In this document: positions 1 through 64,000 of the stretch, piece by piece | Layout: every line of letters begins with the position of its first letter | How positions within the stretch are numbered: position 1 is the first letter of the stretch | DNA from: a virus | Lineage: Duplodnaviria > Heunggongvirae > Uroviricota > Caudoviricetes | Virus record (IMG/VR): IMGVR_UViG_3300021400_000141 | Coordinates: 257,354-321,353 of that record | Length of the DNA stretch: 64,000 nt | Reading direction: 5' to 3' (one strand) | Notes under the pieces: generated by a model | Database searches by the model: none | The model's input: only the letters and a program-made list of their open reading frames with translations | Told to the model about the DNA's origin: nothing | Program-made: the position numbers and the translations under genes

Positions 1-41
1 AAGGCGAAGCTGCTGCTCTTTATGCCGCTGTAATCGCAAAG

Positions 42-1271
42 ATGGACGAGCTTGCTGCCAAGTATCGAAAGAGTTACAGTAACGAGGATATCGAGCGTAT
101 CATCGACAGTATGGTTAGCAGGGGTTACCGTGCATCGCAGACGAACGCTATCGAGTATTATTGCGAAGAGATGATAAACCCCAAGAAGCCTATCAAGTCT
201 CGTAACGACAAGGACGTAATCAACTTTGACCAAGGAATGAACTTTGCGACAAGGGCGTACATTCCAGCAGGTTATGGACTGAGCAAGTCCCATGTCGAGA
301 TAAGCAAGCCTTATACCGAAGTGTTCGGAATTCCTTTCATAAACATCCGCCATCCTCTGTTCAAGGCGATAGCGATGAAATACACCACGAAGTATTCCGC
401 TAAGAACAAGACGAAGAATGGCAAGAAAAGTGCCATGGACAAGGAGTGGGAGAAACGTGCAAAGGCTGTACAGGACAGGGCTAATAAGGCGGAGCAGCAA
501 CTGATAAAGGAAATCAAGGGTGGTAGCCTGATGTCTAAATTCCTTGTTGGTGACCAGACGAAGGAAACGCAGATTGCAGGTGAAGGATTGGACATTGTGT
601 CTACAATCGAGAAGGGACTTCGCAAGATAACTTCATTTGCATCAAACTCGACTCTAATCAAGAACATCTTGCAGTTAATCAAGATGGCTATGGACGGTGA
701 TGAAACGCCTGTGTCCAGGAGCACTCTTGTAGTTGCTGCTAATCAGATGACTTCTTACGATAGGAACCCGATTGTCTCCAACATGGTCAACGACCAGTTT
801 GCTAACGTCAGGGTATTCAATCCTGTGAAACCAGAGAGGAGCGCCGCAGTTTCAAAGAAGTATTTGAAGCAGTTCTACGATATTATCAATCCGTTGGAGA
901 ATGCTGACGAATACATTGCTTGCGGTGCGTTTTCGCCTAACCTTCCGAACGGAGTTGGTGGACGCGGAATGTTTAGGGCGCAGATGCAAACCGTGTCAGG
1001 CGGTGCTATTGACCCGAGTGCTGTATCTGATGCTGCAATCGCCGCATTCCGTCAGGACATTCTTGAACATGGCGGATATCCGTTCACTTATGTGTTGTCT
1101 GACCAGTTCACTGGCGAGAACAATCAGGTATATAGGATAGCCCGTAACAACAATTTCTTTGGTAACTTGGCCAGACTGGATGTTGACCTTGTGGCAATAC
1201 ACGTGAAGAAGGCTGGTATGGATGGAATTTTCATCATGGAGAACCATGATGCGGAAGTGCTTTTTAGCTAG
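42..1271 (+). CDS. Hypothetical phage protein (409 aa; true start may lie upstream of the window)
   Basis: Long ORF; no motif recognised. Confidence 0.7.
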   Translation: MDELAAKYRKSYSNEDIERIIDSMVSRGYRASQTNAIEYYCEEMINPKKPIKSRNDKDVINFDQGMNFATRAYIPAGYGLSKSHVEISKPYTEVFGIPFINIRHPLFKAIAMKYTTKYSAKNKTKNGKKSAMDKEWEKRAKAVQDRANKAEQQLIKEIKGGSLMSKFLVGDQTKETQIAGEGLDIVSTIEKGLRKITSFASNSTLIKNILQLIKMAMDGDETPVSRSTLVVAANQMTSYDRNPIVSNMVNDQFANVRVFNPVKPERSAAVSKKYLKQFYDIINPLENADEYIACGAFSPNLPNGVGGRGMFRAQMQTVSGGAIDPSAVSDAAIAAFRQDILEHGGYPFTYVLSDQFTGENNQVYRIARNNNFFGNLARLDVDLVAIHVKKAGMDGIFIMENHDAEVLFS

Positions 1272-1280
1272 GTGGAATGT

Positions 1281-2015
1281 ATGAACGAGAAAAAGATATT
1301 TATGGAAGCCGTAGGCAACATTGGACTGAACGCATTGCAGTACGATAGCGTTTCTCGTCTGTATGACGTATGCTTTGAGGCTACTATGAATGACCTTTCT
1401 GGTCCAGTAGACAATCTCAGGAAATACAGAAGCAAGACGCTAATGTTCCACTTCAATGACCTGACGATGGACAAGACTACTGGACACGCTGTTGTTCACT
1501 TTGTCGTTCCGTCGGCCAGTGGCGATAAGAACTATGATGTCTACATCGAATTCATCCCGCCGCAAGGAACTTTGTTCAGCATGGCACAGGGTCCGATGAC
1601 CCCGGCCAAGAAGATTGGGTTGCTTCGCTCGTGCGATGTAAAGGTGTTCTGCACCTGTCCAGACTTCAACTGGTCTGGTATGAAATACAACCTTAAACAT
1701 ATCTATGACAGTTATCTGTCTGGATACGAGTCCATTGAGGGCGTCCCTTCTGGAGGCGAGGACATTCCGCCTAATGTAAAGGACCCGCATCATAAGAATA
1801 GGGTTTGCAAGCATGTCCTCGCCGCATTCTCAGCAGTGATGACGAACTGGATGCGTATCATCAAGGCTGCCAAGGAGTACCGTGTTCCTGCAAATGCACC
1901 TACTCCTGCAGAGGAAACCCCGATAGAACAGACGGTTGAGGAAACGCCTACGGTAGCACCTGATACCAATCCCGTTCCCGATGAGAATATCTCAGAGGAC
2001 GAGAACGGAATTTAG
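1281..2015 (+). CDS. SWIM zinc-finger protein carrying the shared N-terminal leader
   Basis: CTCPDF...VCKHVLAAF matches SWIM CxC...CxH; ATG at 1281. Confidence 0.75.
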   Translation: MNEKKIFMEAVGNIGLNALQYDSVSRLYDVCFEATMNDLSGPVDNLRKYRSKTLMFHFNDLTMDKTTGHAVVHFVVPSASGDKNYDVYIEFIPPQGTLFSMAQGPMTPAKKIGLLRSCDVKVFCTCPDFNWSGMKYNLKHIYDSYLSGYESIEGVPSGGEDIPPNVKDPHHKNRVCKHVLAAFSAVMTNWMRIIKAAKEYRVPANAPTPAEETPIEQTVEETPTVAPDTNPVPDENISEDENGI

Positions 2016-2039
2016 GCGAAAAAACATATTTTAGTGTAT

Positions 2040-2065
2040 GAGCCAGCATCGCTCGATGCTGGCTC
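2040..2065 (+). terminator. Stem-loop, probable intrinsic terminator
   Basis: GAGCCAGCATCG-CT-CGATGCTGGCTC perfect inverted repeat after the gene end. Confidence 0.6.
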
Positions 2066-2077
2066 GACGTTTTCCGT

Positions 2078-2086
2078 TATAAACTA
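2078..2086 (+). promoter_or_regulatory. TATAAACTA late-promoter-like motif (one of 15 exact copies)
   Basis: Recurs just upstream of many structural-type genes; resembles the T4 late promoter TATAAATA. Confidence 0.7.
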
Positions 2087-2105
2087 TATACGAATGTAAT
2101 GATTA

Positions 2106-2300
2106 TTGTGGTTTTCGGTAATGGCAATACCAGGACTTAAAGACAATGACGCACGCTCGCTGATAAGCTACCTGCTTAACGGTGACTCCACAAACGTGGA
2201 GAAGCTGGTCAATGCCTATATGGAGTCTGCGTATAGCATCTGTACGAAAGAGAAGACCAAGATAGTCATGGAAAGTATTAACTCACCCAGGAAGGTGTGA
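2106..2300 (+). CDS. Small hypothetical protein
   Basis: Short ORF between the late motif and the protease gene; overlaps the next start. Confidence 0.5.
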   Translation: MWFSVMAIPGLKDNDARSLISYLLNGDSTNVEKLVNAYMESAYSICTKEKTKIVMESINSPRKV

Positions 2301-3043
2301 GTAGGGGAAGCGTCATGGGAAAGATGCGTGAAATCATTGGCGTACCGAATTTCAACGACAGCAAGGTATCTGTCGCGGAACGCACCGACTTGTATGGAAA
2401 TAAGGTAAAGAGGCTCATTCTTGAAGGCACGGCCATTGTGTGTGACGAACCAGGCATTAACGGTCGTTCATATCCTCGTGCAATCATCGCAAGGGAAGTT
2501 GAAAAACTGAACAGGACGAAGATTCGCCTTGGCCGTCTTGCCGCTGAGTTGAACCACCCACGTGTCGATATCGAGGGAAACCCGAAGGATTACCCAATCT
2601 TTGAAATGAACCTGTGGAAGACCTGTGCAGTCATCGAAGAACTCCGTATGGACGGAAAGAACCTGTACTGCCGAATGGTCGTTGCCGAGGATACTGATGC
2701 AGGACGTAACCTCGCTGGCCTAATCAAGGCTGGCTACACACCTGGATACTCTCTGCGTGGTGCTGGCGATACCATCAAGCTTCCTACTGGCTACGAAGAA
2801 ATTGACCCTGACTATACATTGATTACTGTTGACGTTGTTGGAAACCCGAGCTTCGATAACAAGGCCCTCATCACAAGCCACTTCGAAAGCGACGCTGGCA
2901 AGAGAAAGGCGCACAAGGTTCTTACCGAGTGCATCGAACGCTACGGAAAGGAAATTGTGCTTAACCGCAATATGGATTTCCGCACCGACATGTACCATGT
3001 ATACAACAGGGAAGCTCTACTCAACAATCTGCGTAATAGGTGA
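2297..3043 (+). CDS. Prohead core protease (T4 gp21-like)
   Basis: GINGRSYP, ELNHP and GYSLRGAG motifs typical of gp21-family proteases. Confidence 0.85.
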   Translation: MSRGSVMGKMREIIGVPNFNDSKVSVAERTDLYGNKVKRLILEGTAIVCDEPGINGRSYPRAIIAREVEKLNRTKIRLGRLAAELNHPRVDIEGNPKDYPIFEMNLWKTCAVIEELRMDGKNLYCRMVVAEDTDAGRNLAGLIKAGYTPGYSLRGAGDTIKLPTGYEEIDPDYTLITVDVVGNPSFDNKALITSHFESDAGKRKAHKVLTECIERYGKEIVLNRNMDFRTDMYHVYNREALLNNLRNR

Positions 3044-3999
3044 TACATATGCAACTGGCAGACTTTTTAACACAAGATGAACTCGGCAGTATCGACCCTG
3101 GTATTGTAACCAAGATTGAATCGAATTGCAATAAGGCGATAGCTGACTACGAGGCGAAGGGCGACCGGCAATTCAAGTCCTTGGTCGAGGCGGTATCGGG
3201 ACAATTCGATGCATTGGTTAAGCCTGCTGTCCAGAAAAAGGTTGACAGCATGGGCGAAAATGCTGTCAAGGGCAAGCTGTTCGAGGCTTTGCAGAAGATT
3301 GTAAATGTCCTTGAAGAATGCCAGATAGAAACGACGCAGGAAAGGGAAGCCAAGAAGACGGTTGCACAGTTGAAGGCTGAACTTCAGGAAAAGGTGGTCG
3401 AATACAAGCGTGCTATGAAGCAGCTTATGTATGCCAAGATTGCCGATAAGGTCCTCCGTGAAACTAACGGTTATCGTCCAGACCTCCAACAGAAGGCTGT
3501 GGAATACTTCACTGACCCGAAGCGTGATATTTCCCTAGACGACCTGAAACGTGAAGACATCTTCAACTATATCAACGGCGTCGATGACAACAAGACGACG
3601 AGCAGCGAGTTTAGCGGCATCGGCGAAATCAAGGCTCCAAACCAAGTTGATATGAACGAACTGAACGAGATAGCCGACAGTCTGATGCACGATGACATCG
3701 AAGAAAACGGGCTGGAGAACTATCGCAAGAACAACCTCAAAGTGAACGAAGTTAGATATCCCGCTGGTGGAAACGCTGCTGTCAGCAAAAGGATGCGTCC
3801 TGCACCCAAACTGGCCTCCGTAGGCTTCGGCAGCAAGTCTGCTGCATTTGAAGCCCTTGGGCAGGGACTATCCCAGAACAAGGTGTATAACAGCCCTGAT
3901 GTGACCAAGGAAATGCTCTCCCAGCCTACGTCGCTGGAACCAGATGTTTCCGATGATGATGTCAGGCAGGCAATGAATGCGATGAACGTGTTCATCTAA
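3040..3999 (+). CDS. Probable prohead scaffold/core protein (gp22-like)
   Basis: Coiled-coil-like sequence directly after and overlapping the protease gene, as in T4 gene order. Confidence 0.5.
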   Translation: MIHMQLADFLTQDELGSIDPGIVTKIESNCNKAIADYEAKGDRQFKSLVEAVSGQFDALVKPAVQKKVDSMGENAVKGKLFEALQKIVNVLEECQIETTQEREAKKTVAQLKAELQEKVVEYKRAMKQLMYAKIADKVLRETNGYRPDLQQKAVEYFTDPKRDISLDDLKREDIFNYINGVDDNKTTSSEFSGIGEIKAPNQVDMNELNEIADSLMHDDIEENGLENYRKNNLKVNEVRYPAGGNAAVSKRMRPAPKLASVGFGSKSAAFEALGQGLSQNKVYNSPDVTKEMLSQPTSLEPDVSDDDVRQAMNAMNVFI

Positions 4000-4080
4000 C
4001 CAGTTTCCACTTTACACCAAACGAATGGGGCGTCCTATCTCACGGGGATGCCCCATTCAAATATTGTATTTTAAAAGACG

Positions 4081-6420
4081 ATGAAACCGATACACGACGA
4101 ACTTTGGAAACTCCCGCAGGACACGCTTGCTCTTGCATCGGATTATGACATCTCCCCCGTTGTCAATGACGAGGAGATTGCTGGCATGGATTTCTTGAAG
4201 GATGATTCATCTGGCAAGGTCAATTATGACGAGATAAAGTACGAGATACCGACTGATACGAACCAGATACTCCAGTCAAATGTGGAGTATGGTCTTTATG
4301 AGCTGTCGGAAGCTGACCGTGTATTGAAGGACAATGTAAAGTATATCAGTTTGAAATACATCTGCCGCAACCTGAACCGTACGGTTGATTGGGTTATCGA
4401 CAGGGATATTCTGCACAATTTGTTCTACATTATCGACAACAACGGGGACCGTCTGTACCGTGAACCAGAGGTGGTGGAACGGTGCAAGCTTTTGTGCATT
4501 GAGTTCAGAAGGAGAGACCTCCCGTTTTCCACGTTCGGTAGAATGGAGGCCGCTGAATACCTTGGAATGACGCAACAGCAGTTTGAAGCAGTGGCGAAGG
4601 ACATTCCGTTCAAGGAACAGGTTTCTACTGACGGAGAAAAACACATCGTATATTACAAGAAGGACTTGGATGTATACAATCGTCATCACAAGTTCTTGGA
4701 CATGGTTGCAAAGGCTAACGCAACAATTTCTTTCGAGGATGTTGTTGACATCATCGGTAATGTAGCGAAGTCAAACGAATTCTTTGCTGTCTACAAGCCA
4801 AGGAAGATGAAGACTGTTGATGGCTATGTGACGGACAGGTACTCGTCGGACGACATCAGGAAATTCATCGCTTCTCACAGGGGTGACACCTCGATTTACA
4901 ACCCTTTGAAGGAAATAATTTCGAGCGACATGGCTAGGATATATGTCGGTGCGAATAAGAAGGAATGGCTTCGTGCTCGATACGAAAAGAAACTGATACG
5001 TCCTGTCAGGAAGGCCAACGGTTCAAAGCTCAGTCGTTCAGGAAAGGGATTTGCTATGTTCCTTGTGGACGACCTTGACAGGTATATTTACGAAAGGGAT
5101 TGTGGAGACCTCTATGGCCTCGGTAGAGAGTTCATAACTAGGAAGCACATCAAGAACAGATACGGTGTCAATGACAAGTGGATTGACACTTATGCAAAAG
5201 ATAGCGAAAAGGTTCACGTAAAGCTGGCTTCTGGAAACATAATGACATGGGCTACTTATCACGACAGGAAGGTTAAGGAGGTGATGGTAGGTATCAACTA
5301 TGTCGATATCGAGGAGTTAATCAAGGGTGGAAACTTCATTGACATCACCCGTGAATTTATCAGGAAGAAACTGAAGATTGACAAGGAAGAAAACGCCCAG
5401 AGGTACAAGAAGGGCAAGTTCTCAATCCTCATGATGCACAAGAAGTGCGTTGAGAGTAGGAAGAAAAGCCCGTACCAGTATCACGAAGTTACGGACGATG
5501 ATGTTACCCTTGCTCTTGACACGAAGATTAACGAACCCCGTCTTGTCATGGACGAGAAGAAACGTCTACTGAAAAAGATTAAGCAGAATGAAATCGACCA
5601 TGACAACAAGATGAGGGATATCTTAGGTTTGACCCCAGTTAAGTGTTCTGCCGTTTCGAATAACGATGTGGTAAAGTCCTTGGCTTCTCCACAGGTGTTC
5701 CGCTGCATATACAAGAGGGGCAATGTGGACATGTACAAACGATTTGACGGTGGATACAAGACTTACGATTACATTTACCACCCTAACCATTTCTTCACGA
5801 AGAAGAATAGTGCGGACAGGGTTTCCCTCAGTGTCAAGGCCTTGTTCTCTGGCATGTTCAAGATGGAAGAGGAAACATTCGCGTGTCCCCCAGATTGGTT
5901 CATTTACATGGACAGTTCTACCTGCATATCTGACTTTTTATGGAAGGACAAGCTGGATAGGCTTCCCACTGATGTCGGCATGGTAGGTGTATATGGGTGG
6001 AAAAGTGTCCCTAGCTCGTTCAACTGGCACGAAAGCCACGACTCATACGGGTGCTATGAAGGGTTGTCGATTAAGGATAACAGCACCAGAAAAATCATAG
6101 GAGAACTTGGTTTCGGTGAGCTTACCGATGTTGCCATTCTCGGTGGCCCCGTATTTGCCATCAGGGCCAGCATGATACCCGATATTCTCCGTGTACGCAT
6201 TTTGAACGGCTACGTGCTAGGAGATGACCACATTGCTGCTGAACTCTCGATGTTCTGCCACGAGTGCCGCCAGAGGGTGTGCGTGATGGATACGAATGTC
6301 GTGACCTGCATAGACTATATGGATTATGTCGGTGGAGACGACTGGGACGAAGACCAAATCAATTTCGTTTTGCGTTGGCAGCACCGTCTGCCCAAGTTGA
6401 AGGCACCACCGACATTATAA
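4081..6420 (+). CDS. 779-aa protein with several Xis/MerR-like HTH repeats and a C-terminal glycosyltransferase-like domain
   Basis: EAAEYLGMTQQQF...YYKKDLD-type repeats; C-terminal WFIYMDS...VGMVGVYG resembles a GT-A fold. Confidence 0.45.
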   Translation: MKPIHDELWKLPQDTLALASDYDISPVVNDEEIAGMDFLKDDSSGKVNYDEIKYEIPTDTNQILQSNVEYGLYELSEADRVLKDNVKYISLKYICRNLNRTVDWVIDRDILHNLFYIIDNNGDRLYREPEVVERCKLLCIEFRRRDLPFSTFGRMEAAEYLGMTQQQFEAVAKDIPFKEQVSTDGEKHIVYYKKDLDVYNRHHKFLDMVAKANATISFEDVVDIIGNVAKSNEFFAVYKPRKMKTVDGYVTDRYSSDDIRKFIASHRGDTSIYNPLKEIISSDMARIYVGANKKEWLRARYEKKLIRPVRKANGSKLSRSGKGFAMFLVDDLDRYIYERDCGDLYGLGREFITRKHIKNRYGVNDKWIDTYAKDSEKVHVKLASGNIMTWATYHDRKVKEVMVGINYVDIEELIKGGNFIDITREFIRKKLKIDKEENAQRYKKGKFSILMMHKKCVESRKKSPYQYHEVTDDDVTLALDTKINEPRLVMDEKKRLLKKIKQNEIDHDNKMRDILGLTPVKCSAVSNNDVVKSLASPQVFRCIYKRGNVDMYKRFDGGYKTYDYIYHPNHFFTKKNSADRVSLSVKALFSGMFKMEEETFACPPDWFIYMDSSTCISDFLWKDKLDRLPTDVGMVGVYGWKSVPSSFNWHESHDSYGCYEGLSIKDNSTRKIIGELGFGELTDVAILGGPVFAIRASMIPDILRVRILNGYVLGDDHIAAELSMFCHECRQRVCVMDTNVVTCIDYMDYVGGDDWDEDQINFVLRWQHRLPKLKAPPTL

Positions 6421-6440
6421 ACTATGAATGATTAGACTAC

Positions 6441-8021
6441 ATGTCGGAGTTCATAGGTATGAATAACAACAGCACGTTTGCGTACGTCCACACGGAAAGC
6501 GGCCCAATCAAGCCTGCCAAGGCTGTTCCCATCCAGACGATGAGGAACATTATTGCATCTATTCAGGGCAATCATGTCCGTGGAGAAAAGGGTACTAACT
6601 GGGCTGACCTCGCCAAGAAGGTTAACAAGGATTGCAACCCTCATGGGTACACTACGATACAGACTATTTTGAACAAGGCCTTGACCGAGGCTGCAACCCA
6701 GGCTGTTGGCCAGTCTGTATTCCGTCTCGACCTTGGTAACGTTGTGTGCGATTCTGCTCATGCCAAGTTCAAGATGGTCAGAAGGAACCATTCTGTCATC
6801 GTTGACATGCTCTATCCGAACGACAACGGAAACATCACGATTAGGTATAACGTTGACGACGTTGCCGAGAAGATGTTTGAACTATCCCTTGATTCTGAGC
6901 ATTATATCAATGGCTTTGGTCATACAATCATCAAGTGCTGTGACGATGCAATCAAGGAAGCAGAGGAAATGACGGAAGAGGACGATATCTATTCCACTGA
7001 CGAGTATGGATACCAGCCGATAATGTCTGCCGATATGCGTGGTCTTCTGCAAATGACCAATGCAATAATGGAAGCCGATATGGGTGGCGGTGCTGATGCT
7101 GGCTTTGGTGAAGCTGATTTTGCCGCTGCTCCTGCAGACGGTGGTATGGGTGCTGCTGACCAAGGCGGTGGTATGGGTGCTGCTGACCAAGGCGGTGGCG
7201 CAGGTGCTGGAACTGCTAATCTTGGTGGTAACCTGGAGCATGCTGAAGACAAGGTTACGAATTTTGTCGAAGAGTTGAAACAGGGTCTTAACACAGATAT
7301 CAACGGAAGTCTTGGCAAGATTATGAACATCGTTGCCGACAAGAAGGCCGAAGCATCCAAAGAAAACGCTAGCGGTGAACATTTGACGGCAAAGCAAATT
7401 CGTGATGGTATTCCTCCAATGAATTTGAGAGAGAATACCGATACATTGCTTGAAGAATTTAAAGGATTCTACGAGGCGTTCGATGAGACGAAGCCTGACC
7501 CGATGACAAAGAAGGAAATGAAAGCCTTGCTCGATTTCCTTGATAATAACGACGTAAATTCTGCTATGGATTTCGAGGCATGGTTGTTCAGCAATCCTAT
7601 GATGAAGGACCTATTTAAGAGGAATAACATTGGCCTTCAGGGTACTGCGACTAAGGACAATATGGATGTTAATGCTCTTCCTGATGATGGAACGGCAAAT
7701 ACAGGTGAACAGCCTGCTGGTGATGACTTTGGTGGTGGCGACTTCGGTGGTGGCGGAGATTTCGGTGCTCCTGCTGCTGGAGATTTCGGTGCCCCTGCTG
7801 GTGGAGGAGACTTCGGTGCTGGTGGTGACTTCGGTGCTGGCGATATGGGTACTGATATTGCAGACCAGCCTTTTGGTACTGAGACTGCTCCAGGTGGCGA
7901 CACTACAATCAATGACCTAGGGGAAGTTGACAAGATTAGCGAAAACACGAGTACAGAACTTCCTAACCTTGGCGGAGAAACTGCCGAACAACCAGTAGAT
8001 GAAACTGCACCTCAGGCATAA
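6441..8021 (+). CDS. Acidic Gly-rich low-complexity protein, probably virion-associated
   Basis: 526-aa ORF with GGMGAADQG x2 and GGDFG repeats; TATAAACTA at 6416. Confidence 0.65.
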   Translation: MSEFIGMNNNSTFAYVHTESGPIKPAKAVPIQTMRNIIASIQGNHVRGEKGTNWADLAKKVNKDCNPHGYTTIQTILNKALTEAATQAVGQSVFRLDLGNVVCDSAHAKFKMVRRNHSVIVDMLYPNDNGNITIRYNVDDVAEKMFELSLDSEHYINGFGHTIIKCCDDAIKEAEEMTEEDDIYSTDEYGYQPIMSADMRGLLQMTNAIMEADMGGGADAGFGEADFAAAPADGGMGAADQGGGMGAADQGGGAGAGTANLGGNLEHAEDKVTNFVEELKQGLNTDINGSLGKIMNIVADKKAEASKENASGEHLTAKQIRDGIPPMNLRENTDTLLEEFKGFYEAFDETKPDPMTKKEMKALLDFLDNNDVNSAMDFEAWLFSNPMMKDLFKRNNIGLQGTATKDNMDVNALPDDGTANTGEQPAGDDFGGGDFGGGGDFGAPAAGDFGAPAGGGDFGAGGDFGAGDMGTDIADQPFGTETAPGGDTTINDLGEVDKISENTSTELPNLGGETAEQPVDETAPQA

Positions 8022-8033
8022 TAGGTAGATACT

Positions 8034-8654
8034 ATGATGGAAACTACAACGACATACGACAACATAGATGTCAAACCGAATCCTATTGGGAGGAGCACTC
8101 CTCTTGTTTCTGGATTGGCTGCAGACACAGGTGAAGACCAGTTTACCGTTGCTGCCAAGCTGGATGCTGAAATTCGTGAGGAGGAAAAAAAGAGGATGAT
8201 GAACCCTAGGGGTTATGCAGCCGAAACAGACCCGTTGGACGTTGTTAAGTCTGCCGCCAAGGAGACGAAGGTGGAACTGCTGCATCCAGAGCTCGATATT
8301 GTTGACGATGAGCCGACAACGGACGAGCAGGCTGCTGGTGCAGACCAGTTTAGCGTAGATGAAATGAACAACTGGGATACAGCTGCGGAATGGGCTAACG
8401 CTCAACAGCCCGATGACGATAACATCAGTGGCGAAAGTTTTGCCATGAATGAACCGTTAGACGCTGGTTCTGTAAATGGGGATTCAGACATGACGAACCA
8501 ATCGTTGGATTTCATGAATTCCATCGAGCCAACACCTGAGCAGGCCGGGCCTGAGGTAGACGTAGTTCCTGACGCCGAAGGTGATGCTGGTGGTGATGGT
8601 GAGAGTAACGATTTCGAGGAAGACCCTTCGGCAAATTTGGGTGATGAGATATAG
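8034..8654 (+). CDS. Highly acidic hypothetical protein
   Basis: 206-aa D/E-rich ORF in operon arrangement. Confidence 0.65.
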   Translation: MMETTTTYDNIDVKPNPIGRSTPLVSGLAADTGEDQFTVAAKLDAEIREEEKKRMMNPRGYAAETDPLDVVKSAAKETKVELLHPELDIVDDEPTTDEQAAGADQFSVDEMNNWDTAAEWANAQQPDDDNISGESFAMNEPLDAGSVNGDSDMTNQSLDFMNSIEPTPEQAGPEVDVVPDAEGDAGGDGESNDFEEDPSANLGDEI

Positions 8655-8663
8655 GGGGTTATC

Positions 8664-9326
8664 ATGGATTTCAATGATGTTCCTGGACACGAGCTGTTTG
8701 AAACGATAATGGGAGAATCGACGATAGAGGAATACCAGCCAGAAGATGATGGCGGGGTTATCGACGGTTTCGAAATTGACGGCCAAACGAACACTGGCCC
8801 CTTTGACGACAAGTTCAAGCTATACATCAAGAACCCTACACAGATTGACGATTCCATGCTTGACGAATTGGGAAAGCTGATTGACGGTAAGTACAGTGAC
8901 GATTTCAGAGACCTGAAACGCATTGTGTCTAAGCCGAATACGGTTGAACAAATCAAGAATGCTGACATGGTAGAGTACATAACCTACGAGGACATTCCAG
9001 TAGGCGTGCTTACCGTTACTGACCCGACAAAGGAAAACTACATGAATATCGTCCCCGCAGAGACGTATTCTCTCCATAGTGCCTACAACCTTGACAAAAG
9101 GCTTGAAATCGAGTATTTCGTTGTATCTTCGGAGATGAACGAGTACCCTGTCGCACAGGAGCTGGTTAACCACTTGTTGGAGCAGAAGATTGCAACATTC
9201 CTTGTATGCCCTGCCGATGACACCACGATGAATGAGTTGATGCGGAAGGTCCACTTCAAATACGTGAAGACGTTTAGGATAGATGCGGTTGACTATGACA
9301 TCAACCTGTATGTCAACAACGAATAA
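8664..9326 (+). CDS. Hypothetical protein with possible C-terminal GNAT-like fold
   Basis: PVGVLTV...IEYFVVS...VAQELVNHL...MRKVHF pattern resembles GNAT motifs. Confidence 0.4.
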   Translation: MDFNDVPGHELFETIMGESTIEEYQPEDDGGVIDGFEIDGQTNTGPFDDKFKLYIKNPTQIDDSMLDELGKLIDGKYSDDFRDLKRIVSKPNTVEQIKNADMVEYITYEDIPVGVLTVTDPTKENYMNIVPAETYSLHSAYNLDKRLEIEYFVVSSEMNEYPVAQELVNHLLEQKIATFLVCPADDTTMNELMRKVHFKYVKTFRIDAVDYDINLYVNNE

Positions 9327-9371
9327 TCAAAAAATATACTTTAAGGATGATATCACCTACTAGGGTAGATT

Positions 9372-10010
9372 ATGAACAATAACGAATACTTTGGACAGCC
9401 GCAACAGCCACAGCAACCGCAATATGCACCGCAGCAAGGATATCCTCAGCAGCAGCCGTATTATCCGCAGCAGGGTTATCCGCAACAGGGTTATCCTCAG
9501 CAGGGCTACCAACAGCCCATGATGAACCCTGGCATCATGCCTCCTGGTGCCTATCAGCAGCCTCAGTTTGAAGGACAGGGATATGGACAGCAGGGCAGGC
9601 CGACCAAGCTTCCTGGTGGCCAGAGGATTGTCGAAACGCCGTATGGAAACAACACCGACGCTGCGACAAGGGATTACTGCAACCAGATTGATGCTGATGG
9701 CCGTCTCGAAGAGTTGAACAATGCTCTTGACCTTATTAACGGAACTGGCGAAAATGCTGGCGTAGAGGGAAACCTCAATGCGATGAACCAGAAGATGGCA
9801 TCGGTCATGCAAAACAAGGCTGGCATCAACGACCGTCAGAACCTGACTGCTGTGTTGAACTCAATGGAACAGCTTGCACAGATTGTTTCCGACCCAGCTT
9901 CTTGGTTCCCTCCTGGAAGTCAGGCTCAAGTTCCGAAGTTCAAGCCGTCTCTGTCGAAACTTGCTGCAGGACTTAGGAGTTACATCGAGAAGTTGAATAC
10001 GTTGTCTTGA
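9372..10010 (+). CDS. Pro/Gln/Tyr-rich hypothetical protein
   Basis: QQGYP repeats; followed by a hairpin. Confidence 0.65.
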   Translation: MNNNEYFGQPQQPQQPQYAPQQGYPQQQPYYPQQGYPQQGYPQQGYQQPMMNPGIMPPGAYQQPQFEGQGYGQQGRPTKLPGGQRIVETPYGNNTDAATRDYCNQIDADGRLEELNNALDLINGTGENAGVEGNLNAMNQKMASVMQNKAGINDRQNLTAVLNSMEQLAQIVSDPASWFPPGSQAQVPKFKPSLSKLAAGLRSYIEKLNTLS

Positions 10011-10037
10011 CAACGTCAACTTAACAAATCAACTATT

Positions 10038-10064
10038 AGGCGACCTGAATGGTCGCCTTTTGTT
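10038..10064 (+). terminator. Intrinsic terminator
   Basis: AGGCGACC-TGAAT-GGTCGCCT followed by a T-run. Confidence 0.65.
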
Positions 10065-10122
10065 TTAGGTGAAAACAGCCATGGGATTATAAACTATTGG
10101 TAAAGTTTTTGCCGGTTACGTC

Positions 10123-12057
<1,935 letters not shown>

Positions 12058-12060
12058 TCT

Positions 12061-12843
12061 ATGGTTGATACACACAACATATCGTTTAGAATACCTGACG
12101 GAAGTGGTGGCTCTTGGTCACAGAATGTCCCTCGTATATGTCGTTACGAGAACGGGAGCTTTGCTGACTTCAAGGAGGTGTACGTCTATAAAAACGGTGA
12201 CTTTCACCTATGCTGGAAGAAAGGTGGAGGACCGCAGAAGTATTACAATTTCATTATGGAGTCAGGCACTGATGGTAGACTTAGGATTATAAAAGGAAGT
12301 GATTATCCTGTTATCAATACGCTAGGTCTGTATGTTGGTGTGGCTGGATGGGAAATGTCCCAGGGTGGCGTTATGGCTAACTGGGTGTACAAAATGGTTG
12401 AATCCATCGGTAGTACATTTACAGGAACCTCTCCATGGGATGATGCTTCTGTATGGCAAGGCATAACTGGGAATTATAGCATACAGGTAGAATATCCAGA
12501 CTTTACTTTGTATGATGGGTCATCGTTGCCGTCGAGTAGAGATGGAACGGAAATCCGAAAAGTCACGTTTACTTTTACGAACCCGCTGAGCCTGTCGGCG
12601 GACAAGGAATACGCTATTATGTGTAATAGGTCTAGCGGAAGCGGAAGTGGAGACCTGATAGTGTATGAATCTGATTCATCTGGGGTTGCGTTGACAGAAA
12701 TCGGCTTTCCGTATAGCGGTAACTTTGGCTCACGTAACGAGTCTCCATCGCAGTTAGGAAACTGGGGAACGAGTGCAGAGGGTTTATTTCAGAAGGATAC
12801 TATACAAAAGGCATACCTTGAAATTAATGGGGCTGTTATATGA
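12061..12843 (+). CDS. Hypothetical protein, possibly fibre-associated
   Basis: Co-oriented ORF directly after the collagen gene. Confidence 0.55.
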   Translation: MVDTHNISFRIPDGSGGSWSQNVPRICRYENGSFADFKEVYVYKNGDFHLCWKKGGGPQKYYNFIMESGTDGRLRIIKGSDYPVINTLGLYVGVAGWEMSQGGVMANWVYKMVESIGSTFTGTSPWDDASVWQGITGNYSIQVEYPDFTLYDGSSLPSSRDGTEIRKVTFTFTNPLSLSADKEYAIMCNRSSGSGSGDLIVYESDSSGVALTEIGFPYSGNFGSRNESPSQLGNWGTSAEGLFQKDTIQKAYLEINGAVI

Positions 12844-13454
12844 TTGTTGTAATGAAGAAAACAACCATGCATGTTATAGGATGGTTTGACAATCTCAACC
12901 TTGTCAAGCGTTATTGCAATGAAAAGGGGATTGATTACGTCAATGACATTATCAAGTTAAAGGAAATGAATATGAACTATGTTGGAACGATAACTTACGT
13001 TGACGACAATGTCGTCTATTACAACAAGGACTTTTGGAAATCCGACTTGGCGTCGTTCATTTCCTCTTACGAGTCACATAGCGTATCCGATTATATGGGC
13101 AATCCTGTTCCTAAGGAACGTTTCCTGATTGAGATGAATGAAACTATTGACCGTATTGGTTCAATCGACGGTGAAGAAGGCGAAATCGCGTTCAACATCA
13201 ACGTAGGGTCGGAGTTTATCACTCTCGTCAGGAATGAGTTTAAGAACTCGATTTTGACCGAATACACCGCTATCGATTTTGCCAACGACATCGGCAAGAT
13301 TTCAATGCTCGTTATGGAAGGTGCATTTAGGGAGGCCGCCCTGCTTCTTTCGACGTTTGAGCCGAATGAATTCCTGACAAGGGAGCGATTGGATAAGTAT
13401 ATCGCCATGCTTCATAGCGCTGATGCGATAACGTATCTTCCAACCTCTCGATAG
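12840..13454 (+). CDS. Hypothetical protein
   Basis: 204-aa ORF overlapping the upstream stop. Confidence 0.6.
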   Translation: MIVVMKKTTMHVIGWFDNLNLVKRYCNEKGIDYVNDIIKLKEMNMNYVGTITYVDDNVVYYNKDFWKSDLASFISSYESHSVSDYMGNPVPKERFLIEMNETIDRIGSIDGEEGEIAFNINVGSEFITLVRNEFKNSILTEYTAIDFANDIGKISMLVMEGAFREAALLLSTFEPNEFLTRERLDKYIAMLHSADAITYLPTSR

Positions 13455-13547
13455 TGGAATTAATGCTACTCGATGGGCATCGTGCTTATGCACGGTGCCT
13501 TTCTACGTTATAAACTATAAGTGAAAATTAACCGATGATAGGCTACC

Positions 13548-16500
13548 ATGTTTAGCAAGAAAGAGGTTTTTGAGAATTATCTGGGAAAGCTCGGATTGAA
13601 TAAGACGGCTTTTGAGGCGGTCAAGGATATCAACGGCGTTCTGTTCGAAGGTCTGGACGACCTGCTTGGTGACTTGGAAAATGAGGTCAACCAGGAAGAT
13701 GGTGATGAAGAAGTTGCCCCTGTTCCTGAGTTTACTACTCCACCTGAAAAGAAAAACGAATACGACTCTATCGAGCTGGAAGGAAAGTATAGGATACCGT
13801 TCGGCGAGGCGATTAACCTGGCAATGATGTGGGCTAAGAAACAACCTAGATTTAGCCAGTTCTGGGATAACGATGGTGGATTTAAAAGTCCGTCGTATAT
13901 GTTGACATCGGAGTCAGGGGAACAAGAGTTTTATAGTAAAGATAGAGTTCCGTACGTGGTACACACGGAACGTGACGAGTCTGTGCCAAAGGCTGAATAT
14001 GAAACGGCTACCAACTATGTCAAAATGAGCTCGGAAGTTTACGACAGGGTAATGAAATACTATGAAGAGCAGGGCTATGACGACCTGACAGAAGTACCCT
14101 TCGATGACATCAAGCATTTGGTTCTTGGAAATGCTATACACCAGACTGGAACAGAAGCTCCAAACATCGGTATTGAATGTACGGTTGAAATCGACCCGTC
14201 GGTAACCCTGTTGACGACGCAAGTTGAGAACAGGGACCCGAAAAATGGTCTCCTTGTTATCATACCAGGTGAGCAGCAAAAACTCAGCGAGGAAACAGGC
14301 CTTCCAGTTGACGGACTTTACACTGCCGTGCTGAGGGAATGGACTGATTATAGCGACCAATACTATTGGGATTCCCAGACAGGATTTATCTATGATGTGA
14401 CGAAAAAGTCGGATGCTCATCAAATGACAAGAGAGGGCACTCTGACCCCGTCCAAGATTAAGAAGGAGCATTCATTGGCTCTGGGCAGAAAGGTTATTGA
14501 CTGGGCCAGAACACAGGACATGTTCAAACTGCTTCTGAAGCCAAGGGGTGCGGATACTCTTATATACACGAGTTCCATACACAAGGTGCCCAACGATGGT
14601 AATATCGAGGGTGTCGGTAACGCTCCTTATGTATACATGGATGATGAGAATTATGAGAGTTTTGTCAATAGCACCAACTTTGACACTGAGAGAGTAAAAC
14701 ACTTTGATGCAAACTCATTGAACCAGATTGTTTCTAAGGAGTACAAGGATAGAAGCTTGACCAATACTGTTGGTTCGAACGATTATGGTTATGATGATAA
14801 CGGCTGGGTTACTAGCATTGCATGTGTATTGGATGATAAGTCTGGTGTATACACATTGGCGAACGGTGTTGCTAGCCAGATTATAAAGGCGTATGGTAGG
14901 AAGGTTGAAGGTTACAACAACTATATCGCTGGCAAAAACAGTATCACCGTAGGTGAACATAGTTTCCATCCGCTTGTTCTTTTGAGCACGTCTAGGGGTG
15001 GGTTGTATCCACGGCTTGTTGCATTTTTCGATGAGACTTGCTGCAAGCCTGGTGAATCGATAGAACAGCTTGTTGGTGCAAAGGGCATGAGGGGTGGAGT
15101 TCCTACCATTCAGGGTTTTGCTACAATCATGGGTGGATGCAAGTTGGCATCTGATGGCGAGGTTGAGATTAACCAATGCACGCTAAGCAATGTGGACATA
15201 TCTGGAAGCACAGGTCGAGTAAGAATTGGTTCTCGCCCTAGTAAAAAAGGTGCATCACTCTTGGAAACTCGTGTGGAAGATACTGTCATTGCTGTTGGAA
15301 ACAATGGTGCAGACCAGGTTTTGCCGAATAACAGGATTTATGCCGAAATGAATGGCGGCATACGTGGTGTATCTATTGTAAAATCGTTTATTGTAGACGC
15401 ACACATTTCTAACGGCTATGCTCAAATCGAGGACTGTAATATACAGCACCTTAACATGAGTAATGATGGCCCGAAACACCTTGATGGCTGGAATACTGAG
15501 GATGCCAGCAACGTCGTGTTTAAGGGAGATAACTTGATTACCATTACAGGAACTGCTAACTACCTGAATGGTTATAACAAGAGTACCATCCCTGGCGGAA
15601 GGGCTGTAAAGGATTGGAAGAAAGGTGAAGTTACAACGGAATTGACGGGTGAAGTCACGTTGGATTCTACATCAGGTACTGTGGTATGTAGAGGTTCTAA
15701 ATTGCATAACGTTGTTGCGAATGGACCTTGCGGCATCAGCAGCTGCACTTTGAAGGGTGCGACTATTGGTGTTAACGCCCTTGGTGGTAACGGAAACTTC
15801 GAAAAGACCGAGATGAACTGTGTCAACACAACACCTGCTGTTGACGGTGCTTGGGGTATTCAAATCGAACACGGTACGGATGGAAACGCTACTGTGTTTG
15901 GTATGGGTACTGATACAACGCCTGGAATGATTGAACTGTCTGGAAGGGTGTATATTGAAGGCGGTGCCAAAATACTGCATTCTCTTGTAGCTAGCACTGA
16001 GGATGGCCAAACGGTGTATGTCCGCAGCAACATGACGTTGAACGGATGTTCTCCATATACTCTCAACAAGAAAGATTCAGGCATTCTCAGTAAGTATCTA
16101 AGAAGTGATACTAACCTTAGGGGAGACTGCACGGATATCACTAAGATTGCGAATACCTTGGACTTTGAGTTCAACGCATTCGGTGGTGAAAACTCTCTCG
16201 CTCTCTACGCAGACTTCAAGGCTGGTAAACAAGATGAGTCGATGAAAAAGAATCTTACCCTGTTCGATGCGGACACGCTTATCGATGACTTCTTGGTGGA
16301 TACGTCTTCTATCTTGATGGATAGTAGCGTGCTCATGGGTATGGACGGTGATGGTAACATCATTCCGAACGAGAGTTTGAAGAGGACCATATGGGACCCG
16401 ATTGGTGGATTCTTTGTCGGTCCTGTCAACGAGAAGATTGACGCCAGAGGAAGAAAAGTTAAAAATTACGGCTCCATGATTCTGTTGAAGTGCCCTAACG

Positions 16501-17588
16501 TTGTGTTGGACCACGAAGCGATTCTTCGAAAGAAGGATGAATTTGTGCAAAACATGGACTTTGACATGTATGCTGCTGGAAAGATTACTCTAAGGGAATA
16601 TGTGGACTTCTTGGATAAGAATGGATTTAGTGATTGCTACCATTATGCGAACAATGGATTTGGTAAGGAATTCGTGCAGCTCTGTCAAATCAGCAAGACT
16701 GATATGAGGACTCCACGTAATCTCTCGATGGCAGCTATGAAAACTCTCATTGAGAACTCAAAGCGTATTATCGACCAGTTCATTCATGAACATACGACGA
16801 ACAATACGACCATTCGTAATGCTGATAATTATTCCAGAATTACATCGGCGTATACTAATAAGGATGGCGCTATGACGGTAGAAACTGGGCATGGACAAGC
16901 CACATACCAATACACAATTCCTCGTGTTGACGATGAGAAACACACTATTGTATGCTCATGTACTAAAAAAGTGCAATCGGGTGAGGGTCCTGCTCAGGTA
17001 GAGACGTATCAGGTGGATTGCTCACGTGATGCCATATACAAGGCTGGCTATCAGTACATGTGTGATAACAATTTCACTTCAAATGCTGATGGGCTTGCTG
17101 TTATCAGGAAGGCAGTTTTTGGTAATGTCGATGGCTTGGGTAAGCATAACTACGTTGCATCTGCTTTAAATGCAATGAAGGGCACTGAAATGAAGTCCAA
17201 TGAACTTGACCCTGAAACTTCAGATAAATTGAACAAGATACTGAGCAAGCTGAATTTGGAAAAGAACGAAAAGGTGTATCGTCTTGATGAAACTACGAGT
17301 GAAGGTGAGCACATATGGTTCCTTGTCAAGGCCAAGCCTATTTACCTTAGCAAGCTTGACAGGGAGAAGTACAGGCTGAGAGGCATTACACCGTTGAATG
17401 TTTGCCACATCCTGAAGTACTTGCCCAAAAAGGATACCTTTGCTTGTGCAAGCAAATATGTTCCTAAGAACGTAAAGATGAAAGATAACCTACAGGCATC
17501 TTCAATCTACACGTCGGACTATGTGATTGCACGTCCTGTTGCCCTGCAAGACTTCTACAAGATGGGTGTACCGAAAGAAGCTGTGTAG
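13548..17588 (+). CDS. 1346-aa protein with the shared N-terminal leader and a probable beta-solenoid region
   Basis: Long ORF; leader ends LFEG; central I/V/N/G-rich repeats; TATAAACTA at 13509. Confidence 0.7.
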   Translation: MFSKKEVFENYLGKLGLNKTAFEAVKDINGVLFEGLDDLLGDLENEVNQEDGDEEVAPVPEFTTPPEKKNEYDSIELEGKYRIPFGEAINLAMMWAKKQPRFSQFWDNDGGFKSPSYMLTSESGEQEFYSKDRVPYVVHTERDESVPKAEYETATNYVKMSSEVYDRVMKYYEEQGYDDLTEVPFDDIKHLVLGNAIHQTGTEAPNIGIECTVEIDPSVTLLTTQVENRDPKNGLLVIIPGEQQKLSEETGLPVDGLYTAVLREWTDYSDQYYWDSQTGFIYDVTKKSDAHQMTREGTLTPSKIKKEHSLALGRKVIDWARTQDMFKLLLKPRGADTLIYTSSIHKVPNDGNIEGVGNAPYVYMDDENYESFVNSTNFDTERVKHFDANSLNQIVSKEYKDRSLTNTVGSNDYGYDDNGWVTSIACVLDDKSGVYTLANGVASQIIKAYGRKVEGYNNYIAGKNSITVGEHSFHPLVLLSTSRGGLYPRLVAFFDETCCKPGESIEQLVGAKGMRGGVPTIQGFATIMGGCKLASDGEVEINQCTLSNVDISGSTGRVRIGSRPSKKGASLLETRVEDTVIAVGNNGADQVLPNNRIYAEMNGGIRGVSIVKSFIVDAHISNGYAQIEDCNIQHLNMSNDGPKHLDGWNTEDASNVVFKGDNLITITGTANYLNGYNKSTIPGGRAVKDWKKGEVTTELTGEVTLDSTSGTVVCRGSKLHNVVANGPCGISSCTLKGATIGVNALGGNGNFEKTEMNCVNTTPAVDGAWGIQIEHGTDGNATVFGMGTDTTPGMIELSGRVYIEGGAKILHSLVASTEDGQTVYVRSNMTLNGCSPYTLNKKDSGILSKYLRSDTNLRGDCTDITKIANTLDFEFNAFGGENSLALYADFKAGKQDESMKKNLTLFDADTLIDDFLVDTSSILMDSSVLMGMDGDGNIIPNESLKRTIWDPIGGFFVGPVNEKIDARGRKVKNYGSMILLKCPNVVLDHEAILRKKDEFVQNMDFDMYAAGKITLREYVDFLDKNGFSDCYHYANNGFGKEFVQLCQISKTDMRTPRNLSMAAMKTLIENSKRIIDQFIHEHTTNNTTIRNADNYSRITSAYTNKDGAMTVETGHGQATYQYTIPRVDDEKHTIVCSCTKKVQSGEGPAQVETYQVDCSRDAIYKAGYQYMCDNNFTSNADGLAVIRKAVFGNVDGLGKHNYVASALNAMKGTEMKSNELDPETSDKLNKILSKLNLEKNEKVYRLDETTSEGEHIWFLVKAKPIYLSKLDREKYRLRGITPLNVCHILKYLPKKDTFACASKYVPKNVKMKDNLQASSIYTSDYVIARPVALQDFYKMGVPKEAV

Positions 17589-17605
17589 GAATAGCGAATA
17601 AAAAT

Positions 17606-17640
17606 GCAATTCCCTCAACATTGTATGAGGGAATTGCTTT
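17606..17640 (+). terminator. Stem-loop terminator
   Basis: GCAATTCCCTCA...TGAGGGAATTGC inverted repeat. Confidence 0.55.
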
Positions 17641-17683
17641 AAAATAATATATATTAGATTATACTCGAAACAATGGTTGTTTT

Positions 17684-18478
17684 GTGGATTACTGTAAGAT
17701 AACACCATGTATAAAGGCAGAACTTAACAAATCGGTTACAATGAGTCGGGAGGAGGAGCGTCGGCTGTTTGAGGAGTATGCTAACAGCACAGATGATACC
17801 CGAAAGAAGGAAATCTTTGACAAGATTATCATAGCTAACCTGAAATTTGCGTTCAAGATGGCCAGTGACAAGGCAAAGGAATGCGACAAGTCCATCGATG
17901 ACTTGTTTTCAGAGGCTAAAATCGGTTTGATTGAAGCTTTTAACAAGTATGACCCCCATGTGGGCACGAAATTCATCTCATTTGTCGTGTGGTATGTACG
18001 TCGTGCGTTGAATACATTCGTTTCAGACGACGACTTAATCAGAATTCCTATCGCATTGAAGGCAAACGTATCCAAGAAGCGTCGCCTCAACGAGACGGAA
18101 TACACGGAACGTGAAGGTCACGCCAAGGAAGTGATGGCTAACTTGAAGCAGTCAGTCAAGGGTTCCAAGGAAGATGACCAAGACGGCTTTACTAACGAGG
18201 CTCCAGATGTCAGCTCCGACGGAATCGCAGAGCTCGAACACGACAACATGAAGGATACTCTGTGGAAGATGCTGGAAAACAGCCTTGATAAAAATGAACT
18301 CTACATCATGAGGTACTCGTTCGGGTTGAAGGATGATGTCATCCTCCCAGCAGCCGATATTGCTGCAAACCTCAATATGAAGAAAACCGAGTTCCAGAAA
18401 ATCAAGAAGGCGGCATACGAAAAGATAGCCAAAAACAAGGAATTTTATAGTCTTTTGAAAGAGACGGTAAATTCGTAA
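17684..18478 (+). CDS. Phage-encoded sigma70-family RNA polymerase sigma factor
   Basis: Region 2 (NLKFAFKMA...DLFSEAKIGLIEAFNKYDP..GTKFISFVVWYVRRAL) and a region 4 HTH. Confidence 0.9.
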   Translation: MDYCKITPCIKAELNKSVTMSREEERRLFEEYANSTDDTRKKEIFDKIIIANLKFAFKMASDKAKECDKSIDDLFSEAKIGLIEAFNKYDPHVGTKFISFVVWYVRRALNTFVSDDDLIRIPIALKANVSKKRRLNETEYTEREGHAKEVMANLKQSVKGSKEDDQDGFTNEAPDVSSDGIAELEHDNMKDTLWKMLENSLDKNELYIMRYSFGLKDDVILPAADIAANLNMKKTEFQKIKKAAYEKIAKNKEFYSLLKETVNS

Positions 18479-19359
18479 TGTTCAATTTTATAAAGAAGTT
18501 TTTTAATGGAGGCAAAAATATGGTAAACGACGAACCGTCAATCGCTATGTCAGGCCAGTCAGTTGGCGATGTTCCTAACGGTGAACCAACAATGTCGAAC
18601 AGCGAAGCATCAAGACAAGTTCAGGAAATGGCAGAAATGGCCAACCATAATGCTCTTGGTGTCATTCCCGGCCAGGTAAACCGCAAGCAGACGCAACGCC
18701 CAATGCCACGTCAGCAAGGCCCAGTGGCTCAGTACAACAATTATCAGCAGCCGCCTGTCAATCAGGTACAGCGCGTTGCCCCTGCACAGATGGTGGCACA
18801 GCCGTTGCCTCAACAGCCGCAACAGCCTGTTCAGCAGCCTCAGATGCAGCCACAGTATTACCAGTATCCTCCGTATGCCCCGCAACCGCAGGTTCCTCCT
18901 CCTGGTTATTACTATCCGCAGCAACAGCCGATGCCTATGCAGCCTATGCAGCCGATGCAGCCAGTCCAGCAGGCTCCTCAGATGAGCGACGGTTTTGGAG
19001 CACCGTTCTCCGAAATGTATGTCACTAGCGACCAGGTGTACGAATGCTACATTGACCTTCCTGGTGTCCCACAGAGCGACCTCAAGGTAAGGGTTGTACA
19101 GAACAGTCTGGAAGTTAGCGGTGTCCGTAAACTTCATTCGGACTCACCGTCTGCTGGAAAGAAGAACAAGAGAATCAAGGTACTTGCCGCACAGTCAAGC
19201 GTGCCTGCGTACCTGTTGAACCACTTCAAGTTCACGTTCCCGTTCGCAAAGCCTGTCGATGAGGACAATGTGAAGGCCGTCTTGGAAAATGGCCAGCTGC
19301 ATGTCACCATCAACATCCTGTCTAGCGAAAAGGGTGTAAACGTGGCAGTTGGAATCTAG
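18478..19359 (+). CDS. Small heat-shock (Hsp20) domain protein with long P/Q-rich N-terminus
   Basis: YECYIDLPGV...LKVRV...LEVSG...FPFAKPVDEDNVKAVLENGQLHVTI alpha-crystallin domain. Confidence 0.85.
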   Translation: MFNFIKKFFNGGKNMVNDEPSIAMSGQSVGDVPNGEPTMSNSEASRQVQEMAEMANHNALGVIPGQVNRKQTQRPMPRQQGPVAQYNNYQQPPVNQVQRVAPAQMVAQPLPQQPQQPVQQPQMQPQYYQYPPYAPQPQVPPPGYYYPQQQPMPMQPMQPMQPVQQAPQMSDGFGAPFSEMYVTSDQVYECYIDLPGVPQSDLKVRVVQNSLEVSGVRKLHSDSPSAGKKNKRIKVLAAQSSVPAYLLNHFKFTFPFAKPVDEDNVKAVLENGQLHVTINILSSEKGVNVAVGI

Positions 19360-19368
19360 GAGGTTATC

Positions 19369-19716
19369 ATGAAGACCGTAGCAGAAATCATCAATGCGAA
19401 CTATGTCCTTGTCCCGCTCATGAAAGGTACGGACATGGGCTACATGATTACCGACCGTGGCGACATGAATGACTACGAGTGGAGAGTGTGGCGTCGGGCG
19501 ACCGAAATCAGGACTGTAAAGCAGCTCCTGACAGCGGTTGCATCAAAGAAGACACCTGCTGAAATCCGCCGTGGACTCATGAAGATTGTCGAATTCTTGA
19601 ATGCGGAAGGGGTCGATGCAGCCCTTGTTGGAACGGTAGCGGCAAACGACCAGAGAGTCAAGGCGTACGAATCACAGTCGGAAACCTCGGCATCGTTCAA
19701 TGATACCGAACTCTGA
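19369..19716 (+). CDS. Hypothetical protein
   Basis: 115-aa ORF with SD (AGGAGG). Confidence 0.65.
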   Translation: MKTVAEIINANYVLVPLMKGTDMGYMITDRGDMNDYEWRVWRRATEIRTVKQLLTAVASKKTPAEIRRGLMKIVEFLNAEGVDAALVGTVAANDQRVKAYESQSETSASFNDTEL

Positions 19717-19883
19717 TTTTTTCTAAATCGTTGAGGGTATAAACTAGAAGTGAAAGAAGGGGGCCAAAGTGGCTTCCTTTTTTCCTGTACCTGACGGAAA
19801 CTCCAGACGGTACGGAGGTTTCGACAAACTGTTGGAACTTCCATTCACTCAACGGTTGGCGAACTGCCGACAGGAGAATAACT

Positions 19884-20309
19884 ATGTACGGAACACTTCC
19901 TGCATTGAACGAGATGTTTGAAACAGCATTCGACATCTTTAACCCAAAGAAATATGGTCGTCCGATTTTCCCTTATGCGTTCAAGAAGGCTACTATCAAG
20001 AACGAGGAAACGCAGAAGGAAGAAGAGGTCTTGATTTTGGAGATTGCCGTTGTTGGCTGCTCAAAGGATGATGTCAAGGTGAAGGCGTCTGGTAACACGA
20101 TTACGGTTACCGCAACCACGCCGCAAGACCCTGTTTCCTATGTCACTTACTACGATTACATCAAGAGGCCGAACTTCACGTTCTCTTGGTCGTTCCCATG
20201 CATCTATGATGTGGCTAATGCCGCAGCAACGGTCAAGGATGGTCTTTGCACTATCGCCGTCAAGAAAAAGGCTGATAGCGGAGAGAAGGAAATCGTTGTC
20301 GGTGAATAG
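19884..20309 (+). CDS. Second Hsp20-family protein
   Basis: LILEIAVVGCSKDDVKV...AAATVKDGLCTIAV; SD AGGAG. Confidence 0.85.
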   Translation: MYGTLPALNEMFETAFDIFNPKKYGRPIFPYAFKKATIKNEETQKEEEVLILEIAVVGCSKDDVKVKASGNTITVTATTPQDPVSYVTYYDYIKRPNFTFSWSFPCIYDVANAAATVKDGLCTIAVKKKADSGEKEIVVGE

Positions 20310-20324
20310 CTAGCCAATTGACAC

Positions 20325-20358
20325 GAAAAGCCCACTGATTGTTCAGTGGGTTTTTTGT
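20325..20358. terminator. Bidirectional terminator between convergent genes
   Basis: AAAAGCCCACTGA-TTGT-TCAGTGGGTTTTTT. Confidence 0.7.
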
Positions 20359-20715
20359 TTAGTGTCCGCAGTTGCAGCCTTTTTTGACTTTTGCTATTGT
20401 CCGTCGCACAACGCTGCTTGCTTTGTAAACCGCCTTCAATCCCTTTGTTTTCAATGAGGGTGGAAGCACCCACATGAAGTCGAGAATGGCAGGGAAATCC
20501 TTGCTCATGCGGTCGATGGCCATTGTGCCAGTGTACGTCGAACCGTTTGCGTCAGTGTACTTGAAGTCCTTTGCATCAGACCCTGCATCGAGATAGTCAA
20601 CCATATCTTCGGTAACTTTCTTTTTGATAAGTCTGATGTAGCTGCTGCATACAGGACAACTAGCATCGTAGTAGATTTTAGGTTTTAACGTCATGCTCTC
20701 TCCTTTGACTTGCAC
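20359..20715 (-). CDS. DCC1/DUF393-like thiol-disulfide oxidoreductase-family protein
   Basis: N-terminal IYYDASCPVC (DxxCxxC). Confidence 0.65.
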   Translation of the reverse strand: MQVKGESMTLKPKIYYDASCPVCSSYIRLIKKKVTEDMVDYLDAGSDAKDFKYTDANGSTYTGTMAIDRMSKDFPAILDFMWVLPPSLKTKGLKAVYKASSVVRRTIAKVKKGCNCGH

Positions 20716-21663
20716 TTACGATTCAATCGGTTTGTCCGACCACCGCACTTCGGGACCGCCGTCATACATGTACTTGTCCTTGTAGCCAGTACCGAAGATT
20801 TCATCCATTCGTTCGGCAATGCCCTTGAACAGTTCCTTGTTGTTCGGCTTCAAGTGTCCCTGTTCGTCCATAATCTGGTTCTGGTGCAGGGTCTTCATAT
20901 CCTGATGCATGATGGCGTTGCGGTTTTGCTTTGCGAGCTTTTGACCACGGCTATCTACGGTAGAGATTTGTGCTTCATGCAACTGGTGCATGCCAAGACG
21001 GGTCGTGTCGTATTCTGGAACCATCGTCGGGCAAAGCTTTTCCTTCATAGCACGGTCGCATGCCTCGTTTTCTTTGAGGATTTTCCCGATTGCCATTAGG
21101 GTGTACATCGTTTTCTTGTCGATTTCATCACAAGAGCAGTGCATCCTAGGCCAGCAACCGTCACCGCAGATACGCATTTCGGCACTGTTGTTCGTCGGCT
21201 TTGCCAGTTCGTATCCGTCACCATCATTGGAGACAACGATGAAGATGTGAGGTATGTCCTTGTTTTTCAGTTTAACGGTATCGCCTACTTGGTAAGGTGC
21301 TTCGAAACCAAGGGATTCAAGGGCGTTGATGTCCTTTATCGCATGGATTGTGTTCAGGGTGTTGAGACCAAGGCCACACTCGATGATGTATTCCTTGTCT
21401 TCCTGAGTAAGTTCACTGTCGTCCTTTGAACTGAACAGGGGGCCTTTCTTGGCGTTGATTTCCTTGCCTGAAATACCGTAAGCCTTGTAGAGAGGTTCGG
21501 TTTCGGCGTCGTAAGGACTAGCCTTGACGACGACTGCCATGGTCTCATCGTCTCCTGGGGTTTCATCTTCGTCTGGCGGAAGATTGGCAATGGCCTTGCA
21601 CTGCTGGTTCAACTCTTCGAACTGGGCCTGGGATTCAAAAATGGAAAGTTCGTCGTTGTACAT
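20716..21663 (-). CDS. Hypothetical protein
   Basis: 315-aa ORF; TATAAACTA on the minus strand at 21690. Confidence 0.65.
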   Translation of the reverse strand: MYNDELSIFESQAQFEELNQQCKAIANLPPDEDETPGDDETMAVVVKASPYDAETEPLYKAYGISGKEINAKKGPLFSSKDDSELTQEDKEYIIECGLGLNTLNTIHAIKDINALESLGFEAPYQVGDTVKLKNKDIPHIFIVVSNDGDGYELAKPTNNSAEMRICGDGCWPRMHCSCDEIDKKTMYTLMAIGKILKENEACDRAMKEKLCPTMVPEYDTTRLGMHQLHEAQISTVDSRGQKLAKQNRNAIMHQDMKTLHQNQIMDEQGHLKPNNKELFKGIAERMDEIFGTGYKDKYMYDGGPEVRWSDKPIES

Positions 21664-21749
21664 TGTTGTATTCCTATTGAATTCACTTATAGTTTATACA
21701 GTTCACGATTGGGCGGAAGTATAAACTATTAGGGAAAGAAGGTTTATCT

Positions 21750-22850
21750 ATGAAATCGAAGAAACTTGCAGGCGTTCGCTTATTCAACTATTTGAATGAT
21801 GGTATCAACTGGAAAGACCACAAGGATATCATCCTTGACTATTGGATAAAGAACATTGCACCGCAGTACAACCGTTCTCCCGATAAGTTGCAGGGGTTCG
21901 TTACCGTAGAATCCCTTCCTACTGCCGTTCAGAAGGAATACGAGGACTGGTTCAAGAAGTTTGACTTCCAGACATCAAAGGACCAGAAATGGATAGACTT
22001 CGTAAACGGTACTCTGAACATTTTCTACCATACCAACGGTTATCGTCAGGAGCCCGAAGGAATATGGTATATCGACATGATGAAGTCCGAAGTTAAGGCT
22101 AGAAACATTGTCGAAACCCAAGTGTATCATGGCAACCCGAACCTAAATTCGTTTATGAAAATCGAGACAAACTCGAAGCCAGAGGAAGTGGGTGGTCGTC
22201 GTAACGGTTACATCTATGCTAGGAAGCTAGGTACAATCAGGCCTAGAGATACACAGGGTTATTACTGGGCCGTCATATTCACTTGCGATGAGACAGTCAG
22301 TATCAACTATGACTCCAACGGTCACCCAGAGGAAAGAAGCATCTGCTGGGCGGCCAATCCTGAACACATCACCCTCGTAAAGATAACGGCAGACGGACTG
22401 TTCGTCATCGTTCCGTGCGAGGTGAAGAAGAAGCTGTGGATGGACCGCAGAGTTGTTCCCGAAGGCATGATTACGAAGACCCCGATGAACGGAGCCCGCC
22501 TTGTCGAATACCTGAAAAAGAATTTCAAAGTAATGTACGGCATCTTTGATAACATCAAGAAGCGTGTGGACGAGGCTCGTGTAAACGCTACGGCTAGAAA
22601 GAACGCCCTATGCACAATGTCTGACGAAGAAATCATGGTGGGTGACGTTCTTGGAATGAACCCTGAGGAGTTCGTTGAAAACGGTCACGTATCTCCACAA
22701 AAACTGGAATACAACCGTAAGGTGAGACGTAGCATACACCAGGCTAACGTGAAGCATCGTCAGGAAGTCAATGCAAAGATGCGTGCTATCGAGAAGGAAG
22801 AACGCAGAAAGAACAAGGAAAATGCCGCCCACTTCAATGCGTTGGCTTAA
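21750..22850 (+). CDS. Hypothetical protein
   Basis: 366-aa ORF; TATAAACTA at 21720. Confidence 0.7.
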   Translation: MKSKKLAGVRLFNYLNDGINWKDHKDIILDYWIKNIAPQYNRSPDKLQGFVTVESLPTAVQKEYEDWFKKFDFQTSKDQKWIDFVNGTLNIFYHTNGYRQEPEGIWYIDMMKSEVKARNIVETQVYHGNPNLNSFMKIETNSKPEEVGGRRNGYIYARKLGTIRPRDTQGYYWAVIFTCDETVSINYDSNGHPEERSICWAANPEHITLVKITADGLFVIVPCEVKKKLWMDRRVVPEGMITKTPMNGARLVEYLKKNFKVMYGIFDNIKKRVDEARVNATARKNALCTMSDEEIMVGDVLGMNPEEFVENGHVSPQKLEYNRKVRRSIHQANVKHRQEVNAKMRAIEKEERRKNKENAAHFNALA

Positions 22851-25800
22851 TCCCTGTTCCTTCTGAAGTTCACAATATCGTTTGCAGTAGGCGCATTACC
22901 GTTATTCAATATCTTATAGACATCTTCTACGGTCACGGTTTCCGCTTTGGGCGGATTTACTTCGAGGTGTTCGGAGCTGAGTGAAGCCAGTTTCATTCCG
23001 GACACTTCCGCATTGGACACTACCTTTTCATAGATATCCTTGTACTCTGTTCCATCCTCGGTTGTTTTCGTCGTGATTGCATTTCCGTTGGACTGGTCGT
23101 TCAGGTCGGCTACGGTAAGCATTCCCTTCAACGAGTCGAAATCGATGAGGTCCTGCTTTTCGATGATTCCGAATTCGTTTTCGAGCTGTTCGTACTTGTC
23201 AGCGTAAGGCCCGTTGTAGAACGAGTCGAACATAAGTTCGCCCTTGTACTCTTCAAACATCTTAACGATTGCGTCAAACTCCTGCTTAATCTGGTCTCCA
23301 ATGAAGGCATGCAGAATGTATGCGTCTCCACCGACTGCCACGAAGTTGTTGTAGCCGCCGATTACAGAAGAATTTGACACGTATTCGTCTTCCTTCGTAG
23401 CTGGTACGAACAGACCGTTAATCCAGCGGCCCCTCTGGTAATGTTCCTTAGTAACCTGTTTCTGGTCGTACAGGTTGTCCACGGACTGGGGCAGGTATGG
23501 TCTTCCGTCGCCGCATGGAATGTGCAAACGTCCGTCGGCGAGAGTTATGTATGACGCATCAATCATGTCTTCCGCCCTGATTTGCACCTTGTAGTATTCA
23601 TCTCCAAGGAAGTTCTTGACGAATGCAATCGGGTCGGTAGAATAATAGCTCAAAACTATTGGCTTGAACCTTGTGATGTATTCACCAGCGAGTAAGGCTC
23701 GGAAGGACTGTAGATTTCCCATCATTCCGAAATAAACAAGCAACTGCTGGTATGCCACACGGTTCTTGTTGAACCATTCGTACATGTCTCCCTTGTTCGG
23801 CATCTTAGTTCCGTAGGCATCCATCTTCAACTGAATCATCCTGATGAACTCAATCAGGTTAATCAGTGGAAGGTTCTTCGGGAACTTGAAGTTGCGGATA
23901 GACTTCGGATTTACGTACTTTATGCCGCCGAACGTGTCCGCATTCTTGTATACGGACGAATTCTTTGGAAACCATTGTGTCGTCTTGTCCTTTTGTAATT
24001 GGGTTGATGGTAATTTAGCATACTTATCTGCTGGAACGTATGAGAAGTCAACTATCGGGTCTCGCTGAGAGATAAGGCTGTCCCTGAACTTAGGTGCGTC
24101 CTTGTGGTTGACACCGATTGGGAGGAATTCCCAGTCGAACAGGTCGGCACCGACAGTCAGTCTGCCACACCATATTACGTTGAACCTTGCACCGTACTTT
24201 CCATTGATACAATCGTCTGTGAATGTGCGAGCTATCTCGATGAGTTTCAACATATCGTCGCTGCCATCTTTGATTGGCGTTTTGAGGTCATCTTGGTAAA
24301 TCATTATCTTTACAGCAAGACCGTAGTTGTGCCATGATAGGAAGGCACTTTCGCTTCCACCAAGACATCTAGCACGCTGGTCATCGACTGAGCGTGTTGT
24401 TTCGAGCAGTTCAACTCTGTCCTTTCCAAACTCGTCCTTCAAAATTTTGAGAAGATAGGCAACAGAAGGATAGATGTTTATTCCCTTCCTAAGGTCTGAA
24501 ATCTCCTTGCTCGTGTCGTAGAAGATTTTCCAACCGTCCTTTCCAGAACCGAAGCTACCGCTACGGTCTTTGATTGCATATCTCGACTGGTCGAATGGGC
24601 CGTAAGTGCCAAATGCATATCCTCTAATTTCCTCGTCGTATGGGAAATACGGAAGGTTGTACTCGATATTCACTTGTGTGGTTTCGTCTCCACTCTTGGT
24701 GTCTTCGAGACCTACCTTGAAATACTGAGTCTGCCCTTTTGCTGGTATATCTACAGAGGTATCCATCGCTATTGTATGGGCATCTACTATCGTAGCGGAT
24801 ATTGGATTGTCAATACCACCGATTTTCACTGATACTTTTTTCCCTGGTTCGAGGTCTTGTGGGATTTCCTTTGTAACGATGATGTTCGATGATGATTTCG
24901 TATAGTCGGATTCAAACCATATAGTCCGTTCGGGTATATACATGTCCTTTGGATACTTGCTGTACAATCCTACGTTAATGAACCTGATTTCTGTCCAGCG
25001 TATACCGATGCATTGCATCTTAGTTACCGTTCTCCAGAACCAGAGGAAGCGCTTCTTCTTTTTCACCTTTCTGTATATACGTGTCGGAATAAGCATTCTA
25101 GCTGGGAACCTTGCCGTAATAGGAATGCCTGTATTTAAGTCAACACCGTAGCAATCGCTGATTTTTAGAATCATATCTTTGCTTTCAAAGACTGAGTCGG
25201 CTGTATAATACTCGAAGTATTTTATCCTGTTGACTACACGGTTGAATTCTCTAACACTGGCCTTCAATGAATTTAACTTCACTCGCAATATAGCCGCAGC
25301 AGCTGGTTGTATAAAGGCCATCGCAACTATCGCTGCATCAAACTTGTCTACGATATCATCGACATCATCGACGATTTTTAGTTTTTTATATAAATGTGCC
25401 GATTCAGTGGATGAATCTGCTTGAAACAATGGAATAAGGTCTTCGAGTTCAGTGTCCCAATCGTCTGGGTTGTCGGATTCTACATCTGCACCTTTATACC
25501 AGTCAACAACCCTTACTTTCATGTCTGGATGGGAACTGACGAACGATTCCATACTCTCTTGGGTTTGTGCAACCGTTGGTGGAAAACTAAACGTGTCGCC
25601 ATTGGCTTTTGATACGCTTGTAGATATTCCTGCGATTACAAAGTTCAATAAGTTGGCGAGATATTCTATCCTACCAACAGCGGAACGTGGTTGTGCATAT
25701 GTGTCGTACGTTTCAACTAACAGAGTGTAGAAATCGCCAAGTGAATATTCAGTGTAGGATATCAGTGCGTTTTCATAGTTGCTATCCTTATACTCTTTAC

Positions 25801-27103
25801 TTAACTTATCTGTATCGATAGATTGGTTCATCTTTTGATATACGTATTGGTCACCCTCAATCTTCACCCAGTGGAATCTTTTGTATTTTCCGCTAGCGTA
25901 ATATGGAGATACAATAGTAACATGGTCATTCCATCCTTGAGCATTTCCATCTATATATTTGCTGTGCTTACATTTCAATGATTCAATATCAATAAGAAAA
26001 GTTTCTCCATCTGCCGTATAATTGATTTCATCTTGTGTTGCGTTGCGAAAATCCGTAGCTGAAACATCCTTGATATTTCTCCGTGTCGATGATTTCAAAC
26101 ACTTTTTCAATACCCAAAGGCTCTTTATCCCCTCCAGAACATCCTCGAAAGCTTCGTTGAATTCATCGGCAACTTCTTCTTTCGGAAAGTATGCCTCGAA
26201 AGCATCCCGCAATGAAGGCAAGAACGGAGTACGGTTGTCACCCGTGCAATCAATCATGTAGCCATAGTTTTGCATCGCTGTACAGAACCCAGATGTATTA
26301 TAACCGACAACGCCTTTGGAGTTCATAATCCAAGGCAAGACAGGATTTGGAATTGTAACATCTCTCCTAGGTTCACCTTTCTTCGGTTCTGGTGCGTTAG
26401 GGTCTACTAGGTCGTAATATGTAGATACTTCAACCTCGAACTTGTTTTCCCTAACTTCCCTAGCGACGTGGCTCATGCGGCGTTCCAGAGTAGAGTAAGG
26501 AAGCACGCAGTTTTTCTTCGCCCATTTGCCTGATTTTGCCCACTTGTATGTTTCGCATCCGCTTCCGAACAGACCGAACATTGCCATGGCATGTGCATAC
26601 ACGTTGTCGTTGGTTGCCACTGGCTGCGGATTATCGATTAGGGTGTATTTGGGGATGACATTCAAGGTAAGCGGCACTCTCTGGTCAACACCAGCATCAT
26701 CGTCGTAATGGGCATATCCTTGTACTGTCGTCACTAATGTACCGTCTGTACGGGGTACTTCATACTCGGCATCACCAAGAGATGTACCTAGCCTGAACGC
26801 ATATCTGTCCTCACTCTCAGTTCCATCCTCGTTAATAATGGAACAGCTTTGAACGAGCTTTCCGTAAGCTTTATCGTTGTCGCTTCCGTCAAAATACTTA
26901 TCAGTGTTGTAATATCGGCTGGTATCACCAAGGGTTATGCCCGTAACGATGTAGTCAATGTTGCGTGTGACAATTTCGTTCAGCGAGGTGTCGCCGTCGT
27001 CTGTGGCTGCGGACGAATCTGCCTTTATGGGCACGTCTTTTAACTCTATTTTGGCGTCAGTCTTGCCTGACATTCTTTTGAAATATTTGCTGAAATCGAA
27101 CAT
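22847..27103 (-). CDS. 1418-aa probable virion protein with an internal peptidase M15-like domain
   Basis: TTRSVDDQ...SWHNYGLAVK resembles the M15 R...Q...SxHxYGLAxD motif. Confidence 0.6.
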   Translation of the reverse strand: MFDFSKYFKRMSGKTDAKIELKDVPIKADSSAATDDGDTSLNEIVTRNIDYIVTGITLGDTSRYYNTDKYFDGSDNDKAYGKLVQSCSIINEDGTESEDRYAFRLGTSLGDAEYEVPRTDGTLVTTVQGYAHYDDDAGVDQRVPLTLNVIPKYTLIDNPQPVATNDNVYAHAMAMFGLFGSGCETYKWAKSGKWAKKNCVLPYSTLERRMSHVAREVRENKFEVEVSTYYDLVDPNAPEPKKGEPRRDVTIPNPVLPWIMNSKGVVGYNTSGFCTAMQNYGYMIDCTGDNRTPFLPSLRDAFEAYFPKEEVADEFNEAFEDVLEGIKSLWVLKKCLKSSTRRNIKDVSATDFRNATQDEINYTADGETFLIDIESLKCKHSKYIDGNAQGWNDHVTIVSPYYASGKYKRFHWVKIEGDQYVYQKMNQSIDTDKLSKEYKDSNYENALISYTEYSLGDFYTLLVETYDTYAQPRSAVGRIEYLANLLNFVIAGISTSVSKANGDTFSFPPTVAQTQESMESFVSSHPDMKVRVVDWYKGADVESDNPDDWDTELEDLIPLFQADSSTESAHLYKKLKIVDDVDDIVDKFDAAIVAMAFIQPAAAAILRVKLNSLKASVREFNRVVNRIKYFEYYTADSVFESKDMILKISDCYGVDLNTGIPITARFPARMLIPTRIYRKVKKKKRFLWFWRTVTKMQCIGIRWTEIRFINVGLYSKYPKDMYIPERTIWFESDYTKSSSNIIVTKEIPQDLEPGKKVSVKIGGIDNPISATIVDAHTIAMDTSVDIPAKGQTQYFKVGLEDTKSGDETTQVNIEYNLPYFPYDEEIRGYAFGTYGPFDQSRYAIKDRSGSFGSGKDGWKIFYDTSKEISDLRKGINIYPSVAYLLKILKDEFGKDRVELLETTRSVDDQRARCLGGSESAFLSWHNYGLAVKIMIYQDDLKTPIKDGSDDMLKLIEIARTFTDDCINGKYGARFNVIWCGRLTVGADLFDWEFLPIGVNHKDAPKFRDSLISQRDPIVDFSYVPADKYAKLPSTQLQKDKTTQWFPKNSSVYKNADTFGGIKYVNPKSIRNFKFPKNLPLINLIEFIRMIQLKMDAYGTKMPNKGDMYEWFNKNRVAYQQLLVYFGMMGNLQSFRALLAGEYITRFKPIVLSYYSTDPIAFVKNFLGDEYYKVQIRAEDMIDASYITLADGRLHIPCGDGRPYLPQSVDNLYDQKQVTKEHYQRGRWINGLFVPATKEDEYVSNSSVIGGYNNFVAVGGDAYILHAFIGDQIKQEFDAIVKMFEEYKGELMFDSFYNGPYADKYEQLENEFGIIEKQDLIDFDSLKGMLTVADLNDQSNGNAITTKTTEDGTEYKDIYEKVVSNAEVSGMKLASLSSEHLEVNPPKAETVTVEDVYKILNNGNAPTANDIVNFRRNRD

Positions 27104-27217
27104 ATTGGCTCACATGCTTTCGTTTATAGTTTATCAGGGTGGAAATAAACCGTTTCGATATAAAAATACCTTTTGAAAAATGTATTTTAACAACAGTTTA
27201 ACACATAGGTATAACCC

Positions 27218-27871
27218 ATGAAACATACATTGACCCTGCATTCCGTTGACCTCAAGGTTGACATCGACGAAAAGAAGGAATTTCTCGACCAAGTTTTCGG
27301 TCGAGGCAAAAAAGGCCCTGAAAACGAATACTCTATCAGCAGCTTCGATATTCTCGGCAGAGCACTGACCACCCTGGGTGATACGCTGGAACAGGAAGAC
27401 TATGGTAAGGTGTATGACTTCCTCCAGGCTGTTGAGGGTGCTGTGGCGGAAGGCTTCTCCAAGGTGGCCGGCGACCTGCTTACAACGTCCCGTAACACGA
27501 TGAGTGAGGTTGATGCGGTGAAGCTCTTTAAGGATGGCGATGCCAACGCTGCAAAGGACCTTGACTGCGATGTTCCGTCCATGTACAACATCATCATCGC
27601 TCTTCTTGAAGGCATGAAGATTTGCTGTCATGAACGTCTATGGAAGGTCAGGTACAGCCCGAGGAATAAAATCGAGTCTCCTGACATCCAGGCATTCGAA
27701 ACGCATGCGGCAGAAGAACTTGCAAAGAAGAAGGGTAAGGCAAAGGCCAAGAAAGAGAAGCCTGTCCTCACCAAGGAATTCGTCAACAAGAAGGTTCTCA
27801 AACTGGACGGTTTCGAAAAGCAGCCAAAGAAGACAACCAAGAAGACTGGTTCGACCAAGAAAACAAAGTAA
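27218..27871 (+). CDS. Hypothetical protein with Lys-rich tail
   Basis: 217-aa ORF. Confidence 0.65.
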   Translation: MKHTLTLHSVDLKVDIDEKKEFLDQVFGRGKKGPENEYSISSFDILGRALTTLGDTLEQEDYGKVYDFLQAVEGAVAEGFSKVAGDLLTTSRNTMSEVDAVKLFKDGDANAAKDLDCDVPSMYNIIIALLEGMKICCHERLWKVRYSPRNKIESPDIQAFETHAAEELAKKKGKAKAKKEKPVLTKEFVNKKVLKLDGFEKQPKKTTKKTGSTKKTK

Positions 27872-27950
27872 GAAATTACATAATTAAAAGAAAGCCTCCC
27901 CAAACGGGGAGGCTCCTTTGTTGTGGCTATAAGGAGGCAATTCACCACAA

Positions 27951-28433
27951 CTAAAGCTTAATCTGGTCCTTGTAGTCCTTCTGGGTAATCGGCTTGTCCG
28001 AGGTTGCAGATGCCGTAGTGCAAATTGCGAAACGGTTCTGCCTGAGGTTCCTGAGCAGCTCTTCCTTGTTCCATACACCACGCTCTTCTGCGGCCTCACG
28101 GTCCTTCTGGGCGGACTTGCCGATGTTGCTGGCATCCTTCGGGATGTCGTACTCCATACGGCGGTAATTGCGGAAACCACGACCTGGGGTGTTGTTAACC
28201 ATGTCGTCTTCAAGGAACTTGTCCTGTTCGGCAGCGAGTCTGTCTGCGGTGTGCCAGTAGTTCTGGTTGTATGCACGGTCAAGGAACTTCTTTGCCTTGC
28301 CGCTAGAAATGTCGCTCACGTTCTTGGCATATTCCTGACACATCGTGAACATGTCGTGGCGATAGTCTGGGTGGGTGTCGAAGTTGTCACCAGCACTGCG
28401 ATATGCGTATTCAGAAGATTTTAGCGTACCCAT
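27951..28433 (-). CDS. Hypothetical protein
   Basis: 160-aa ORF; TATAAACTA on the minus strand at 28460. Confidence 0.6.
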   Translation of the reverse strand: MGTLKSSEYAYRSAGDNFDTHPDYRHDMFTMCQEYAKNVSDISSGKAKKFLDRAYNQNYWHTADRLAAEQDKFLEDDMVNNTPGRGFRNYRRMEYDIPKDASNIGKSAQKDREAAEERGVWNKEELLRNLRQNRFAICTTASATSDKPITQKDYKDQIKL

Positions 28434-28482
28434 AAAGAATCCTTTTATGACTTCACATTTAGTTTATATATTCGGGAAAACC

Positions 28483-28511
28483 TTGCCAAAACAACAAGAT
28501 TGAATTATATT
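28483..28511 (+). promoter_or_regulatory. Host sigma70-type promoter
   Basis: TTGCCA-N17-TATATT. Confidence 0.65.
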
Positions 28512-28518
28512 TGATTTT

Positions 28519-29073
28519 ATGCGAACTTCCGAAGAATACAACTTTCCTGACCTGCTGAACGACATCAGCGGCTACCATCTGGAGAAGTGGAACAAGACGA
28601 CCACCGCCTCCTGTTTTCGACGCTATGCTTCCGTAGACGAGTGGCAGCCTATGGCTCTAATGGAAGTTGTAACCGTGAAGTCAGAGAAGAAGGTGCGTGA
28701 CTTGAAGATAGGCATCATAGTGAACGTGCTGGATAGGAGAAATGTCCAGCTATGCCTGACATTTAAGAGCGAATACAACAAAGCAAGGCATTCCTTCAAG
28801 GGGGACAAGTCCATGTACAAGCCTAGGATGGAATTCCTGTTTTCCCGCCTGAAATGCAAAAAGTGGATTAGGTTTGGTCTTGTTGAGGACGACCGTTGTT
28901 GGCTTGGTGTTCCTGGCTCTCATGCGACAGAGGTTCCAGACCTGCTGTGGGAGATATACAAGAACATCCTTATGTATCCTTGTTCTCAGGCGTACGACGA
29001 TGTAGGGAAGAAACCTGAGCAGTCGGCTACTTCGCTCCCTGACCTATCGTTTTCAGAGCTTGACAGGGTATAA
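28519..29073 (+). CDS. Hypothetical protein
   Basis: 184-aa ORF after a sigma70-type promoter. Confidence 0.6.
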   Translation: MRTSEEYNFPDLLNDISGYHLEKWNKTTTASCFRRYASVDEWQPMALMEVVTVKSEKKVRDLKIGIIVNVLDRRNVQLCLTFKSEYNKARHSFKGDKSMYKPRMEFLFSRLKCKKWIRFGLVEDDRCWLGVPGSHATEVPDLLWEIYKNILMYPCSQAYDDVGKKPEQSATSLPDLSFSELDRV

Positions 29074-29084
29074 ACTATTGATGA

Positions 29085-32000
29085 TTGAATCAGTGGTTTA
29101 TCTCGATGGCGTTGTGTGAAGGAATTACAATAGAAACCCCGTTTATTATCTTTGGTCGAAACTACACAGGCCAGTTTGTTTCTCGCATACACTATCCAGA
29201 TAATGCTGGAATTACTAGCATAGAACTGGTTGATAAGAACGGGTTGTTCAGATTGGATGTTGATGAGTACGGCATGTACAACATATCATTGTACAGGTGT
29301 GCCCTTATCAATGTCAACGTGTGTGATTGTCCTAACGACTTGCCAGAATGCGATTGCCGTCCTGTAAACGCATTGACTCTCCTTGTGAACGGCACCGACA
29401 AATGTACGTTCCCGATATACACTGTAATCCCCGGCCATGTTCAGAATGCTGCGACAGAGGCGAATACGTTCGGAAAGCAGCTTGTTCTTGATTTCAATAT
29501 GCTGCCCGTACTTGACGATAAAGGAAGGCCGCCATGTCACAAGGATTTTGACCCCTCATCTGTAAACCTAGCGGGGTTCCTAGACTACTTCCATGTACTT
29601 TTTGAAAACGAGGATGACAAGTCCATCGCTGAACACGCTTCGTTCGAGACTAGGTTCTGCCAGATGTTCTATCAGAGCATCAGGATACCTTCTCGTTACA
29701 AAATCAAGGATATGTTCAGCCCAGGTGACGTACTTACTCTTAAACATAAGGTTGGAGTTGATGAATACGGAAATGACATCTACTATGTCATAGACCAGTC
29801 GGCTGTGTACAAAGATGGGACGAAAATAACTGGCCCGATTAAAGTCAGGTATGTCCAGAACGACAATACGCTTACGCTAGAAATGCCTGTCGATACTGAC
29901 GCTACTGATGACAGGAAGTTTACAACTCAGGTTATCCCGAACGGAACATACTACGATTACATTGAAGTTGGTCCTTCGATGGTAAAAGGAACGTTTGATA
30001 GCTTGTCTCATCTGTATATCATGAGCAAGGGAAATATCAAGGGCAAGGCAAAGTTCTATGTTGACGGCGTTGCTGTCGGAACGTTTGGTGGAACCGTTGT
30101 TGGAAACGTGACCGTTGACGGGGTTGAATATAAAGTTTGGAAAGTGTCCTTCGACACGACAGTGAGGTTAACCCTTGCGTCTGTGATTGGTTTGAAGTCT
30201 CCGAGTGGTGAGCAGTTTACTACGCTTCTCATGGATGGAAGCGTTGTTCTCACCCAGAGTATAGAAGACATTGGCCTTTTGAAGTTCCCGATTGACCAGT
30301 GTCACAACGATTTCATTGTCGAAGGTTCGAGTACGTCTTGCACCGAGTTGCAGCTATACGATGGTGTCACATCGGCAAATGTCCCTGTTTACGAACTTGA
30401 TTTGGAAAACAGTCAAATCAGGATAAACCTGATGCAGGGTATGTTCCTAACGGACGAACGTGGGCGTGAGGTTTGTGGCAAGAGCAAAATCGTTCTGAGT
30501 GGATTGGGATGTGGCGAAGACAAACCCGCATATCGTGTCGATTTTCCTGTTATACGCTATGTGTACGATGGGTCTAAGGTTGACGGCAAGTACACGACAG
30601 GAGCAAATTGTATCTACACGTCGCCAATCGAGTTGAACACCGACGACGACCCAGGTAATGCGAACACGCCAGCTAGGAACTACGGAAAGGACATGTATAT
30701 CAACCTGCGTGACCCTAAGTCATGCTGTGCGATGAGATACTTGTCCGTCAAGGTTAAGTACAACGAGTACCTCCAATACAAGCATGGCGAGCTTACTCTG
30801 AATGGAATACAGTTGCAGGAAAACGACTTGGTGTGGCTAACCTCGCAGTTTACAAAAGTTATCGACGATGATACAACCATCGACGAGAATGGTTTGTGGA
30901 TTGTGAAGAAGTACGATTGGGAGTATTACGGGCCTGTCACCGAAGATACGTTCATTGACCTTGGTGCCCGTGTTACAGAGAATGTTTCTGCAACCATCGA
31001 TACCAATGTTGGCAGAAGGTATGGAAACTATTGGCTGGGCAACGTAAATCTGAAAAGCGGAATGGTCGTCAACTTGCAAAATCAGGAAGACGGACAGAAC
31101 GGACTTTACCGCATCATGTGTGGAGAGTGGAAGTATCTGGGCCCTGCTGGTCCTTATAGCGGCAATACCATAGACATGTCTAACGATATTGTCACCTACA
31201 ATGATATCGATTTCTGTAAGTGCGGAATTTATCACATCTGGTATTACTACCTCAATGGCTCTTGCGTTCTGAATACTGCTAGCCGTACAGTGAAGGTTGT
31301 AGGAAAGTGCGGCGCAAAGGATGGTACGCTTGTCCCTGGCAAACGAATACGCATAACCGATTATCAGATAAAGACTGAAGTCGATAAGGGGCTGATGCCA
31401 GGTAGCAGCGGAGACCCGCTGGTAGATGAGTGCGTTCGTGAGACCGAGTCGTTTGACAAGCAGTACAGATTTGATGTCGAAGATATTGTTCATGGAGATT
31501 GCATCCAAGACGCTATCTATCCAAACTGCAATGAAGGTGCTCTATGCGACCACGAGTATGCGGCATTCTCAAAGGGAGAAGATGATAAGTACAACAGCAA
31601 CAACGGTACTGGTTTCAGTATGGTGTTCTGGCAGGCGAGCATGGATGATGACCGTGTTGACTACTGGACTATGTACGCCCTAGTTGGCCGCACAGCGAAG
31701 AACCCTAAGGAGTATGTGGCTTACCGTTTGCAACAGGTTGGTGCGGCTACCGTTGAAATGGTTGATGTGACCGACTGGTTTGAACAGATGCCTGTCTCCT
31801 ACGATGATGGTGAGAACGCTTATTTCAGGCCCGTTCCTATAACTGGTGCAAGCTTGTCTGCTGGAACTATAACATTCGATGTTCCAACAGATGGTTTTGT
31901 TGACAATGTTCAAGTAGGTGATGTTCTCAACGTATCGAACGGAAAAGCAATGGAAACAAAGATGCGGGCACGAGTTTCCCGTGTGTATGAAGGAGTTGCG

Positions 32001-32825
32001 ACAGCGGACATTTCGCTTCCACCTGGATTTAATCCGTCTGACTACTATGTGGAAATTTACAGGCATCAGATGGTTGGTTACGGTATTGAGATTAGTGACC
32101 CGTCTTGGGAGTTCAGTGGCAATGCTGACTATCAGTTGACGATGAAATACCCAGAGAGCAAGGATTACGAAGATTATGTACTGACTATTCCAACCGAGGT
32201 CGCCCTTCAATATAAAATCAATGAGAATACTACGTATTATGCGTATACAACTCGTGGAAATATCCGACCGATAGCATTTAAACTGACAGTAACGAAAGAG
32301 GAAGGCGGATATATAACATATGATGCTACCTTGAACCATCCTGTACCGACGTACGAGGTGATAACTCGCCGTGTCGATAACGGAGAATTGGTTGAGGAGG
32401 CAAAGCAAATACCTTATCCAATCCGAGTTACTTTTGGTAATGCCCTCACATGGAGAACAATCGGCGAGAGTTGGTCAATCAAGTCGAACTCGACTAAAAT
32501 AAGGATACCGAAATCTTACGATTTCAGGTTCTACAATACGCCAATCTCCGTTCAGGAGTTTGTCGATTTGTACAATGCGATGAAGCCGCAGTGTGTCTAC
32601 CCTGTCGATGGCGAGCTTATCCTTGCGGACGATGATGACAAGCCTGATAAAACAGACTATTGGATTAAGGACCTTGCCGACATGGATGGCTACCCGTCCG
32701 TAATCTTGTTAGACTCAATCTCCTATGGGTCTGTTGTAGACAATGAGCCAGACCCAGAAGGTAGCTCGACTAAGTATGTCGCCGTAGCGACAGACGGCTA
32801 TTTCAATCCTTCCTACGAGGATTGA
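29085..32825 (+). CDS. 1246-aa tail/fibre-like protein with a LamG/ConA-like C-terminal domain (likely ATG start at 29106)
   Basis: Two tail-fibre-type repeats (LNGIQLQENDLVWLTSQ...ENGLWIV; NLKSGMVVNLQNQEDGQNGLY); FSMVFW...DFRFYNTPIS; TATAAACTA at 29069. Confidence 0.55.
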   Translation: MNQWFISMALCEGITIETPFIIFGRNYTGQFVSRIHYPDNAGITSIELVDKNGLFRLDVDEYGMYNISLYRCALINVNVCDCPNDLPECDCRPVNALTLLVNGTDKCTFPIYTVIPGHVQNAATEANTFGKQLVLDFNMLPVLDDKGRPPCHKDFDPSSVNLAGFLDYFHVLFENEDDKSIAEHASFETRFCQMFYQSIRIPSRYKIKDMFSPGDVLTLKHKVGVDEYGNDIYYVIDQSAVYKDGTKITGPIKVRYVQNDNTLTLEMPVDTDATDDRKFTTQVIPNGTYYDYIEVGPSMVKGTFDSLSHLYIMSKGNIKGKAKFYVDGVAVGTFGGTVVGNVTVDGVEYKVWKVSFDTTVRLTLASVIGLKSPSGEQFTTLLMDGSVVLTQSIEDIGLLKFPIDQCHNDFIVEGSSTSCTELQLYDGVTSANVPVYELDLENSQIRINLMQGMFLTDERGREVCGKSKIVLSGLGCGEDKPAYRVDFPVIRYVYDGSKVDGKYTTGANCIYTSPIELNTDDDPGNANTPARNYGKDMYINLRDPKSCCAMRYLSVKVKYNEYLQYKHGELTLNGIQLQENDLVWLTSQFTKVIDDDTTIDENGLWIVKKYDWEYYGPVTEDTFIDLGARVTENVSATIDTNVGRRYGNYWLGNVNLKSGMVVNLQNQEDGQNGLYRIMCGEWKYLGPAGPYSGNTIDMSNDIVTYNDIDFCKCGIYHIWYYYLNGSCVLNTASRTVKVVGKCGAKDGTLVPGKRIRITDYQIKTEVDKGLMPGSSGDPLVDECVRETESFDKQYRFDVEDIVHGDCIQDAIYPNCNEGALCDHEYAAFSKGEDDKYNSNNGTGFSMVFWQASMDDDRVDYWTMYALVGRTAKNPKEYVAYRLQQVGAATVEMVDVTDWFEQMPVSYDDGENAYFRPVPITGASLSAGTITFDVPTDGFVDNVQVGDVLNVSNGKAMETKMRARVSRVYEGVATADISLPPGFNPSDYYVEIYRHQMVGYGIEISDPSWEFSGNADYQLTMKYPESKDYEDYVLTIPTEVALQYKINENTTYYAYTTRGNIRPIAFKLTVTKEEGGYITYDATLNHPVPTYEVITRRVDNGELVEEAKQIPYPIRVTFGNALTWRTIGESWSIKSNSTKIRIPKSYDFRFYNTPISVQEFVDLYNAMKPQCVYPVDGELILADDDDKPDKTDYWIKDLADMDGYPSVILLDSISYGSVVDNEPDPEGSSTKYVAVATDGYFNPSYED

Positions 32826-32877
32826 CCTTAGTTTTGTAAACTAAAATTTACATATATCTTTTTTTTCATAGTCCCCC

Positions 32878-32906
32878 TTGACAAGGGGGATTTATTAAGC
32901 TATATT
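32878..32906 (+). promoter_or_regulatory. Host sigma70-type promoter for infC
   Basis: TTGACA-N17-TATATT. Confidence 0.7.
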
Positions 32907-32959
32907 CTGATAGTCTGGGGACAAACTGTCTCCGACTAAACATTAAAAAAGGAACTTAG

Positions 32960-33556
32960 ATGTACAAATCCTACAATAACGGCAACTACTTCAAGCATAG
33001 GGATGCCCGTGATTTCAACGAAACGAAAACGTTCGACCGTAATGCCTCCATCCGATTGAAGAAGGATGATGGCTCTATCGAGCAGATGACCTATGGACAG
33101 GCTGAAAAGCTGGCGCAAGACCAGGGTCTGGATGTCGTTGTCGTGAACGAAAAGGCCGCAATCTTCAAGATTGGCGACCGAAAGAAGGAAGAGTACCTTA
33201 AAAAGAAGGCTCAGAAGGAACAGGACAAGAAGAACCGTGAAAACGCTCGCCGTTCCGAAGAAAAGACCATCACCTTTGGTCCGAACATTGGCGAAAACGA
33301 TTTCAACACGAAGATGAACAAGGCTGCCGAGTTCATCGAAGAAGGTCATCCTGTCAAGATTATCGTTCAGTTCCGTGGGCGTGAGATTTCCCACAAGGAT
33401 ACAGCAATGTCCACTCTGAAGCCCATGATTGTTGAAAAGATGACTGCCGCCAACGCTGTGTGCAGCAAGGAACTTCCCATTACCGACCAGAACCATGCTC
33501 GTGACTGGATGTTCTTCTATGTGAAGAGCAAGGCTCAGGCCAAGGAGGCCGTATGA
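32960..33556 (+). CDS. infC: Translation initiation factor IF-3
   Basis: AEKLAQDQGLDVVVV, KTITFGPNIGENDFNTKMNKAAEFIEEGHPVKIIVQFRGRE. Confidence 0.9.
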   Translation: MYKSYNNGNYFKHRDARDFNETKTFDRNASIRLKKDDGSIEQMTYGQAEKLAQDQGLDVVVVNEKAAIFKIGDRKKEEYLKKKAQKEQDKKNRENARRSEEKTITFGPNIGENDFNTKMNKAAEFIEEGHPVKIIVQFRGREISHKDTAMSTLKPMIVEKMTAANAVCSKELPITDQNHARDWMFFYVKSKAQAKEAV

Positions 33557-33692
33557 GCATGAAAGAATGGATGCGCCTAGCTAAAAACAAGGCGCATATC
33601 GCTATTATTGGCTTGAAGATGGCCGGTCTCGGGTTCGTACTCGGTATCACCATCATGAATATCGTTCGTAAGTTTAAGAAGGAACAAGATTA

Positions 33693-35453
33693 ATGCGAAA
33701 GCAACTGATGAAACGGTCAGAGGAGCCTGTGGATGAAAGCCATCCGCCGTTATCTGATTCCTTGAAGAAACTTAACGATATCACACAGAATATCGAACAG
33801 GTTGACTTTTGGATGGAGGAATTCCCATCCAAGACGAAGGATAAAATTCTGTATGTTGCAAAGCGTGTTGGAAAAATCTTTCTCGACCCGACTATTGCTG
33901 TAAGTTTAATTGAATTTGCCTGCTCTGGATACACGAAGAAGGAAATACGGAACAGCGTTGCCCTTAGCTCAATCGATGCTGTTCGCAACGTATTGATGGC
34001 TAAGAAGTTCGGTGACATGATAGTGGACAAAATCAATGTCATAAAGGTGACCCAGACATCCCAAATTATTGACACTATTGAGGAACTGTATCCTAACCTG
34101 AAAAAATACAAGTACGATATAAAATACCCGTTTTCTATCCCGTTCTTCCCACAAACTTACATGTGGTTACTCGGCAAATCCTACTGGACAAAGAAACCAA
34201 TCAATGTATTCATACGTCAGTTAGGAAAGAATGTTACAATAAAGGTTGTAGATACCAATATATTGTTCAATGGCACCAATGGGATTGGTGAGCTTGCTGC
34301 CATGGACTCTCGTGGTGAACTTGTTCGCTACAATGACGATGTTCATGAGAAATTCTTCTACGCTTTGTTCGAACTTGATATCGACGACGATTCATTTCGA
34401 TTGATGGCAGCATATTCTATTAACCAATTGGAACAAAACGCCAAAGACAATATTATGCTCCATCTTGACTTTTCTTATGGTTCAGCCGCCAAAGGAAAAA
34501 ACAGTGCATATAAAAGACGGTTTTATGGAGAACAATGCGGAGCCAAGTCTGGCATGACGCTTAGCCAACTTATCGGCGCTGCTTTTCTTCAACAAAGTTT
34601 GGCGGAATATAGGTTTATGGCCGACGAACACGCTGAACCTGCAGAACAGAGGGCTAATGAAGGTTTCGTACATGGATTTGAGGCTCTTGTTCTTAATGAC
34701 GGCAATGGCGCTCGTGCATACACTTCTTTTATCGTCACTGCAATACCGTATGTAAAATATGCGGATTCCTTATCGTCTGAAACGAATGACGGCAAACTGG
34801 TTATGGACGGAGTAAGGTATATTCTGGAACACGGTGGCCATCGTGGTTATGCCTTTGTAGGAAAGCCAGGTAGCGGCAAAACGACATTGATGAACCGTAT
34901 CGTGCAGGAATTTTCCGATAAGGCGAATTTTGTCGTATTGGGAAAGGATGATGTGGGTGCGATGAATCCGTATTCTGTATCTGGATTGTGTGCACTATTG
35001 GGAAATGTGATAATCTTAGTTGATGATATCGATTCCGTGGACTTTGAGGTCAAGAACAACAACGTCGATGTATTGATTCGGTTGTTTAGCGACCTGAACA
35101 CGCTTGATTGTAACTATGTGTTTATCTGCACAGCGAATAATGCTTCGAAAATAAATAAGTGCCTTATCGGTCGTGCAGACAGAATCGACGAAGTGGTAAA
35201 CTTCGACGGCGTTACCTCGGAAGAGGCCAAGAAGTTCTTTGAAGATAAGTTCTCGGGGCAGGATTTCAGCCAATCGTGTGAGCGGCTATTCCAGCAGATT
35301 CAAGATGAAGGCATGACTTACTCGGACCTTGGTAACCTCGTTCAGCTGGTTACAATCTATTTCGATGGAAAGGTGACGTGTGATTCTCTTTCCTTCGCAA
35401 TTAAACGGGTTGTTGATACGAAGAAACTATCCAACAGTGCGGATACGGTTTGA
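33693..35453 (+). CDS. AAA+ ATPase
   Basis: Walker A GKPGSGKTT, Walker B ILVDDID, sensor TANN and GRADRID. Confidence 0.85.
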   Translation: MRKQLMKRSEEPVDESHPPLSDSLKKLNDITQNIEQVDFWMEEFPSKTKDKILYVAKRVGKIFLDPTIAVSLIEFACSGYTKKEIRNSVALSSIDAVRNVLMAKKFGDMIVDKINVIKVTQTSQIIDTIEELYPNLKKYKYDIKYPFSIPFFPQTYMWLLGKSYWTKKPINVFIRQLGKNVTIKVVDTNILFNGTNGIGELAAMDSRGELVRYNDDVHEKFFYALFELDIDDDSFRLMAAYSINQLEQNAKDNIMLHLDFSYGSAAKGKNSAYKRRFYGEQCGAKSGMTLSQLIGAAFLQQSLAEYRFMADEHAEPAEQRANEGFVHGFEALVLNDGNGARAYTSFIVTAIPYVKYADSLSSETNDGKLVMDGVRYILEHGGHRGYAFVGKPGSGKTTLMNRIVQEFSDKANFVVLGKDDVGAMNPYSVSGLCALLGNVIILVDDIDSVDFEVKNNNVDVLIRLFSDLNTLDCNYVFICTANNASKINKCLIGRADRIDEVVNFDGVTSEEAKKFFEDKFSGQDFSQSCERLFQQIQDEGMTYSDLGNLVQLVTIYFDGKVTCDSLSFAIKRVVDTKKLSNSADTV

Positions 35454-35492
35454 TGCGGTAGGTGTAAAACAGAAAAAAGAAAAGAGGAAATA

Positions 35493-35855
35493 ATGGAAGT
35501 TAATGTATATGTTCGGAAAGGTTCTCCGTGGATTTGTGCGGTGTGTCCCAAATGCGGTCACGCTGTATACCCATCTGAAAATTACTGCAAGGAATGTGGT
35601 ACAAAGCTGGAGTTCAATGATTTCCTCAAAGTAAGTCACACTCGTGGACCTATTCTTAGGAGCCATGAATGGGTAAGATACATTCCTAACAAAATGGAGA
35701 ATCTAAAGAATTTCTTGTATGAATTGAAGAAGCTTGAACAGGCGCATCAAATTGAAGATACCAGCATGGTTAAAATCATGCGTGATGCCTATTACAAGAC
35801 GTGTGCTGACGAGTTGTTTAAACTGGAGGGGCCAAATGAAGTTGTATCTAAATAA
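35493..35855 (+). CDS. Zinc-ribbon protein
   Basis: CPKCG...CKECG. Confidence 0.65.
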   Translation: MEVNVYVRKGSPWICAVCPKCGHAVYPSENYCKECGTKLEFNDFLKVSHTRGPILRSHEWVRYIPNKMENLKNFLYELKKLEQAHQIEDTSMVKIMRDAYYKTCADELFKLEGPNEVVSK

Positions 35856-36470
35856 CGGAACAATGATTGAATGCACAGTAGATGAATTCGAAGAACTCTA
35901 CGCAAGGGGATACCTTGGCGAAAACGGGATGCAGAAAGCGCTTGACGATTTCATGAAAGGTGTTCCAGGCAATCCTATCCCGCAAACGCCAATCAAGTTT
36001 CCTCAAAATACGGAAATAATGTTGTATGGTTGTGGCTTTCCGTCACCTCTCGCTGACCAACCACACGTTTACAGTTCTGGAACGCAAGGTATTGATGCAA
36101 CTTCTCCAACGGACAAGAGTGACAAATGACCATAACGACCGTAGCAGACTTGGTTGAACGGCTTCAAAAGATGCCGCAAGACTTGCCCGTAGTTGATATG
36201 GGGAAGATGCCGTTTGAAGATGTGTTCGAAGACATCAAGTATTACGACGATGGGCGAGAAGAGAAAGTCGTTGTCGTGTACTAATAGGAGAATATCTAAT
36301 GCCGCAAAATGTTCCTGAACGACCGAAGATGGAAATTGTCATCGACAATGGAATTTTTGACCCAATCGTACGGCTATTGGTAAAGCTTGGCCTGTGCCAT
36401 CAAAAGGAACGGTTTAAAGCCGAACATCCAAATGCCAATGTAAGATACCAATGGGAATATCACAAATAAG

Positions 36471-36501
36471 AAGAAAGCTCCGTTTGAACGGAGCTTTTTC
36501 T
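36471..36501. terminator. Bidirectional terminator
   Basis: AAGAAAGCTCCGTT-TG-AACGGAGCTTTTT between convergent genes. Confidence 0.7.
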
Positions 36502-37527
36502 TTACCATCCCCCGAGCAATTTCTCGCAAGGTTGATAGGACGGGGACTCGGTAACGTTGTCCACGCACTCTGGAACTTCGGGAGGCCTGAACAGGACATC
36601 CTTTTTGAGCTCGTCCACAGTTGCGTTGACCGCGAAGGGGTATTCCGCTTGGGTTGTCGGCTTTGCCGCATCCGCTCCTGATTCCAGTTCTCCCTTCTCG
36701 TATGTAGTCTTTCCGAGGAGGTTGTTGATGAAGTTCTCCTGTTCGGGCTTCTTCAAAACGTCGTCCGATACCTTCTGTCCAGAATCCACTGCCGTATCCA
36801 CGAAAACCTTCCACCAGTACTTTCTTTGCTTGTACTCGAATTCAGGCTGCTCGTCGGAAATCTTGGTTACCTGATACAAGATGTTGTTGAACTCGAACTT
36901 GAGCATATCGCCAGCCTTGGGGAAAATCTGCTGTGCGGTATAACCATAGTAACGGAAGTCTTCATAGCCACGCTGATACCAGATTGGGTTGTGCTCTGTC
37001 GGGGCACATGCTGGCTTGATGCCATGTTCTCTAAGAGACTGGTAGTTGCATTCGAGGAAGTAGGTCATCAGGAATTGCAGTTCCATCTTGCCGTCGAACT
37101 GGATGCCGTACCTGTCGTACAGCTCCTTTTGCGGCTGGAAACCGATTAGCACCTGGAAGTCGAACTCTCTGTCAACGGTACGCAAGTTGTCCTCGTGGAA
37201 CAATGAGTTGCTGTCCACGTCCATAGTAACGGTGTAATACTTGATGAATACACCCTGACGCTTGACAAAGTCGGAAGACATCCTGTCGTAACGTTCTTGG
37301 TCAAGGAATGCGTTGTGCCTGCGGTAGTGGAACCTCACCCCGAGGTTCCTGTCACGAGACATCACTGGGTTGTTAATCTGTGCCTTTTCTGAACGTTCGA
37401 CGTAGGCTCCAAGTCTGTCGTTCCACAGATGTTCGGAAACGTGGGTAAGAACCGAGAAGTTTTTCCTCTCCTCGTTCCTAGCTCGGCAGTTTCCCCTTAC
37501 GGGTATGATGAATCCGTTTACCTTCAT
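36502..37527 (-). CDS. Neck/head-completion protein (T4 gp14-like)
   Basis: DSNSLFHED, YDRYGIQFDG and PKAGDMLKFEFNNILYQV resemble gp14 motifs; late motif at 37533 (-). Confidence 0.6.
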   Translation of the reverse strand: MKVNGFIIPVRGNCRARNEERKNFSVLTHVSEHLWNDRLGAYVERSEKAQINNPVMSRDRNLGVRFHYRRHNAFLDQERYDRMSSDFVKRQGVFIKYYTVTMDVDSNSLFHEDNLRTVDREFDFQVLIGFQPQKELYDRYGIQFDGKMELQFLMTYFLECNYQSLREHGIKPACAPTEHNPIWYQRGYEDFRYYGYTAQQIFPKAGDMLKFEFNNILYQVTKISDEQPEFEYKQRKYWWKVFVDTAVDSGQKVSDDVLKKPEQENFINNLLGKTTYEKGELESGADAAKPTTQAEYPFAVNATVDELKKDVLFRPPEVPECVDNVTESPSYQPCEKLLGGW

Positions 37528-37551
37528 GCAAATAGTTTATAAACTATTGGT

Positions 37552-38082
37552 ATGGACACGAAACTGTTTTTTGAATCTATAGGAAAGCTCGGCCTTTCCG
37601 AGGCTCAGTTGGAAGCCATCAAGCGTCTGCATAAGGCGTGTTTCGAAGGCTTTGAACGAAACCTGCCATTGTCCCCGTCTGAGAACCACAACATACATGA
37701 CGCAATACAGGCACCTATTGCAACAAACAGTTCTCATTCTAACGACATGGGTGCTTACCAGAACCCGATGAACCTTTCCACGAACCCGAACGCAAATCGT
37801 GACCCGAAAGAGGAAATGAAGAAGCTGTTCCCCCCAGGCAAGATTGTGTGGCAGCGTGAAAAGATTCAGCCGAATCCTAAAATAAAGGAGATGATGGATG
37901 CGGCGAACAAGCGTATTCCTCAAAGATACCCAGTCGCCAATTTCAACGCTTCTAACTTGCCGATGGTATGTGGATACGCTGCACCGAACAGGATGAACTA
38001 CTCTCCGTACAAACAGGGTTGTGCTGTTGGTGTTTACGATGGTGGCGGCGGTGGCGGTGCTGCTGGCGGCCCGACGGTATAG
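37552..38082 (+). CDS. Hypothetical protein with the shared N-terminal leader
   Basis: MDTKLFFESIGKLGLSEAQLEAIKRLHKACFEG. Confidence 0.7.
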   Translation: MDTKLFFESIGKLGLSEAQLEAIKRLHKACFEGFERNLPLSPSENHNIHDAIQAPIATNSSHSNDMGAYQNPMNLSTNPNANRDPKEEMKKLFPPGKIVWQREKIQPNPKIKEMMDAANKRIPQRYPVANFNASNLPMVCGYAAPNRMNYSPYKQGCAVGVYDGGGGGGAAGGPTV

Positions 38083-38083
38083 T

Positions 38084-38812
38084 ATGTACAACGTAACAAC
38101 AAAAAAGAACCGAGCTATCGAATACTTGGTAATTCATTATACCGCTGGTACGAGTTCCAAGGCTGGAACGGCAAAGTGGATTGCAACTTCTTTTGGAAAG
38201 CAGTCCAAAAAAGCAAGCGCTGACTTTATAGTAGACCAAGCTGAGGTTGTACAGTTTAATCCAGACATAAGGAACCAGTATTGCTGGGCAGTTGGTGACA
38301 AGTTATACAAGACATTTACCACATCGCTTGGTGGAACCTTGTACAAGAAGGCGTGTAACGCCAACTGCATTTCTATTGAGATGTGTTCTGACAAGAAGAA
38401 TACCAAGTCTCTTAAAGTGACTGATACTGACTGGATTATTTCGGACAAGGTTATCGAACGTACCGCATTGCTTGCAAAGAAGCTCATGAAGGAATACGAT
38501 ATTCCTCTCGACCACGTAATCATGCACCATTGCATTAGCGGAAAACAATGCCCGCAACCGTGGACGAGGGACGAGGATAGCCTTTCTAACTGGTATGACT
38601 TTCTGAAAATCATCGGCAAAGAAAAGCTTCCGAGAAACCCGTTGTATTCTGGTATGACAACGGCCAACCTGAATTGCCGTGAAGCACCCATTGTAGGTGA
38701 TGTCGTAACGAAATACGAGAAGGACACCCAGATAAGCATTTATGCCGAGAGGCGTGGGTGGGGCCGAACCACTGACGGGTGGGTTTCACTCAACTATGTT
38801 GAACGTATATGA
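38084..38812 (+). CDS. N-acetylmuramoyl-L-alanine amidase (Amidase_2) with C-terminal SH3b domain
   Basis: YLVIHYTA, NANCISIEMC, VIMHH..SGKQCP; C-terminal LNCREAP...GWGRTTDGWVSLNYV. Confidence 0.85.
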   Translation: MYNVTTKKNRAIEYLVIHYTAGTSSKAGTAKWIATSFGKQSKKASADFIVDQAEVVQFNPDIRNQYCWAVGDKLYKTFTTSLGGTLYKKACNANCISIEMCSDKKNTKSLKVTDTDWIISDKVIERTALLAKKLMKEYDIPLDHVIMHHCISGKQCPQPWTRDEDSLSNWYDFLKIIGKEKLPRNPLYSGMTTANLNCREAPIVGDVVTKYEKDTQISIYAERRGWGRTTDGWVSLNYVERI

Positions 38813-38904
38813 AGAAAGCGGGTGTTGAACCCGCCTTTTTCATACCTTGCCCGTTATCAATAAGAGTGTTATGACGACGATTGCGAAAGTTATCAGAGGA
38901 TATA

Positions 38905-39102
38905 TCATGTAGTTTCGACCGACGAATTACCGTCGCCAAGGTCTTTGTCAACGGACTTCCAGTCCTTCTCGACGTATTGAGGCTCGTCGTCGTTATCCTC
39001 TTGGAACGCTACGTCGTGAAGTTCTTCGATAACTGATTCCATTGCCGCTGGCAAGTTCAACTTTCTGATTTCTGCTTCGAACATTTGTTTCTTCAATGAC
39101 AT
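38905..39102 (-). CDS. Small protein consisting mostly of the shared leader
   Basis: MSLKKQMFEAEIRKLNLPAAMESVIEELHDVAFQE. Confidence 0.55.
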   Translation of the reverse strand: MSLKKQMFEAEIRKLNLPAAMESVIEELHDVAFQEDNDDEPQYVEKDWKSVDKDLGDGNSSVETT

Positions 39103-39111
39103 ATTGTCCTC

Positions 39112-39891
39112 CTAGATTGCTCCGAGACGCTTTGCCTCGTCGATGTCTCTCTTGTTCATAATGTAGTAGCCGTTACGGTTCTCTTCCGTATTGTTCTTTA
39201 ATGCACCGAACCTGTAACGATAAGCGTCGATGTCGTGCGGTGCTGCTGTTCCCGTCACTTCAAGCTCGTGCATGGGAACGAACTGCTCGGCAAACTGGTT
39301 CATATCGGCTTCGTTCTTGAAACGGATTACGTCAACCTTGCTGTCGTTGTCCTTGTCCTTGATGAACATTAGTCTGGACTCGCTCAGCTCGTCGTATTCC
39401 TTCTTGTTCTTCATGAGGTCGTCTGCGTGGCGTGCCTTCATGCTCGAATCGTTTGTCGTGGTCACGTTGTATTTGCCGCCAGACATGCGGTTGATTTCGT
39501 TCATCTTGTTCGTGAACGATGTTCCGTGCATGTTGGAACCCCACTGTGCCTTCGGGATGGTTACGTACTGCCAGATGTGAATCATTTCGTGAAGCAGGAC
39601 TTCCTCCGCCTCAGTCTCGGTGATGTCGTTAAAATAACTAGACAGACGGATTTTCAGTTGACTTACGAAGTTGTCTCCTACTGAAATGCTTCCTGCGGAC
39701 GGCCTGTTGCTGACGATGCACGAAGCGTCGCCGACAGCGTTTTGCGTTCCAGACATCTCGAACTTGATGTCCTTCGGGAGCTTCCCGCCAAAGAACCGAG
39801 AGTTGAACTCGTCGTACTTCCGTTTAGCCCACTCGCTGGATATACGAAGGTTCGTGTCCAGCTTGTCGATGCGTTCAAAAAGAGAATTCAT
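39112..39891 (-). CDS. SprT-like zinc metalloprotease
   Basis: YDEFNSRFFGGKLP and LLHEMIH (HExxH), MHGTSF. Confidence 0.85.
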   Translation of the reverse strand: MNSLFERIDKLDTNLRISSEWAKRKYDEFNSRFFGGKLPKDIKFEMSGTQNAVGDASCIVSNRPSAGSISVGDNFVSQLKIRLSSYFNDITETEAEEVLLHEMIHIWQYVTIPKAQWGSNMHGTSFTNKMNEINRMSGGKYNVTTTNDSSMKARHADDLMKNKKEYDELSESRLMFIKDKDNDSKVDVIRFKNEADMNQFAEQFVPMHELEVTGTAAPHDIDAYRYRFGALKNNTEENRNGYYIMNKRDIDEAKRLGAI

Positions 39892-39929
39892 TTTACAACC
39901 TCTATCTGTTTACAGTTTATAAACTCTAT

Positions 39930-40295
39930 GTGTTGAAGGGGGCCGATATGCAAGCGATAATGCAAAATAAACAGATTATAGACCAGAATGCACCTAAGCT
40001 GCTAATCAACTACGATGTTGCCGAGATGATACAGCGGGCGGTAGATGTTCTGAAACGCTTCGGAAAGAATGTCCAAGAAGTCGAACTGATGGGCAAGAAG
40101 ATGCACGGGATATGCTATCAGGATTCCGTCGTCACCATCCTGTCGGACAGGATGAAGCGGCATTTTTCCGTGTATCGCAACCGTACTGGAACACTCGTAG
40201 CGACCATTATGGACGGTTCTGTGAACTCCTACCACTGGGAGATAATGTTCATCGACACCCATCTGAAACATCTGCTCGAAAAAGAAAGTTCTTGA
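39930..40295 (+). CDS. Hypothetical protein
   Basis: ORF after a TATAAACTC variant motif. Confidence 0.55.
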   Translation: MLKGADMQAIMQNKQIIDQNAPKLLINYDVAEMIQRAVDVLKRFGKNVQEVELMGKKMHGICYQDSVVTILSDRMKRHFSVYRNRTGTLVATIMDGSVNSYHWEIMFIDTHLKHLLEKESS

Positions 40296-40320
40296 CACTG
40301 TGTCCTTCATATTCTATCTT
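40292..40320 (+). promoter_or_regulatory. Host sigma70-type promoter
   Basis: TTGACA-N17-TATCTT. Confidence 0.55.
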
Positions 40321-40326
40321 TTAGGC

Positions 40327-41127
40327 ATGAAGGCCTTTATTTTCTCGGATTTTCACTACGACTACTACAGGAAGGAGATGACGATTGACACCTTTGTGTC
40401 CAAGTTCCTTCCCGCAGACATGCTGATTGTCCCAGGCGATATTGCAAGCAAGTTCAATGCTGCACGAGAGATACTCAAACGGCTATGCGACATGTACAAG
40501 CATGTCATTTTCTGTCTCGGAAACCACGACATGACAACTCATGTTGACTACGGCAAGTTCAATACGACCGAAGAAAAGATTGAAAGTTTCCACAAGCTGG
40601 CCGACTCCATAGACAACCTCCACATGCTGGACGGAAACGCAGAAACCATCTGCGGTGTAACCATAGGTGGCTGCACTGGCATATGGGACTACACCTACCT
40701 GAGATACCTCGACACTCCCCATACAAAGCAGGAAGTTGACAGCAACTGGGTTGCCAACACGTACGACGGCAAGTATTGGAACTACATGGATAACGACATC
40801 ACTCGTATCAGAGAGAGGATGAACCAGCAGTGCAGGTCCGTCCTCTCCATGAAGCCCGATGTCATGGTCACCCACTTCGCCCCGATAAATTTCCGCCTGC
40901 CAGACGAGCATGCTAGGTTCAACTCGGTCTACTACTATTTCTCGCCTGAATATATCGACATGCTGAAACCAGGTTCCATCTGGTGTGCGGGCCATACCCA
41001 TACCGCATACAATGTCGGAAACCTCTATATCAACCCGTTGGGATACCCTGATGAGAACCCCTACGAGTTCAACTCTCTAAAAAAAGAAGATTTCGTGATA
41101 GATTTGCCGCACAATAATTTATTTTAG
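40327..41127 (+). CDS. Calcineurin-like metallophosphoesterase
   Basis: SDFH, GDI, GNHD, VTHFAP and GHTH motifs. Confidence 0.9.
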   Translation: MKAFIFSDFHYDYYRKEMTIDTFVSKFLPADMLIVPGDIASKFNAAREILKRLCDMYKHVIFCLGNHDMTTHVDYGKFNTTEEKIESFHKLADSIDNLHMLDGNAETICGVTIGGCTGIWDYTYLRYLDTPHTKQEVDSNWVANTYDGKYWNYMDNDITRIRERMNQQCRSVLSMKPDVMVTHFAPINFRLPDEHARFNSVYYYFSPEYIDMLKPGSIWCAGHTHTAYNVGNLYINPLGYPDENPYEFNSLKKEDFVIDLPHNNLF

Positions 41128-41151
41128 TGTATTACACTAAGGAGACCGCAA

Positions 41152-41808
41152 ATGCAAGAAGTAGATAACGCTACCGACAGCGTGAGAAATCACAATGTAG
41201 GCAATTCCGACTATGCAAAACACAAAATCCAGCCGTGGGATGTATGGATTGAGTTCCAGTTGAACCCGTTCGATGCAGACCTCGTCAAGAGGACGCTCCG
41301 CACGAAGGCTGAGGGTGGCATGACACAGGCTGAGGCAAGAAAGCTCGACTACGAGAAAATCGTACATATTTCGTCAGAGCGCATCCGCCAGATTAAGACG
41401 GGTGTCTATTGGCCGAGCCAAACCGAGCTGCCGAACGGTTCACGTGTCGATTCAATCATCGCAGAGTACAATCTCTGCCCGAAGGATGCTCTTATCCTAG
41501 ACACCCTCCTCATGAGGGAGGATGATAATGGGGAAGACCGCATCAAGCAGTACGAAACCGTAATTGAATGTGCACAGTCCCGTATCGCAGAAATGGATTC
41601 TCTTATTGCTCATGAAAATTATGGCAAGAAAACGGCAAAAAAGACCGATAATAGAGAAATTCTTATCAAAGATGCCGAAAAAACGGCAAAAGATTGCCTC
41701 AAAAAAATTTCGGAGGGAATGTCAACATATAAACAATTATCAAAGTCGATGGAATCGCTGTTGACAAAAATCGCTTCCAGAGACCAGATTGACTTGTTTA
41801 ACAATTAA
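41152..41808 (+). CDS. DUF3310-like phage protein
   Basis: HNVGNSDYAKHKIQPWDVW N-terminal motif. Confidence 0.55.
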   Translation: MQEVDNATDSVRNHNVGNSDYAKHKIQPWDVWIEFQLNPFDADLVKRTLRTKAEGGMTQAEARKLDYEKIVHISSERIRQIKTGVYWPSQTELPNGSRVDSIIAEYNLCPKDALILDTLLMREDDNGEDRIKQYETVIECAQSRIAEMDSLIAHENYGKKTAKKTDNREILIKDAEKTAKDCLKKISEGMSTYKQLSKSMESLLTKIASRDQIDLFNN

Positions 41809-41825
41809 CCTGAGAGGGAGACATT

Positions 41826-42440
41826 ATGAGCGTTTACGAAGACATGAATGTCATCAACCTGTCCGTTCTGGATGAGGCTGCCCTTTCAGAGTTCTTTACG
41901 AACAACGTAAACAAGCACTTCTGGTTCCAGCGTACTGACATCGGCCTTGAATTGAAGTATAATACGGTATTGGAACAGACAGGGCATCTTTGGTGGAAGA
42001 AGTTTAGACGAGCTGCAAAGTTGGCTAACTTCACACCGCCAGAAGGGGATGACTACAACGTGTGTTCCGATATCGCCAAACAGTTTGGACATCTTATCGA
42101 AGAACACTTGCCGAGCGGTTACGAAATCACCATCATGGCAACGTTGAAGTTCATCCGAATCGATAACCCCTACAAGGGTACATATCGACAACCAGTCTAC
42201 GATTACAACGTAGTGAACGTGGTGGACAGAAACAGTAACCGACAGCTATCGATGGAAGAAATCATTGATATCTGCGGCAAGGCCAAGCTAAGGGCACCCG
42301 ATTTCGAAGTCGGAGAATACATGTTCCTAAGTCTTGGCGAGATGTTCAAATCCTTTGAGTCGTTCAAAAAGTACGTTCGAGATTGTGATAAAGACAGTTA
42401 CGAACTGATAGCTTTCCGAGCGACGGAAGAAATTCGATAA
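41826..42440 (+). CDS. Hypothetical protein
   Basis: 204-aa ORF with SD. Confidence 0.65.
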   Translation: MSVYEDMNVINLSVLDEAALSEFFTNNVNKHFWFQRTDIGLELKYNTVLEQTGHLWWKKFRRAAKLANFTPPEGDDYNVCSDIAKQFGHLIEEHLPSGYEITIMATLKFIRIDNPYKGTYRQPVYDYNVVNVVDRNSNRQLSMEEIIDICGKAKLRAPDFEVGEYMFLSLGEMFKSFESFKKYVRDCDKDSYELIAFRATEEIR

Positions 42441-42467
42441 AAAAGTTAAAAAAATCGAATTCACCCC

Positions 42468-42496
42468 TTGACAAAGCATTTGAATATTTCTATAAT
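42468..42496 (+). promoter_or_regulatory. Consensus sigma70 promoter driving the first tRNA operon
   Basis: TTGACA-N17-TATAAT, perfect consensus. Confidence 0.85.
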
Positions 42497-42551
42497 TGAC
42501 GCCAGAGAGGAACTGTCAGGGTTTCCACCCTACAAGTTCCTGCGTCGGATG

Positions 42552-42595
42552 GGGCCGTGAGCCCTGTCAGAAGATTGACATTTCGGTTTTGCAAT
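42552..42595 (+). promoter_or_regulatory. Leader hairpin (CGUGA loop) plus 23-nt conserved motif, boxB/boxA-like
   Basis: Repeated at 46987-47033 with 22 of 23 identical bases in the motif. Confidence 0.55.
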
Positions 42596-42885
42596 AATAG
42601 TTGCTAGGTTGATAACCTGACCCACGCCTGATAGTCTCGGCAATGGACTTGGATGGGTGTTAAATAATCTTGAATGCTAAGAACGGTGTTCCCATAGGTG
42701 AGGGAACCGCCGACAGCAATGTCGGAGACGCCTTGTTCGATACAGGTTGGAAGGCATCGTTCTTGCGTTCTCTTTTTCGGGGGTCTTCATATGGAGGTCT
42801 CCGAACAAGGGAACGTCAGCGTTTCCTAGCGGCCAATAACCGCTATGCCGTTCAACGGTGGTGCCGGAAGCACCTTAAAAACTTG

Positions 42886-42959
42886 CGGGGTGTAGCTCAG
42901 TCTGGTAGAGCGCCTGCTTTGGGAGCAGGATGTCGTCAGTTCGAATCTGGCTACCCCGA
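42886..42959 (+). tRNA. tRNA-Pro(TGG)
   Basis: Cloverleaf; CCTGC-TTTGGGA-GCAGG. Confidence 0.9.
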
Positions 42960-43039
42960 CTATTTATAGGGAATGCAATGTCATTGGATACTCCGATGGG
43001 TATAAACTATTGTATATGTTTAATCTATTCGGAGCATTT

Positions 43040-43360
43040 ATGAATAGCAATGAAAAAATATATACAGCTTTCATGGAAAGTGTATGTACCCAGTTCAACT
43101 GCATGAATGCATTTCCTGCTCTCAACGAGGGATTTAGTGCTTTGTGCGAGGCGGAAACCTTTGAACCATCTGGTGATATGCAGAAGGAACTTGAGGGTTC
43201 TGCTCGTCAGAATAAGGAGAAGGGTGCGGTTGATATGCTGAGGAGGATGGCTCTATTCCTTGATGAAAAGAACATGCTTGGCGAATTTGCATTAGAAAAC
43301 CAAGACTTATACAAATATATTAACATTTTTGATTTAACTGGCAATCACGACCAATCCTAA
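43040..43360 (+). CDS. Hypothetical protein inside the tRNA array
   Basis: SD GGAG; TATAAACTA at 43001. Confidence 0.6.
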   Translation: MNSNEKIYTAFMESVCTQFNCMNAFPALNEGFSALCEAETFEPSGDMQKELEGSARQNKEKGAVDMLRRMALFLDEKNMLGEFALENQDLYKYINIFDLTGNHDQS

Positions 43361-43676
43361 GTTCTTTGTGTAAATTTCAGAGTGGTGGAGATTTCTCCAC
43401 CATAATGATGACTACTGTGTATAACACTTTGGTTATACGCTTGTGGAAAAGTGGATTTCGACAGTTTGCGGACACGGCGGTTAACAGTCGGCGTCCGACG
43501 CCACAACCAAAAAACAAATTGTCTATAATGGTAACAGGCTGGCGGTGTCCACTGGTCTCCATTCGGTGATTACCCGTCGTTGGCGGTAGGTTCGTGAGTT
43601 TTGAGTAAAGCTCTCTGCGTCCAATCCTGACGCACCCGTGACAACACGTGAAAGGGGTGGTGCCCATGGGTCTTGT

Positions 43677-43749
43677 TGGCATGTAGTTCAGTTGGTAGAA
43701 CGGGCGACTGTTAATCGCCAAGTCACTGGTTCGAGTCCAGTCTTGCCAG
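43677..43749 (+). tRNA. tRNA-Asn(GTT)
   Basis: Cloverleaf; GGCGA-CTGTTAA-TCGCC. Confidence 0.9.
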
Positions 43750-44027
43750 TTAAATTGGAACTTTGGGTCGCTCCCAAAGAACTCCGCAGGTGAAAAGCGG
43801 CCCCTAATAACTTGTGATAATTGCGTGGTAGCTCCATCGCAGGATACCCAAGCGAAAAGGGCAGCCTATTAGCCTGAGCATTTAAAAACGGGGCTCCGCA
43901 GGTGTTTAGCATTTACTCTGCGGAGAAGATGAAGGTCCTGGCGTCCAATGCTTGTATAAGTCAGTTCGACCATGCATCAGTGAAGTTTTTATCCATTTGT
44001 GCGGATATCGACCGTTCTTCACATTTT

Positions 44028-44100
44028 TCCGATGTAGCTCAGTTGGTAGAGCGGCTCATTTGTAATGAGCGGGTCGGGAGTTCGAGCCTCTCTATCGGAG
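44028..44100 (+). tRNA. tRNA-Thr(TGT)
   Basis: Cloverleaf; GCTCA-TTTGTAA-TGAGC. Confidence 0.9.
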
Positions 44101-44110
44101 CTATTTTTAT

Positions 44111-44181
44111 TCGCGTATAGCTTAACTGGAAGAGTGGCCTGTCTGCAGCAGGAAACAAAGGTTCGATTCCTTTTGCGCGAG
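44111..44181 (+). tRNA. Atypical tRNA; anticodon reads TGC with C33, identity unclear
   Basis: Good acceptor and T arms; anticodon stem CCTG/CAGG with loop TCTGCAG; no G3:U70. Confidence 0.55.
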
Positions 44182-44189
44182 CTATGTAT

Positions 44190-44262
44190 TGCCGATTCGC
44201 CAAGCTGGTAAGGCACAGGACTCTGACTCCTGTATTCGGGCGTTCGAACCGCTCATCGGCAA
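44190..44262 (+). tRNA. tRNA-Gln(CTG)
   Basis: Cloverleaf; CAGGA-CTCTGAC-TCCTG. Confidence 0.9.
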
Positions 44263-44275
44263 CTATGAAGAAATT

Positions 44276-44349
44276 TGCGGGGTGGAGCAGTTGGTAGCTT
44301 GTTGGGCCCATAACCCAAAGGTCGCGGAGTTCGAGTCCCGCCCCCGCTA
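44276..44349 (+). tRNA. Initiator tRNA-fMet(CAT)
   Basis: GGG/CCC pairs in the anticodon stem; 1:72 mismatch. Confidence 0.85.
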
Positions 44350-44356
44350 CTAATTT

Positions 44357-44445
44357 GATTGGCCATGGGTTGTCATGACGGCATTTGGTAAATATCGAAG
44401 CCTACCAAGTGGAAGGTTAAATTCCTTCACAATCCTTGGTCAATC
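44357..44445 (+). ncRNA. Degenerate tRNA-like element
   Basis: Acceptor-like stem GGGTTGT/ACAATCC and T-arm GAAGG-TTAAATT-CCTTC; 12-nt loop in place of the anticodon loop; no D arm. Confidence 0.45.
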
Positions 44446-44450
44446 ATTTT

Positions 44451-44523
44451 GCCGATGTAGCTCAGTTGGTCGAGCGGAAGCCTGAAGAGCTTCGCGTCGG
44501 GGGTTCGATTCCCTCCGTCGGCA
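44451..44523 (+). tRNA. tRNA-Phe(GAA)
   Basis: Cloverleaf; GAAGC-CTGAAGA-GCTTC. Confidence 0.9.
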
Positions 44524-44526
44524 CTA

Positions 44527-44595
44527 CACATAGGTGAAATGACGTAGGTGCCCACCGTGTGGGATTTTGGTGGTTCTAAACCACCCACCTATGTG
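44527..44595 (+). ncRNA. tRNA-like element with no anticodon loop
   Basis: CACATAGGTG/CACCTATGTG stem, CCCAC-CGT-GTGGG, T-arm GGTGG-TTCTAAA-CCACC. Confidence 0.5.
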
Positions 44596-44600
44596 TTTAT

Positions 44601-44674
44601 CCGCAGCTATAGCAATTGGTTAGATAGCCACTCTGATAAGGTGGAGGCTCCTGGTTCGAGTCCAGGGTTGCGGA
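44601..44674 (+). tRNA. tRNA-Ile(GAT)
   Basis: Cloverleaf; CCACT-CTGATAA-GGTGG. Confidence 0.85.
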
Positions 44675-44685
44675 CTACATTTTTT

Positions 44686-44759
44686 GGCGCTATCGAATAA
44701 CTGGCCTAGTTCATCGCCCTTTCAAGGCGGCAATACGGGTTCGAGTCCCGTTGGCGCTA
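44686..44759 (+). tRNA. tRNA-Glu(TTC)
   Basis: Cloverleaf; TCGCC-CTTTCAA-GGCGG. Confidence 0.85.
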
Positions 44760-44981
44760 CTAAAAGTCATGCTTGGTAGTACAAGGTAAAACTATTGCTC
44801 GCAGCCGACTTCGGGTCGGGTTCCGAGATATGCCGACATCCTAAATCGGCAGTATGGCGAATTGAAGAAGTCCTTGATAGCAACGGACAACTGATGCGGC
44901 TTCTTCATACAAGGCACAATACTCCGTTCACCTTTGTAGCCGAGGCGCTTTTCTCAATAGTACGTGTCAAAATTGTATTTT

Positions 44982-45054
44982 TCCGACGTAGCTCAGTTGG
45001 TAGAGCAGGGCTTTCGTAAAGCTCAGGTCGTAAGTTCAAGTCTTACTGTCGGAG
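44982..45054 (+). tRNA. tRNA-Thr(CGT)
   Basis: Cloverleaf; GGGCT-TTCGTAA-AGCTC. Confidence 0.9.
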
Positions 45055-45284
45055 TTAAAGACATCTGGCTAAATGTCCGTCATTGAGGGCCAGACCCGTT
45101 TCGTTCGGACAGCGATGGACGGGAGGCGTGATGAAGCCTGCTATTAAAAGGTAACGATACCCATCTAGGTCTATGTAAGGGCTGGTAGGTGAGCCCGTTC
45201 GCAACATAGATGACAAACCGATGGTCTCGGCGACAAGCGGAAAGGATGCCGTAACCCCCGCAGCTCCTCGAATTCATCAAACTT

Positions 45285-45358
45285 CGGAATATAGCTCAGT
45301 CTGGTAGAGCGCTTGCTTCGGGAGCAAGAGGCCGCAGGTCCAAATCCTGCCATTCCGA
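45285..45358 (+). tRNA. tRNA-Pro(CGG)
   Basis: Cloverleaf; CTTGC-TTCGGGA-GCAAG. Confidence 0.9.
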
Positions 45359-45768
45359 CTAAAACACAAATGAGTAGAACCCGTGTTGCATCGTTCATGT
45401 TCATGCTAGCGGGCTAACCCAGATGGGGAAAACTCTGGGATGAGGAATCTGTCTCTGCGAATTATGAATGAAAGAATGGTGGTCGCAGAGGTGTAGTATT
45501 GGCTCTACTAAAATATGCCACGTGAGACCATTTGAAATAAGAATGGGGGAGATAAACTTTGGGTTAACCACCAAGTGTGCTCCTTAATCCGTCCTTGAAA
45601 TTAGGATGCCTGTAAGTTTGTGTTTAAATTAAAAGGCCGTTATGCCTTTCCTGATGTAAACCGTGATGTTGTAAGGAATGTCAGTCGTACGGTCTGTGTG
45701 AGATACCTAAGAACCATTGGGCCACTCACCATAATAAAAGGCTTAGTCAGGGATGTCACGTACTTTTC

Positions 45769-45842
45769 GGCTCTATCGAATAACTGGTTCAGTTCGTTAG
45801 CCTCTCAAGCTAGAAATTCGGGTTCAAGTCCCGATGGAGCTA
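45769..45842 (+). tRNA. tRNA-Glu(CTC)
   Basis: Cloverleaf; TTAGC-CTCTCAA-GCTAG. Confidence 0.85.
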
Positions 45843-45846
45843 TTAT

Positions 45847-45929
45847 GCAGCCATGCTGAAATTGGTAGCCAGGCCAGCCTGTCACGCTGGTGTCCTATGG
45901 GCGTGCGAGTTCAAGTCTCGCTGGTTGCG
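45847..45929 (+). tRNA. tRNA-Asp(GTC) with a long variable arm (Leu-like class II body)
   Basis: CCAGC-CTGTCAC-GCTGG; variable arm TGTCCTATGGGCGT; G73. Confidence 0.8.
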
Positions 45930-45936
45930 CTAATTC

Positions 45937-46011
45937 ACTTCCATAGCTCAGTTGGTTCAGAGCGCTTGCCTTACAAGCAAGGGGTCATAGGTTCGAATCC
46001 TATTGGGAGTA
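45937..46011 (+). tRNA. tRNA-Val(TAC)
   Basis: Cloverleaf; CTTGC-CTTACAA-GCAAG. Confidence 0.9.
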
Positions 46012-46021
46012 CGAATTTACC

Positions 46022-46092
46022 CCCTCAGTAGTGTAATGGTAGCACAATAGCTTGTGGAGCTGTTAGTTCGAGTTCGAATCTCGGCTGGCGGA
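46022..46092 (+). tRNA. tRNA-His(GTG), lacking encoded G-1 and C73
   Basis: ATAGC-TTGTGGA-GCTGT; one acceptor-stem mismatch. Confidence 0.75.
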
Positions 46093-46262
46093 CTAAAATC
46101 AAAAACAGTATAAAAATCGTCATAGTTTATCCGCTGTTCTATGACAAAGTTTTTGCTCTTGCAAGGCGGACTCCGTCAATTAAGTCAATCATGTCGAGAC
46201 GGACATGGGATGTCGGAGGACGTGACCCCTGCTCGGTGTCAGGCTAAAACGCCGCCATTTTT

Positions 46263-46336
46263 GCTCTCGTAGCTCAACTGGATAGAGCGCCAGACTACGA
46301 ATCTGGAGGTTGCAAGTTCGAGCCTTGCCGAGAGTA
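46263..46336 (+). tRNA. tRNA-Arg(ACG)
   Basis: Cloverleaf; CCAGA-CTACGAA-TCTGG. Confidence 0.9.
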
Positions 46337-46349
46337 CTAGGATTTCATT

Positions 46350-46430
46350 GGAGGATTAGGCTAACTGGTAAGTCAGCGGTCTTGAAAACCGCCGTCGTAA
46401 GGCTTGGGGGTTCGAGTCCCTCATCCTCCG
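46350..46430 (+). tRNA. tRNA-Ser(TGA)
   Basis: GCGGT-CTTGAAA-ACCGC; long variable arm. Confidence 0.9.
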
Positions 46431-46610
46431 CTAAGTTTAATAGGCCATTAGCGTTCTTCTCGCAAAAGAGCTAATGACGGGTTGAAGCATGCGAGGTGCT
46501 TACGAACCCGAGGTGGCAAACGACTACAACTGGAGAAGTTTGAGGTTGCCCACGATGACGTACCTGCTATGAAAGACCGTAGACTGATAGTCCAAAAGCG
46601 TCATCACCGA

Positions 46611-46683
46611 TGCGGTGTAGCTCAGTTGGTAGAGCAACGGAATCATAATCCGTGTGTCAACGGTTCAAGTCCGTTCTCCGCAA
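46611..46683 (+). tRNA. tRNA-Met(CAT), elongator
   Basis: Cloverleaf; ACGGA-ATCATAA-TCCGT. Confidence 0.85.
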
Positions 46684-46797
46684 CTATGCAGCTCGGCAGT
46701 TAAACAATGCCGTTTCTGACAAAGATAAGGTTGGTCAGTATAAAGCGCTTCAACAACATAAGAACCTAAAGCAACGGGGGCTGCTATAATTTTAAAT

Positions 46798-46883
46798 CGG
46801 GTTGTGGCGGAATTGGTAGACGCGCACCGTTCAGGGCGGTGTTCCGCAAGCGAGGAGTGTGAGTTCGATTCTCACCAACCCGA
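46798..46883 (+). tRNA. tRNA-Leu(CAG)
   Basis: CACCG-TTCAGGG-CGGTG; long variable arm. Confidence 0.9.
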
Positions 46884-46947
46884 CGATGACAAGTTTTTTG
46901 ACAAGCAAAGATTTTTGTCAAATTTTCAACTTTTTTGACAAAACGGG

Positions 46948-46976
46948 TTGACAGTTGTCAATTATCTTTCTATATT
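46948..46976 (+). promoter_or_regulatory. Sigma70 promoter driving the second tRNA operon
   Basis: TTGACA-N17-TATATT. Confidence 0.8.
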
Positions 46977-46986
46977 TCAGAACGTG

Positions 46987-47033
46987 GTTGACACGCGATG
47001 TCAACTCGCTGATTGACAGTTCGGTTTTGCAAT
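46987..47033 (+). promoter_or_regulatory. Leader hairpin (CGCGA loop) plus 23-nt conserved motif, boxB/boxA-like
   Basis: GTTGACA-CGCGA-TGTCAAC then GATTGACAGTTCGGTTTTGCAAT. Confidence 0.55.
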
Positions 47034-47036
47034 TAT

Positions 47037-47109
47037 GGGGTATTAGCTCAGTTGGTAGAGCACCTGCTTTGCACGCAGGGGGTCAGGAGTTCGAATCTCC
47101 TATGCTCCA
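47037..47109 (+). tRNA. tRNA-Ala(TGC)
   Basis: Cloverleaf with G3:U70; CCTGC-TTTGCAC-GCAGG. Confidence 0.92.
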
Positions 47110-47343
47110 CGAATTTTAATGATACAAGCATACAACCGAGACATTGGAGCAACAATTCTCGGTGGCGATTAAATCGGCTTTGGATTTGCTAGTCCGAGAC
47201 AGAGATATTCAGCCGATTGACTGACTGGGCGACCGTTAATGTATGCTGAATCGATGTGGACCACAGGTGTGCGGTGCGACAGGGGAAGGTCAACCCTTCT
47301 TACGAGTCCCCTCGGGTCGAGTATCATTATTTATTTTTCTTTT

Positions 47344-47432
47344 GGGTTGACGGCGAAGATGGTGGTGTCGCGACGGTCTGTAAAACCGTTCCCTTAGGGT
47401 AAACACTGTAGGTCCGAATCCTACTCAACCCA
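47344..47432 (+). tRNA. tRNA-Tyr(GTA)
   Basis: ACGGT-CTGTAAA-ACCGT; long variable arm. Confidence 0.9.
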
Positions 47433-47437
47433 CTAAA

Positions 47438-47507
47438 AGTCAGTGTCGTTTGAAAGCGTTACTTAGGATGAAGCTAAAAATAACACGCTTTCTCTTTTTA
47501 CCTGACT
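47438..47507 (+). ncRNA. Free-standing copy A of the conserved RNA module (Y-RNA-like candidate)
   Basis: AGTCAG/CTGACT and GAAAGCGT/ACGCTTTC stems; TGTCG, TTACTT and TTTTTACC motifs. Confidence 0.6.
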
Positions 47508-47515
47508 TCTTTTGT

Positions 47516-47646
47516 TCCAGGATAGCTCAGTTGGTTAGAGCACGTAATAATACCTGTCCGTTTTTCCCCTGTGCAAGGGTGGCGTTTGGAATGGGTTACT
47601 TAGCCTGTTAAGCTCGGGGTCGTAGGTTCGAGTCCTACTCCTGGTA
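47516..47646 (+). tRNA. tRNA-Asn(GTT) interrupted by a 57-nt structured insert at position 28/29 (47545-47601)
   Basis: Removing the insert gives CGAGC-CTGTTAA-GCTCG and a 74-nt cloverleaf. Confidence 0.75.
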
Positions 47647-47657
47647 CTAATAAAATT

Positions 47658-47744
47658 TCCAGTGTCGCTAGAAACCGATACTTCGCTCTGTCTTTTCACA
47701 CAGATTGCCCGAATGGGCGTACACGGTTTCGCTTTTTACCTGGA
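47658..47744 (+). ncRNA. Free-standing copy B of the conserved RNA module
   Basis: TCCAG/CTGGA and GAAACCG/CGGTTTC stems; TGTCG, TACTT and GCTTTTTACC motifs. Confidence 0.6.
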
Positions 47745-47749
47745 TTTCT

Positions 47750-47874
47750 GCCGGCGTAGCTCAGTGGTAGAGCGCGTATAAACCTGTTCGCTTTTTCTCC
47801 CGCAAGGGTGGCGACAGAATGGGTTACTTAGTCTGCAAAACTCGTGGTCACAGGTTCGAATCCTGTCGCTGGCA
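47750..47874 (+). tRNA. tRNA-Cys(GCA) interrupted by a 53-nt structured insert at position 28/29 (47777-47829)
   Basis: Removing the insert gives CGAGT-CTGCAAA-ACTCG and a 72-nt cloverleaf. Confidence 0.75.
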
Positions 47875-48146
47875 CTAAGCAATCTTTCCGTTTCAGCGTA
47901 GCAGCAAACGGTGCCGATTCGCAGGCGGCACACCAAACCGTATGAGTAGCCTTTCCGTGGCTGGAAGGTGGCGAAAGACATAAGGTGATTCTTGCGGATA
48001 TATCGGTCGCTCCGATGAAATTTCCTTTTGTAAACGGCTGTTTCGCACAGCGCAAGCTCCCTTTCGGAAACAAAAGTTAAAAGGGATTATGATAGCAGAT
48101 GACCAAAAAGCCATTGGTAGTATGCGAAGGAACAAATGCGAGGTTA

Positions 48147-48220
48147 GGGATTCTAGCTCAATTGGTGAGAGCTACGGACTCATAACCCGTCGGTTCCGAG
48201 TTCAAGTCTCGGGGGTCCCA
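48147..48220 (+). tRNA. tRNA with CAT anticodon (probably Ile2, possibly Met)
   Basis: Cloverleaf, loop CTCATAA; third CAT tRNA in the array. Confidence 0.75.
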
Positions 48221-48550
48221 GAGTCTTGCTTTCTTACCGTTTGTTTACTGTGACGACATTGCAAATCAAACGGCCTCTAAAGTTGGAAGTAAAAAGGGCA
48301 GGAAGGATGCGGCGTCGAAAACCGTATCTGGTAATGCGGGTGAACTTCATATGAGGATAGTTCTATGCCTCGGAGAGTTTCAAATAGATAGCGTTTCGCA
48401 CCGTCCCGAGATGAAGGTGGGGTGTCAGCGACCCAAAGAGCTGATGGTGCAATAGATTGGTGCACAAATCTTAGCCTCCAGGTTTGGTGCAGTTCGGACT
48501 TCGGTTCGTCCTGTGTCGTGATTCGATTTCATGAAGGTTAACTATTTTAA

Positions 48551-48623
48551 GCGGATGTAGCTCAATTGGTAGAGTTCCTGCCCTCCAAGCAGGTTGTTGT
48601 GGGTTCGAGACCCATTATCCGCT
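48551..48623 (+). tRNA. tRNA-Gly(TCC)
   Basis: CCTGC-CCTCCAA-GCAGG; U73. Confidence 0.88.
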
Positions 48624-48630
48624 CGAATTC

Positions 48631-48703
48631 GAGTTCGTAGCTCAGATGGTAGAGCAATAGACTTTTAATCTATGGGTCGCGAGTTCGACTCTCGCCGAGC
48701 TCA
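48631..48703 (+). tRNA. tRNA-Lys(TTT)
   Basis: ATAGA-CTTTTAA-TCTAT. Confidence 0.9.
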
Positions 48704-48712
48704 CGAAAATAA

Positions 48713-48787
48713 GCTTCATTAGCTCAGTTTGGTTAGAGCAGGTGCCTCTTAAGCATCGGGTCCAAGGTTCGAGTCCTTGATGGAGCA
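48713..48787 (+). tRNA. tRNA-Lys(CTT)
   Basis: GGTGC-CTCTTAA-GCATC. Confidence 0.9.
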
Positions 48788-48797
48788 CTACATTTAC

Positions 48798-48870
48798 TGG
48801 GGTATCGTCAAGTTGGTAAGACATGGGATTTTGATTCCCATATTCGTTGGTTCGAGTCCAGCTACCCCAA
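48798..48870 (+). tRNA. tRNA-Gln(TTG)
   Basis: TGGGA-TTTTGAT-TCCCA. Confidence 0.9.
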
Positions 48871-49476
48871 CGAAATAGGCACTGAGAGATGGTCATGTGT
48901 TGCAAGACACGTTATAAAATCCAAAGGTTGCGGAGAAATCCACATAACGGGTGCCGACAAGATTTTTCCACAATCACAGTAAGCTTCCGTCTTCGCCACA
49001 ATGCAGTTGGCGGGAGTTATGGATAGGGTGCGAGTAGTTCACCGTGGACTGGCTTAGCATTCGTCTCGTGATGCCCAGATGCGTCATCCCGATTAGTTAA
49101 ACCCTTTTCGGTGAGGGCAGACTGCTCTCATTCTAGGTGTGGAAGTCAAGGGAGGAAGATGATGCACCAGTTCCTGTTCTGACTAACAGGATATGTTGCG
49201 TGAAGGGATGCAGGTATTAAAGCCCGCATGCGCCGACAAAGAATTGCAGCTGCCGTTCCGAATAGAGGCAGGTCCTTAATGAGGGCGGGTACAGCAATGT
49301 TGCTGCAAGAGGTGCATTAGGTCAAGATAACAGACGACTTCATGTTTTCAATCAGGTACTGTTCCCTGCGGTGAAACCGAAAACTGGCCGCATTGATTTG
49401 CGCATAGGTGCGGATGATTGTCTCTATAAGAGCACGGCTTTGCCATTCAGCTTGTCACGAAAGAGAATGGCGACTC

Positions 49477-49562
49477 GCGCAAGTACCCAAGCGGACGAAG
49501 GGGGAGGTCTGCAAAACCTCTAGGCCGAAAGGCTCGCGTAAGTTCGACTCTTACCTTGTGCT
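49477..49562 (+). tRNA. tRNA-Cys(GCA) with a long variable arm
   Basis: GAGGT-CTGCAAA-ACCTC; variable arm GGCC-GAAA-GGCT; U73. Confidence 0.8.
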
Positions 49563-49590
49563 TAACATTTTCAAAATCAAAGGAGATTCT

Positions 49591-49884
49591 ATGAATTTCT
49601 CGAAGAAAGATGTGGATTTTGCACCATCTCTTGTTGAATACAAGATGACAAAGATTCTTGAAGATAAGGCTATCTTCAAGAATGCTACATCGCCCAACAG
49701 GGATATTCTGAACAAGGTCTACGACCTGTATCAGCCCGCAGCCGCTGCCCATGGAGCCAAGCTCTGGCGTGTCTGGGATAAGTTCAACAAGGACACCCAC
49801 ACCTACACGGTGACGGTGGAAATCTTCAGGGGCAAGGATAAGCTCGTGCTGGAACACACGGCTAAACCTGCCGATGTTGATTAA
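49591..49884 (+). CDS. Hypothetical protein, paralog of the next gene
   Basis: SD AAGGAG; shares VYD.Y...G.K.WR.WD.F.KDTHT.T..VE.F.GK with 49902. Confidence 0.75.
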   Translation: MNFSKKDVDFAPSLVEYKMTKILEDKAIFKNATSPNRDILNKVYDLYQPAAAAHGAKLWRVWDKFNKDTHTYTVTVEIFRGKDKLVLEHTAKPADVD

Positions 49885-49901
49885 ACAGTAATGGAGACTC
49901 T

Positions 49902-50207
49902 ATGAGTACAACATTGGATAAAGTGAATGCTGCACAGGCTCTCGCCGCAGTGAAAGCTATCGTAGAACCGCAAGTGGAAAAGCTTTGCGAAAACAAGCTC
50001 TTGTTCAAGGATAGCGAAACGTCTAGGCGTGACACTCTCGATGCCGTTTATGACATTTATCGTAAGGCGACAATAAACAACGGTGTCAAGATGTGGCGTG
50101 CTTGGGACACTTTCGACAAGGATACGCACACATGTACGATATCTGTTGAAGTTTTTGCTGGAAAGGAAAAGGTCACGATTAAACACGTGGTTGGACCGAA
50201 ACAGTAA
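49902..50207 (+). CDS. Hypothetical protein, paralog of the previous gene
   Basis: SD GGAG; shares the same conserved motif. Confidence 0.75.
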   Translation: MSTTLDKVNAAQALAAVKAIVEPQVEKLCENKLLFKDSETSRRDTLDAVYDIYRKATINNGVKMWRAWDTFDKDTHTCTISVEVFAGKEKVTIKHVVGPKQ

Positions 50208-50215
50208 ATCCGATT

Positions 50216-50289
50216 GTGCTTGTAGCTCAGCTGGATAGAGCAACAGTTTCCTAAACTGTAGGTCGCCAGTTCGACTCTGGCCAAGCACA
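50216..50289 (+). tRNA. tRNA-Arg(CCT)
   Basis: ACAGT-TTCCTAA-ACTGT. Confidence 0.9.
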
Positions 50290-50294
50290 CTAAT

Positions 50295-50378
50295 GGAGAG
50301 ATGGCTGAATTGGTAAAAGCGGAGCTTTGCTAAAGCTTTGTCGGTAACGGCGCGCAGGTTCGAACCCTGTTCTCTCCT
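50295..50378 (+). tRNA. tRNA-Ser(GCT)
   Basis: GAGCT-TTGCTAA-AGCTT; long variable arm. Confidence 0.88.
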
Positions 50379-50386
50379 CTAATTTC

Positions 50387-50521
50387 CCCACAGTAGCTCA
50401 GTCTGGTAGAGCGCTAGTAAATGAAACAGTCTTCCGACTTTTTCCCTGCAAAGGTGACGCAGGAATGACTTACTTCGATAATGGTGACTGGATGTCGTAG
50501 GTTCAAATCCTGCCTGTGGGA
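50387..50521 (+). ncRNA. tRNA body (Pro-like) with the conserved module in the anticodon arm; no canonical anticodon recoverable
   Basis: Intact acceptor, D and T arms; insert has TTCCGACTTTTTCCC...GGTGACG...GAATGACTTACTT. Confidence 0.65.
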
Positions 50522-50530
50522 CTAAATTTC

Positions 50531-50604
50531 GTGGTTATAACATAGTCTGGTTAATGTGTCAGCTTGCCATGCTGGAGACCTGGGTTCAAATCCCAGTAAC
50601 CACT
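50531..50604 (+). tRNA. tRNA-Gly(GCC)
   Basis: TCAGC-TTGCCAT-GCTGG; U73. Confidence 0.85.
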
Positions 50605-50612
50605 TAAAACAT

Positions 50613-50763
50613 GCCGACGCCTCCCCGTCAATCTGGCGACAGGTTGATTAACGGTAGGGGAGGGTTCCTCTTACAACTTTCTCGGTGAAAATCGTTGCGA
50701 TGTGAGAGTTACTTAGATTGCCATAACATTAATCTTTTGAAAGTTCGACTCTTTCCGTCGGCA
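50613..50763 (+). ncRNA. Highly derived tRNA-like RNA with an enlarged D arm and a GTTACTT-containing insert
   Basis: GCCGACG/CGTCGGC acceptor; GAAAG-TTCGACT-CTTTC T-arm; CCTCCCC/GGGGAGG long stem. Confidence 0.55.
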
Positions 50764-50776
50764 TGTTTTTCTTTAC

Positions 50777-50914
50777 GCCAGATTAGCTCAATGGTAGAGC
50801 TCCAGGCCAAAAAACAGCACTTTCGCTTTTCCCAATCCCATGGATTGTGGTGTATGAAATGTGTTACTTAGGATAACACCCAGGAGGTTGTCGGTCCGAG
50901 TCCGACATCTGGCT
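50777..50914 (+). ncRNA. tRNA body with the conserved module in the anticodon arm, immediately upstream of the TROVE gene
   Basis: GCCAGAT/ATCTGGC acceptor, D and T arms; insert has TTTCGCTTTTCCC...GGTG...GAAATGTGTTACTT. Confidence 0.65.
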
Positions 50915-50966
50915 ATACTTTTTTAAACAACATCAACAATTCCTAATCACAACAAAGGAGATGATT

Positions 50967-52307
50967 ATGGCGTCGATTAACAAGAGAAAGGTATCTACCC
51001 CTGTGTTTACTCACGAGGGTGGAAAGGCTTCACACATCGGTTTCGAGGAGAAGTTGCAGCGTACTGTGCTGTGCTGCCTACTGAACGAGGATACGTTCTA
51101 TGAGGACGGAGAGTCCATCAAGGACCGCATCAAGGAATACATGGGCAAGGTCAGCACCGAGTTCGCAATCGCGACTCTGAACAAGGCCAAGCACGAGTAT
51201 CACCTTCGTCATACCCCGTTGTTCATGCTTACTGTGCTCGCAAGTCAGGGTAAGCTGACTAAGGAACTTGTTTATTCGACGGTAACCCGTGTTGATGACA
51301 TCACCGAGTTGCTCGCCATGTACCTCGCAGACGGCAAGAAGAAGACTCTTCCGAAGCAGTTGCAGAAGGGCTTGGCTATGTCGTTCGACAAGTTCGACGA
51401 GTACCAGTTCGGTAAGTACAAGGGTAGCAAGAAGACGGTTTCCTTGAAGGATGCAGTCATGCTGTGCCACCCGAAGGCACCGAATGACGAGAAGAACGCT
51501 CTCTACAAGAAGATTGTGGACAATAGCCTTGCTACTCCGCTTACTTGGGAGACTGAGTTGAGCGCTGGTAAGGACAAGAAGACGGTCTTCGAGAACCTTC
51601 TTTCAACGAACAAGCTGGGTGCACTCGCCCTGTTGAGAAACCTCCGCAACATGGAGCAGGCTCAGGTCTCGCAGCATGCAATCGTAGACGGCATCGCAAA
51701 GATGAACGTGTGTGGTATCATGCCGTACAACTTCTACACCGCAAACAAGCACAGCGATGGAACCTACTCCAAGCAGCTTGAGGCAGCAATGCTTAGGGCA
51801 GCTCGTGAGACGTTCGACAAGTTGGAGGGTAACACCTTGTTCATGGTCGATACGTCGGGTTCTATGAACAACTCTTTGGCAGGTAAGAGCGAGGTCTCTC
51901 GTGGAGAGGCTGCCGCATCCCTCGCTGCCATCATGGATGAGGTCTGTGAGTTCGACAAGGTTTACACCTTCGATATGGATGCACACGCAACCACATCCAA
52001 GGGCTTTGCACTTGCCGACCGTTGTGCTCGTTGCACTGGCGGTACTAACCTTTACGGTTGTACAAACAGTGCGGTTAGAGCTAACACCAGACCGTTTGAC
52101 CGTGTGATTATCATCACCGACGAGCAGTCTATTGGTGGTTCCTTCGACAAGGATGTTCTCCGCATCCCGCACAAGTACATCGTGAACGTTGCCCCTTACC
52201 AGTTCGGTATTGCATACGGTGACTTCATCCACATCAACGGATTCAGCGACGGTATTTTCAAGTACATCGCTGAGTACGAGAAGATGGGTGCAAAGAGCGA
52301 AGAGTAA
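50967..52307 (+). CDS. Ro60/TROVE-domain RNA-binding protein with a vWA domain
   Basis: THEGG, HLRHTPL, LTWETELS, LALLRNLRNM; vWA DTSGSM and IIITDEQ; SD AAGGAG. Confidence 0.9.
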   Translation: MASINKRKVSTPVFTHEGGKASHIGFEEKLQRTVLCCLLNEDTFYEDGESIKDRIKEYMGKVSTEFAIATLNKAKHEYHLRHTPLFMLTVLASQGKLTKELVYSTVTRVDDITELLAMYLADGKKKTLPKQLQKGLAMSFDKFDEYQFGKYKGSKKTVSLKDAVMLCHPKAPNDEKNALYKKIVDNSLATPLTWETELSAGKDKKTVFENLLSTNKLGALALLRNLRNMEQAQVSQHAIVDGIAKMNVCGIMPYNFYTANKHSDGTYSKQLEAAMLRAARETFDKLEGNTLFMVDTSGSMNNSLAGKSEVSRGEAAASLAAIMDEVCEFDKVYTFDMDAHATTSKGFALADRCARCTGGTNLYGCTNSAVRANTRPFDRVIIITDEQSIGGSFDKDVLRIPHKYIVNVAPYQFGIAYGDFIHINGFSDGIFKYIAEYEKMGAKSEE

Positions 52308-52329
52308 TTTCTTTGTTCGTTAGACATTA

Positions 52330-52356
52330 GGGTGGCCGAAAGGCCATCCGTTTTTT
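52330..52356 (+). terminator. Intrinsic terminator after TROVE
   Basis: GGGTGGCC-GAAA-GGCCATCC followed by TTTTTT. Confidence 0.7.
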
Positions 52357-52429
52357 AGGGCGTTCGACCAGTTGGTAGGTCTGCAGTCTCCAAAACTGTT
52401 AGTCGGTGGTTCGAGTCCATCACGTCCTG
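52357..52429 (+). tRNA. tRNA-Trp(CCA)
   Basis: GCAGT-CTCCAAA-ACTGT; G73. Confidence 0.88.
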
Positions 52430-52435
52430 CTATAT

Positions 52436-52518
52436 CGGTTAGTGGTGGAATGGAAGACACTCCAGCCTTAGGAGCTGGTGCTCGAAAGGGCGTGTGGGTT
52501 CGAGTCCCACCTTGCCGA
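52436..52518 (+). tRNA. tRNA-Leu(TAG)
   Basis: CCAGC-CTTAGGA-GCTGG; long variable arm. Confidence 0.88.
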
Positions 52519-52532
52519 TTATTTTTTCACTT

Positions 52533-52616
52533 CGGTAGGTGGCGGAACTGGTAGGCGCGTCAGCTTGAGGGGCTGGTGTTCGAAAGGACGTGAGGGTTCG
52601 AGTCCCTCCTTACCGA
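52533..52616 (+). tRNA. tRNA-Leu(GAG)
   Basis: TCAGC-TTGAGGG-GCTGG. Confidence 0.9.
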
Positions 52617-52641
52617 CTATCTTGAACTTGATTGACTGTTT

Positions 52642-52725
52642 CGGTAGGTGGCGGAATTGGCATACGCGCCAGACTCAAAATCTGGTATTCGCAAGAGTGT
52701 GAGGGTTCAAGCCCCTCCCTACCGA
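52642..52725 (+). tRNA. tRNA-Leu(CAA)
   Basis: CCAGA-CTCAAAA-TCTGG. Confidence 0.9.
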
Positions 52726-52736
52726 CTAATGAACTT

Positions 52737-52809
52737 GCCCGAGTAGCTCAATGGATAGAGCAACGGTTTTCTAAACCGTCGGTTACAGGTTCGACCCCTG
52801 TCTCGGGTA
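52737..52809 (+). tRNA. tRNA-Arg(TCT)
   Basis: ACGGT-TTTCTAA-ACCGT. Confidence 0.9.
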
Positions 52810-52838
52810 CTAATTGCAAAACCGAAAGATGAAATCAT

Positions 52839-52868
52839 GGGCCCGACTTCAATAGTCGGGCCTTTTTT
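52839..52868 (+). terminator. Intrinsic terminator closing the tRNA array
   Basis: GGCCCGACT-TCAAT-AGTCGGGCC followed by TTTTTT. Confidence 0.8.
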
Positions 52869-52869
52869 G

Positions 52870-52898
52870 TTGACATAATAGGTATATTTTACTATATT
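52870..52898 (+). promoter_or_regulatory. Sigma70-type promoter for the ligase
   Basis: TTGACA-N17-TATATT. Confidence 0.7.
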
Positions 52899-52920
52899 TT
52901 CTAGCAAGCAAGGAAATTCT

Positions 52921-54258
52921 ATGCAGAACACTGACTTTATTGAAACTCTTTCCGCAAAACTGACTGACGGTGTACAACCAGCTATGGATTTGGTGGTAGA
53001 AAACATCCTAAATGAATCTGATTTTGCAAAGTATGGCAACGACGAAGAGGATGTTTACTACAAGTATTCAATCCTCCTTCGTGCATCTGGGTTCCGCCCG
53101 AACGAGTTCGAAAATGAACTGAGGGCATCCGTAAGTGCCGCATCAGATATTGCTGTCACGTCGAATTCGAAAAGAGGCAAGGCTTTGGACCGTGAGTCGT
53201 TGCTGTGCGAGGTGATTGAATATCTCGCCAAGGAATACTACAACGGTCATGAAAAGGCTTCAGACGATGCGTATGACGGTCTCGTAATGGAACTTCGGTC
53301 TATCAATCCGAAGAACCCGTTGGCTGCGGGTGGGTTGGCGGCAGCCGACGATACGGGCCGCAAGAAATTCCAGCATTACCTTGTTACGGGAACACAGCAG
53401 AAGTATGCCAATATGGACGCATTTGCGGAAGAATGGTTCCCGCAGTATGGTGGCAAGCATCGCCTTATGCTGAATGGAAAATGCGATGGTGCTGGCAGCG
53501 AAGTTATGTATCAGGACGGTCATATCATCCAAGCGATTTCCCGTGGCGACGGTTTCCAAGGTGAGGATATAACTCAATCTGCTTTGAAGTGGAAGGGTCT
53601 TATTCATGAAATTCCGAACTTCACGGGTTCAATCCGTGGTGAGTTCATGTTGAAGGAAAGCGTATTTCTCGAAAAGTATTCCCAGTCGAAGAAGACAGCT
53701 AGAAACGCCAGTGCAGGAATCTCTAAGCGTCTTGACGGTTCTGGCTCAGAAGATATGTCCTTTGTCGCATACGATGTTCTCAACAGGGCTCCAACACAGT
53801 TCAAGACCGAACTGGAAAAGATGCAGTGGCTGGAATCCTGCGGGTTTGAAGTTCCTATGTACGAACTTGTCGATACGCTAGAACAGATTGAAGCGTTCCG
53901 TGAAAAGGTGTTCGCCAGTCGAAAGAAATCTATTGACTACGGTTGCGATGGCATTGTTGTCAAGATAAACGACATCGATTATGAAGACCTTCGCCGCAAG
54001 ACCCCGATGACCCAGTGTGCCATCAAGTTCAAGCTGGAAACTGCAGAAACCAATCTAATTGGAATAGAATGGAGCTGCAAGGGTAGGTATCTTTCTCCCG
54101 TAGCCATCCTGACCCCGACTGAACTGGATGGTGTTACTGTCGAGCGTGCATCATTGGCTAACTTAAATAAAATGATGCAAATGGGCATCCAAATTGGCTG
54201 TAAAGTGCAAATTTCCCGTCATGGAGAGGTAATTCCGCAGGTTGATAAGGTTGTGTAA
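52921..54258 (+). CDS. ligA: NAD-dependent DNA ligase, N-terminal part (adenylation and OB domains)
   Basis: YYNG..SDDAYD, GKCDG (KxDG), ISRGDG..GEDIT, RGE, RNASAG, DGIVVK, AIKF, GEVIPQV. Confidence 0.9.
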   Translation: MQNTDFIETLSAKLTDGVQPAMDLVVENILNESDFAKYGNDEEDVYYKYSILLRASGFRPNEFENELRASVSAASDIAVTSNSKRGKALDRESLLCEVIEYLAKEYYNGHEKASDDAYDGLVMELRSINPKNPLAAGGLAAADDTGRKKFQHYLVTGTQQKYANMDAFAEEWFPQYGGKHRLMLNGKCDGAGSEVMYQDGHIIQAISRGDGFQGEDITQSALKWKGLIHEIPNFTGSIRGEFMLKESVFLEKYSQSKKTARNASAGISKRLDGSGSEDMSFVAYDVLNRAPTQFKTELEKMQWLESCGFEVPMYELVDTLEQIEAFREKVFASRKKSIDYGCDGIVVKINDIDYEDLRRKTPMTQCAIKFKLETAETNLIGIEWSCKGRYLSPVAILTPTELDGVTVERASLANLNKMMQMGIQIGCKVQISRHGEVIPQVDKVV

Positions 54259-54280
54259 ATGAAATTTTACATTTAAGGTG

Positions 54281-54309
54281 TTGCCAAAAAGTATTTAATT
54301 AGGTATATT
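54281..54309 (+). promoter_or_regulatory. Sigma70-type promoter inside the split ligase locus
   Basis: TTGCCA-N17-TATATT. Confidence 0.65.
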
Positions 54310-54335
54310 TTAGGTATAAACAAAGAGGTAACATC

Positions 54336-54995
54336 ATGAAACAGCTAATCGTCATCATCCTTGCTTTCGTCGCAATGACCTTTGCGGAAGGCTTTCATAA
54401 TGGAACGGGGTTCTTTATCAACTCCGAGTACATCGTAACGGCATATCATGTCGTAGAGGATTACGACTACAATTGTTATTACGATATCCAGAACGATTCG
54501 TGCTATAAGGTGAGTATCGTTGATTACGATAAGGAAAGAGACATTGTTCTCTTGAAGCTGGACGAGGAACCTGTCGCAATGCCTATGGTGTGCCGCATCG
54601 CACACACAGAATTGCCTGTCGGGGAAAAACTTACCTCGTATGGCTACCCAGAACCGTTCCTTGACCATGATTTGACTGTTATCCCGATGAATATCCGTGT
54701 TCAATATCGTTACGACGGGGATTATAGTTATTATCGCATGACTGGAACTCTGCAGCTTGGTATGTCTGGTGGGCCCAATTTTACAAAGGATGGTCGAATT
54801 GGTGGAGTGAGCAAGTCGATATCGACGATGGAAAGGAATACCAGCAACCTGATTAAGTCTACAGAAGTGATTCGTCTTATTCGCAGAAATGGTGTAAGGG
54901 AATATCCGAACACCAAGAATGTTAAAAAGTGTGTTATCAGCATTGTGAACAGCAAGAAAGTATTCAAGTCTGCTCACACAGAATGGGGGGTATAA
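54336..54995 (+). CDS. Secreted trypsin-like serine protease
   Basis: Signal peptide MKQLIVIILAFVAMTFA; GTGF, TAYHVV (His), DIVLL (Asp), GMSGGP (Ser). Confidence 0.85.
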   Translation: MKQLIVIILAFVAMTFAEGFHNGTGFFINSEYIVTAYHVVEDYDYNCYYDIQNDSCYKVSIVDYDKERDIVLLKLDEEPVAMPMVCRIAHTELPVGEKLTSYGYPEPFLDHDLTVIPMNIRVQYRYDGDYSYYRMTGTLQLGMSGGPNFTKDGRIGGVSKSISTMERNTSNLIKSTEVIRLIRRNGVREYPNTKNVKKCVISIVNSKKVFKSAHTEWGV

Positions 54996-55888
54996 TGGTT
55001 CCCGAAAAATATAGAGAATACGTGGCATCGAACATCGAGTTTCCGAAGGAATGTCCTGTCTGCCACGGTGAGTTGAACGTATTGGATAACGGGATGGTTT
55101 GCTGCGTTAACCCGTCCTGCCCGCAGAAGATTGTCCACAAGTTTGCAAACTTCTTCGATGTCTTGGCGATTGACGGTGCAGGCGAAAGCTGTGTTTCGGC
55201 CCTTGTCAATGAAGTGGGGATGAAACGTATTCCCGAGTTGATTTCCGATGCTATCTCTGGTGGAAACGGACTGTCTGCAGCAATGAAGAGCCAAGTGAAT
55301 GGAGCGAAGTTGCGGAAGAACATGCTTGCTGCCATGAATGAACCTATTTCCATGAGCAAGTTCCTCTCTCTGTTTGATTTTGATGGGTTCTCGGAAGCTA
55401 AGTTGTCTGGATTGGAACGCCTTGAAGTGTTCGGTGGATGGTATGACAATCCGTTGGGTACACTGGCTACCCTCCGTTCCTATACCCCAGAGAAGCTTTC
55501 CATGTTGGTTATTCCTGGGTTCAGTGCGTATGAAGTCAAGTTGAATTTGTTTACGCAGGTGTTCGACTGTCTTGATGAAATCACTGGAACGGTTGAAATG
55601 GGCAAATTTACATTCAAGAAGTCTGTAGAAATGGATGCTCTCGGTGGGATGTCGTTCTGTTTCACAGGTGCGATGGAGTACAATCGTGACGACCTTGAAC
55701 GCACGGTAAAGGCGTATGGCGGGCTCGTGAAGGGTAGCGTTAGTGCCAAGCTGGACTATCTCGTTCAGGCCGATGAAAATTCCACCTCGACAAAGTCTAA
55801 GAAGGCGAAGCAGCTCGGTGTAAAGATTATTACCCCAGAAAAGTTCTTTGCCCTATTGAAAGAAAAGGGTGTAAATACTATATTGTAA
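54995..55888 (+). CDS. ligA: NAD-dependent DNA ligase, C-terminal part (Zn finger, HhH, BRCT)
   Basis: CPVC...CVNPSC; FCFTGAM..NRDDL...GG.VKGSVSAKLDYLV...KSKKAKQLGVKII; TAATG-coupled start. Confidence 0.88.
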   Translation: MVPEKYREYVASNIEFPKECPVCHGELNVLDNGMVCCVNPSCPQKIVHKFANFFDVLAIDGAGESCVSALVNEVGMKRIPELISDAISGGNGLSAAMKSQVNGAKLRKNMLAAMNEPISMSKFLSLFDFDGFSEAKLSGLERLEVFGGWYDNPLGTLATLRSYTPEKLSMLVIPGFSAYEVKLNLFTQVFDCLDEITGTVEMGKFTFKKSVEMDALGGMSFCFTGAMEYNRDDLERTVKAYGGLVKGSVSAKLDYLVQADENSTSTKSKKAKQLGVKIITPEKFFALLKEKGVNTIL

Positions 55889-55900
55889 TTGGAGGTTCTT

Positions 55901-56287
55901 ATGGAAGAAGAGGAACTTAAAGATTTGAGCATCGATGTCAAGGAATGGTTCTTGGACCAGGTTGAAATCGATTGCGATTGCATGAATGTTGAGAGCGAAG
56001 CCGAAGGCGATGATGACAGCGAGGTTGTCATCACTGTAGGATATCATTCCAAGGACTGGTCGGTTGCCGACCCTGATGGAAGGACATTCGAAACGGAAAC
56101 TGCTCTTGAAGAGTACTTGAAGGAGAAGATTTCCGCTGACCTGGAAGATGTTCTCTCTCATTACGATGTGGAATATTCCAAGTTGGACGTGAATGCCGCT
56201 TCGATGTTTGACTTCTGCGTTACCATCGAAGGAAAGTATGTTCCAAAGGAAGAAACAGACGAAACGGATTCGTCAGACCTTTATTAA
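55901..56287 (+). CDS. Acidic hypothetical protein
   Basis: SD GGAGG; D/E-rich. Confidence 0.65.
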   Translation: MEEEELKDLSIDVKEWFLDQVEIDCDCMNVESEAEGDDDSEVVITVGYHSKDWSVADPDGRTFETETALEEYLKEKISADLEDVLSHYDVEYSKLDVNAASMFDFCVTIEGKYVPKEETDETDSSDLY

Positions 56288-56302
56288 CCGAAGAGGATTA
56301 AA

Positions 56303-56740
56303 ATGAAAGAAGTACAAATCAAAATCAAGTATCTTGACGACAGCATCAAGCGTTTGACCTACGTGGAAGGCAAGTCCGACTGGATTGACTTGGCCTCCGC
56401 TGAAACTGTCACGTTGAAGAAGGGAGAATTCAAGCTTATCCACCTTGGCGTTGCTATGGAGCTTCCCGAAGGTTACGAAGCTCATATCGCCCCCCGTAGT
56501 TCTACGTTCAAGAACTTCAAGATTCTTGAAACGAACAGCGTCGGTGTTGTTGACCGTTCCTACTGTGGCCCGAACGACTGGTGGAAGATGGCTGTGTACG
56601 CAACGGAAGACACCACCATCAACAAGGGTGACCGCATTGCACAGTTCCGCATCATTGAAAACCAGCCGAAGCTGAACTTTGTCGAATCCGAACTGACTGG
56701 TCAAGACCGTGGTGGTTTCGGCTCTACTGGCAAAAATTAA
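56303..56740 (+). CDS. dut: dUTPase (trimeric type)
   Basis: [28 protein letters not shown]. Confidence 0.93.
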
Positions 56741-56953
56741 TCGGATTTTTTCGATATATAAACAATAGGATGAGTGTCAGCGAAGTGTGTCGCCATCATA
56801 TTGGCATGGGGCCGTCGCTGGCACTTATCTTATTTTAGCCTATCTGCAAGTGTAGAAAAGGTTTCTGGGGTCGTCAGAGCAATCTGGCGGCCCCTGTTTT
56901 TGTCTTGTGTCTTCCCAAAGATATAAACCCTTATTAGGTGCACAGGAGCCCTC

Positions 56954-57346
56954 ATGAAAGAGCTAATTAAATCGCTTACGTCCATGGGCCTTACGGTAAC
57001 CAGGGATGGGATGATAATCTATGACAACATCACATTTGGCAAATTTGATTCAAGCGGGAGACCAGCAATATATTGCTACCCATTCATATGCTGGGATGAT
57101 GACCAAGACAAGGAATGGCTCGATTCAAGCGAAAGCATCAGCGTAGATGACGAGTTCTACGACTATTACGAACAGTTTTGCGCGGACTACCACAGCCTGT
57201 TCAACTACAACAAGATGGGAGGCATATCCTTGTGTGGAAGTGTGTCCAAGCATGACGTTAACATCGTCGAACTCATCCGTGATGTCCTTCAAATTTATAA
57301 GGAAATTGTACGGGATTTGAGAGAGAAAGCTATCCAAAATTTTTAG
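56954..57346 (+). CDS. Hypothetical protein
   Basis: SD AGGAG; 130 aa. Confidence 0.6.
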   Translation: MKELIKSLTSMGLTVTRDGMIIYDNITFGKFDSSGRPAIYCYPFICWDDDQDKEWLDSSESISVDDEFYDYYEQFCADYHSLFNYNKMGGISLCGSVSKHDVNIVELIRDVLQIYKEIVRDLREKAIQNF

Positions 57347-57404
57347 TCTGAACAGGCCCGAAACTATAAACTAAGGGTATGGTTAGATACCCGAGGGTAA
57401 GTAT

Positions 57405-57833
57405 ATGGCAGAAATGTGGATAGCGGCGTTGAAGACTAACAGTCCAGTGTTGCTGATATTCACGTTGGTTGCTCTTGGATTGTTTTATCTCATCAAGCGG
57501 ATTGAAACACAAAGGAAGGATACAGGGGTTAAACGCAACGAACAATTCGGTCAAGTGGAAAAGAAGTTCCTTGAAATGCAACTGGAATACCAGAAGAAGG
57601 AGTCTGCTTACAGGGAGCAGCTTATTATTCTGGAAAACAAGATTTCATTGACCCAGAAGGATGTCGATGGTGTAAAGGACAAATTGAAGATTGTGGACTC
57701 TAAATTAGAGCAGATTACTACGACCTTGAATGCCATCAACGATACCCTGTCGGGTATCAAATCGACTTTATCCACATCGTTGATTGCGCTTGAAAAACGA
57801 ATTGAAAGAGTGGAAAACACAAAAGATGATTAA
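57405..57833 (+). CDS. Membrane-anchored coiled-coil protein
   Basis: TM segment VLLIFTLVALGLFYLI then heptads; TATAAACTA at 57365. Confidence 0.65.
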   Translation: MAEMWIAALKTNSPVLLIFTLVALGLFYLIKRIETQRKDTGVKRNEQFGQVEKKFLEMQLEYQKKESAYREQLIILENKISLTQKDVDGVKDKLKIVDSKLEQITTTLNAINDTLSGIKSTLSTSLIALEKRIERVENTKDD

Positions 57834-57848
57834 AACTGAGGGGGATGT

Positions 57849-58589
57849 ATGAGCTGTGGATGCAACAACGGGAAACCGAACGAAGTTTATGACAGGATGC
57901 CATACATGAGGCAGACCCCGACGCATCATCATTGCTGCCCGCCACCGCCTCCACTGTTTATGCCGTTCCAGCCGCCACCATGGTTTGGACCGTGCTTTCC
58001 GCCTCCACCGAGGCAGGCTGGCCCGTGGGAGTACACTCCATCGAGAATGTATCCAGGCCCTCCTCCTTGCGGATGCGGTCCTCTTCCACATATTCCTCCA
58101 CCATACCCACATTTTTGGCCGCATCCGTGGCACCAGCCCTATTTCAGAGGTCCGACCTTCCGTTACCAGTGCATGCCTCAACAGGCTCCTGTATGCGGTT
58201 GTATGGGGCCAGTAGGACCTATGCCGCCTCACCCGCATCATGACTGCGGATGCCATCCTAGACCTATATGGCCGAACCCAATAGGCCCGATGCCTCCTAT
58301 ACCGCCGAGACCGCTTCCACCTCCTCCACCAGACAAGCCTGAGATAGCTCTCCATCCGAGACGCATAGTTGCATCAGTTCCTACTGAACATCACGAGGCA
58401 AGCATAGTCGAATACAGCAACGGACACTTCGACGTGATTGCAAATGGATATGTACCAGTAGGTGGTGGACGCAACAACGGCCCGAAGTGCTGGCATGCCC
58501 AGGACATTCGTGGAAACATCTCCGACTCCGAAGGTCTCGACACGGTCAACTTCCAGTTCAACACGTCTGATGCAGGGTCAAGTTTCTAA
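57849..58589 (+). CDS. Pro/Cys/His-rich low-complexity protein
   Basis: CGC repeats, HHHCC and poly-Pro; SD GAGGGG. Confidence 0.6.
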   Translation: MSCGCNNGKPNEVYDRMPYMRQTPTHHHCCPPPPPLFMPFQPPPWFGPCFPPPPRQAGPWEYTPSRMYPGPPPCGCGPLPHIPPPYPHFWPHPWHQPYFRGPTFRYQCMPQQAPVCGCMGPVGPMPPHPHHDCGCHPRPIWPNPIGPMPPIPPRPLPPPPPDKPEIALHPRRIVASVPTEHHEASIVEYSNGHFDVIANGYVPVGGGRNNGPKCWHAQDIRGNISDSEGLDTVNFQFNTSDAGSSF

Positions 58590-59005
58590 TGGATAAGCAT
58601 TCAACATTTGTCGATACTGTCAAGAAGCTCGGACTGGATGCTTATGTCTTTGAGTGCATTGCTAGTATTCACAAGGCGTGTTTTGAACAGGTTGCTTTCG
58701 ACGTGAATGCAAAGCCAAATCCAGAATCCCCTATTCCTTGGAGGCATACAGGACAGATAAACCGTCTGCCAAGCCTTATGGGAAAGAAAGAAGTTGGATA
58801 CGACAATGCAAACTCGGAGTGGTTCCCAGAGAGCAAGGTGGCGACTGACGACCCTACTGTTAAAAACCTGATTGCCTCATCGAAGGAAAGCCAGATGGGA
58901 TATCGTGTTGGAACATGGGGCGGACCAGGACGCACAGTCCTCGGAAAGAGTTCTGCGCTCTCGAACGAAAACATCTGCGCGGACACGAGTTCAAGCCAGA
59001 CCTAA
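58589..59005 (+). CDS. Hypothetical protein with the shared N-terminal leader
   Basis: FVDTVKKLGLDAYVFECIASIHKACFEQ. Confidence 0.7.
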   Translation: MDKHSTFVDTVKKLGLDAYVFECIASIHKACFEQVAFDVNAKPNPESPIPWRHTGQINRLPSLMGKKEVGYDNANSEWFPESKVATDDPTVKNLIASSKESQMGYRVGTWGGPGRTVLGKSSALSNENICADTSSSQT

Positions 59006-59056
59006 ATGAAAAAGCAATCGGAAATACGATTGCTTTTCTGTTTTAATTCCATTTAA

Positions 59057-59914
59057 TTATCGGTTGACCGATTCCATTATGTTGCACAGCGACTCGAACT
59101 GTTTCTTTGGCAAGTCCTTGTACTTGTAGAGAAGCTTGGCACAACGGTTCTTGTATTCGTCCGTGTATTTTGCCATGCCCTTCATCTTATCGACTGTGTC
59201 ACGGAACTTCTTCATGGCTTCGTCGGCATTCTCGTCCCAGTCGTCGCAGATGAACTTAGTGTTGACTGGAATATCAAGCTCGTCATAGCCCACCATATTG
59301 TTATTCACGGCCTTTATCTTTTCAACCTTCACCTTGGTTACTGGCTGTATGTCCTTGACCTTCAGGAATTCTGGGGTGTTCTTTATTTTCGGAAACTTTT
59401 TATCGTCGGTAGTGGGGTCAGCGACTGCGTTGATGATGTTTCTTGTTTGTCTAGGCTTTGCTATCTTTGAAACATTGTTGTTAAACATTTTCTTGACTTG
59501 ATTTGCCTTATTGTCCCACGAATCTTCGTCTGACTCTCCATTGCGGATTTTAGTGATTTCTTCTTTGACGGTTTCTTTTAGAGACTCGGGCATATCGACT
59601 TCGGTGACAACGCCGTTCTTCTTCATTACCTCAGCTGCACCAGACACCTTCGGTTTAAGGGCGGTATCCTTGCTGGGTTTCACTTCATTGAAATCCTTCT
59701 TTTCTTCGGTTTCAACGAACGATGCGCTGGCTGGATTGTCGTCATCCCCACCAGTAAACTTCTTTGCTTCTGCTGTCGCTTTCAGTTCGACAGGCCTCAT
59801 GAGGCTCGTGTAACTGCCGCAAGGGTCGTCTTCAGGAAGGTCTGCGACCAAGTCAAACAAATTCTTGTAATTTTCAATGAATTCCATAATATACCGAGTG
59901 GCTATATTTACCAA
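59057..59914 (-). CDS. Hypothetical protein
   Basis: 285-aa ORF; TATAAACTA on the minus strand at 59915. Confidence 0.6.
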   Translation of the reverse strand: MVNIATRYIMEFIENYKNLFDLVADLPEDDPCGSYTSLMRPVELKATAEAKKFTGGDDDNPASASFVETEEKKDFNEVKPSKDTALKPKVSGAAEVMKKNGVVTEVDMPESLKETVKEEITKIRNGESDEDSWDNKANQVKKMFNNNVSKIAKPRQTRNIINAVADPTTDDKKFPKIKNTPEFLKVKDIQPVTKVKVEKIKAVNNNMVGYDELDIPVNTKFICDDWDENADEAMKKFRDTVDKMKGMAKYTDEYKNRCAKLLYKYKDLPKKQFESLCNIMESVNR

Positions 59915-59995
59915 TAGTTTATAACCTTTTTTCGCTTAGGATTAAAGATTGAAGTATATAAACTATATGCAGAATGACAATTGTAGGATACAATA

Positions 59996-60646
59996 ATGTC
60001 CAATGTAGAAACCTTTAAATACTACGCTTCTCAGCTGAATTTGACCAAACCCCAGCTGGAAGCAGTCACGGATTGCTTCAAGGCCTGCTTTGAAGCCGAT
60101 GGAACCAACGATACTGGTTTGTACGCTAATGAGCAGCAAGGTAATGTGAACGTTGGTAAAAAACCCACCAAGTTCGACGATAGCGCTACACCTTGGCCTG
60201 AGGAAACGAAGAATATCTTCGAACTTCCTTCTTACATGAATAACCGCAAGAGACTTGGTACTGGTACTAAGCTGGATGCCAGGACTCAGGCCAACCTGAA
60301 CAAGATGGCGGCTAATGCTCGTGACGGAATGTACCAGAACAACGTCTATCAGGTCGAAAAGATACAGAAAGAAGATAAGGCCCTTGAACAGCAGCGTCAG
60401 CGTGTTATGAAGCAACAGAAAGAGTTGAACCAAGCATTGGGTATTAACCTTGCTGTTGACGGCATCATGGGCCCTCAAACACAGGCTGCAATGAAAAAGT
60501 ATGAGGCTATGAAGGCTGCTAAGCAACAGCAACAAGCTCAACCTGCACCACAGGAACAACAAACTGCTAACAAGCCAGCTACACCTCCCAACGTTGACTG
60601 GAACAAGTATCATTCTGGACAAGCAGCGGGTCACAACGTAAAGTAA
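59996..60646 (+). CDS. Protein with the shared leader and a peptidoglycan-binding-like motif
   Basis: QLEAVTDCFKACFEA leader; LAVDGIMGPQTQAAMKKY resembles PG_binding_1. Confidence 0.65.
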   Translation: MSNVETFKYYASQLNLTKPQLEAVTDCFKACFEADGTNDTGLYANEQQGNVNVGKKPTKFDDSATPWPEETKNIFELPSYMNNRKRLGTGTKLDARTQANLNKMAANARDGMYQNNVYQVEKIQKEDKALEQQRQRVMKQQKELNQALGINLAVDGIMGPQTQAAMKKYEAMKAAKQQQQAQPAPQEQQTANKPATPPNVDWNKYHSGQAAGHNVK

Positions 60647-60713
60647 TACGCAGCGATTGACATTTATAAAAGCCCCTCCAACAGGAGGGGCTTCTTCATT
60701 GATTTAACTTCAA

Positions 60714-61457
60714 TTACTTCACTTCGACGTAGCTTCGTACCTGATAAGTGCATTTCGATACGTCTGTCGTGGTCGGCTTGTTTCGGTGTAAGATGTACTC
60801 GGACATCAGAATACCGTCATAGAAGAACGATGTGTTAGCCTTGCGTGTGCTGTACCCGAATACCATCCCGATTACCTTTCCGTGACTAGAGAGGGCTGCT
60901 CCTCCGAAACCACCAGGCAACTTCACATTGATGGCGTTTGCCACATAATCAGGGTATGTAGAGTCTGCAACGACTTTTGCGGGCAAGGACTTCACCTGTA
61001 CCTTTTTACTGTCCTCAGGGAAGCCAGTGACGGTTACAGGTTCACCGACTTTGATTACTCTCTCTTCGATTTTACATGCGTTTAGTGGAACATCGTTGTC
61101 AACTTGGAGGATAGCCATGTTGAGGTATTCGTTTTTCTCTTTGTTGAACAGAGTGTCGGCAGAGCGTTCTACTCTGGCTACAACAGGTGTGTTATTGACC
61201 ATGACCACGATTGCGGCCAGTTTCTTTGCGTGGCGAGCAACGTCACCTGTTGTAAGGATGTAGTGCTCGTGGAATGCGATACCCGTGCCATAAACCTTGC
61301 TGACGTTCATATTTACGGTATCGGCCTTTCCAGAGTCGGCTTCTGTCATGTATGTGGGTACAAACTCGGCGAACACGGAGGTTGCCAAGATGCAGATTAT
61401 GAGGATGATTGTGTGTTTCATGATGAACTCCTTTGTGTTTACGTTTTTAATATACAT
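60714..61457 (-). CDS. Secreted trypsin-like protein, catalytic triad degenerate
   Basis: Signal peptide; GTGI, TTGDVA, NMAIL and GFGGAA replace the His/Asp/Ser motifs. Confidence 0.7.
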   Translation of the reverse strand: MYIKNVNTKEFIMKHTIILIICILATSVFAEFVPTYMTEADSGKADTVNMNVSKVYGTGIAFHEHYILTTGDVARHAKKLAAIVVMVNNTPVVARVERSADTLFNKEKNEYLNMAILQVDNDVPLNACKIEERVIKVGEPVTVTGFPEDSKKVQVKSLPAKVVADSTYPDYVANAINVKLPGGFGGAALSSHGKVIGMVFGYSTRKANTSFFYDGILMSEYILHRNKPTTTDVSKCTYQVRSYVEVK

Positions 61458-61477
61458 AATTAAATGCCAGTTGTCAA
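61449..61477 (-). promoter_or_regulatory. Sigma70-type promoter (minus strand)
   Basis: TTGACA-N17-TATATT on the reverse complement. Confidence 0.65.
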
Positions 61478-61543
61478 GAGTTTTTTTGAAAAAAAGTGAA
61501 AAAATGTAATTTAATAGTAGTTTTTAGGTCTAATTGGATTAAA

Positions 61544-62599
61544 ATGGCTACATTAAGCGTTTGTATTATTGCAAAAAACGAATCTGAGGTATTAGGAAGA
61601 TGCCTTGATTGTGTAAAATCGTTTGCTGACGAGATTGTTGTCGTGGATACTGGGTCTACGGATAACACGAAGGAGATAGCGGCTAGGTACACGGACAAGG
61701 TGTTTGACTTTGAATGGATAGACGATTTTGCGGCTGCGAGGAATTTCAGTTTCAGCAAGGCGACCAAGGATTATGTCATGTGGTTGGATTGCGATGATAT
61801 CATAGATGAGGCAAACCAGAGGGCAATCAATGAGTTTAAGTTATCACTTTCAAACTACGGGTGCGACGCATTTCTTGCTCATTACTGCTACGCACCGTCC
61901 CGTTCGATTACAGTCACCCGTATCGTGAAACGTGGCTCATGTCAGTGGGAAGGTTTCGTTCATGAGTACCTTGCGACTAAATCAAACCGTAAGTTGTTGG
62001 ATTTCACTATTACCCACAATAAACCTGCATCTAGTCTCGAACGTGATAGTGGAAGAAATCTCCAAATATTCAAGAAGAAGTTGAAGGAAAAGGTAGAGTT
62101 TACAACAAGGGATATTCTTTATTTTGCGAAGGAGTTGTACTGGAATAATGATTACAAGAAATCCCTTCTCTGGTTGGACAAGTATTTCAAACGGACGGAT
62201 ACTTGGGTTGAGGATTGCATAGAGGCGACTAAAATCAAGGCGGATATCCTTGGAAAAAATGGTCGGGGCGATGAAATGATTGAAGTCCTTGCACAAGGTA
62301 TCGTCAAGTATGGTATGAACAAAACTCTTTTATACGACTGCGGTTTAGCCCTTTACAACGCAAAGAAATATCGAGAGGCGGCTATGTATTTCCTTGCGAT
62401 AGTGAACGGGTTGGGTGTCGATAGTATGTATTTCACCGATGTTCAGGATTATACTTACTTGAGCCTTGTGTGGCTAAGTTGCTGTTACTGGTATAATGGC
62501 GAAAAATTGACTGGCAAGCGTTTCCACGAGATTGCCAAGGCGATGCGGCCAGATTCCCCAACTATAATCAATAACGAAAAGTTCTTTGGAAAAGTCTAG
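61544..62599 (+). CDS. Family 2 glycosyltransferase with TPR-like C-terminus
   Basis: LSVCIIAKNE, DEIVVVDTGSTD, DFAAARN, WLDCDD, GFVHE. Confidence 0.88.
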   Translation: MATLSVCIIAKNESEVLGRCLDCVKSFADEIVVVDTGSTDNTKEIAARYTDKVFDFEWIDDFAAARNFSFSKATKDYVMWLDCDDIIDEANQRAINEFKLSLSNYGCDAFLAHYCYAPSRSITVTRIVKRGSCQWEGFVHEYLATKSNRKLLDFTITHNKPASSLERDSGRNLQIFKKKLKEKVEFTTRDILYFAKELYWNNDYKKSLLWLDKYFKRTDTWVEDCIEATKIKADILGKNGRGDEMIEVLAQGIVKYGMNKTLLYDCGLALYNAKKYREAAMYFLAIVNGLGVDSMYFTDVQDYTYLSLVWLSCCYWYNGEKLTGKRFHEIAKAMRPDSPTIINNEKFFGKV

Positions 62600-62961
62600 C
62601 CTTGGAGGAGTTTAAGTTCCTCTTCGGTATAGCTCAACCATGTAGGTCTCCAGTGTTCAAGGAGGCCTTCTTCTTTTAGCGTTTTTAGAAGGGAGGACAT
62701 TGGTATCAACTTATGCACAGGGGTAAGAACGTACTTGTTTTCCGTGCTTGAATCCAGTGAACAAGTATTGTCTTCGTTGAAGGTTAAAGTGTAATAACAT
62801 TCATTTTTCGGGCCGACATATTTAAGGGTTTTCATGTCGGACATGCGCCAATGCTCTTCGTTATCTACCGTCGGGCCTGTCAAATATTTCCACCAATATA
62901 AAGGGTTAGCAATCATTTTTGCCTCTTGTAATTGCATAATTTTATTAGAAATTTCAAACAA
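62596..62961 (-). CDS. Hypothetical protein
   Basis: ORF in a minus-strand run. Confidence 0.55.
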   Translation of the reverse strand: MFEISNKIMQLQEAKMIANPLYWWKYLTGPTVDNEEHWRMSDMKTLKYVGPKNECYYTLTFNEDNTCSLDSSTENKYVLTPVHKLIPMSSLLKTLKEEGLLEHWRPTWLSYTEEELKLLQG

Positions 62962-63349
62962 ACTTGATGAGGAAGTGCTGCCACAACCTGATAAGCCGTA
63001 TCCATATTCTTTTCAGGAGATTGCGCCTTGGCCAGCCAAGTAAGCACTCGGCAATCGCCCAACGCAGCAGTATGTTTACGTCGATGCTTGTTTTCAATTC
63101 TTTAAGCGGTACGCTCACAACTACTGTATTGGAATACGATGCTAAATGAATTGACTTGAACGGATATCCGATGATGTTTACATTGCTGAACGCAATGGAA
63201 ATCATTTTATCGTCCGAAGGGGATATGGTTACACTTCGCTTGGATGATTTGTCATCTATGATACAATAGCGCCTTCCTGAGTTACTTATGGTAACCCTTG
63301 AAAGCAGCCTGCTCTTTTTCATGATATTGCAAAATTTTTCGTAAGTCAT
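62954..63349 (-). CDS. Hypothetical protein
   Basis: ORF overlapping its neighbour. Confidence 0.55.
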   Translation of the reverse strand: MTYEKFCNIMKKSRLLSRVTISNSGRRYCIIDDKSSKRSVTISPSDDKMISIAFSNVNIIGYPFKSIHLASYSNTVVVSVPLKELKTSIDVNILLRWAIAECLLGWPRRNLLKRIWIRLIRLWQHFLIKFV

Positions 63350-63394
63350 TTCATAGCCCTACCATCATTCTACAGTTTATCATGATTACGAAGT

Positions 63395-63991
63395 TCATTT
63401 TTTCCTCTTGGCCTTTTTCTTTGCCTTCTTCGCTTTCGCCTCTTGTATCTTCTTTTTCATGGCTTTTCGGTCAAATGGTATCTTTTCGTACGGGTCGAGC
63501 AGGAGAGCTCGCCGCATGTACTTGCTTTCCTTCACAATTTCTGGGAGCAACTTTTTGTTGTACACACATACACATTCACCCTCTGCGGTTTCCATGAACC
63601 CGACAAGGGCGTTGTCGCATCCAGGGATATATGTGATGAGTGCGCCTTCCATTTCCTTGAATTCTTCTTCGGGGTTGTCAGGGAACTTGACAGGCGTGAT
63701 GTGCTTCGGGGTTTTCGGGCCCATGTAGCAGCAGAACGTGTTGTAGTCCAGAGCTTCCATAGCGTCTTCGTACGACATGTCGCAGTCTTCGGCGCATTGG
63801 GCAATCATTTCGTCGGCATTGTATGCGAGAATACCGTCCCCGAGGATACCCAGGAACGCCTTGTAGTAGGTGCAATTAGGGAAGCCACCTTCATCCCAAT
63901 AGCCGAACTCGGCATTCTTTCCGAGACGGTTCTTGCAGAAACGGAGCATTTCGCTTAGCGACTTAGGACGCTCTCGCTTTGGAAAATCCAT
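63395..63991 (-). CDS. Hypothetical phage protein
   Basis: 198-aa ORF at the window end. Confidence 0.6.
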   Translation of the reverse strand: MDFPKRERPKSLSEMLRFCKNRLGKNAEFGYWDEGGFPNCTYYKAFLGILGDGILAYNADEMIAQCAEDCDMSYEDAMEALDYNTFCCYMGPKTPKHITPVKFPDNPEEEFKEMEGALITYIPGCDNALVGFMETAEGECVCVYNKKLLPEIVKESKYMRRALLLDPYEKIPFDRKAMKKKIQEAKAKKAKKKAKRKK

Positions 63992-64000
63992 TTCGTCGAA

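Follow-up and report, generated by a model that had tools for sequence, protein, structure and literature searches.

In bacteriophage T4, foreign proteins enter the head when they carry no more than a capsid-targeting sequence (CTS) of 10 residues, which gp21 subsequently removes (PMC9026906, PMC3012670). This CTS is all that the internal proteins of T-even phages have in common (PMC9026906, PMC3012670); its targeting determinants lie at residues 4 and 7, and the T4 internal proteins are basic (PMC9026906). T4 propeptides measure 10-20 residues, and gp21-type proteases all cut after Glu (PMC5694885). Our reference throughout is this T4 system, that is, the internal proteins IPI, IPII and IPIII and the Alt propeptide, cut by the gp21 prohead protease. 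In the giant phages phiKZ, 201phi2-1 and SPN3US, a gp21-related protease cuts many head proteins after Glu, and the head takes up ejection proteins in bulk (PMC5694885, PMC10052503). A literature search returned no paper in which huge phages or megaphages were connected with a capsid targeting tag.

The window analyzed here, a 64,000-nt stretch of a 419-kb phage genome, belongs to an uncultured phage that, like T4, has a gp21-family protease, a Gp23-family capsid protein, a T4-type portal and late-promoter-like boxes. Judged from their sequences, a set of its proteins appears to parallel the T4 CTS system, with an N-terminal tag on unrelated proteins that ends in a Glu followed by a small residue. 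In contrast to the 10-residue T4 CTS, this leader comprises 30-36 residues with two predicted helices, which makes it two to three times longer than T4 propeptides, and it has at least 20 carriers per genome, with one family in which the tag lies inside a longer ORF. It also differs at P3, which is mostly Cys and not the Leu/Ile of T4, and in its cargos, many of which are acidic while those of T4 are basic. The propeptides of phiKZ, 201phi2-1 and SPN3US are different again: they are mostly 111-254 residues long, do not belong to one shared sequence family and end in an A/S/G-x-E motif, and only 8-9 of ~50 head proteins are cut.

Results

A Family of Proteins Sharing an N-Terminal Leader

An earlier note had reported that six ORFs in the window start with a common peptide. 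All six are found where it placed them, although the count was understated since the family numbers at least 20 in the 419-kb phage. When an HMM built from the six leaders was run against the six-frame ORF set of this genome, it retrieved 14 ORFs at E<1e-3 (the original six and eight new ones) and none from either the reversed or the shuffled set, so a chance origin of the shared N termini is excluded. All but one of the new matches start within a few residues of an ORF-start ATG. Iterating the HMM brought the family to 20 members, 19 of which carry the leader at their extreme N terminus, the exception belonging to the family with an internal copy, in which the leader sits midway in a longer ORF. 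The 20 carriers are spread over about a dozen separate genome sites with differing neighbor genes.

A profile search of 1.84 billion proteins yielded 134 clusters, all of them metagenomic and almost all with a match beginning at residue 1, and the leader is N-terminal in 103 of the 130 cluster representatives in which it is clear. Two relatives, with genomes of 422 and 277 kb, have 21 and 13 copies, respectively, and more distant relatives, whose protease is 53-59% identical, have none or one. Only one protein was recovered with the leader HMM and jackhmmer in a 253-kb distant relative (protease 53% identical). A different shared leader in this relative was sought by de novo clustering of N termini, which returned only translated upstream DNA repeats and transposases. 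When 50,697 phage records were searched by megablast with a 20-kb part of the window, no match was obtained. We also considered a broader short tag, M-x(1-8)-[LIVMFT]-[FL]-x?-E-[SAGNQ], which occurs in 29 of 529 genes and at 1.6% of internal Met positions; this pattern is too loose to count, and it added only a few weak candidates.

The Leader Is a Predicted Two-Helix Unit Ending at a Conserved Glu

AlphaFold2 predicts helices at residues 2-12 and 17-33 of the leader and disorder beyond. An invariant Phe near position 7 recalls the T4 CTS determinant at residue 7. The terminal consensus of the leader is [A/V/I]-[C]-[F/L/M/Y]-Glu, with Ala, Ser or Gly as the next residue. Glu occupies P1 in 84% of the leaders, L/F/M/Y occupy P2 in 98% and A/S/G occupy P1' in 79%, and at P3 Cys accounts for 68% and Leu/Ile for 18%. 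Glu before a small residue is also what gp21-type proteases have at P1/P1'. Since P3 is mostly Cys, this end does not correspond to the (L/I)-x-E motif of T4. The leader had been described as ending near FE; in the protein encoded from 39102, the final Glu comes one residue later (AFQE). A scan with [AVIT]-C-[FLMY]-E-[ASG] outside the leaders revealed only two more sites, too few to define a protease specificity.

Past the Glu, the proteins display an acidic, disordered and poorly conserved stretch, Asp and Glu making up 28% of the next 25 residues and 13% of the proteome. The drop is steep: members of the PG_binding family are pairwise 81% identical over the leader but 31% identical over the 15 residues that follow it. 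Leader subtypes are ~80% identical among cluster representatives that are less than 50% identical overall, and the leaders of different members are ~28-46% identical in protein sequence. We found neither a hydrophobic core nor an RR motif in the leader, and a charged residue occurs every 3-8 positions; these frequent charges and the missing core set it apart from signals of the Sec, Tat or SAR type.

One Leader, Many Unrelated Cargos

Leader protein 1 (1281..2015, plus strand, 244 aa) carries the leader on residues 1-33 (1281-1379), which end in VCFE|ATM. Its ATG lies three codons inside a GTG ORF starting at 1272. Four relatives share the E|ATM boundary, among them one with a five-residue insert before the Glu. 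The cargo shows a CxC...CxH (SWIM-like) motif, and the AlphaFold2 model of this 244-residue protein (pLDDT 47) was too poor for a fold search. Leader protein 2 (13548..17588, plus strand, 1346 aa; leader residues 1-34, 13548-13649, ending in VLFE|G), leader protein 3 (37552..38082, plus strand, 176 aa; leader residues 1-32, 37552-37647, ending in ACFE|G) and leader protein 5 (58589..59005, plus strand, 138 aa; leader residues 1-33, 58589-58687, ending in ACFE|Q) all have orphan cargos. Leader mini-protein 4 (38905..39102, minus strand, 65 aa) consists of a leader of about residues 1-35 (38998-39102, ending in AFQE|D) and a 30-residue acidic tail, and its gene is directly downstream of an SprT-like gene (39112-39891, minus strand). 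Leader protein 6 (59996..60646, plus strand, 216 aa; leader residues 1-33, 59996-60094, ending in ACFE|A) has a cargo with weak peptidoglycan-binding and endolysin-like matches, all under curated cut-offs.

That the rest of each protein is unrelated was borne out by all-versus-all BLAST of the 20 cargos, which detected nothing at E<0.01 except one marginal 52-residue match. Among 150 leader-bearing sequences (the 130 cluster representatives and our own 20), we distinguished ~46 cargo families, and the cargos, folded enzymes among them, run from 30 to 1312 residues. Few could be named with PHROGs and Pfam, and ESM Atlas look-ups gave nothing usable. The named ones are SLT, PG_binding_1 and NUDIX, joined by Amidase_2 and SPOR on weaker leaders, and five cargos are peptidoglycan-acting or -binding. 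Many are strongly acidic, with net charges of -18 to -40. The modularity that had been proposed for the tag holds only in part: leader subtype and cargo family are mostly paired, as in orthologous genes. Among the SLT-cargo matches listed, all 120 homologs keep the leader, down to 45% identity, and none is leaderless; recent tag swapping is therefore not shown. Neither the short core peptide nor, at the leader loci looked at, the constant modifying-enzyme neighbor of RiPP systems was found.

The earlier observation that several of these genes follow TATAAACTA applies to three of the six window carriers. The late-promoter-like box TATAAACT occurs on the plus strand at 13509..13516, 37538..37545 and 59957..59964, where it precedes the start of leader gene 2 by 39 nt and the ATGs of leader genes 3 and 6 by 6 and 31 nt, respectively. 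The copy at 37538..37545 forms one half of a palindrome, AGTTTATAAACT, which faces a divergent gene as well. Genome-wide, this box precedes 14 of the 20 carriers, with 60 copies in 419 kb.

Leader Genes Occur near Head Genes and an Intact gp21-Type Protease

The gene at 2297..3043 (plus strand) had been taken for a protease, and it does encode a prohead protease of the T4 gp21 type (Peptidase_S77; phrog_207, 2.7e-31; PF03420, 2e-14). Its catalytic triad is intact: aligned to the T4 gp21 structure 5JBL, it presents ELNHP, GYSLRG and VDVVG at the catalytic His, Ser and Asp. We presume that this is the enzyme that removes the leader. A second protease gene, trypsin-like (60714-61457), adjoins leader gene 6, and its product is another candidate for the cutting enzyme. 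A Trypsin_2 gene lies three genes from a more distant leader gene.

In all relatives examined, the protease gene is followed on its 3' side by a gene for a helical, scaffold-like protein in the position of T4 gp22 (3040..3999, plus strand), which is a candidate docking partner for the leader. A complex prediction that combined the leader and scaffold alignments, run with controls absent, scored 0.00, a value that speaks on binding in neither direction. The leader could by eye be read as a diverged copy of the scaffold N terminus (ELGSI.P and KLNISP), a reading rejected by a profile-profile probability of 0.3%. Upstream of the protease, a 64-residue protein (2106..2300, plus strand), which resembles T4 gp67/gp68 in size and layout, contains two hydrophobic-Glu|Ser sites, AYME|S and IVME|S; it occupies this place in most relatives examined, distant ones included. 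The major capsid protein belongs to the Gp23 family (~31% identical to the capsid proteins of T4-like phages), and its N-terminal region parallels that of T4, with a predicted site FLPE|S where T4 has FLTE|A. The genome also has a T4-type portal gene. Leader genes are found after the portal gene and flanking the capsid gene, and four lie beside a gp15-like neck gene, in the neck/tail region.

Leader gene 1 is two genes upstream of the protease, roughly the position of T4 gp67/gp68, and with another member after the portal the arrangement is like that of gp67/gp68. In T4 gp67, a short helical N-terminal segment leads up to a hydrophobic-x-Glu site (FLIE|G), and a poly-acidic tail comes next; this layout recurs in the members at genome positions 127245 and 198442 and at window position 38905. 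However, no sequence similarity to gp67/gp68 was detected, and unlike these proteins the leader also occurs on enzymes and large proteins. In a comparison with T4 gp20, 21, 22, 23, 24, 67, 68, Inh and Hoc, the leader HMM stayed below noise. A kinship with the N terminus of T4 gp22 (IFES..NISP..VFEA) was a visual lead only, as its HMM scores were at noise.

Discussion

We consider it probable that the leader is a propeptide that directs its carriers to the capsid and is cut off there by the prohead protease. It would then correspond to the T4 CTS of 10 residues, in a longer form with two helices. From sequence comparison and structure prediction, we infer docking, cleavage, packaging and ejection along the following lines. 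Late in infection, the tagged proteins would be made from TATAAACT-type promoters alongside the head genes, and the leader would dock them onto the scaffolding core during prohead assembly. The gp21-type protease (2297-3043) would then cut where helix 2 ends, directly behind the conserved Glu, in a site of the form [A/V/I]-[C/L/I/A]-[F/L/M/Y]-E plus A, S or G. Some mature cargos (the lytic transglycosylase, peptidoglycan binders, amidase and NUDIX enzyme) may remain in the head and exit with the DNA; the very acidic, gp67-like ones are more likely core filler that would be degraded or expelled. In other phages, wall-degrading enzymes such as T7 gp16 leave the virion with the DNA. The earlier idea of a tag that loads the capsid and is cut by the protease at 2297 finds partial support: the unrelated late carriers, the Glu-small end, the S77 triad and the head-gene flanks fit it. 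Telling against it are the Cys at P3, the length of the leader, its dissimilarity to the T4 head proteins compared and to the phage's own scaffold, the acidity of many cargos, the family with an internal copy and the near absence of copies from the more distant relatives.

The leader could instead be a permanent docking or oligomerization domain on an inner head body, the neck or the tail, its Glu region serving for binding and remaining uncleaved. A structured two-helix unit far exceeds the length of a protease site, four leader genes lie in the neck/tail region by the gp15-like gene, P3 departs from the T4 motif, and most head proteins of SPN3US are uncleaved (PMC10052503). We nevertheless find this unlikely: conservation falls sharply exactly behind a Glu whose next residue is small, the flexible acidic linker better suits a removable piece, and the cargos are enzymes and short acidic tails, not fiber or spike folds. 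It is quite improbable that the leader is an address or control tag unconnected with the capsid, whether a pro-sequence that keeps cell-wall enzymes inactive, an envelope-routing signal or a handle for a modifying enzyme or chaperone, which another protease, for example the trypsin-like enzyme at 60714-61457, might remove. While the five peptidoglycan-acting or -binding cargos, the trypsin-like gene adjoining leader gene 6, the Trypsin_2 gene three genes from another leader gene and the presence of another shared N-terminal tag in the same genome favor such a role, the leader is charged every few positions and lacks the hydrophobic core of an export signal, and a NUDIX enzyme, a 1346-residue orphan and 30-residue acidic tails are ill-suited to an envelope route. 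Moreover, a RiPP-type core peptide would be far shorter than these cargos, and the leader genes cluster with head genes, with no single non-head enzyme recurring as a neighbor at the loci looked at.

In a very unlikely variant, cells infected by megaphages would have a second, as yet undescribed sorting route, toward the envelope or a phage-built structure, for which the leader is the address label, with a Glu-directed protease freeing the cargo; the cell-wall cargos and the trypsin-like genes near two leader genes may be its visible parts. Finally, the shared start might be inherited paralogy with no common role, left by old duplications or by a 5' coding element acting in translation or on RNA, and the mostly constant pairing of leader subtype and cargo family is what ordinary orthologous genes would show. 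This we regard as extremely improbable, given that these proteins, unrelated elsewhere, are conserved best in the leader, and that 13-21 copies per genome persist in two relatives. The leaders of different members are only ~28-46% identical at the protein level, which makes RNA-level conservation a less than obvious explanation.

If the leader is indeed a capsid-targeting propeptide, engineered capsids could be loaded by means of this folded tag of 33 residues and its defined cut site, a use to which the T4 CTS is already put. It would also allow those proteins of uncultured giant phages that are likely to be delivered or to belong to the core to be listed from sequence alone; most of these are orphans and are candidates for roles in early host take-over or anti-defense. 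This megaphage lineage would then load at least 20 different proteins into its head by means of one structured label, several cell-wall enzymes included, a load far exceeding the handful of internal proteins of T4.

A shared leader heads at least 20 proteins

Six ORFs, at window positions 1281, 13548, 37552, 39102 (minus strand), 58589, and 59996, had been claimed in the earlier note to share an N terminus, and all six indeed begin with the peptides quoted there. An HMM built from these leaders picked out 14 ORFs at E<1e-3 in a whole-genome six-frame stop-to-stop ORF set, namely the six and eight new ones; the reversed and shuffled sets each yielded 0 with the same HMM, and HMMs made from shuffled leaders gave zero matches. 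Three more HMM rounds brought the family to 20 members, in 19 of which the match starts within a few residues of the ORF-start ATG. The remainders of the proteins (cargos) had been described as unrelated, and the 20 cargos are without mutual BLAST similarity, save one marginal 52-residue match. Taken together, the HMM counts, controls, and BLAST comparisons establish that the shared leader is real and far beyond chance, but its extent had been set too small at six proteins.

The leader follows the consensus M-x(3-5)-[L/I]-F-x-E-x(3)-K-L-G-L-x(3)-Q-x-E-A-V-x(2)-L-H-x-A-C-F-E. Residue frequencies at its end come from 130 representatives from public metagenomes. The final residue is Glu in 84%, and the position before it holds L, F, M, or Y in 98%. 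At P3, two residues before the Glu, Cys accounts for 68% and L, I, A, or V for the rest; P4 holds A, V, or I, and 79% have A, S, or G right after the Glu (P1'). The P3 Cys and a frequent His four residues earlier share one helix face (LHxxCFE). For the PG_binding family, AlphaFold2 predicts a helix (residues 2-12), a short turn, and a second helix (17-33), all at pLDDT 63-70, followed by a disordered stretch, and a model of the 1281 protein, although of low confidence, has the same two leader helices. The 25 residues past the Glu are rich in Asp/Glu (28% vs. 13% in the proteome) and disorder-prone (58% vs. 38%).

Pairs of PG_binding family proteins are 81% identical over the leader, which is gap-free, and 31% over the next 15 residues, while the PG-binding repeats reach 66% and other parts beyond the leader 21-39%. 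Since leader subtypes moreover retain a mean identity of ~80% among cluster representatives that are <50% identical overall, the leader is more constrained than the proteins behind it, with this constraint ending at the Glu.

The leader is found in a clade of huge phages

Searching 1.84 billion representatives with the 20-leader profile gave 134 clusters at E<1e-3, and the leader is N-terminal in 103 of the 130 cluster representatives with a clear one. All 10 clusters that were looked up come from metagenome assemblies and bear no informative name. Leader copies number 21 in a 422-kb relative (protease 91% identical) and 13 in a 277-kb partial relative (75%), and 0-1 in three relatives with 53-59% protease identity, in one of which neither jackhmmer nor de novo clustering found another shared leader. 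From these counts, the long leader is specific to one megaphage clade. It is kept in all 120 SLT-cargo homologues listed, and leader subtype mostly tracks cargo family. The pairing of a tag with its cargo is old and stable, not newly shuffled.

One family carries the leader internally. In a 486-residue ORF (genome 63194-64654, outside the window; locus L050), the leader occupies residues 262-296, behind a conserved 55-residue N-terminal module ending MHIF-x-E and an insert that varies from 0 to about 450 residues across relatives, and ahead of a variable cargo and, at the C terminus, a conserved part ending in PEF. The cargo holds a second site, TNACME/G (slash, putative cut). This ORF, with zero Pfam or PHROG matches, has the look of a polyprotein that is processed at multiple Glu sites.

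Cargos

The cargos are mostly orphans. Those with recognizable domains include an SLT lytic transglycosylase (genome 168586-169779), a PG_binding_1 protein (genome 172066-174033), and, behind a weaker leader, a NUDIX hydrolase (genome 200860-201444), and the leader protein at window 59996 gives matches of PG-binding and endolysin-like type that are weak and fall under curated cut-offs. Two late genes with a degenerate or partial leader encode an Amidase_2 protein (genome 137813-138919) and a SPOR-domain protein (genome 49294-50544). In contrast to that amidase, an Amidase_2 gene directly 3' of the leader gene at 37552 (window 38021-38812, plus strand) has no leader and probably encodes an ordinary endolysin.

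Many cargos are strongly acidic, with a net charge of -18 to -40, and several members consist of the leader and a poly-acidic tail, nothing else. Such acidic cargos may be expendable core filler, not delivered proteins. The cargo of the first leader protein (window 1281-2015, plus strand) has an invariant CxC...CxH (FCTCPDF ... VCKH), reminiscent of a SWIM zinc finger, which would be unusual within a head-protease module; its fold model is too poor to probe this likeness. A 315-residue orphan (window 20716-21663, minus strand), after a TATAAACT box at 21698, has an N terminus (…LSIFESQAQFEELNQQCKAIANL, then an acidic run) that looks like a degenerate leader, although its match to the leader HMM is not significant.

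Head genes, late boxes, and neighboring peptidases

The viral record, of which the window covers bases 257354-321353, is a single 419,423-bp sequence with direct terminal repeats at its ends, and none of 50,697 deposited phage genomes is closely related to it. Judged by its Gp23-family major capsid gene (genome 199256-200746; PF07068, 2e-65; ~31% identity to capsid proteins of T4-like phages), T4-type portal (genome 196945-198213; PF07230, 1.9e-69), gp15-like neck protein, and Peptidase_S77 prohead protease (window 2297-3043), the phage belongs to the T4 superfamily. When the protease is aligned to 5JBL, the T4 gp21 structure, its segments ELNHP, GYSLRG, and VDVVG supply His, Ser, and Asp, respectively, at the catalytic positions. 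The capsid protein has FLPE/S in an N-terminal region paralleling T4 gp23, in place of FLTE/A, the site at which gp21 matures gp23.

The gene order in T4 is 20-67-68-21-22-23. Here the block is split, with portal, a leader protein, and capsid gene at 197-201 kb, ~60 kb from a leader protein, a 64-residue protein, protease, and scaffold at 258-261 kb. One leader gene is 3' of the portal gene and, together with a second leader gene, brackets the capsid gene. A further one precedes the protease by two genes, an arrangement found in four relatives, and four sit beside the gp15-like neck gene. An 822-residue gene just upstream of the protease module is not a portal and has no family match. A 526-residue protein encoded after a late box (window 6441-8021, plus strand), whose second half is acidic and low-complexity with Gly-Asp-Phe repeats (GGDFGA...), may represent an additional scaffold-like or internal protein of the head.

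The late box TATAAACT, which is similar to the late promoter of T4, TATAAATA, lies 10-40 nt upstream of 14 of the 20 leader genes. There are 60 copies genome-wide, and many of those not before leader genes precede large genes, which are probably structural. A candidate reader of these boxes is the sigma factor encoded directly 3' of the 1346-residue leader gene (window 17684-18478, plus strand; Sigma70_r2; phrog_351 at 5e-24). The palindrome AGTTTATAAACT, at window 37535-37546 and 39915-39926, places a box on each strand between divergent genes and looks like one late promoter serving both directions. Since the ATG at 37552 is just 6 nt past the box, that mRNA may have almost no 5' leader.

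Also behind a late box is a SprT-like metalloprotease gene (window 39112-39891, minus strand; PF10263, 3e-13), with the gene for a 65-residue leader mini-protein directly downstream; the first 12 residues of the SprT-like protein (MNSLFERIDKLD) are like leader helix 1 only.

Discussion

The reading that we favor, and hold to be reasonably probable, is that the leader is a T4-type capsid-targeting propeptide removed by the prohead protease. In T4, a 10-residue tag at the start of internal proteins brings them, or any foreign protein fused to it, into the scaffolding core, after which gp21 takes the tag off; its residues 4 and 7 are important in targeting, and 8 and 10 in processing, and the tag is the sole common part of T-even internal proteins (PMC9026906, PMC3012670). 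Cutting after Glu is universal in gp21-related proteases, with P3 depending on lineage: L/I in T4, A in SPN3US, and S/A/G in phiKZ (PMC5694885, PMC10052503). The leader resembles the T4 tag in its Glu, small P1' residue, and invariant Phe near position 7, and the flexible linker past the site, intact cognate protease, late-promoter-like boxes, and head-gene neighbors fit the same paradigm. The members made of leader and poly-acidic tail share their layout with T4 gp67, a helical N-terminal part ending FLIE/G and then an acidic tail. Unlike in T4, P3 is mostly Cys, the leader exceeds every T4 propeptide in length two- to threefold, and many of the cargos are acidic instead of basic. Nor was any similarity detectable between the leader and the compared T4 core proteins or the phage's own scaffold.

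That the leader is a permanent docking domain seems to us unlikely: docking would agree with its two helices, but the constraint that stops at a Glu followed by a small residue better suits a cut. We consider it somewhat less probable still that the leader marks proteins for a different destination or a different enzyme. A trypsin-like peptidase gene (window 60714-61457, minus strand; Trypsin_2, 2.6e-8) is convergent with the leader gene at 59996, and on another contig a Trypsin_2 gene lies three genes from a distant leader gene, so the S77 protease is the presumed cutter of the leader and the trypsin-like enzyme a possible second one. Plain paralogy without a common role is very improbable for a leader joined to such dissimilar cargos.

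Returning to the capsid-targeting propeptide, we infer docking, cutting, packaging, and ejection from the observed sequence family and genomic context: the leader would load its cargo into the scaffolding core as the T4 tag does, the gp21-type protease would then cut it off after the Glu, and the cargo would be packaged in the head and ejected. The principle of a shared capsid tag is already known from T4, and our literature search found no paper tying such a tag to huge phages or megaphages. What is new is the long two-helix form with its Cys-aromatic-Glu site, the breadth of at least 20 carriers with a strong cell-wall theme, and one family in which the leader is internal.

What the first reader, a model, noticed from the sequence alone, without database searches (positions are those of the whole stretch)
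47438..47744. Two free-standing RNAs are circular permutations of the tRNA inserts
Seen: copy A (47438-47507) and copy B (47658-47744) read stem-CAG-TGTCG-NNN-GAA-NNNG-(T/A)TACTT-[variable loop]-AC..TTTC.C-TTTTT-ACCTG-stem. The tRNA inserts carry the same two strands in swapped order: AAC..TTC(C)G-TTTTT-CCC-[loop]-GG-TG(G/A)CG-NNN-GAAT..TTACTT. The same helix is therefore closed at opposite ends. Known: Y RNAs bind Ro60 via a stem formed by their 5' and 3' ends next to a pyrimidine-rich loop. Inference: A and B are Y-RNA-topology ligands of the neighbouring TROVE protein.
Basis: partly seen in the sequence, partly recalled or inferred. Interest (0 to 1): 0.82.

Follow-up and report, generated by a model that had tools for sequence, protein, structure and literature searches.

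The report
Short phage Y RNAs beside Ro60
Two small RNA genes inside a giant rumen phage's tRNA cluster are ordinary-layout Y RNAs, the partner RNAs of the Ro60 protein encoded 3 kb downstream, and the tRNA-shaped genes next to them carry the same Ro60 "handle" with its two strands in swapped order, which bears on how Y RNAs arose from tRNAs.

Summary
A (47437-47508) and B (47658-47744) fold as terminal stem P1, a bulged U, a 2-bp P1b, an internal loop (CG-NNN opposite a U-rich strand), the helix P2 (GAAANCG:CGNUUUC), then NUACUU and a variable apex. The tRNA-shaped genes T1, T2, T3 and T5 carry the same module, but with P1 closed by a tetraloop and P2 opening into the tRNA body.

A covariance model built only from A/B and their orthologues hits nothing else in the 419-kb phage genome. 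It does find RNAs on the TROVE strand beside distant viral and bacterial TROVE genes. After one iteration it gave 209 viral and 253 bacterial hits, and all but one were on the TROVE strand. All 14 modelled pairs show compensatory changes.

The long hits carry a T arm, a closed acceptor and a D arm, so they are canonical YrlA. One of them is matched by Rfam RF02553. The short hits, like A and B, are YrlB-like.

A and B are therefore new members of the known Y-RNA kind. The unusual layout belongs to the tRNA-shaped copies, which are un-permuted YrlA. Binding to Ro60 and discrete transcripts remain untested.

This scan has noted the same arrangement on other DNA (e1-5399032, e1-1681824).

The parts
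47437..47508 (+). Copy A, a 72-nt short Y RNA (YrlB-like). P1 47437-47443 pairs with 47502-47508. Bulged U at 47444. P1b 47445-47446 pairs with 47500-47501. Loop CGUUU 47447-47451 lies opposite UCUUUUU 47493-47499. P2 47452-47458 pairs with 47486-47492. UUACUU at 47459-47464. A-rich apex at 47465-47485.
   Evidence: Sequence; fold; R1 72.7 bits, E 3e-16; R2 65.2 bits; orthologues in 7 related phages keep the module while the apex is replaced.
47658..47744 (+). Copy B, an 87-nt short Y RNA (YrlB-like). P1 47658-47662 pairs with 47740-47744. Bulged U at 47663. P1b 47664-47665 pairs with 47738-47739. Loop CGCUA lies opposite GCUUUUU. P2 47671-47677 pairs with 47724-47730. AUACUU at 47678-47683. 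The apex (47684-47723) holds two hairpins.
   Evidence: R1 85.8 bits, E 9e-20; R2 75.6 bits. The first apical hairpin has a Lys/Glu-anticodon-like loop in the orthologues.
47516..47646 (+). T1, a tRNA-shaped RNA (acceptor, D arm, T arm, Asn-type anticodon-like hairpin). It carries the same Ro60 module with P1 closed by a loop, that is, tRNA-topology (un-permuted) YrlA.
   Evidence: ARAGORN and Rfam see only part of it as a tRNA.
47750..47874 (+). T2, a second tRNA-topology YrlA (Cys-type anticodon-like hairpin, GCAA tetraloop closing P1).
   Evidence: Rfam tRNA 48.9 bits with a 66-nt insertion.
50387..50521 (+). T3, a tRNA-topology module carrier (UGACG-CAG-GAAUGAC-UUACUU).
50613..50763 (+). 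T4, a remodelled tRNA-like RNA. It has a long hairpin in place of the D arm and a degenerate module ending in GUUACUU.
   Evidence: Read from the sequence only; conserved in relatives. Not modelled.
50777..50914 (+). T5, a tRNA-topology module carrier that ends 46 nt before the TROVE start codon.
50961..52307 (+). Ro60/TROVE protein gene (448 aa), the presumed protein partner.
   Evidence: Pfam PF05731, E 3e-15; 5737 homologues at E<=1e-5, many with a vWA domain.
46948..46976 (+). Sigma-70-like promoter match (TTGACA-17-TATATT, 11 of 12) upstream of this block of the tRNA array.
   Evidence: Consensus scan only.
52330..52349 (+). Terminator-like hairpin plus U-run just after the TROVE gene. 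It suggests that A, B, T1-T5 and TROVE share one transcription unit.
   Evidence: Consensus scan only.

Best explanation
A and B are short Y RNAs of the bacterial and phage YrlA/YrlB lineage. Each consists of the conserved Ro60-binding handle plus a small variable apex. The handle is a terminal stem formed by the RNA's own 5' and 3' ends, a bulged U, 2 bp, an internal loop with G(U/G)CG-NNN opposite a U-rich strand, a 7-bp helix, and then NUACUU.

They are probably transcribed with the tRNA array. They would be released by the tRNA-processing cuts on their neighbours: a 3' cut on tRNA-Tyr or T1 lying 3-10 nt upstream, and an RNase P cut on T1 or T2 lying 5-8 nt downstream. They would then bind the phage Ro60 ring through the handle.

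Because they lack the tRNA-like body, they most likely act as gates or competitors, or as carriers of small display hairpins. The tRNA-shaped T1-T5 present the same handle on a tRNA body.

Shown here: the structure, its conservation and covariation, family membership, and exclusive association with TROVE genes. Inferred: transcription as discrete RNAs, the processing route, Ro60 binding and the functional role.
For: (1) Structure. The MFE folds match the module. A and B differ by compensatory pairs.

(2) Selection. In phages whose TROVE protein is 84-96% identical, the handle is almost invariant. The apex is replaced outright, 21 nt versus 36 nt in A.

(3) Family. Model R1, built from A/B only, gives 24 hits at E<=10 in distant TROVE loci, all on the TROVE strand. 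It finds nothing else in the 419-kb genome. The iterated model R2 gives 209 viral hits, all on the + strand. Of the best 148, found in 65 of 75 loci, 135 lie upstream at a median of 233 nt and none lies inside the gene. R2 also gives 253 hits in 80 bacterial TROVE loci, 252 of them on the TROVE strand.

(4) Covariation. All 14 of 14 pairs show double changes across 136 distinct sequences. 97.8% of cells are paired, against 64% when shuffled and 39-59% when slid.

(5) Link to the known family. Long hits contain a T loop (38 of 40), with a closed acceptor and a D arm in the examples I read. L058 5817-5941 is matched by Rfam YrlA RF02553 at E 4e-8. Short hits (108) have a T loop in only 3 cases, as expected for a YrlB-like class.

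(6) Published features are present. The GNCG of the GNCGAAN0-1G motif sits near the 5' end and the conserved YUAY follows the helix (PMC4201824). The locus lies within 4 kb of Ro60 on the same strand.

(7) Precedent. Thermus phage phiLo Ro60 binds two upstream Y-like RNAs (PMC12135203).

(8) Contigs from four metatranscriptome libraries in four studies span A-T1-B-T2 or parts of it. This is weak evidence, because DNA carry-over is not excluded.

(9) The genome also encodes RtcB and a CCA-adding-type enzyme.
Against: There are no binding data and no evidence of discrete 72- and 87-nt transcripts or of their ends. The RNA-library data are contigs only.

The published motif GNCGAAN0-1G is not met literally: A has GUCGUUUG and B has GUCGCUAG.

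A and B lie 3.2-3.5 kb from the TROVE gene, with tRNAs and two small ORFs between. In other loci the median distance is 233 nt.

No Rfam family matches A or B even at E<=10.

Within the close phage clade the handle hardly varies. Covariation support therefore comes from the A-versus-B comparison and from distant homologues that were aligned to the model itself.
Confidence: 0.8

Rival explanations
1. A and B are processing spacers. Their stems only help fold or punctuate the polycistronic precursor so that the adjacent tRNA-shaped RNAs are cut correctly, and they are degraded afterwards without binding Ro60.
For: They sit 3-10 nt from tRNA-type genes on both sides. Contigs from RNA libraries bridge them to their neighbours.
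Against: The conserved internal-loop letters (GUCG, the U-run, UACUU) are those of Y RNAs that stand alone beside TROVE genes without any flanking tRNA. The other inter-tRNA spacers of this array carry no such element.
Confidence: 0.07
2. A and B carry the handle but serve another protein, for example RtcB, PNPase or a host tRNA enzyme, rather than the phage Ro60.
For: The genome encodes RtcB. The B orthologues show anticodon-loop-like hairpins. The distance to the TROVE gene is larger than usual.
Against: The handle is found essentially only beside TROVE genes and on their strand, in viruses and in bacteria. The homologous region is the Ro60 contact in the characterised systems (PMC4201824).
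Confidence: 0.08
3. A and B are decaying leftovers of duplications of the tRNA-embedded module and have no function.
For: There are multiple paralogous copies in one array, and the apex of A is unstructured.
Against: Both are retained at the same positions in seven phages. The handles are intact, A and B differ by compensatory changes, and divergence is confined to the apex. Both score as full-length matches (model positions 1-86 of 86) to a model dominated by distant sequences.
Confidence: 0.04

Closest known systems
YrlB (Y RNA-like B) of Salmonella Typhimurium and Mycobacterium smegmatis (Chen et al. 2013/2014; PMC4201824)
   Same: It is a short Rsr/Ro60-bound RNA encoded next to YrlA and the Ro60 gene on the same strand. 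It has a terminal 5'/3' stem and the GNCG-type motif near the 5' end, lacks the full tRNA-like body, and in M. smegmatis is processed from a common precursor with YrlA.
   Different: A and B have GUCG-NNN-G instead of GNCGAA(N)G. They lie inside a 36-gene phage tRNA array, 3.2-3.5 kb from the Ro60 gene. They alternate with tRNA-topology rather than canonical YrlA. No immunoprecipitation data exist for them.
YrlA (Rfam RF02553; crystal structure described in 10.1101/312249)
   Same: It has the same Ro60-binding handle: P1, the internal loop, P2 and the conserved YUAY. My A/B-seeded model hits the outer stems of RNAs that RF02553 recognises.
   Different: YrlA nests a tRNA-like body (T arm, closed acceptor, D arm) inside the handle. 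A and B have only a small apex there, so they are not YrlA. T1-T5 carry the tRNA body but with an open acceptor and a closed handle, which is the reverse connectivity.
Yrl1 and Yrl2 of Thermus phage phiLo (PMC12135203)
   Same: These are two Y-like RNAs upstream of a phage Ro60 gene, each with a 5'-3' stem flanking an internal bulge that carries a CGAA-type motif. Binding to the phage Ro60 was shown in that system.
   Different: The phage lineage and host differ, no tRNA-array context or tRNA-shaped partners are described there, and I did not compare the sequences.
Metazoan and Deinococcus Y RNAs (Rfam Y_RNA; Yrn1)
   Same: The principle is the same: Ro60 binds a bulged helix formed by the RNA's two ends, and a variable module points away from it.
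   Different: No Rfam Y RNA model matches A or B, and the apical modules are unrelated.
Circularly permuted tRNA genes of red algae and archaea (cited in 10.1101/312249)
   Same: They are a precedent for the same RNA fold being encoded with its chain ends at different places.
   Different: Those precursors are re-joined into normal tRNAs. Here both layouts appear to be end products, and nothing indicates re-joining.

Membership tests
Bacterial/phage Y RNA (YrlA/YrlB lineage) | Encoded within about 4 kb of a Ro60/TROVE gene on the same strand (criterion of Chen et al. 2014) | tested here: met
   A ends 3453 nt and B ends 3217 nt upstream of the TROVE start at 50961, on the same strand.
Bacterial/phage Y RNA (YrlA/YrlB lineage) | The 5' and 3' ends pair to form the stem that carries the Ro60-binding region | tested here: met
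   Folds. Compensatory pairs in P1, P1b and P2.
Bacterial/phage Y RNA (YrlA/YrlB lineage) | GNCGAAN0-1G motif near the 5' end | tested here: inconclusive
   GNCG is present at the homologous position. The following letters are UUUG in A and CUAG in B; the orthologues of B have AUAG. Distant family members found with the A/B model mostly read G(G/U)(C/U)G-(A)AG/UAG.
Bacterial/phage Y RNA (YrlA/YrlB lineage) | Conserved YUAY after the handle helix | tested here: met
   UUAC in A and AUAC in B. NUACUUC is the commonest start of the apex in 150 aligned family members.
Bacterial/phage Y RNA (YrlA/YrlB lineage) | Bound by the Ro60 orthologue (co-immunoprecipitation or EMSA) | not testable with these tools
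Bacterial/phage Y RNA (YrlA/YrlB lineage) | Expressed as a discrete small RNA | tested here: inconclusive
   Contigs of four metatranscriptome libraries cover the region and bridge A-T1-B-T2. Contigs cannot show ends, and DNA carry-over is possible.
YrlA (Rfam RF02553) | tRNA-like body (T arm, acceptor-like stem-loop, D arm) nested inside the handle | tested here: not met
   The apices of A (21 nt) and B (40 nt) contain no T loop or D arm. RF02553 does not match them even at E<=10, although it does match a control YrlA in L058.
tRNA | Cloverleaf with acceptor, D, anticodon and T arms | tested here: not met
   ARAGORN and Rfam tRNA do not call A or B. Only the neighbours T1 and T2 are partly called.

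The most novel reading that the evidence does not exclude
The operon encodes a two-layout Y-RNA system. The tRNA-wired YrlA RNAs (T1-T5) have a free acceptor end that can be cut by RNase P, extended with CCA and perhaps charged. They tether Ro60 to tRNA-handling or tRNA-attacking enzymes. The handle-only RNAs A and B, released by the same tRNA cuts, compete for Ro60 or display anticodon-loop look-alikes as decoys for anticodon nucleases. On this reading the un-permuted layout, found here mainly in viral contigs (11 versus 68 canonical in viral loci; 1 versus 105 in bacterial loci, by a heuristic count), would be the ancestral or transitional form from which canonical, permuted YrlA arose.
Probability: 0.3. 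Interest if true: 0.8.

Novelty: new member of a known kind. Interest (0 to 1): 0.45.

Why it matters
Y RNAs are hard to find by sequence, and Rfam holds only YrlA among the bacterial types. Showing that A and B belong to a large, covarying class of handle-only Y RNAs explains part of the unannotated spacer DNA in phage tRNA arrays. In the TROVE loci searched here this class is more numerous than YrlA itself.

The permutation link is the more valuable result. It identifies the odd "inserts" in tRNA-shaped genes as Ro60 handles, so those genes are YrlA wired like real tRNAs. Published work treats YrlA as resembling a circularly permuted tRNA and asks how it arose. A natural un-permuted form next to handle-only forms makes that question testable. 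It also gives a ready set of RNAs for testing what Ro60 does during infection.

Tried and rejected
- Rfam at gathering and at E<=10 gave no Y RNA family for A or B. RF02553 needs the tRNA-like core, as the L058 control shows.
- blastn against INPHARED phages found only short tRNA-like matches.
- A 3'-half sequence profile was uninformative because it is too short.
- I planned a third covariance model for the tRNA-topology form and dropped it. MAFFT put P2 one column out of register between clades. I used per-sequence folding and an acceptor-pairing heuristic instead, so those counts are approximate.
- My first regex class 'D>M>T' included false positives from tandem canonical YrlA (L024, L038, L050, L061). 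I removed them by the acceptor test.
- Read laying offered only contigs, so there is no information on ends or strand. Run X1 had no contig over A, which proves nothing.
- The reviews PMC10870794 and PMC6047535 are not held, so 'not described' rests on the papers I could read.
- I rejected a terminator or attenuator reading of A and B: the U-run lies inside the internal loop, not after a GC stem, and the scan calls no terminator there.
- I rejected a coding reading: no ORF of 80 aa or more on the + strand overlaps A or B.

Full report
CONTEXT. The window is bases 257354-321353 of a 419,423-bp virus record with direct terminal repeats. Bases 42.9-52.8 kb hold 36 ARAGORN tRNA genes on the + strand. 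Within this array lies a 448-aa TROVE/Ro60 gene at 50961-52307 (Pfam PF05731, E 3e-15). It has thousands of homologues, many carrying a vWA domain. Metatranscriptome libraries labelled sheep, bovine or unspecified gut metagenome hold the stretch. The genome also encodes RtcB and a CCA-adding-type nucleotidyltransferase.

THE OBSERVATION. A (47437-47508) follows tRNA-Tyr by 3 nt and precedes the tRNA-shaped T1 by 7 nt. B (47658-47744) lies between T1 and T2, with gaps of 11 and 5 nt.

Both read the same way from the 5' end: P1, a bulged U, G-U, C-G-NNN, GAAANCG, (U/A)UACUU and an apex; then CGNUUUC, NC-UUUUU, A-C and the P1 3' strand. Free folding returns this structure, with z -2.5 for A and -3.0 for B. 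A and B differ by double changes at two P1 pairs and one P2 pair.

T1 (47516-47646), T2 (47750-47874), T3 (50387-50521) and T5 (50777-50914) contain the two strands in the opposite order. After the D arm comes the P2 3' strand, then the U-run, then a 3-6-bp hairpin closed by a 3-7 nt loop. After that come U-G(G/A)-(C/U)G, NNN, the P2 5' strand and UUACUU, followed by an anticodon-like hairpin, the T arm and the acceptor 3' strand.

Folding the inserts alone reproduces this in about 19 of 23 cases.

NOT CHANCE. The strict 5' motif pattern has seven matches in the whole genome; four are A, T1, B and T2, and the other three look unrelated. A profile of the 5' half built only from 20 RNAs of unrelated viral contigs ranks B, A, T1, T5 and T2 as the five best hits in 419 kb.

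CONSERVATION. Seven viral contigs encode TROVE proteins 84-96% identical to this one. All keep A, B and T1-T5 in the same order. In A and B the handle is nearly invariant, while the apex is replaced. This is the pattern expected of an RNA whose stem is the functional part.

WHAT FAMILY. I built model R1 from A/B and their orthologues only. In 75 distant TROVE-bearing viral loci (26-44% protein identity) it found 24 matches at E<=10. All were on the TROVE strand and nearly all lay just upstream of the gene. In the phage's own genome it found only A and B.

Five matches are 117-134 nt long. Between the two handle strands they contain a T arm, an acceptor-like stem closed by a loop, and a D arm, which is the published YrlA architecture (PMC4201824). 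One of them, L058 5817-5941, is matched end to end by Rfam YrlA RF02553 at E 4e-8, below that family's gathering score.

The iterated model R2 found 209 viral matches at E<=0.01, all on the + strand. Of the best 148, in 65 loci, 135 lie upstream at a median of 233 nt, 13 lie just downstream and none lies inside the gene. 108 are shorter than 110 nt, and 3 of these have a T loop. 40 are longer, and 38 of these have one. R2 again found only A and B in the own genome.

In 80 bacterial TROVE loci (Acidobacteriota, Bradyrhizobium, candidate phyla and others) R2 found 253 matches at E<=0.001, 252 of them on the TROVE strand.

Across 136 distinct sequences all 14 modelled pairs show double changes. 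97.8% of cells pair, against 64% after shuffling and 39-59% when the partner is slid. The alignment was fitted to the model, which favours the structure, but the margin is large.

A and B are thus handle-only members of the YrlA/YrlB lineage, the class called YrlB in Salmonella and M. smegmatis. The literal GNCGAAN0-1G motif is only partly met: GNCG is present and the next letters differ. The conserved YUAY is present.

THE PERMUTATION, RE-READ. The literature describes canonical YrlA as resembling a circularly permuted tRNA with a closed acceptor (10.1101/312249). Relative to that, A and B are ordinary, and T1-T5 are the rearranged ones: a YrlA body wired like a real tRNA.

This form is not unique to this phage. 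With an acceptor-pairing test I found it, with 7 of 7 acceptor pairs, in at least nine other viral loci: L029, L031 (twice), L033, L048, L057, L076, L077, L083 and L089. It often stands 5-12 nt from handle-only RNAs. Among the 80 bacterial loci it appeared once, against about 105 canonical forms. These counts are heuristic.

I found no description of this layout in the papers I could read. Two key reviews are not held. Earlier notes of this scan report the same arrangement in a related rumen phage and in another large phage.

MECHANISM (INFERRED). A strong promoter-like site at 46948-46976 and a terminator-like hairpin at 52330-52349 bracket the block. Contigs from four RNA libraries bridge tRNA-Tyr, A, T1, B and T2, or parts of that run. 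DNA carry-over cannot be excluded, and contigs show no ends.

The tight spacing suggests that tRNA 5' and 3' processing of the tRNA-shaped neighbours releases A and B. In M. smegmatis, YrlA and YrlB likewise derive from one precursor, and RNase P cuts YrlA.

By homology with characterised Y RNAs, the handle binds the outer face of the Ro60 ring. Lacking a tRNA body, A and B would gate or compete. Alternatively they could display small hairpins.

The first apical hairpin of B is relevant here. In the orthologues it has a 5-bp (4-bp in the L005 clade) stem with a 7-nt loop one letter away from this phage's Lys(UUU), Glu(UUC) or Lys(CUU) anticodon loops. In this window the loop is 8 nt. I have not tested it.

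VERDICT. Binding and expression remain open. A and B themselves are new members of a known kind. The added value lies in the link they provide to the tRNA-wired YrlA copies.

Noticed in passing
window 47151-47322: One metatranscriptome run (X1) holds a 202-nt contig at depth 220, the highest in the stretch. It joins 47245-47322 directly to 47151-47274, and the same 30 nt stand at both contig ends. This is the signature of an isolated 172-nt circular (or tandem) molecule lying between tRNA-Ala and tRNA-Tyr. The segment is structured (z -2.4 with its flanks), matches no Rfam family, and is 89-96% conserved in the three closest relatives only. It contains GGUGGCGAUUAAAUCGG, which weakly resembles a Y-RNA 5' half. 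The genome encodes RtcB.
   Followed up: partly
L057 5690-5813; L029 5543-5669; L031 4974-5099 and 5205-5329; L077 5494-5621; L083 4089-4214; L089 100-225; L076 6702-6829; L033 2376-2505; L048 107-233: tRNA-wired (un-permuted) YrlA RNAs with perfect 7-bp open acceptor stems occur beside distant viral TROVE genes, usually 5-12 nt from handle-only Y RNAs. A heuristic count gives 11 against 68 canonical forms in viral loci, and 1 against 105 in bacterial loci.
   Followed up: partly
window 47601-47620 and 47828-47847; L031 about 5290-5305: The hairpin after UUACUU in T1 and T2 has a 7-nt loop identical to the phage's own tRNA-Asn (CUGUUAA) and tRNA-Cys (CUGCAAA) anticodon loops. Together with C27-G43 and G28-C42 it completes a 5-bp anticodon stem, so the Ro60 handle sits as an extra arm between positions 28 and 29. 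An unrelated viral locus (L031) shows the same CUGUUAA loop.
   Followed up: partly
window 47919-48200: A contig at depth 355 in RNA library X2 covers the unannotated spacer between T2 and tRNA-Met (48147). This may be another abundant non-coding RNA.
   Followed up: no
L096-L175 (e.g. L115, L111, L121, L138): Bacterial TROVE genes, especially in Acidobacteriota, are preceded by long same-strand arrays of Y RNAs. One locus can hold up to about eight to ten model hits, mixing short and long forms.
   Followed up: no
G000 C1 347254-348321 and 38511-38894 (outside the window): The phage encodes an RtcB RNA ligase and a CCA-adding-type nucleotidyltransferase. Both fit a tRNA/Y-RNA repair or maturation theme.
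   Followed up: partly
L040 40-4049 and 7325-7822: Another TROVE-bearing viral contig also embeds its Y RNAs in a large tRNA array, with about 20 Rfam tRNA hits. The tRNA-array context therefore recurs.
   Followed up: no

What the first reader, a model, noticed from the sequence alone, without database searches (positions are those of the whole stretch)
47438..52307. Candidate new system: phage Ro60/TROVE with a family of tRNA-embedded and free RNA modules
Seen: six clear copies and one derived copy of one RNA module lie within 3.5 kb upstream of a Ro60 gene, in the same operon, the last only ~50 nt before its start codon. I found none elsewhere in the window. Known: bacterial Ro60 (Rsr) genes sit beside their Y RNAs, which tether Ro60 to effectors such as PNPase, and are often linked to RtcB in RNA repair. 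Inference: a phage RNP system in which Ro60 binds the module to protect, sort or mature tRNAs, or to recruit RNA repair or decay enzymes, possibly countering host tRNA-cleaving defences.
Basis: partly seen in the sequence, partly recalled or inferred. Interest (0 to 1): 0.95.

Follow-up and report, generated by a model that had tools for sequence, protein, structure and literature searches.

The report
Phage Ro60 with tRNA-framed Y RNAs
A giant rumen phage encodes the RNA-binding protein Ro60 behind seven copies of its likely partner ("Y") RNA; four of them are wired like ordinary tRNAs, not in the rearranged order described for bacterial Y RNAs, so this is a new layout of a known system and not a new system.

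Summary
Seven copies of one RNA module lie at 47437-50914, and there are none elsewhere in the window or the 419-kb phage genome. The last copy ends about 50 nt before a Ro60 (TROVE+vWA) gene.

The module has two helices around an internal loop (GNCG-NNNG opposite CUUUUU), followed by UUAC. Covariation supports this fold.

It is the Ro60-binding module of YrlA-type Y RNAs (published motifs GNCGAAN0-1G and YUAY). Models trained only on this phage hit the Ro60 strand next to Ro60 genes in 31 of 74 distant viral loci. They also hit a textbook permuted YrlA in Chitinophaga. A TROVE-blind scan gave 42 model-confirmed records, 40 with TROVE.

So this is the known Ro60-Y RNA system, not a new one. 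F1 and F2 are plain Y RNAs.

T1-T4 and F3 are unusual. They keep normal tRNA order, with the module capped inside the anticodon arm, which is YrlA circularly permuted. In T1 and T2, and in six T-type RNAs of distant phages, the insert sits at position 28/29 beside an intact anticodon hairpin.

RNA contigs show only unspliced forms. I read these RNAs as tRNA-shaped Y RNAs, not intron-bearing tRNAs.

I found no published description. This scan has noted the same layout several times on other DNA. Function is inferred.

The parts
46948..46976 (+). sigma-70-like promoter of the transcription unit (TTGACA-17-TATATT)
   Evidence: 11 of 12 consensus matches. This is a consensus match only.
47437..47510 (+). 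F1: free Y RNA (YrlB-like). The 5' and 3' ends pair; GUCG-UUUG lies opposite CUUUUUAC; the upper helix is followed by UUACUUAG in the apical loop.
   Evidence: R2 76.4 bits; fold; covariation on A3. It is packed between tRNA-Tyr and T1 with spacers of 3 and 5 nt.
47516..47646 (+). T1: tRNA-framed Y RNA. It has a normal-order acceptor, D arm and T arm. A 57-nt module (47545-47601) is inserted between anticodon-stem nt 28 and 29. The remaining hairpin AGC-CUGUUAA-GCU plus CG/CG equals a tRNA-Asn(GUU) anticodon arm. It has a U1.U72 mismatch and A73.
   Evidence: R1 66.6 bits; sequence; orthologues; comparison with the true tRNA-Asn, which has G73.
47656..47746 (+). F2: free Y RNA with a branched apical insert; AUACUUCG follows the upper helix.
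   Evidence: R2 80.9 bits; fold.
47750..47874 (+). T2: tRNA-framed Y RNA. A 53-nt module (47777-47829) sits at position 28/29. The hairpin AGU-CUGCAAA-ACU equals a Cys(GCA) anticodon arm. The discriminator is A73 here and U73 in L006/L007/L010.
   Evidence: Rfam tRNA 48.9 bits over 125 nt; R1 66.3 bits.
50387..50521 (+). T3: tRNA-framed Y RNA. The module is inserted after 4 bp of a CUAG/CUGG stem, which shows a U.G to G.U covariation in relatives. No conserved canonical anticodon loop.
   Evidence: Rfam tRNA 46.8 bits; R1 60 bits.
50613..50763 (+). F3: derived tRNA-framed copy. It keeps a 7-bp acceptor and a T arm; the D arm is replaced by a long hairpin; the module has G-C at the pair that is C-G or A-U in the other copies.
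   Evidence: R1 49.4 bits; fold; covariation at pair 28-41 of A2.
50777..50914 (+). T4: tRNA-framed Y RNA. The module sits inside the loop of a 5-bp anticodon-like stem (CCAGG/CCAGG with an A.A mismatch; G-C becomes C-G in L012).
   Evidence: Rfam tRNA 43.5 bits; R1 53.3 bits.
50967..52307 (+). Ro60 gene (TROVE + vWA with the MIDAS motif DVSGSM). The likely start is the second ATG, giving MASINKRK; the AAGGAG Shine-Dalgarno site abuts the first ATG at 50961.
   Evidence: Pfam TROVE; PDB 9KOP/9L5Y phage Ro60, E 1e-25; 5737 homologues and invariant D297/S299/S301.
52330..52358 (+). intrinsic-terminator-like hairpin plus T-run after the Ro60 gene
   Evidence: 8 pairs, 6 of them G-C, followed by a T-run.

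Best explanation
The seven elements are the Y RNAs (partner RNAs) of the phage's Ro60 protein.

Proposed sequence of events:
- One promoter drives a long precursor that holds tRNAs, the seven Y RNAs and the Ro60 mRNA.
- Host tRNA-processing enzymes (RNase P, and RNase Z or other 3' trimming) cut at the tRNA-shaped units. This also releases the free hairpins F1 and F2, which lie between such units, and the 5' end of the Ro60 mRNA.
- Ro60 binds the shared module. The module is helix H1, then an internal loop with G-N-C-G-NNN-G on one strand and (G)CUUUUU on the other, then helix H2 with a bulged U, then UUAC just 3' of H1.

F1 and F2 are minimal Y RNAs with the classical layout: the ends pair in H2 and H1 is closed by a variable loop. 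T1-T4 and F3 carry the same module with H2 capped by a loop and H1 opening into the anticodon arm of a body in normal tRNA order. They are therefore circular permutations of bacterial YrlA. Their acceptor ends are free, so they could be matured, and perhaps given CCA, like tRNAs.

By analogy with YrlA, the tRNA-shaped body would be the effector-binding part that brings Ro60 to tRNA-recognising or RNA-decay and repair enzymes.

Shown here: the copies, their fold, their permutation, their linkage to Ro60 genes across distant phages and bacteria, and their presence unspliced in RNA libraries. Inferred: Ro60 binding, processing and the cellular role.
For: 1. Motif identity with YrlA.
- The published hallmarks are GNCGAAN0-1G on the strand that leads to the T arm, then YUAY at the start of the V region (PMC4201824; kink at the conserved UA, 10.1101/312249).
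- Here the motif is GNCG-NNNG, then helix, then UUAC, with the same connectivity to the T arm.

2. Models trained only on this phage lineage transfer to distant loci.
- R2 hits a textbook permuted YrlA (T arm, closed acceptor, D arm) beside rsr in Chitinophaga filiformis. It also hits Y RNAs in Acidobacteriota and Cytophagales loci.
- R1 and R2 together hit 31 of 74 viral Ro60 loci at 36-44% protein identity.
- All 63 hits lie on the Ro60 strand. Most are within 1 kb upstream of the gene and a few lie just downstream.
- R1 also hits L015 and L016, with 53% and 45% identical Ro60, 145 and 86 nt upstream.

3. TROVE-blind test.
- A DNA pattern scan of viral contigs gave 80 loci, and 36 hold TROVE on the same strand.
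- Of the 44 others, six have an R1 hit at E<1. Four of those six sit on records that hold TROVE elsewhere. The two without TROVE are the weakest hits, on contigs 11% and 43% complete.

4. Covariation supports both helices.

5. The closest solved protein is a phage Ro60 shown to bind two Y-like RNAs encoded upstream of its gene.

6. RNA contigs from three metatranscriptome studies cover T1, F2 and T2 unspliced, and none joins across an insert.

7. T1 lacks Asn identity: it has A73 and U1.U72, whereas the phage's true tRNA-Asn has G73. The window's T2 has A73 where CysRS needs U73. The phage already has separate tRNA-Asn and tRNA-Cys genes.
Against: - No binding data exist.
- Rfam's YrlA model does not reach its threshold on any copy (24 bits against 69).
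- The residues after GNCG are not the published AA.
- T4 (GGUG) and F3 depart from GNCG.
- Eight of 17 tRNA-framed copies across phages keep a perfect composite 5-bp anticodon stem with a 7-nt loop (U33, purine 37) exactly beside the insert. A pure scaffold does not obviously need this, and an intron model predicts it.
- In relatives L006/L007/L010, T2 has both GCA and U73.
- Logan contigs cannot show mature small RNAs, so the absence of spliced joints is weak evidence.
Confidence: 0.8

Rival explanations
1. T1 and T2, and their counterparts in other phages, are intron-bearing tRNA genes. The module would be a small non-canonical intron at position 28/29, removed by an unknown endonuclease and sealed by the phage RtcB ligase. 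This would yield decoding tRNAs and, possibly, a free or circular Y RNA. It is compatible with the module also binding Ro60.
For: - Exact removal restores 5-bp stems and canonical loops in T1 (Asn) and T2 (Cys). The same holds for L016 (Glu UUC), L039 (Asn), L085 (Leu UAG), L098 (Pro UGG), L092 (AUG) and L056 (UUU).
- T2 in L006/L007/L010 has U73 plus GCA.
- RtcB is encoded in the genome.
- The free F forms are circular permutations, as an excised and circularised intron would allow.
Against: - There is no bulge-helix-bulge motif at the junctions (sequence).
- No tRNA-splicing endonuclease was found: best PF01974 hit 12.9 bits, E 0.04.
- No spliced joint appears in four RNA runs, while unspliced contigs do.
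- T1 has A73 and U1.U72, and the window's T2 has A73.
- Separate Asn and Cys tRNAs exist.
- T2 orthologues in the 85% group have an 8-nt loop.
- T3, T4, F3, L065, L041 and L037 cannot give a canonical arm.
- The insert's 3' border shifts by one nucleotide relative to UUACUU between phages.
- In permuted YrlA the same region is simply the V stem-loop.
Confidence: 0.12
2. The module is a processing or regulatory element of the tRNA and Ro60 operon, for example a site for a nuclease, an antiterminator or another phage protein. On this view it only travels with Ro60 genes because both sit in tRNA arrays.
For: The copies lie inside a tRNA array. Many Ro60 loci in phages are next to tRNAs and tmRNA.
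Against: - The module is also found beside chromosomal rsr genes in Bacteroidota and Acidobacteriota loci where Rfam finds no tRNA at gathering score.
- The rest of this phage's tRNA array (42886-47433 and 52357-52810) has no copy.
- The motifs match those published for Ro60-bound Y RNAs.
Confidence: 0.05

Closest known systems
YrlA (Y RNA-like A; Rfam RF02553; S. Typhimurium, M. smegmatis, mycobacteriophages; Chen et al. 2014 PMC4201824; Wang et al. 2018, 10.1101/312249)
   Same: - It is encoded beside Ro60.
- It has a Ro60-binding stem with GNCG..G on the strand that runs to the T arm, followed by YUAY.
- It has a tRNA-like domain with T arm, D arm and acceptor.
- The Ro60 module extends from the anticodon-stem position.
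   Different: - YrlA is circularly permuted: the order is T arm, closed acceptor loop, D arm, with the ends at the Ro60 stem.
- T1-T4 and F3 have normal tRNA order, open acceptor ends and a capped Ro60 stem.
- Many retain a complete anticodon hairpin beside the module.
- The residues after GNCG are NNNG instead of AA(N)G.
- The RF02553 threshold is not reached.
YrlB of Salmonella and Yrl1/Yrl2 of Thermus phage phiLo (PMC12135203)
   Same: - These are small Y RNAs without a tRNA-like domain.
- A 5'-3' stem flanks an internal loop that carries the CGAA-type motif.
- They are encoded just upstream of a phage Ro60 gene; binding and cryo-EM are shown for phiLo.
- F1 and F2 have this layout.
- phiLo Ro60 is the nearest solved relative of this protein.
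   Different: - Sequence family: UUACUU and CUUUUU strands, GUCG-NNNG.
- F1 and F2 are released from between tRNA-shaped units.
- There are seven RNAs here, against two in phiLo.
Archaeal and eukaryal tRNA introns (bulge-helix-bulge, EndA plus RtcB)
   Same: - A short insert interrupts the anticodon arm, and its removal restores a canonical arm.
- RtcB is present in the genome.
   Different: - There is no BHB motif and no EndA homologue.
- The insert is a conserved protein-binding module that also occurs free and in bodies that cannot be restored.

Membership tests
Ro60/Rsr protein (TROVE + vWA) | TROVE domain | tested here: met
   PF05731 at 56.8 bits against a cut-off of 23.
Ro60/Rsr protein (TROVE + vWA) | C-terminal vWA domain with the MIDAS motif DxSxS | tested here: met
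   D297, S299 and S301 (DVSGSM) are invariant in a 17-sequence alignment. Relatives carry PF13519 and PF25045.
Ro60/Rsr protein (TROVE + vWA) | Similarity to a solved Ro60 over the full length | tested here: met
   Match to 9KOP/9L5Y phage phiLo Ro60, E 1e-25, residues 10-436. The ring fold itself was not modelled.
YrlA-type Y RNA | Encoded next to a Ro60 gene on the same strand | tested here: met
   All seven copies lie within 3.5 kb upstream. The same is seen in distant loci.
YrlA-type Y RNA | GNCGAAN0-1G motif in the Ro60-binding stem | tested here: inconclusive
   GNCG is present in T1, T2, T3, F1 and F2, followed by NNNG and not AA(N)G. T4 has GGUG and F3 has GCGAUG. Distant viral copies read GGCG-NAG.
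YrlA-type Y RNA | Conserved YUAY after the stem, before the V region and T arm | tested here: met
   UUAC in six copies and AUAC in F2.
YrlA-type Y RNA | tRNA-like domain (T arm, D arm, acceptor) | tested here: met
   T1-T4: the Rfam tRNA model scores 43.5-48.9 bits on T2, T3 and T4 across the insert. T1 is seen from its arms in the sequence. F3 has only a T arm and an acceptor. F1 and F2 lack the domain (YrlB-like).
YrlA-type Y RNA | Circularly permuted order with a closed acceptor loop and termini at the Ro60 stem | tested here: not met
   T1-T4 and F3 have normal tRNA order with a capped module. Hence they are filed as a variant, not as YrlA members.
YrlA-type Y RNA | Reaches the Rfam RF02553 gathering score | tested here: not met
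   The only YrlA match in 42000-53500 scores 24.1 bits against 69, and it lies over the tRNA-Gly/tRNA-Lys junction (48594-48656), not on any copy. There is none in 17 other viral or 16 bacterial loci.
YrlA-type Y RNA | Physically bound by Ro60 | not testable with these tools
   Needs RIP, CLIP or EMSA.
BHB tRNA intron | Bulge-helix-bulge at the exon-intron junctions and an EndA-type endonuclease | tested here: not met
   The junction loops are 3-7 nt opposite 4 nt, with no 4-bp central helix. PF01974 scores 12.9 bits, below its cut-off.
BHB tRNA intron | Spliced product detectable | tested here: inconclusive
   No joint across 47545-47601 or 47777-47829 appears in four RNA runs. These are assembled contigs, which miss small mature RNAs.

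The most novel reading that the evidence does not exclude
The tRNA-framed Y RNAs are matured like real tRNAs (RNase P and Z, CCA addition by the phage's own CCA-adding enzyme). They deliberately display authentic anticodon stem-loops (Asn, Cys, Glu, Leu, Pro and others) next to bound Ro60. The particle would then act as a decoy, sensor or repair platform for host anticodon nucleases, coupling cleavage of the displayed loop to Ro60 and RtcB. The same RNAs would be living intermediates showing how permuted YrlA arose from a tRNA that acquired a Ro60-binding hairpin at position 28/29.
Probability: 0.15. Interest if true: 0.85.

Novelty: new variant of a known kind. Interest (0 to 1): 0.55.

Why it matters
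What bacterial and phage Y RNAs do with their tRNA-like domain is an open question, and no effector for that domain is known.

A Y RNA in true tRNA order has free acceptor ends and often a complete anticodon hairpin. That makes specific tests possible: RNase P and Z processing, CCA addition, aminoacylation, and cleavage by anticodon nucleases.

It also offers a simple origin for YrlA: a tRNA with a Ro60-binding hairpin in the anticodon stem, later permuted.

For annotation, these elements are currently miscalled as odd or intron-bearing tRNAs (ARAGORN called a false tRNA-Asn inside T1), or they are missed altogether. Rfam's YrlA model misses this whole branch, including chromosomal copies in Bacteroidota.

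Tried and rejected
- Rfam at E<1 over 42000-53500 gave only tRNA hits and one sub-threshold YrlA hit on tRNA arms. No self-cleaving ribozyme family matched. A partial resemblance of the F-form internal loop to hairpin-ribozyme loop B, recalled from memory, was dropped for lack of any model hit.
- Megablast against deposited phages found only a tRNA-Lys fragment.
- RNAalifold on a raw MAFFT alignment of whole T1-T4 mis-drew the module. I replaced it with a module-only alignment and a hand-written structure.
- Read laying on four RNA runs showed no joint across either insert. 'Letters between' joints at 47541>47618 and similar places are ordinary tRNAs of other organisms. Both X4 and X8 contigs of the Ro60 mRNA begin at 50912, at T4's 3' end; this is only a weak hint of processing there. 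Because the runs are contigs, absence of spliced forms is not evidence.
- My first anticodon-restoration scans were too permissive: the ARAGORN scan on deletion variants, and a rule scan with a 17% shuffled null. Only hits placed directly after UUACU(U) were counted.
- A possible eighth copy at about 47940-47990 (GGCGAAAG) is not found by R1 or R2 and exists only in the 95% group. It was not counted.
- The 97-aa ORF upstream of Ro60 in L014 is unrelated to the window's small ORFs.
- No PNPase-type RNase PH domain is encoded by the phage.
- Two review or comparative papers (PMC10870794, PMC5062991) are not held in the library.

Full report
**Setting.** The window is bases 257354-321353 of a 419,423-bp virus record with direct terminal repeats. 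Near-identical DNA occurs in sheep, bovine and other gut metagenomes and in six metatranscriptome runs. The finding lies in a 10-kb tRNA array with 36 ARAGORN calls. A strong sigma-70-like promoter sits at 46948-46976. No strong terminator-like site (at least 6 G-C pairs with a T-run) follows until 52330-52349, directly after the ORF at 50961-52307.

That ORF is a TROVE protein (Pfam 56.8 bits). It has an invariant vWA MIDAS motif and thousands of homologues. Its nearest solved relative is Ro60 of Thermus phage phiLo (E 1e-25 over residues 10-436). The Shine-Dalgarno spacing and the homologues' N-termini favour the second ATG, at 50967.

**The observation.** Reading 47300-51020 and folding the candidates shows two layouts of one module.

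In T1 (47516-47646), T2 (47750-47874), T3 (50387-50521) and T4 (50777-50914), a body with a normal acceptor stem, D arm and T arm carries a 53-65-nt insert in the anticodon arm. The Rfam tRNA model matches T2, T3 and T4 at 43.5-48.9 bits over 125-138 nt. F3 (50613-50763) is the same with the D arm replaced by a long hairpin.

In F1 (47437-47510) and F2 (47656-47746) the module stands alone, with its ends paired.

A module-only alignment of 24 distinct paralogues and orthologues supports this structure:
- helix H1 of 8 bp;
- an internal loop with (G)CUUUUU on the 5' side and the CG-NNN(N) part of G-N-C-G-NNNG on the 3' side (the G-N lies in H2);
- helix H2 of 2+2 bp with a bulged U;
- UUACUU directly 3' of H1.

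In this alignment 88% of cells pair, against 36-52% when partners are slid by 1-3 columns. Six of 12 pairs change on both sides; for example one pair is C-G, A-U or G-C. The F alignment gives 95% paired with three covarying pairs.

The T and F layouts are circular permutations. Aligning the 3' half of T to the 5' half of F, and the 5' half of T to the 3' half of F, scores 7-19. Collinear pairing scores 1-6 and shuffles average 4-8.

Covariance models R1 (T layout) and R2 (F layout) find five and two copies. Neither finds anything else in the window or in the whole genome. All seven elements are syntenic in seven related contigs with 84-96% identical Ro60.

**What the module is.** Chen et al. 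2014 (PMC4201824) describe two hallmarks for YrlA Y RNAs. One is GNCGAAN0-1G near the 5' end, the likely Ro60 contact. The other is a conserved YUAY that begins the V region before the T arm. Wang et al. 2018 (10.1101/312249) show that the Ro60 module extends from the anticodon-stem position of a circularly permuted tRNA whose acceptor stem is closed by a loop.

The phage module reads GNCG-NNNG, then the H1 strand, then UUAC, then on towards the T arm. The motifs and the connectivity are the same.

Three tests tie it to Ro60.

1. Transfer to distant viral loci. R1 and R2 were trained only on this lineage.
- They hit L015 and L016 (Ro60 53% and 45% identical), 145 and 86 nt upstream of the gene.
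- They hit 31 of 74 viral loci with 36-44% identical Ro60.
- All 63 of those hits are on the Ro60 strand. Most lie within 1 kb upstream and a few lie just downstream.

2. Transfer to bacterial chromosomes. R2 hits tandem RNAs beside rsr in Chitinophaga, Chryseobacterium, Cytophagales and Acidobacteriota. One of them, L221 4440-4569, is a textbook permuted YrlA with the same stem: CAGG-U-GUCG-UAG-GAAAGCG-UUACUUCG ... CGCUUCC-GGUUUGUUACC-CUG. Rfam RF02553 reaches its threshold on none of these, so this is a branch that the current model misses.

3. I scanned viral contigs with a TROVE-blind DNA pattern.
- The scan returned 80 loci, and 36 hold TROVE on the same strand. In 32 of them the gene starts 61-711 nt downstream of the match.
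- Of the other 44, six have an R1 hit at E<1; the rest I take to be chance matches.
- Four of those six lie on records that do carry TROVE: L107 is a short piece of the contig of L007, and L128, L134 and L122 were checked.
- The two without TROVE are the weakest hits, on contigs 11% and 43% complete.
- In total, 40 of 42 model-confirmed records have TROVE.

**Known or new.** Phage Ro60 with adjacent Y RNAs is published. YrlA was found in most phage genomes searched in 2014. Jumbo phages with TROVE were noted in 2021 (PMC7824862). phiLo Ro60 was shown in 2025 to bind two upstream Y-like RNAs and host PNPase (PMC12135203). The 'candidate new system' is therefore the Ro60-Y RNA system.

What I did not find in print is the normal-order, tRNA-framed layout. 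This rests on six literature searches and the papers read. The layout is not peculiar to this phage. Similar bodies occur in at least eleven other viral contigs: L016, L092 (two copies), L085, L039, L065, L041, L037, L098, L056, L042 and L028.

The scan's own notes record the same layout several times on other DNA, including a related rumen phage. These are leads, not independent evidence.

**Intron or Y RNA?** In T1 and T2 the insert lies between anticodon-stem nucleotides 28 and 29. Removing 47545-47601 or 47777-47829 restores CGAGC-CUGUUAA-GCUCG (Asn) and CGAGU-CUGCAAA-ACUCG (Cys).

The same holds at the same position in distant phages: L016 (Glu UUC), L039 (Asn), L085 (Leu UAG), L098 (Pro UGG), L092 (AUG) and L056 (UUU). 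That is eight of 17 framed copies, far above chance for that exact position. This is the main argument for splicing.

Against splicing:
- There is no bulge-helix-bulge motif and no EndA homologue.
- RNA contigs of three studies cover T1, F2 and T2 unspliced, and no run shows a joint across an insert. This is weak evidence because the runs are contigs.
- T1 has a U1.U72 mismatch and A73, whereas the phage's real tRNA-Asn has G73.
- The window's T2 has A73, although L006/L007/L010 have U73.
- Separate Asn and Cys tRNAs exist.
- In the 85% group, T2 has an 8-nt loop.
- T3, T4, F3 and several foreign copies carry the module after 4 or 5 stem pairs and cannot be restored.
- The 3' border slides by one nucleotide relative to UUACUU between phages.

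In permuted YrlA the corresponding place holds the V stem-loop. I therefore read the anticodon hairpin as a retained, fast-evolving arm of a three-way junction in a Y RNA. The intron reading stays at about 0.12.

**Mechanism (inferred).** The precursor is cut by host tRNA-processing enzymes at the tRNA-shaped units. F1 and F2 sit 3-9 nt from such units on both sides, so they would be released as by-products. Contigs of the Ro60 mRNA from two studies both begin at 50912, at T4's 3' end; this is a weak hint only.

Ro60 would bind the GNCG internal-loop module. The tRNA-shaped bodies would offer a tRNA surface to an effector. The phage encodes RtcB 38 kb away and a CCA-adding-enzyme homologue, but no PNPase-type domain. 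Any RYPER-like complex would therefore need host PNPase, as proposed for phiLo.

**Verdict.** This is a new variant (normal-order, tRNA-framed Y RNAs, seven per operon) of a known system, with moderate interest.

Noticed in passing
window 48965-49430: A structured non-coding RNA of about 470 nt between tRNA-Gln and tRNA-Cys. A long-range helix closes it, and 17 predicted pairs show compensatory changes among six related phages. It is roughly 40 times more abundant than its flanks in three metatranscriptomes (X4 360x, X7 340x, X8 66x). No Rfam family matches at E<1.
   Followed up: partly
window 48221-48545: A non-coding RNA of about 325 nt that is better conserved than the neighbouring Y RNAs, even in the relatives with 85% identical Ro60. 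Its 5' and 3' ends pair next to a T-arm-like hairpin, as in tmRNA. Depth in run X7 is 520-640. ARAGORN and Rfam call no tmRNA, although Rfam finds tmRNAs beside Ro60 in other viral loci (L079, L032).
   Followed up: partly
window 49591-49884 and 49902-50207: Two paralogous small ORFs (97 and 101 aa, 45% identical, no Pfam family) inside the tRNA/Y RNA operon. RNA contigs of variant strains skip 49884-50218, so those strains carry only one copy.
   Followed up: partly
window 49477-49562: The phage's tRNA-Cys(GCA) is 86 nt long with a long variable arm (class II-like) and U73.
   Followed up: no
window 47573-47647: ARAGORN calls a false 'tRNA-Asn' that starts inside the T1 insert. Annotation pipelines will mislabel these tRNA-framed Y RNAs.
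   Followed up: yes
L008 3547-3679, L011 2642-2775, L012 3341-3474: The T2 orthologue in the relatives with 85% identical Ro60 has the stem of T1 but an 8-nt loop AUUAGGAA. An unrelated phage (L085) shows AUUAGGA as a 7-nt Leu(UAG)-type loop.
   Followed up: partly
L221 4180-4720 (Chitinophaga filiformis): Four or five tandem Y RNAs lie downstream of chromosomal rsr. They include a textbook permuted YrlA that Rfam RF02553 misses at its gathering score.
   Followed up: partly
L027 821-1282 and L028 3159-3856: Four Ro60-type modules lie in tandem upstream of Ro60; all but the last lack a tRNA body of their own. They may form one multi-module Y RNA.
   Followed up: no
window 52921-55888: An NAD-dependent DNA ligase is split. 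The adenylation and OB domains are at 52921-54258 and a BRCT-bearing ORF is at 54929-55888, with a trypsin-like peptidase gene (54336-54995) between them.
   Followed up: partly
window 47878-48146: A 270-nt spacer present only in the 95% group; in L008 T2 is followed by tRNA-Met after 16 nt. It contains GGUGGCGAAAG, a canonical GNCGAAAG word, but R1 and R2 do not detect it.
   Followed up: partly
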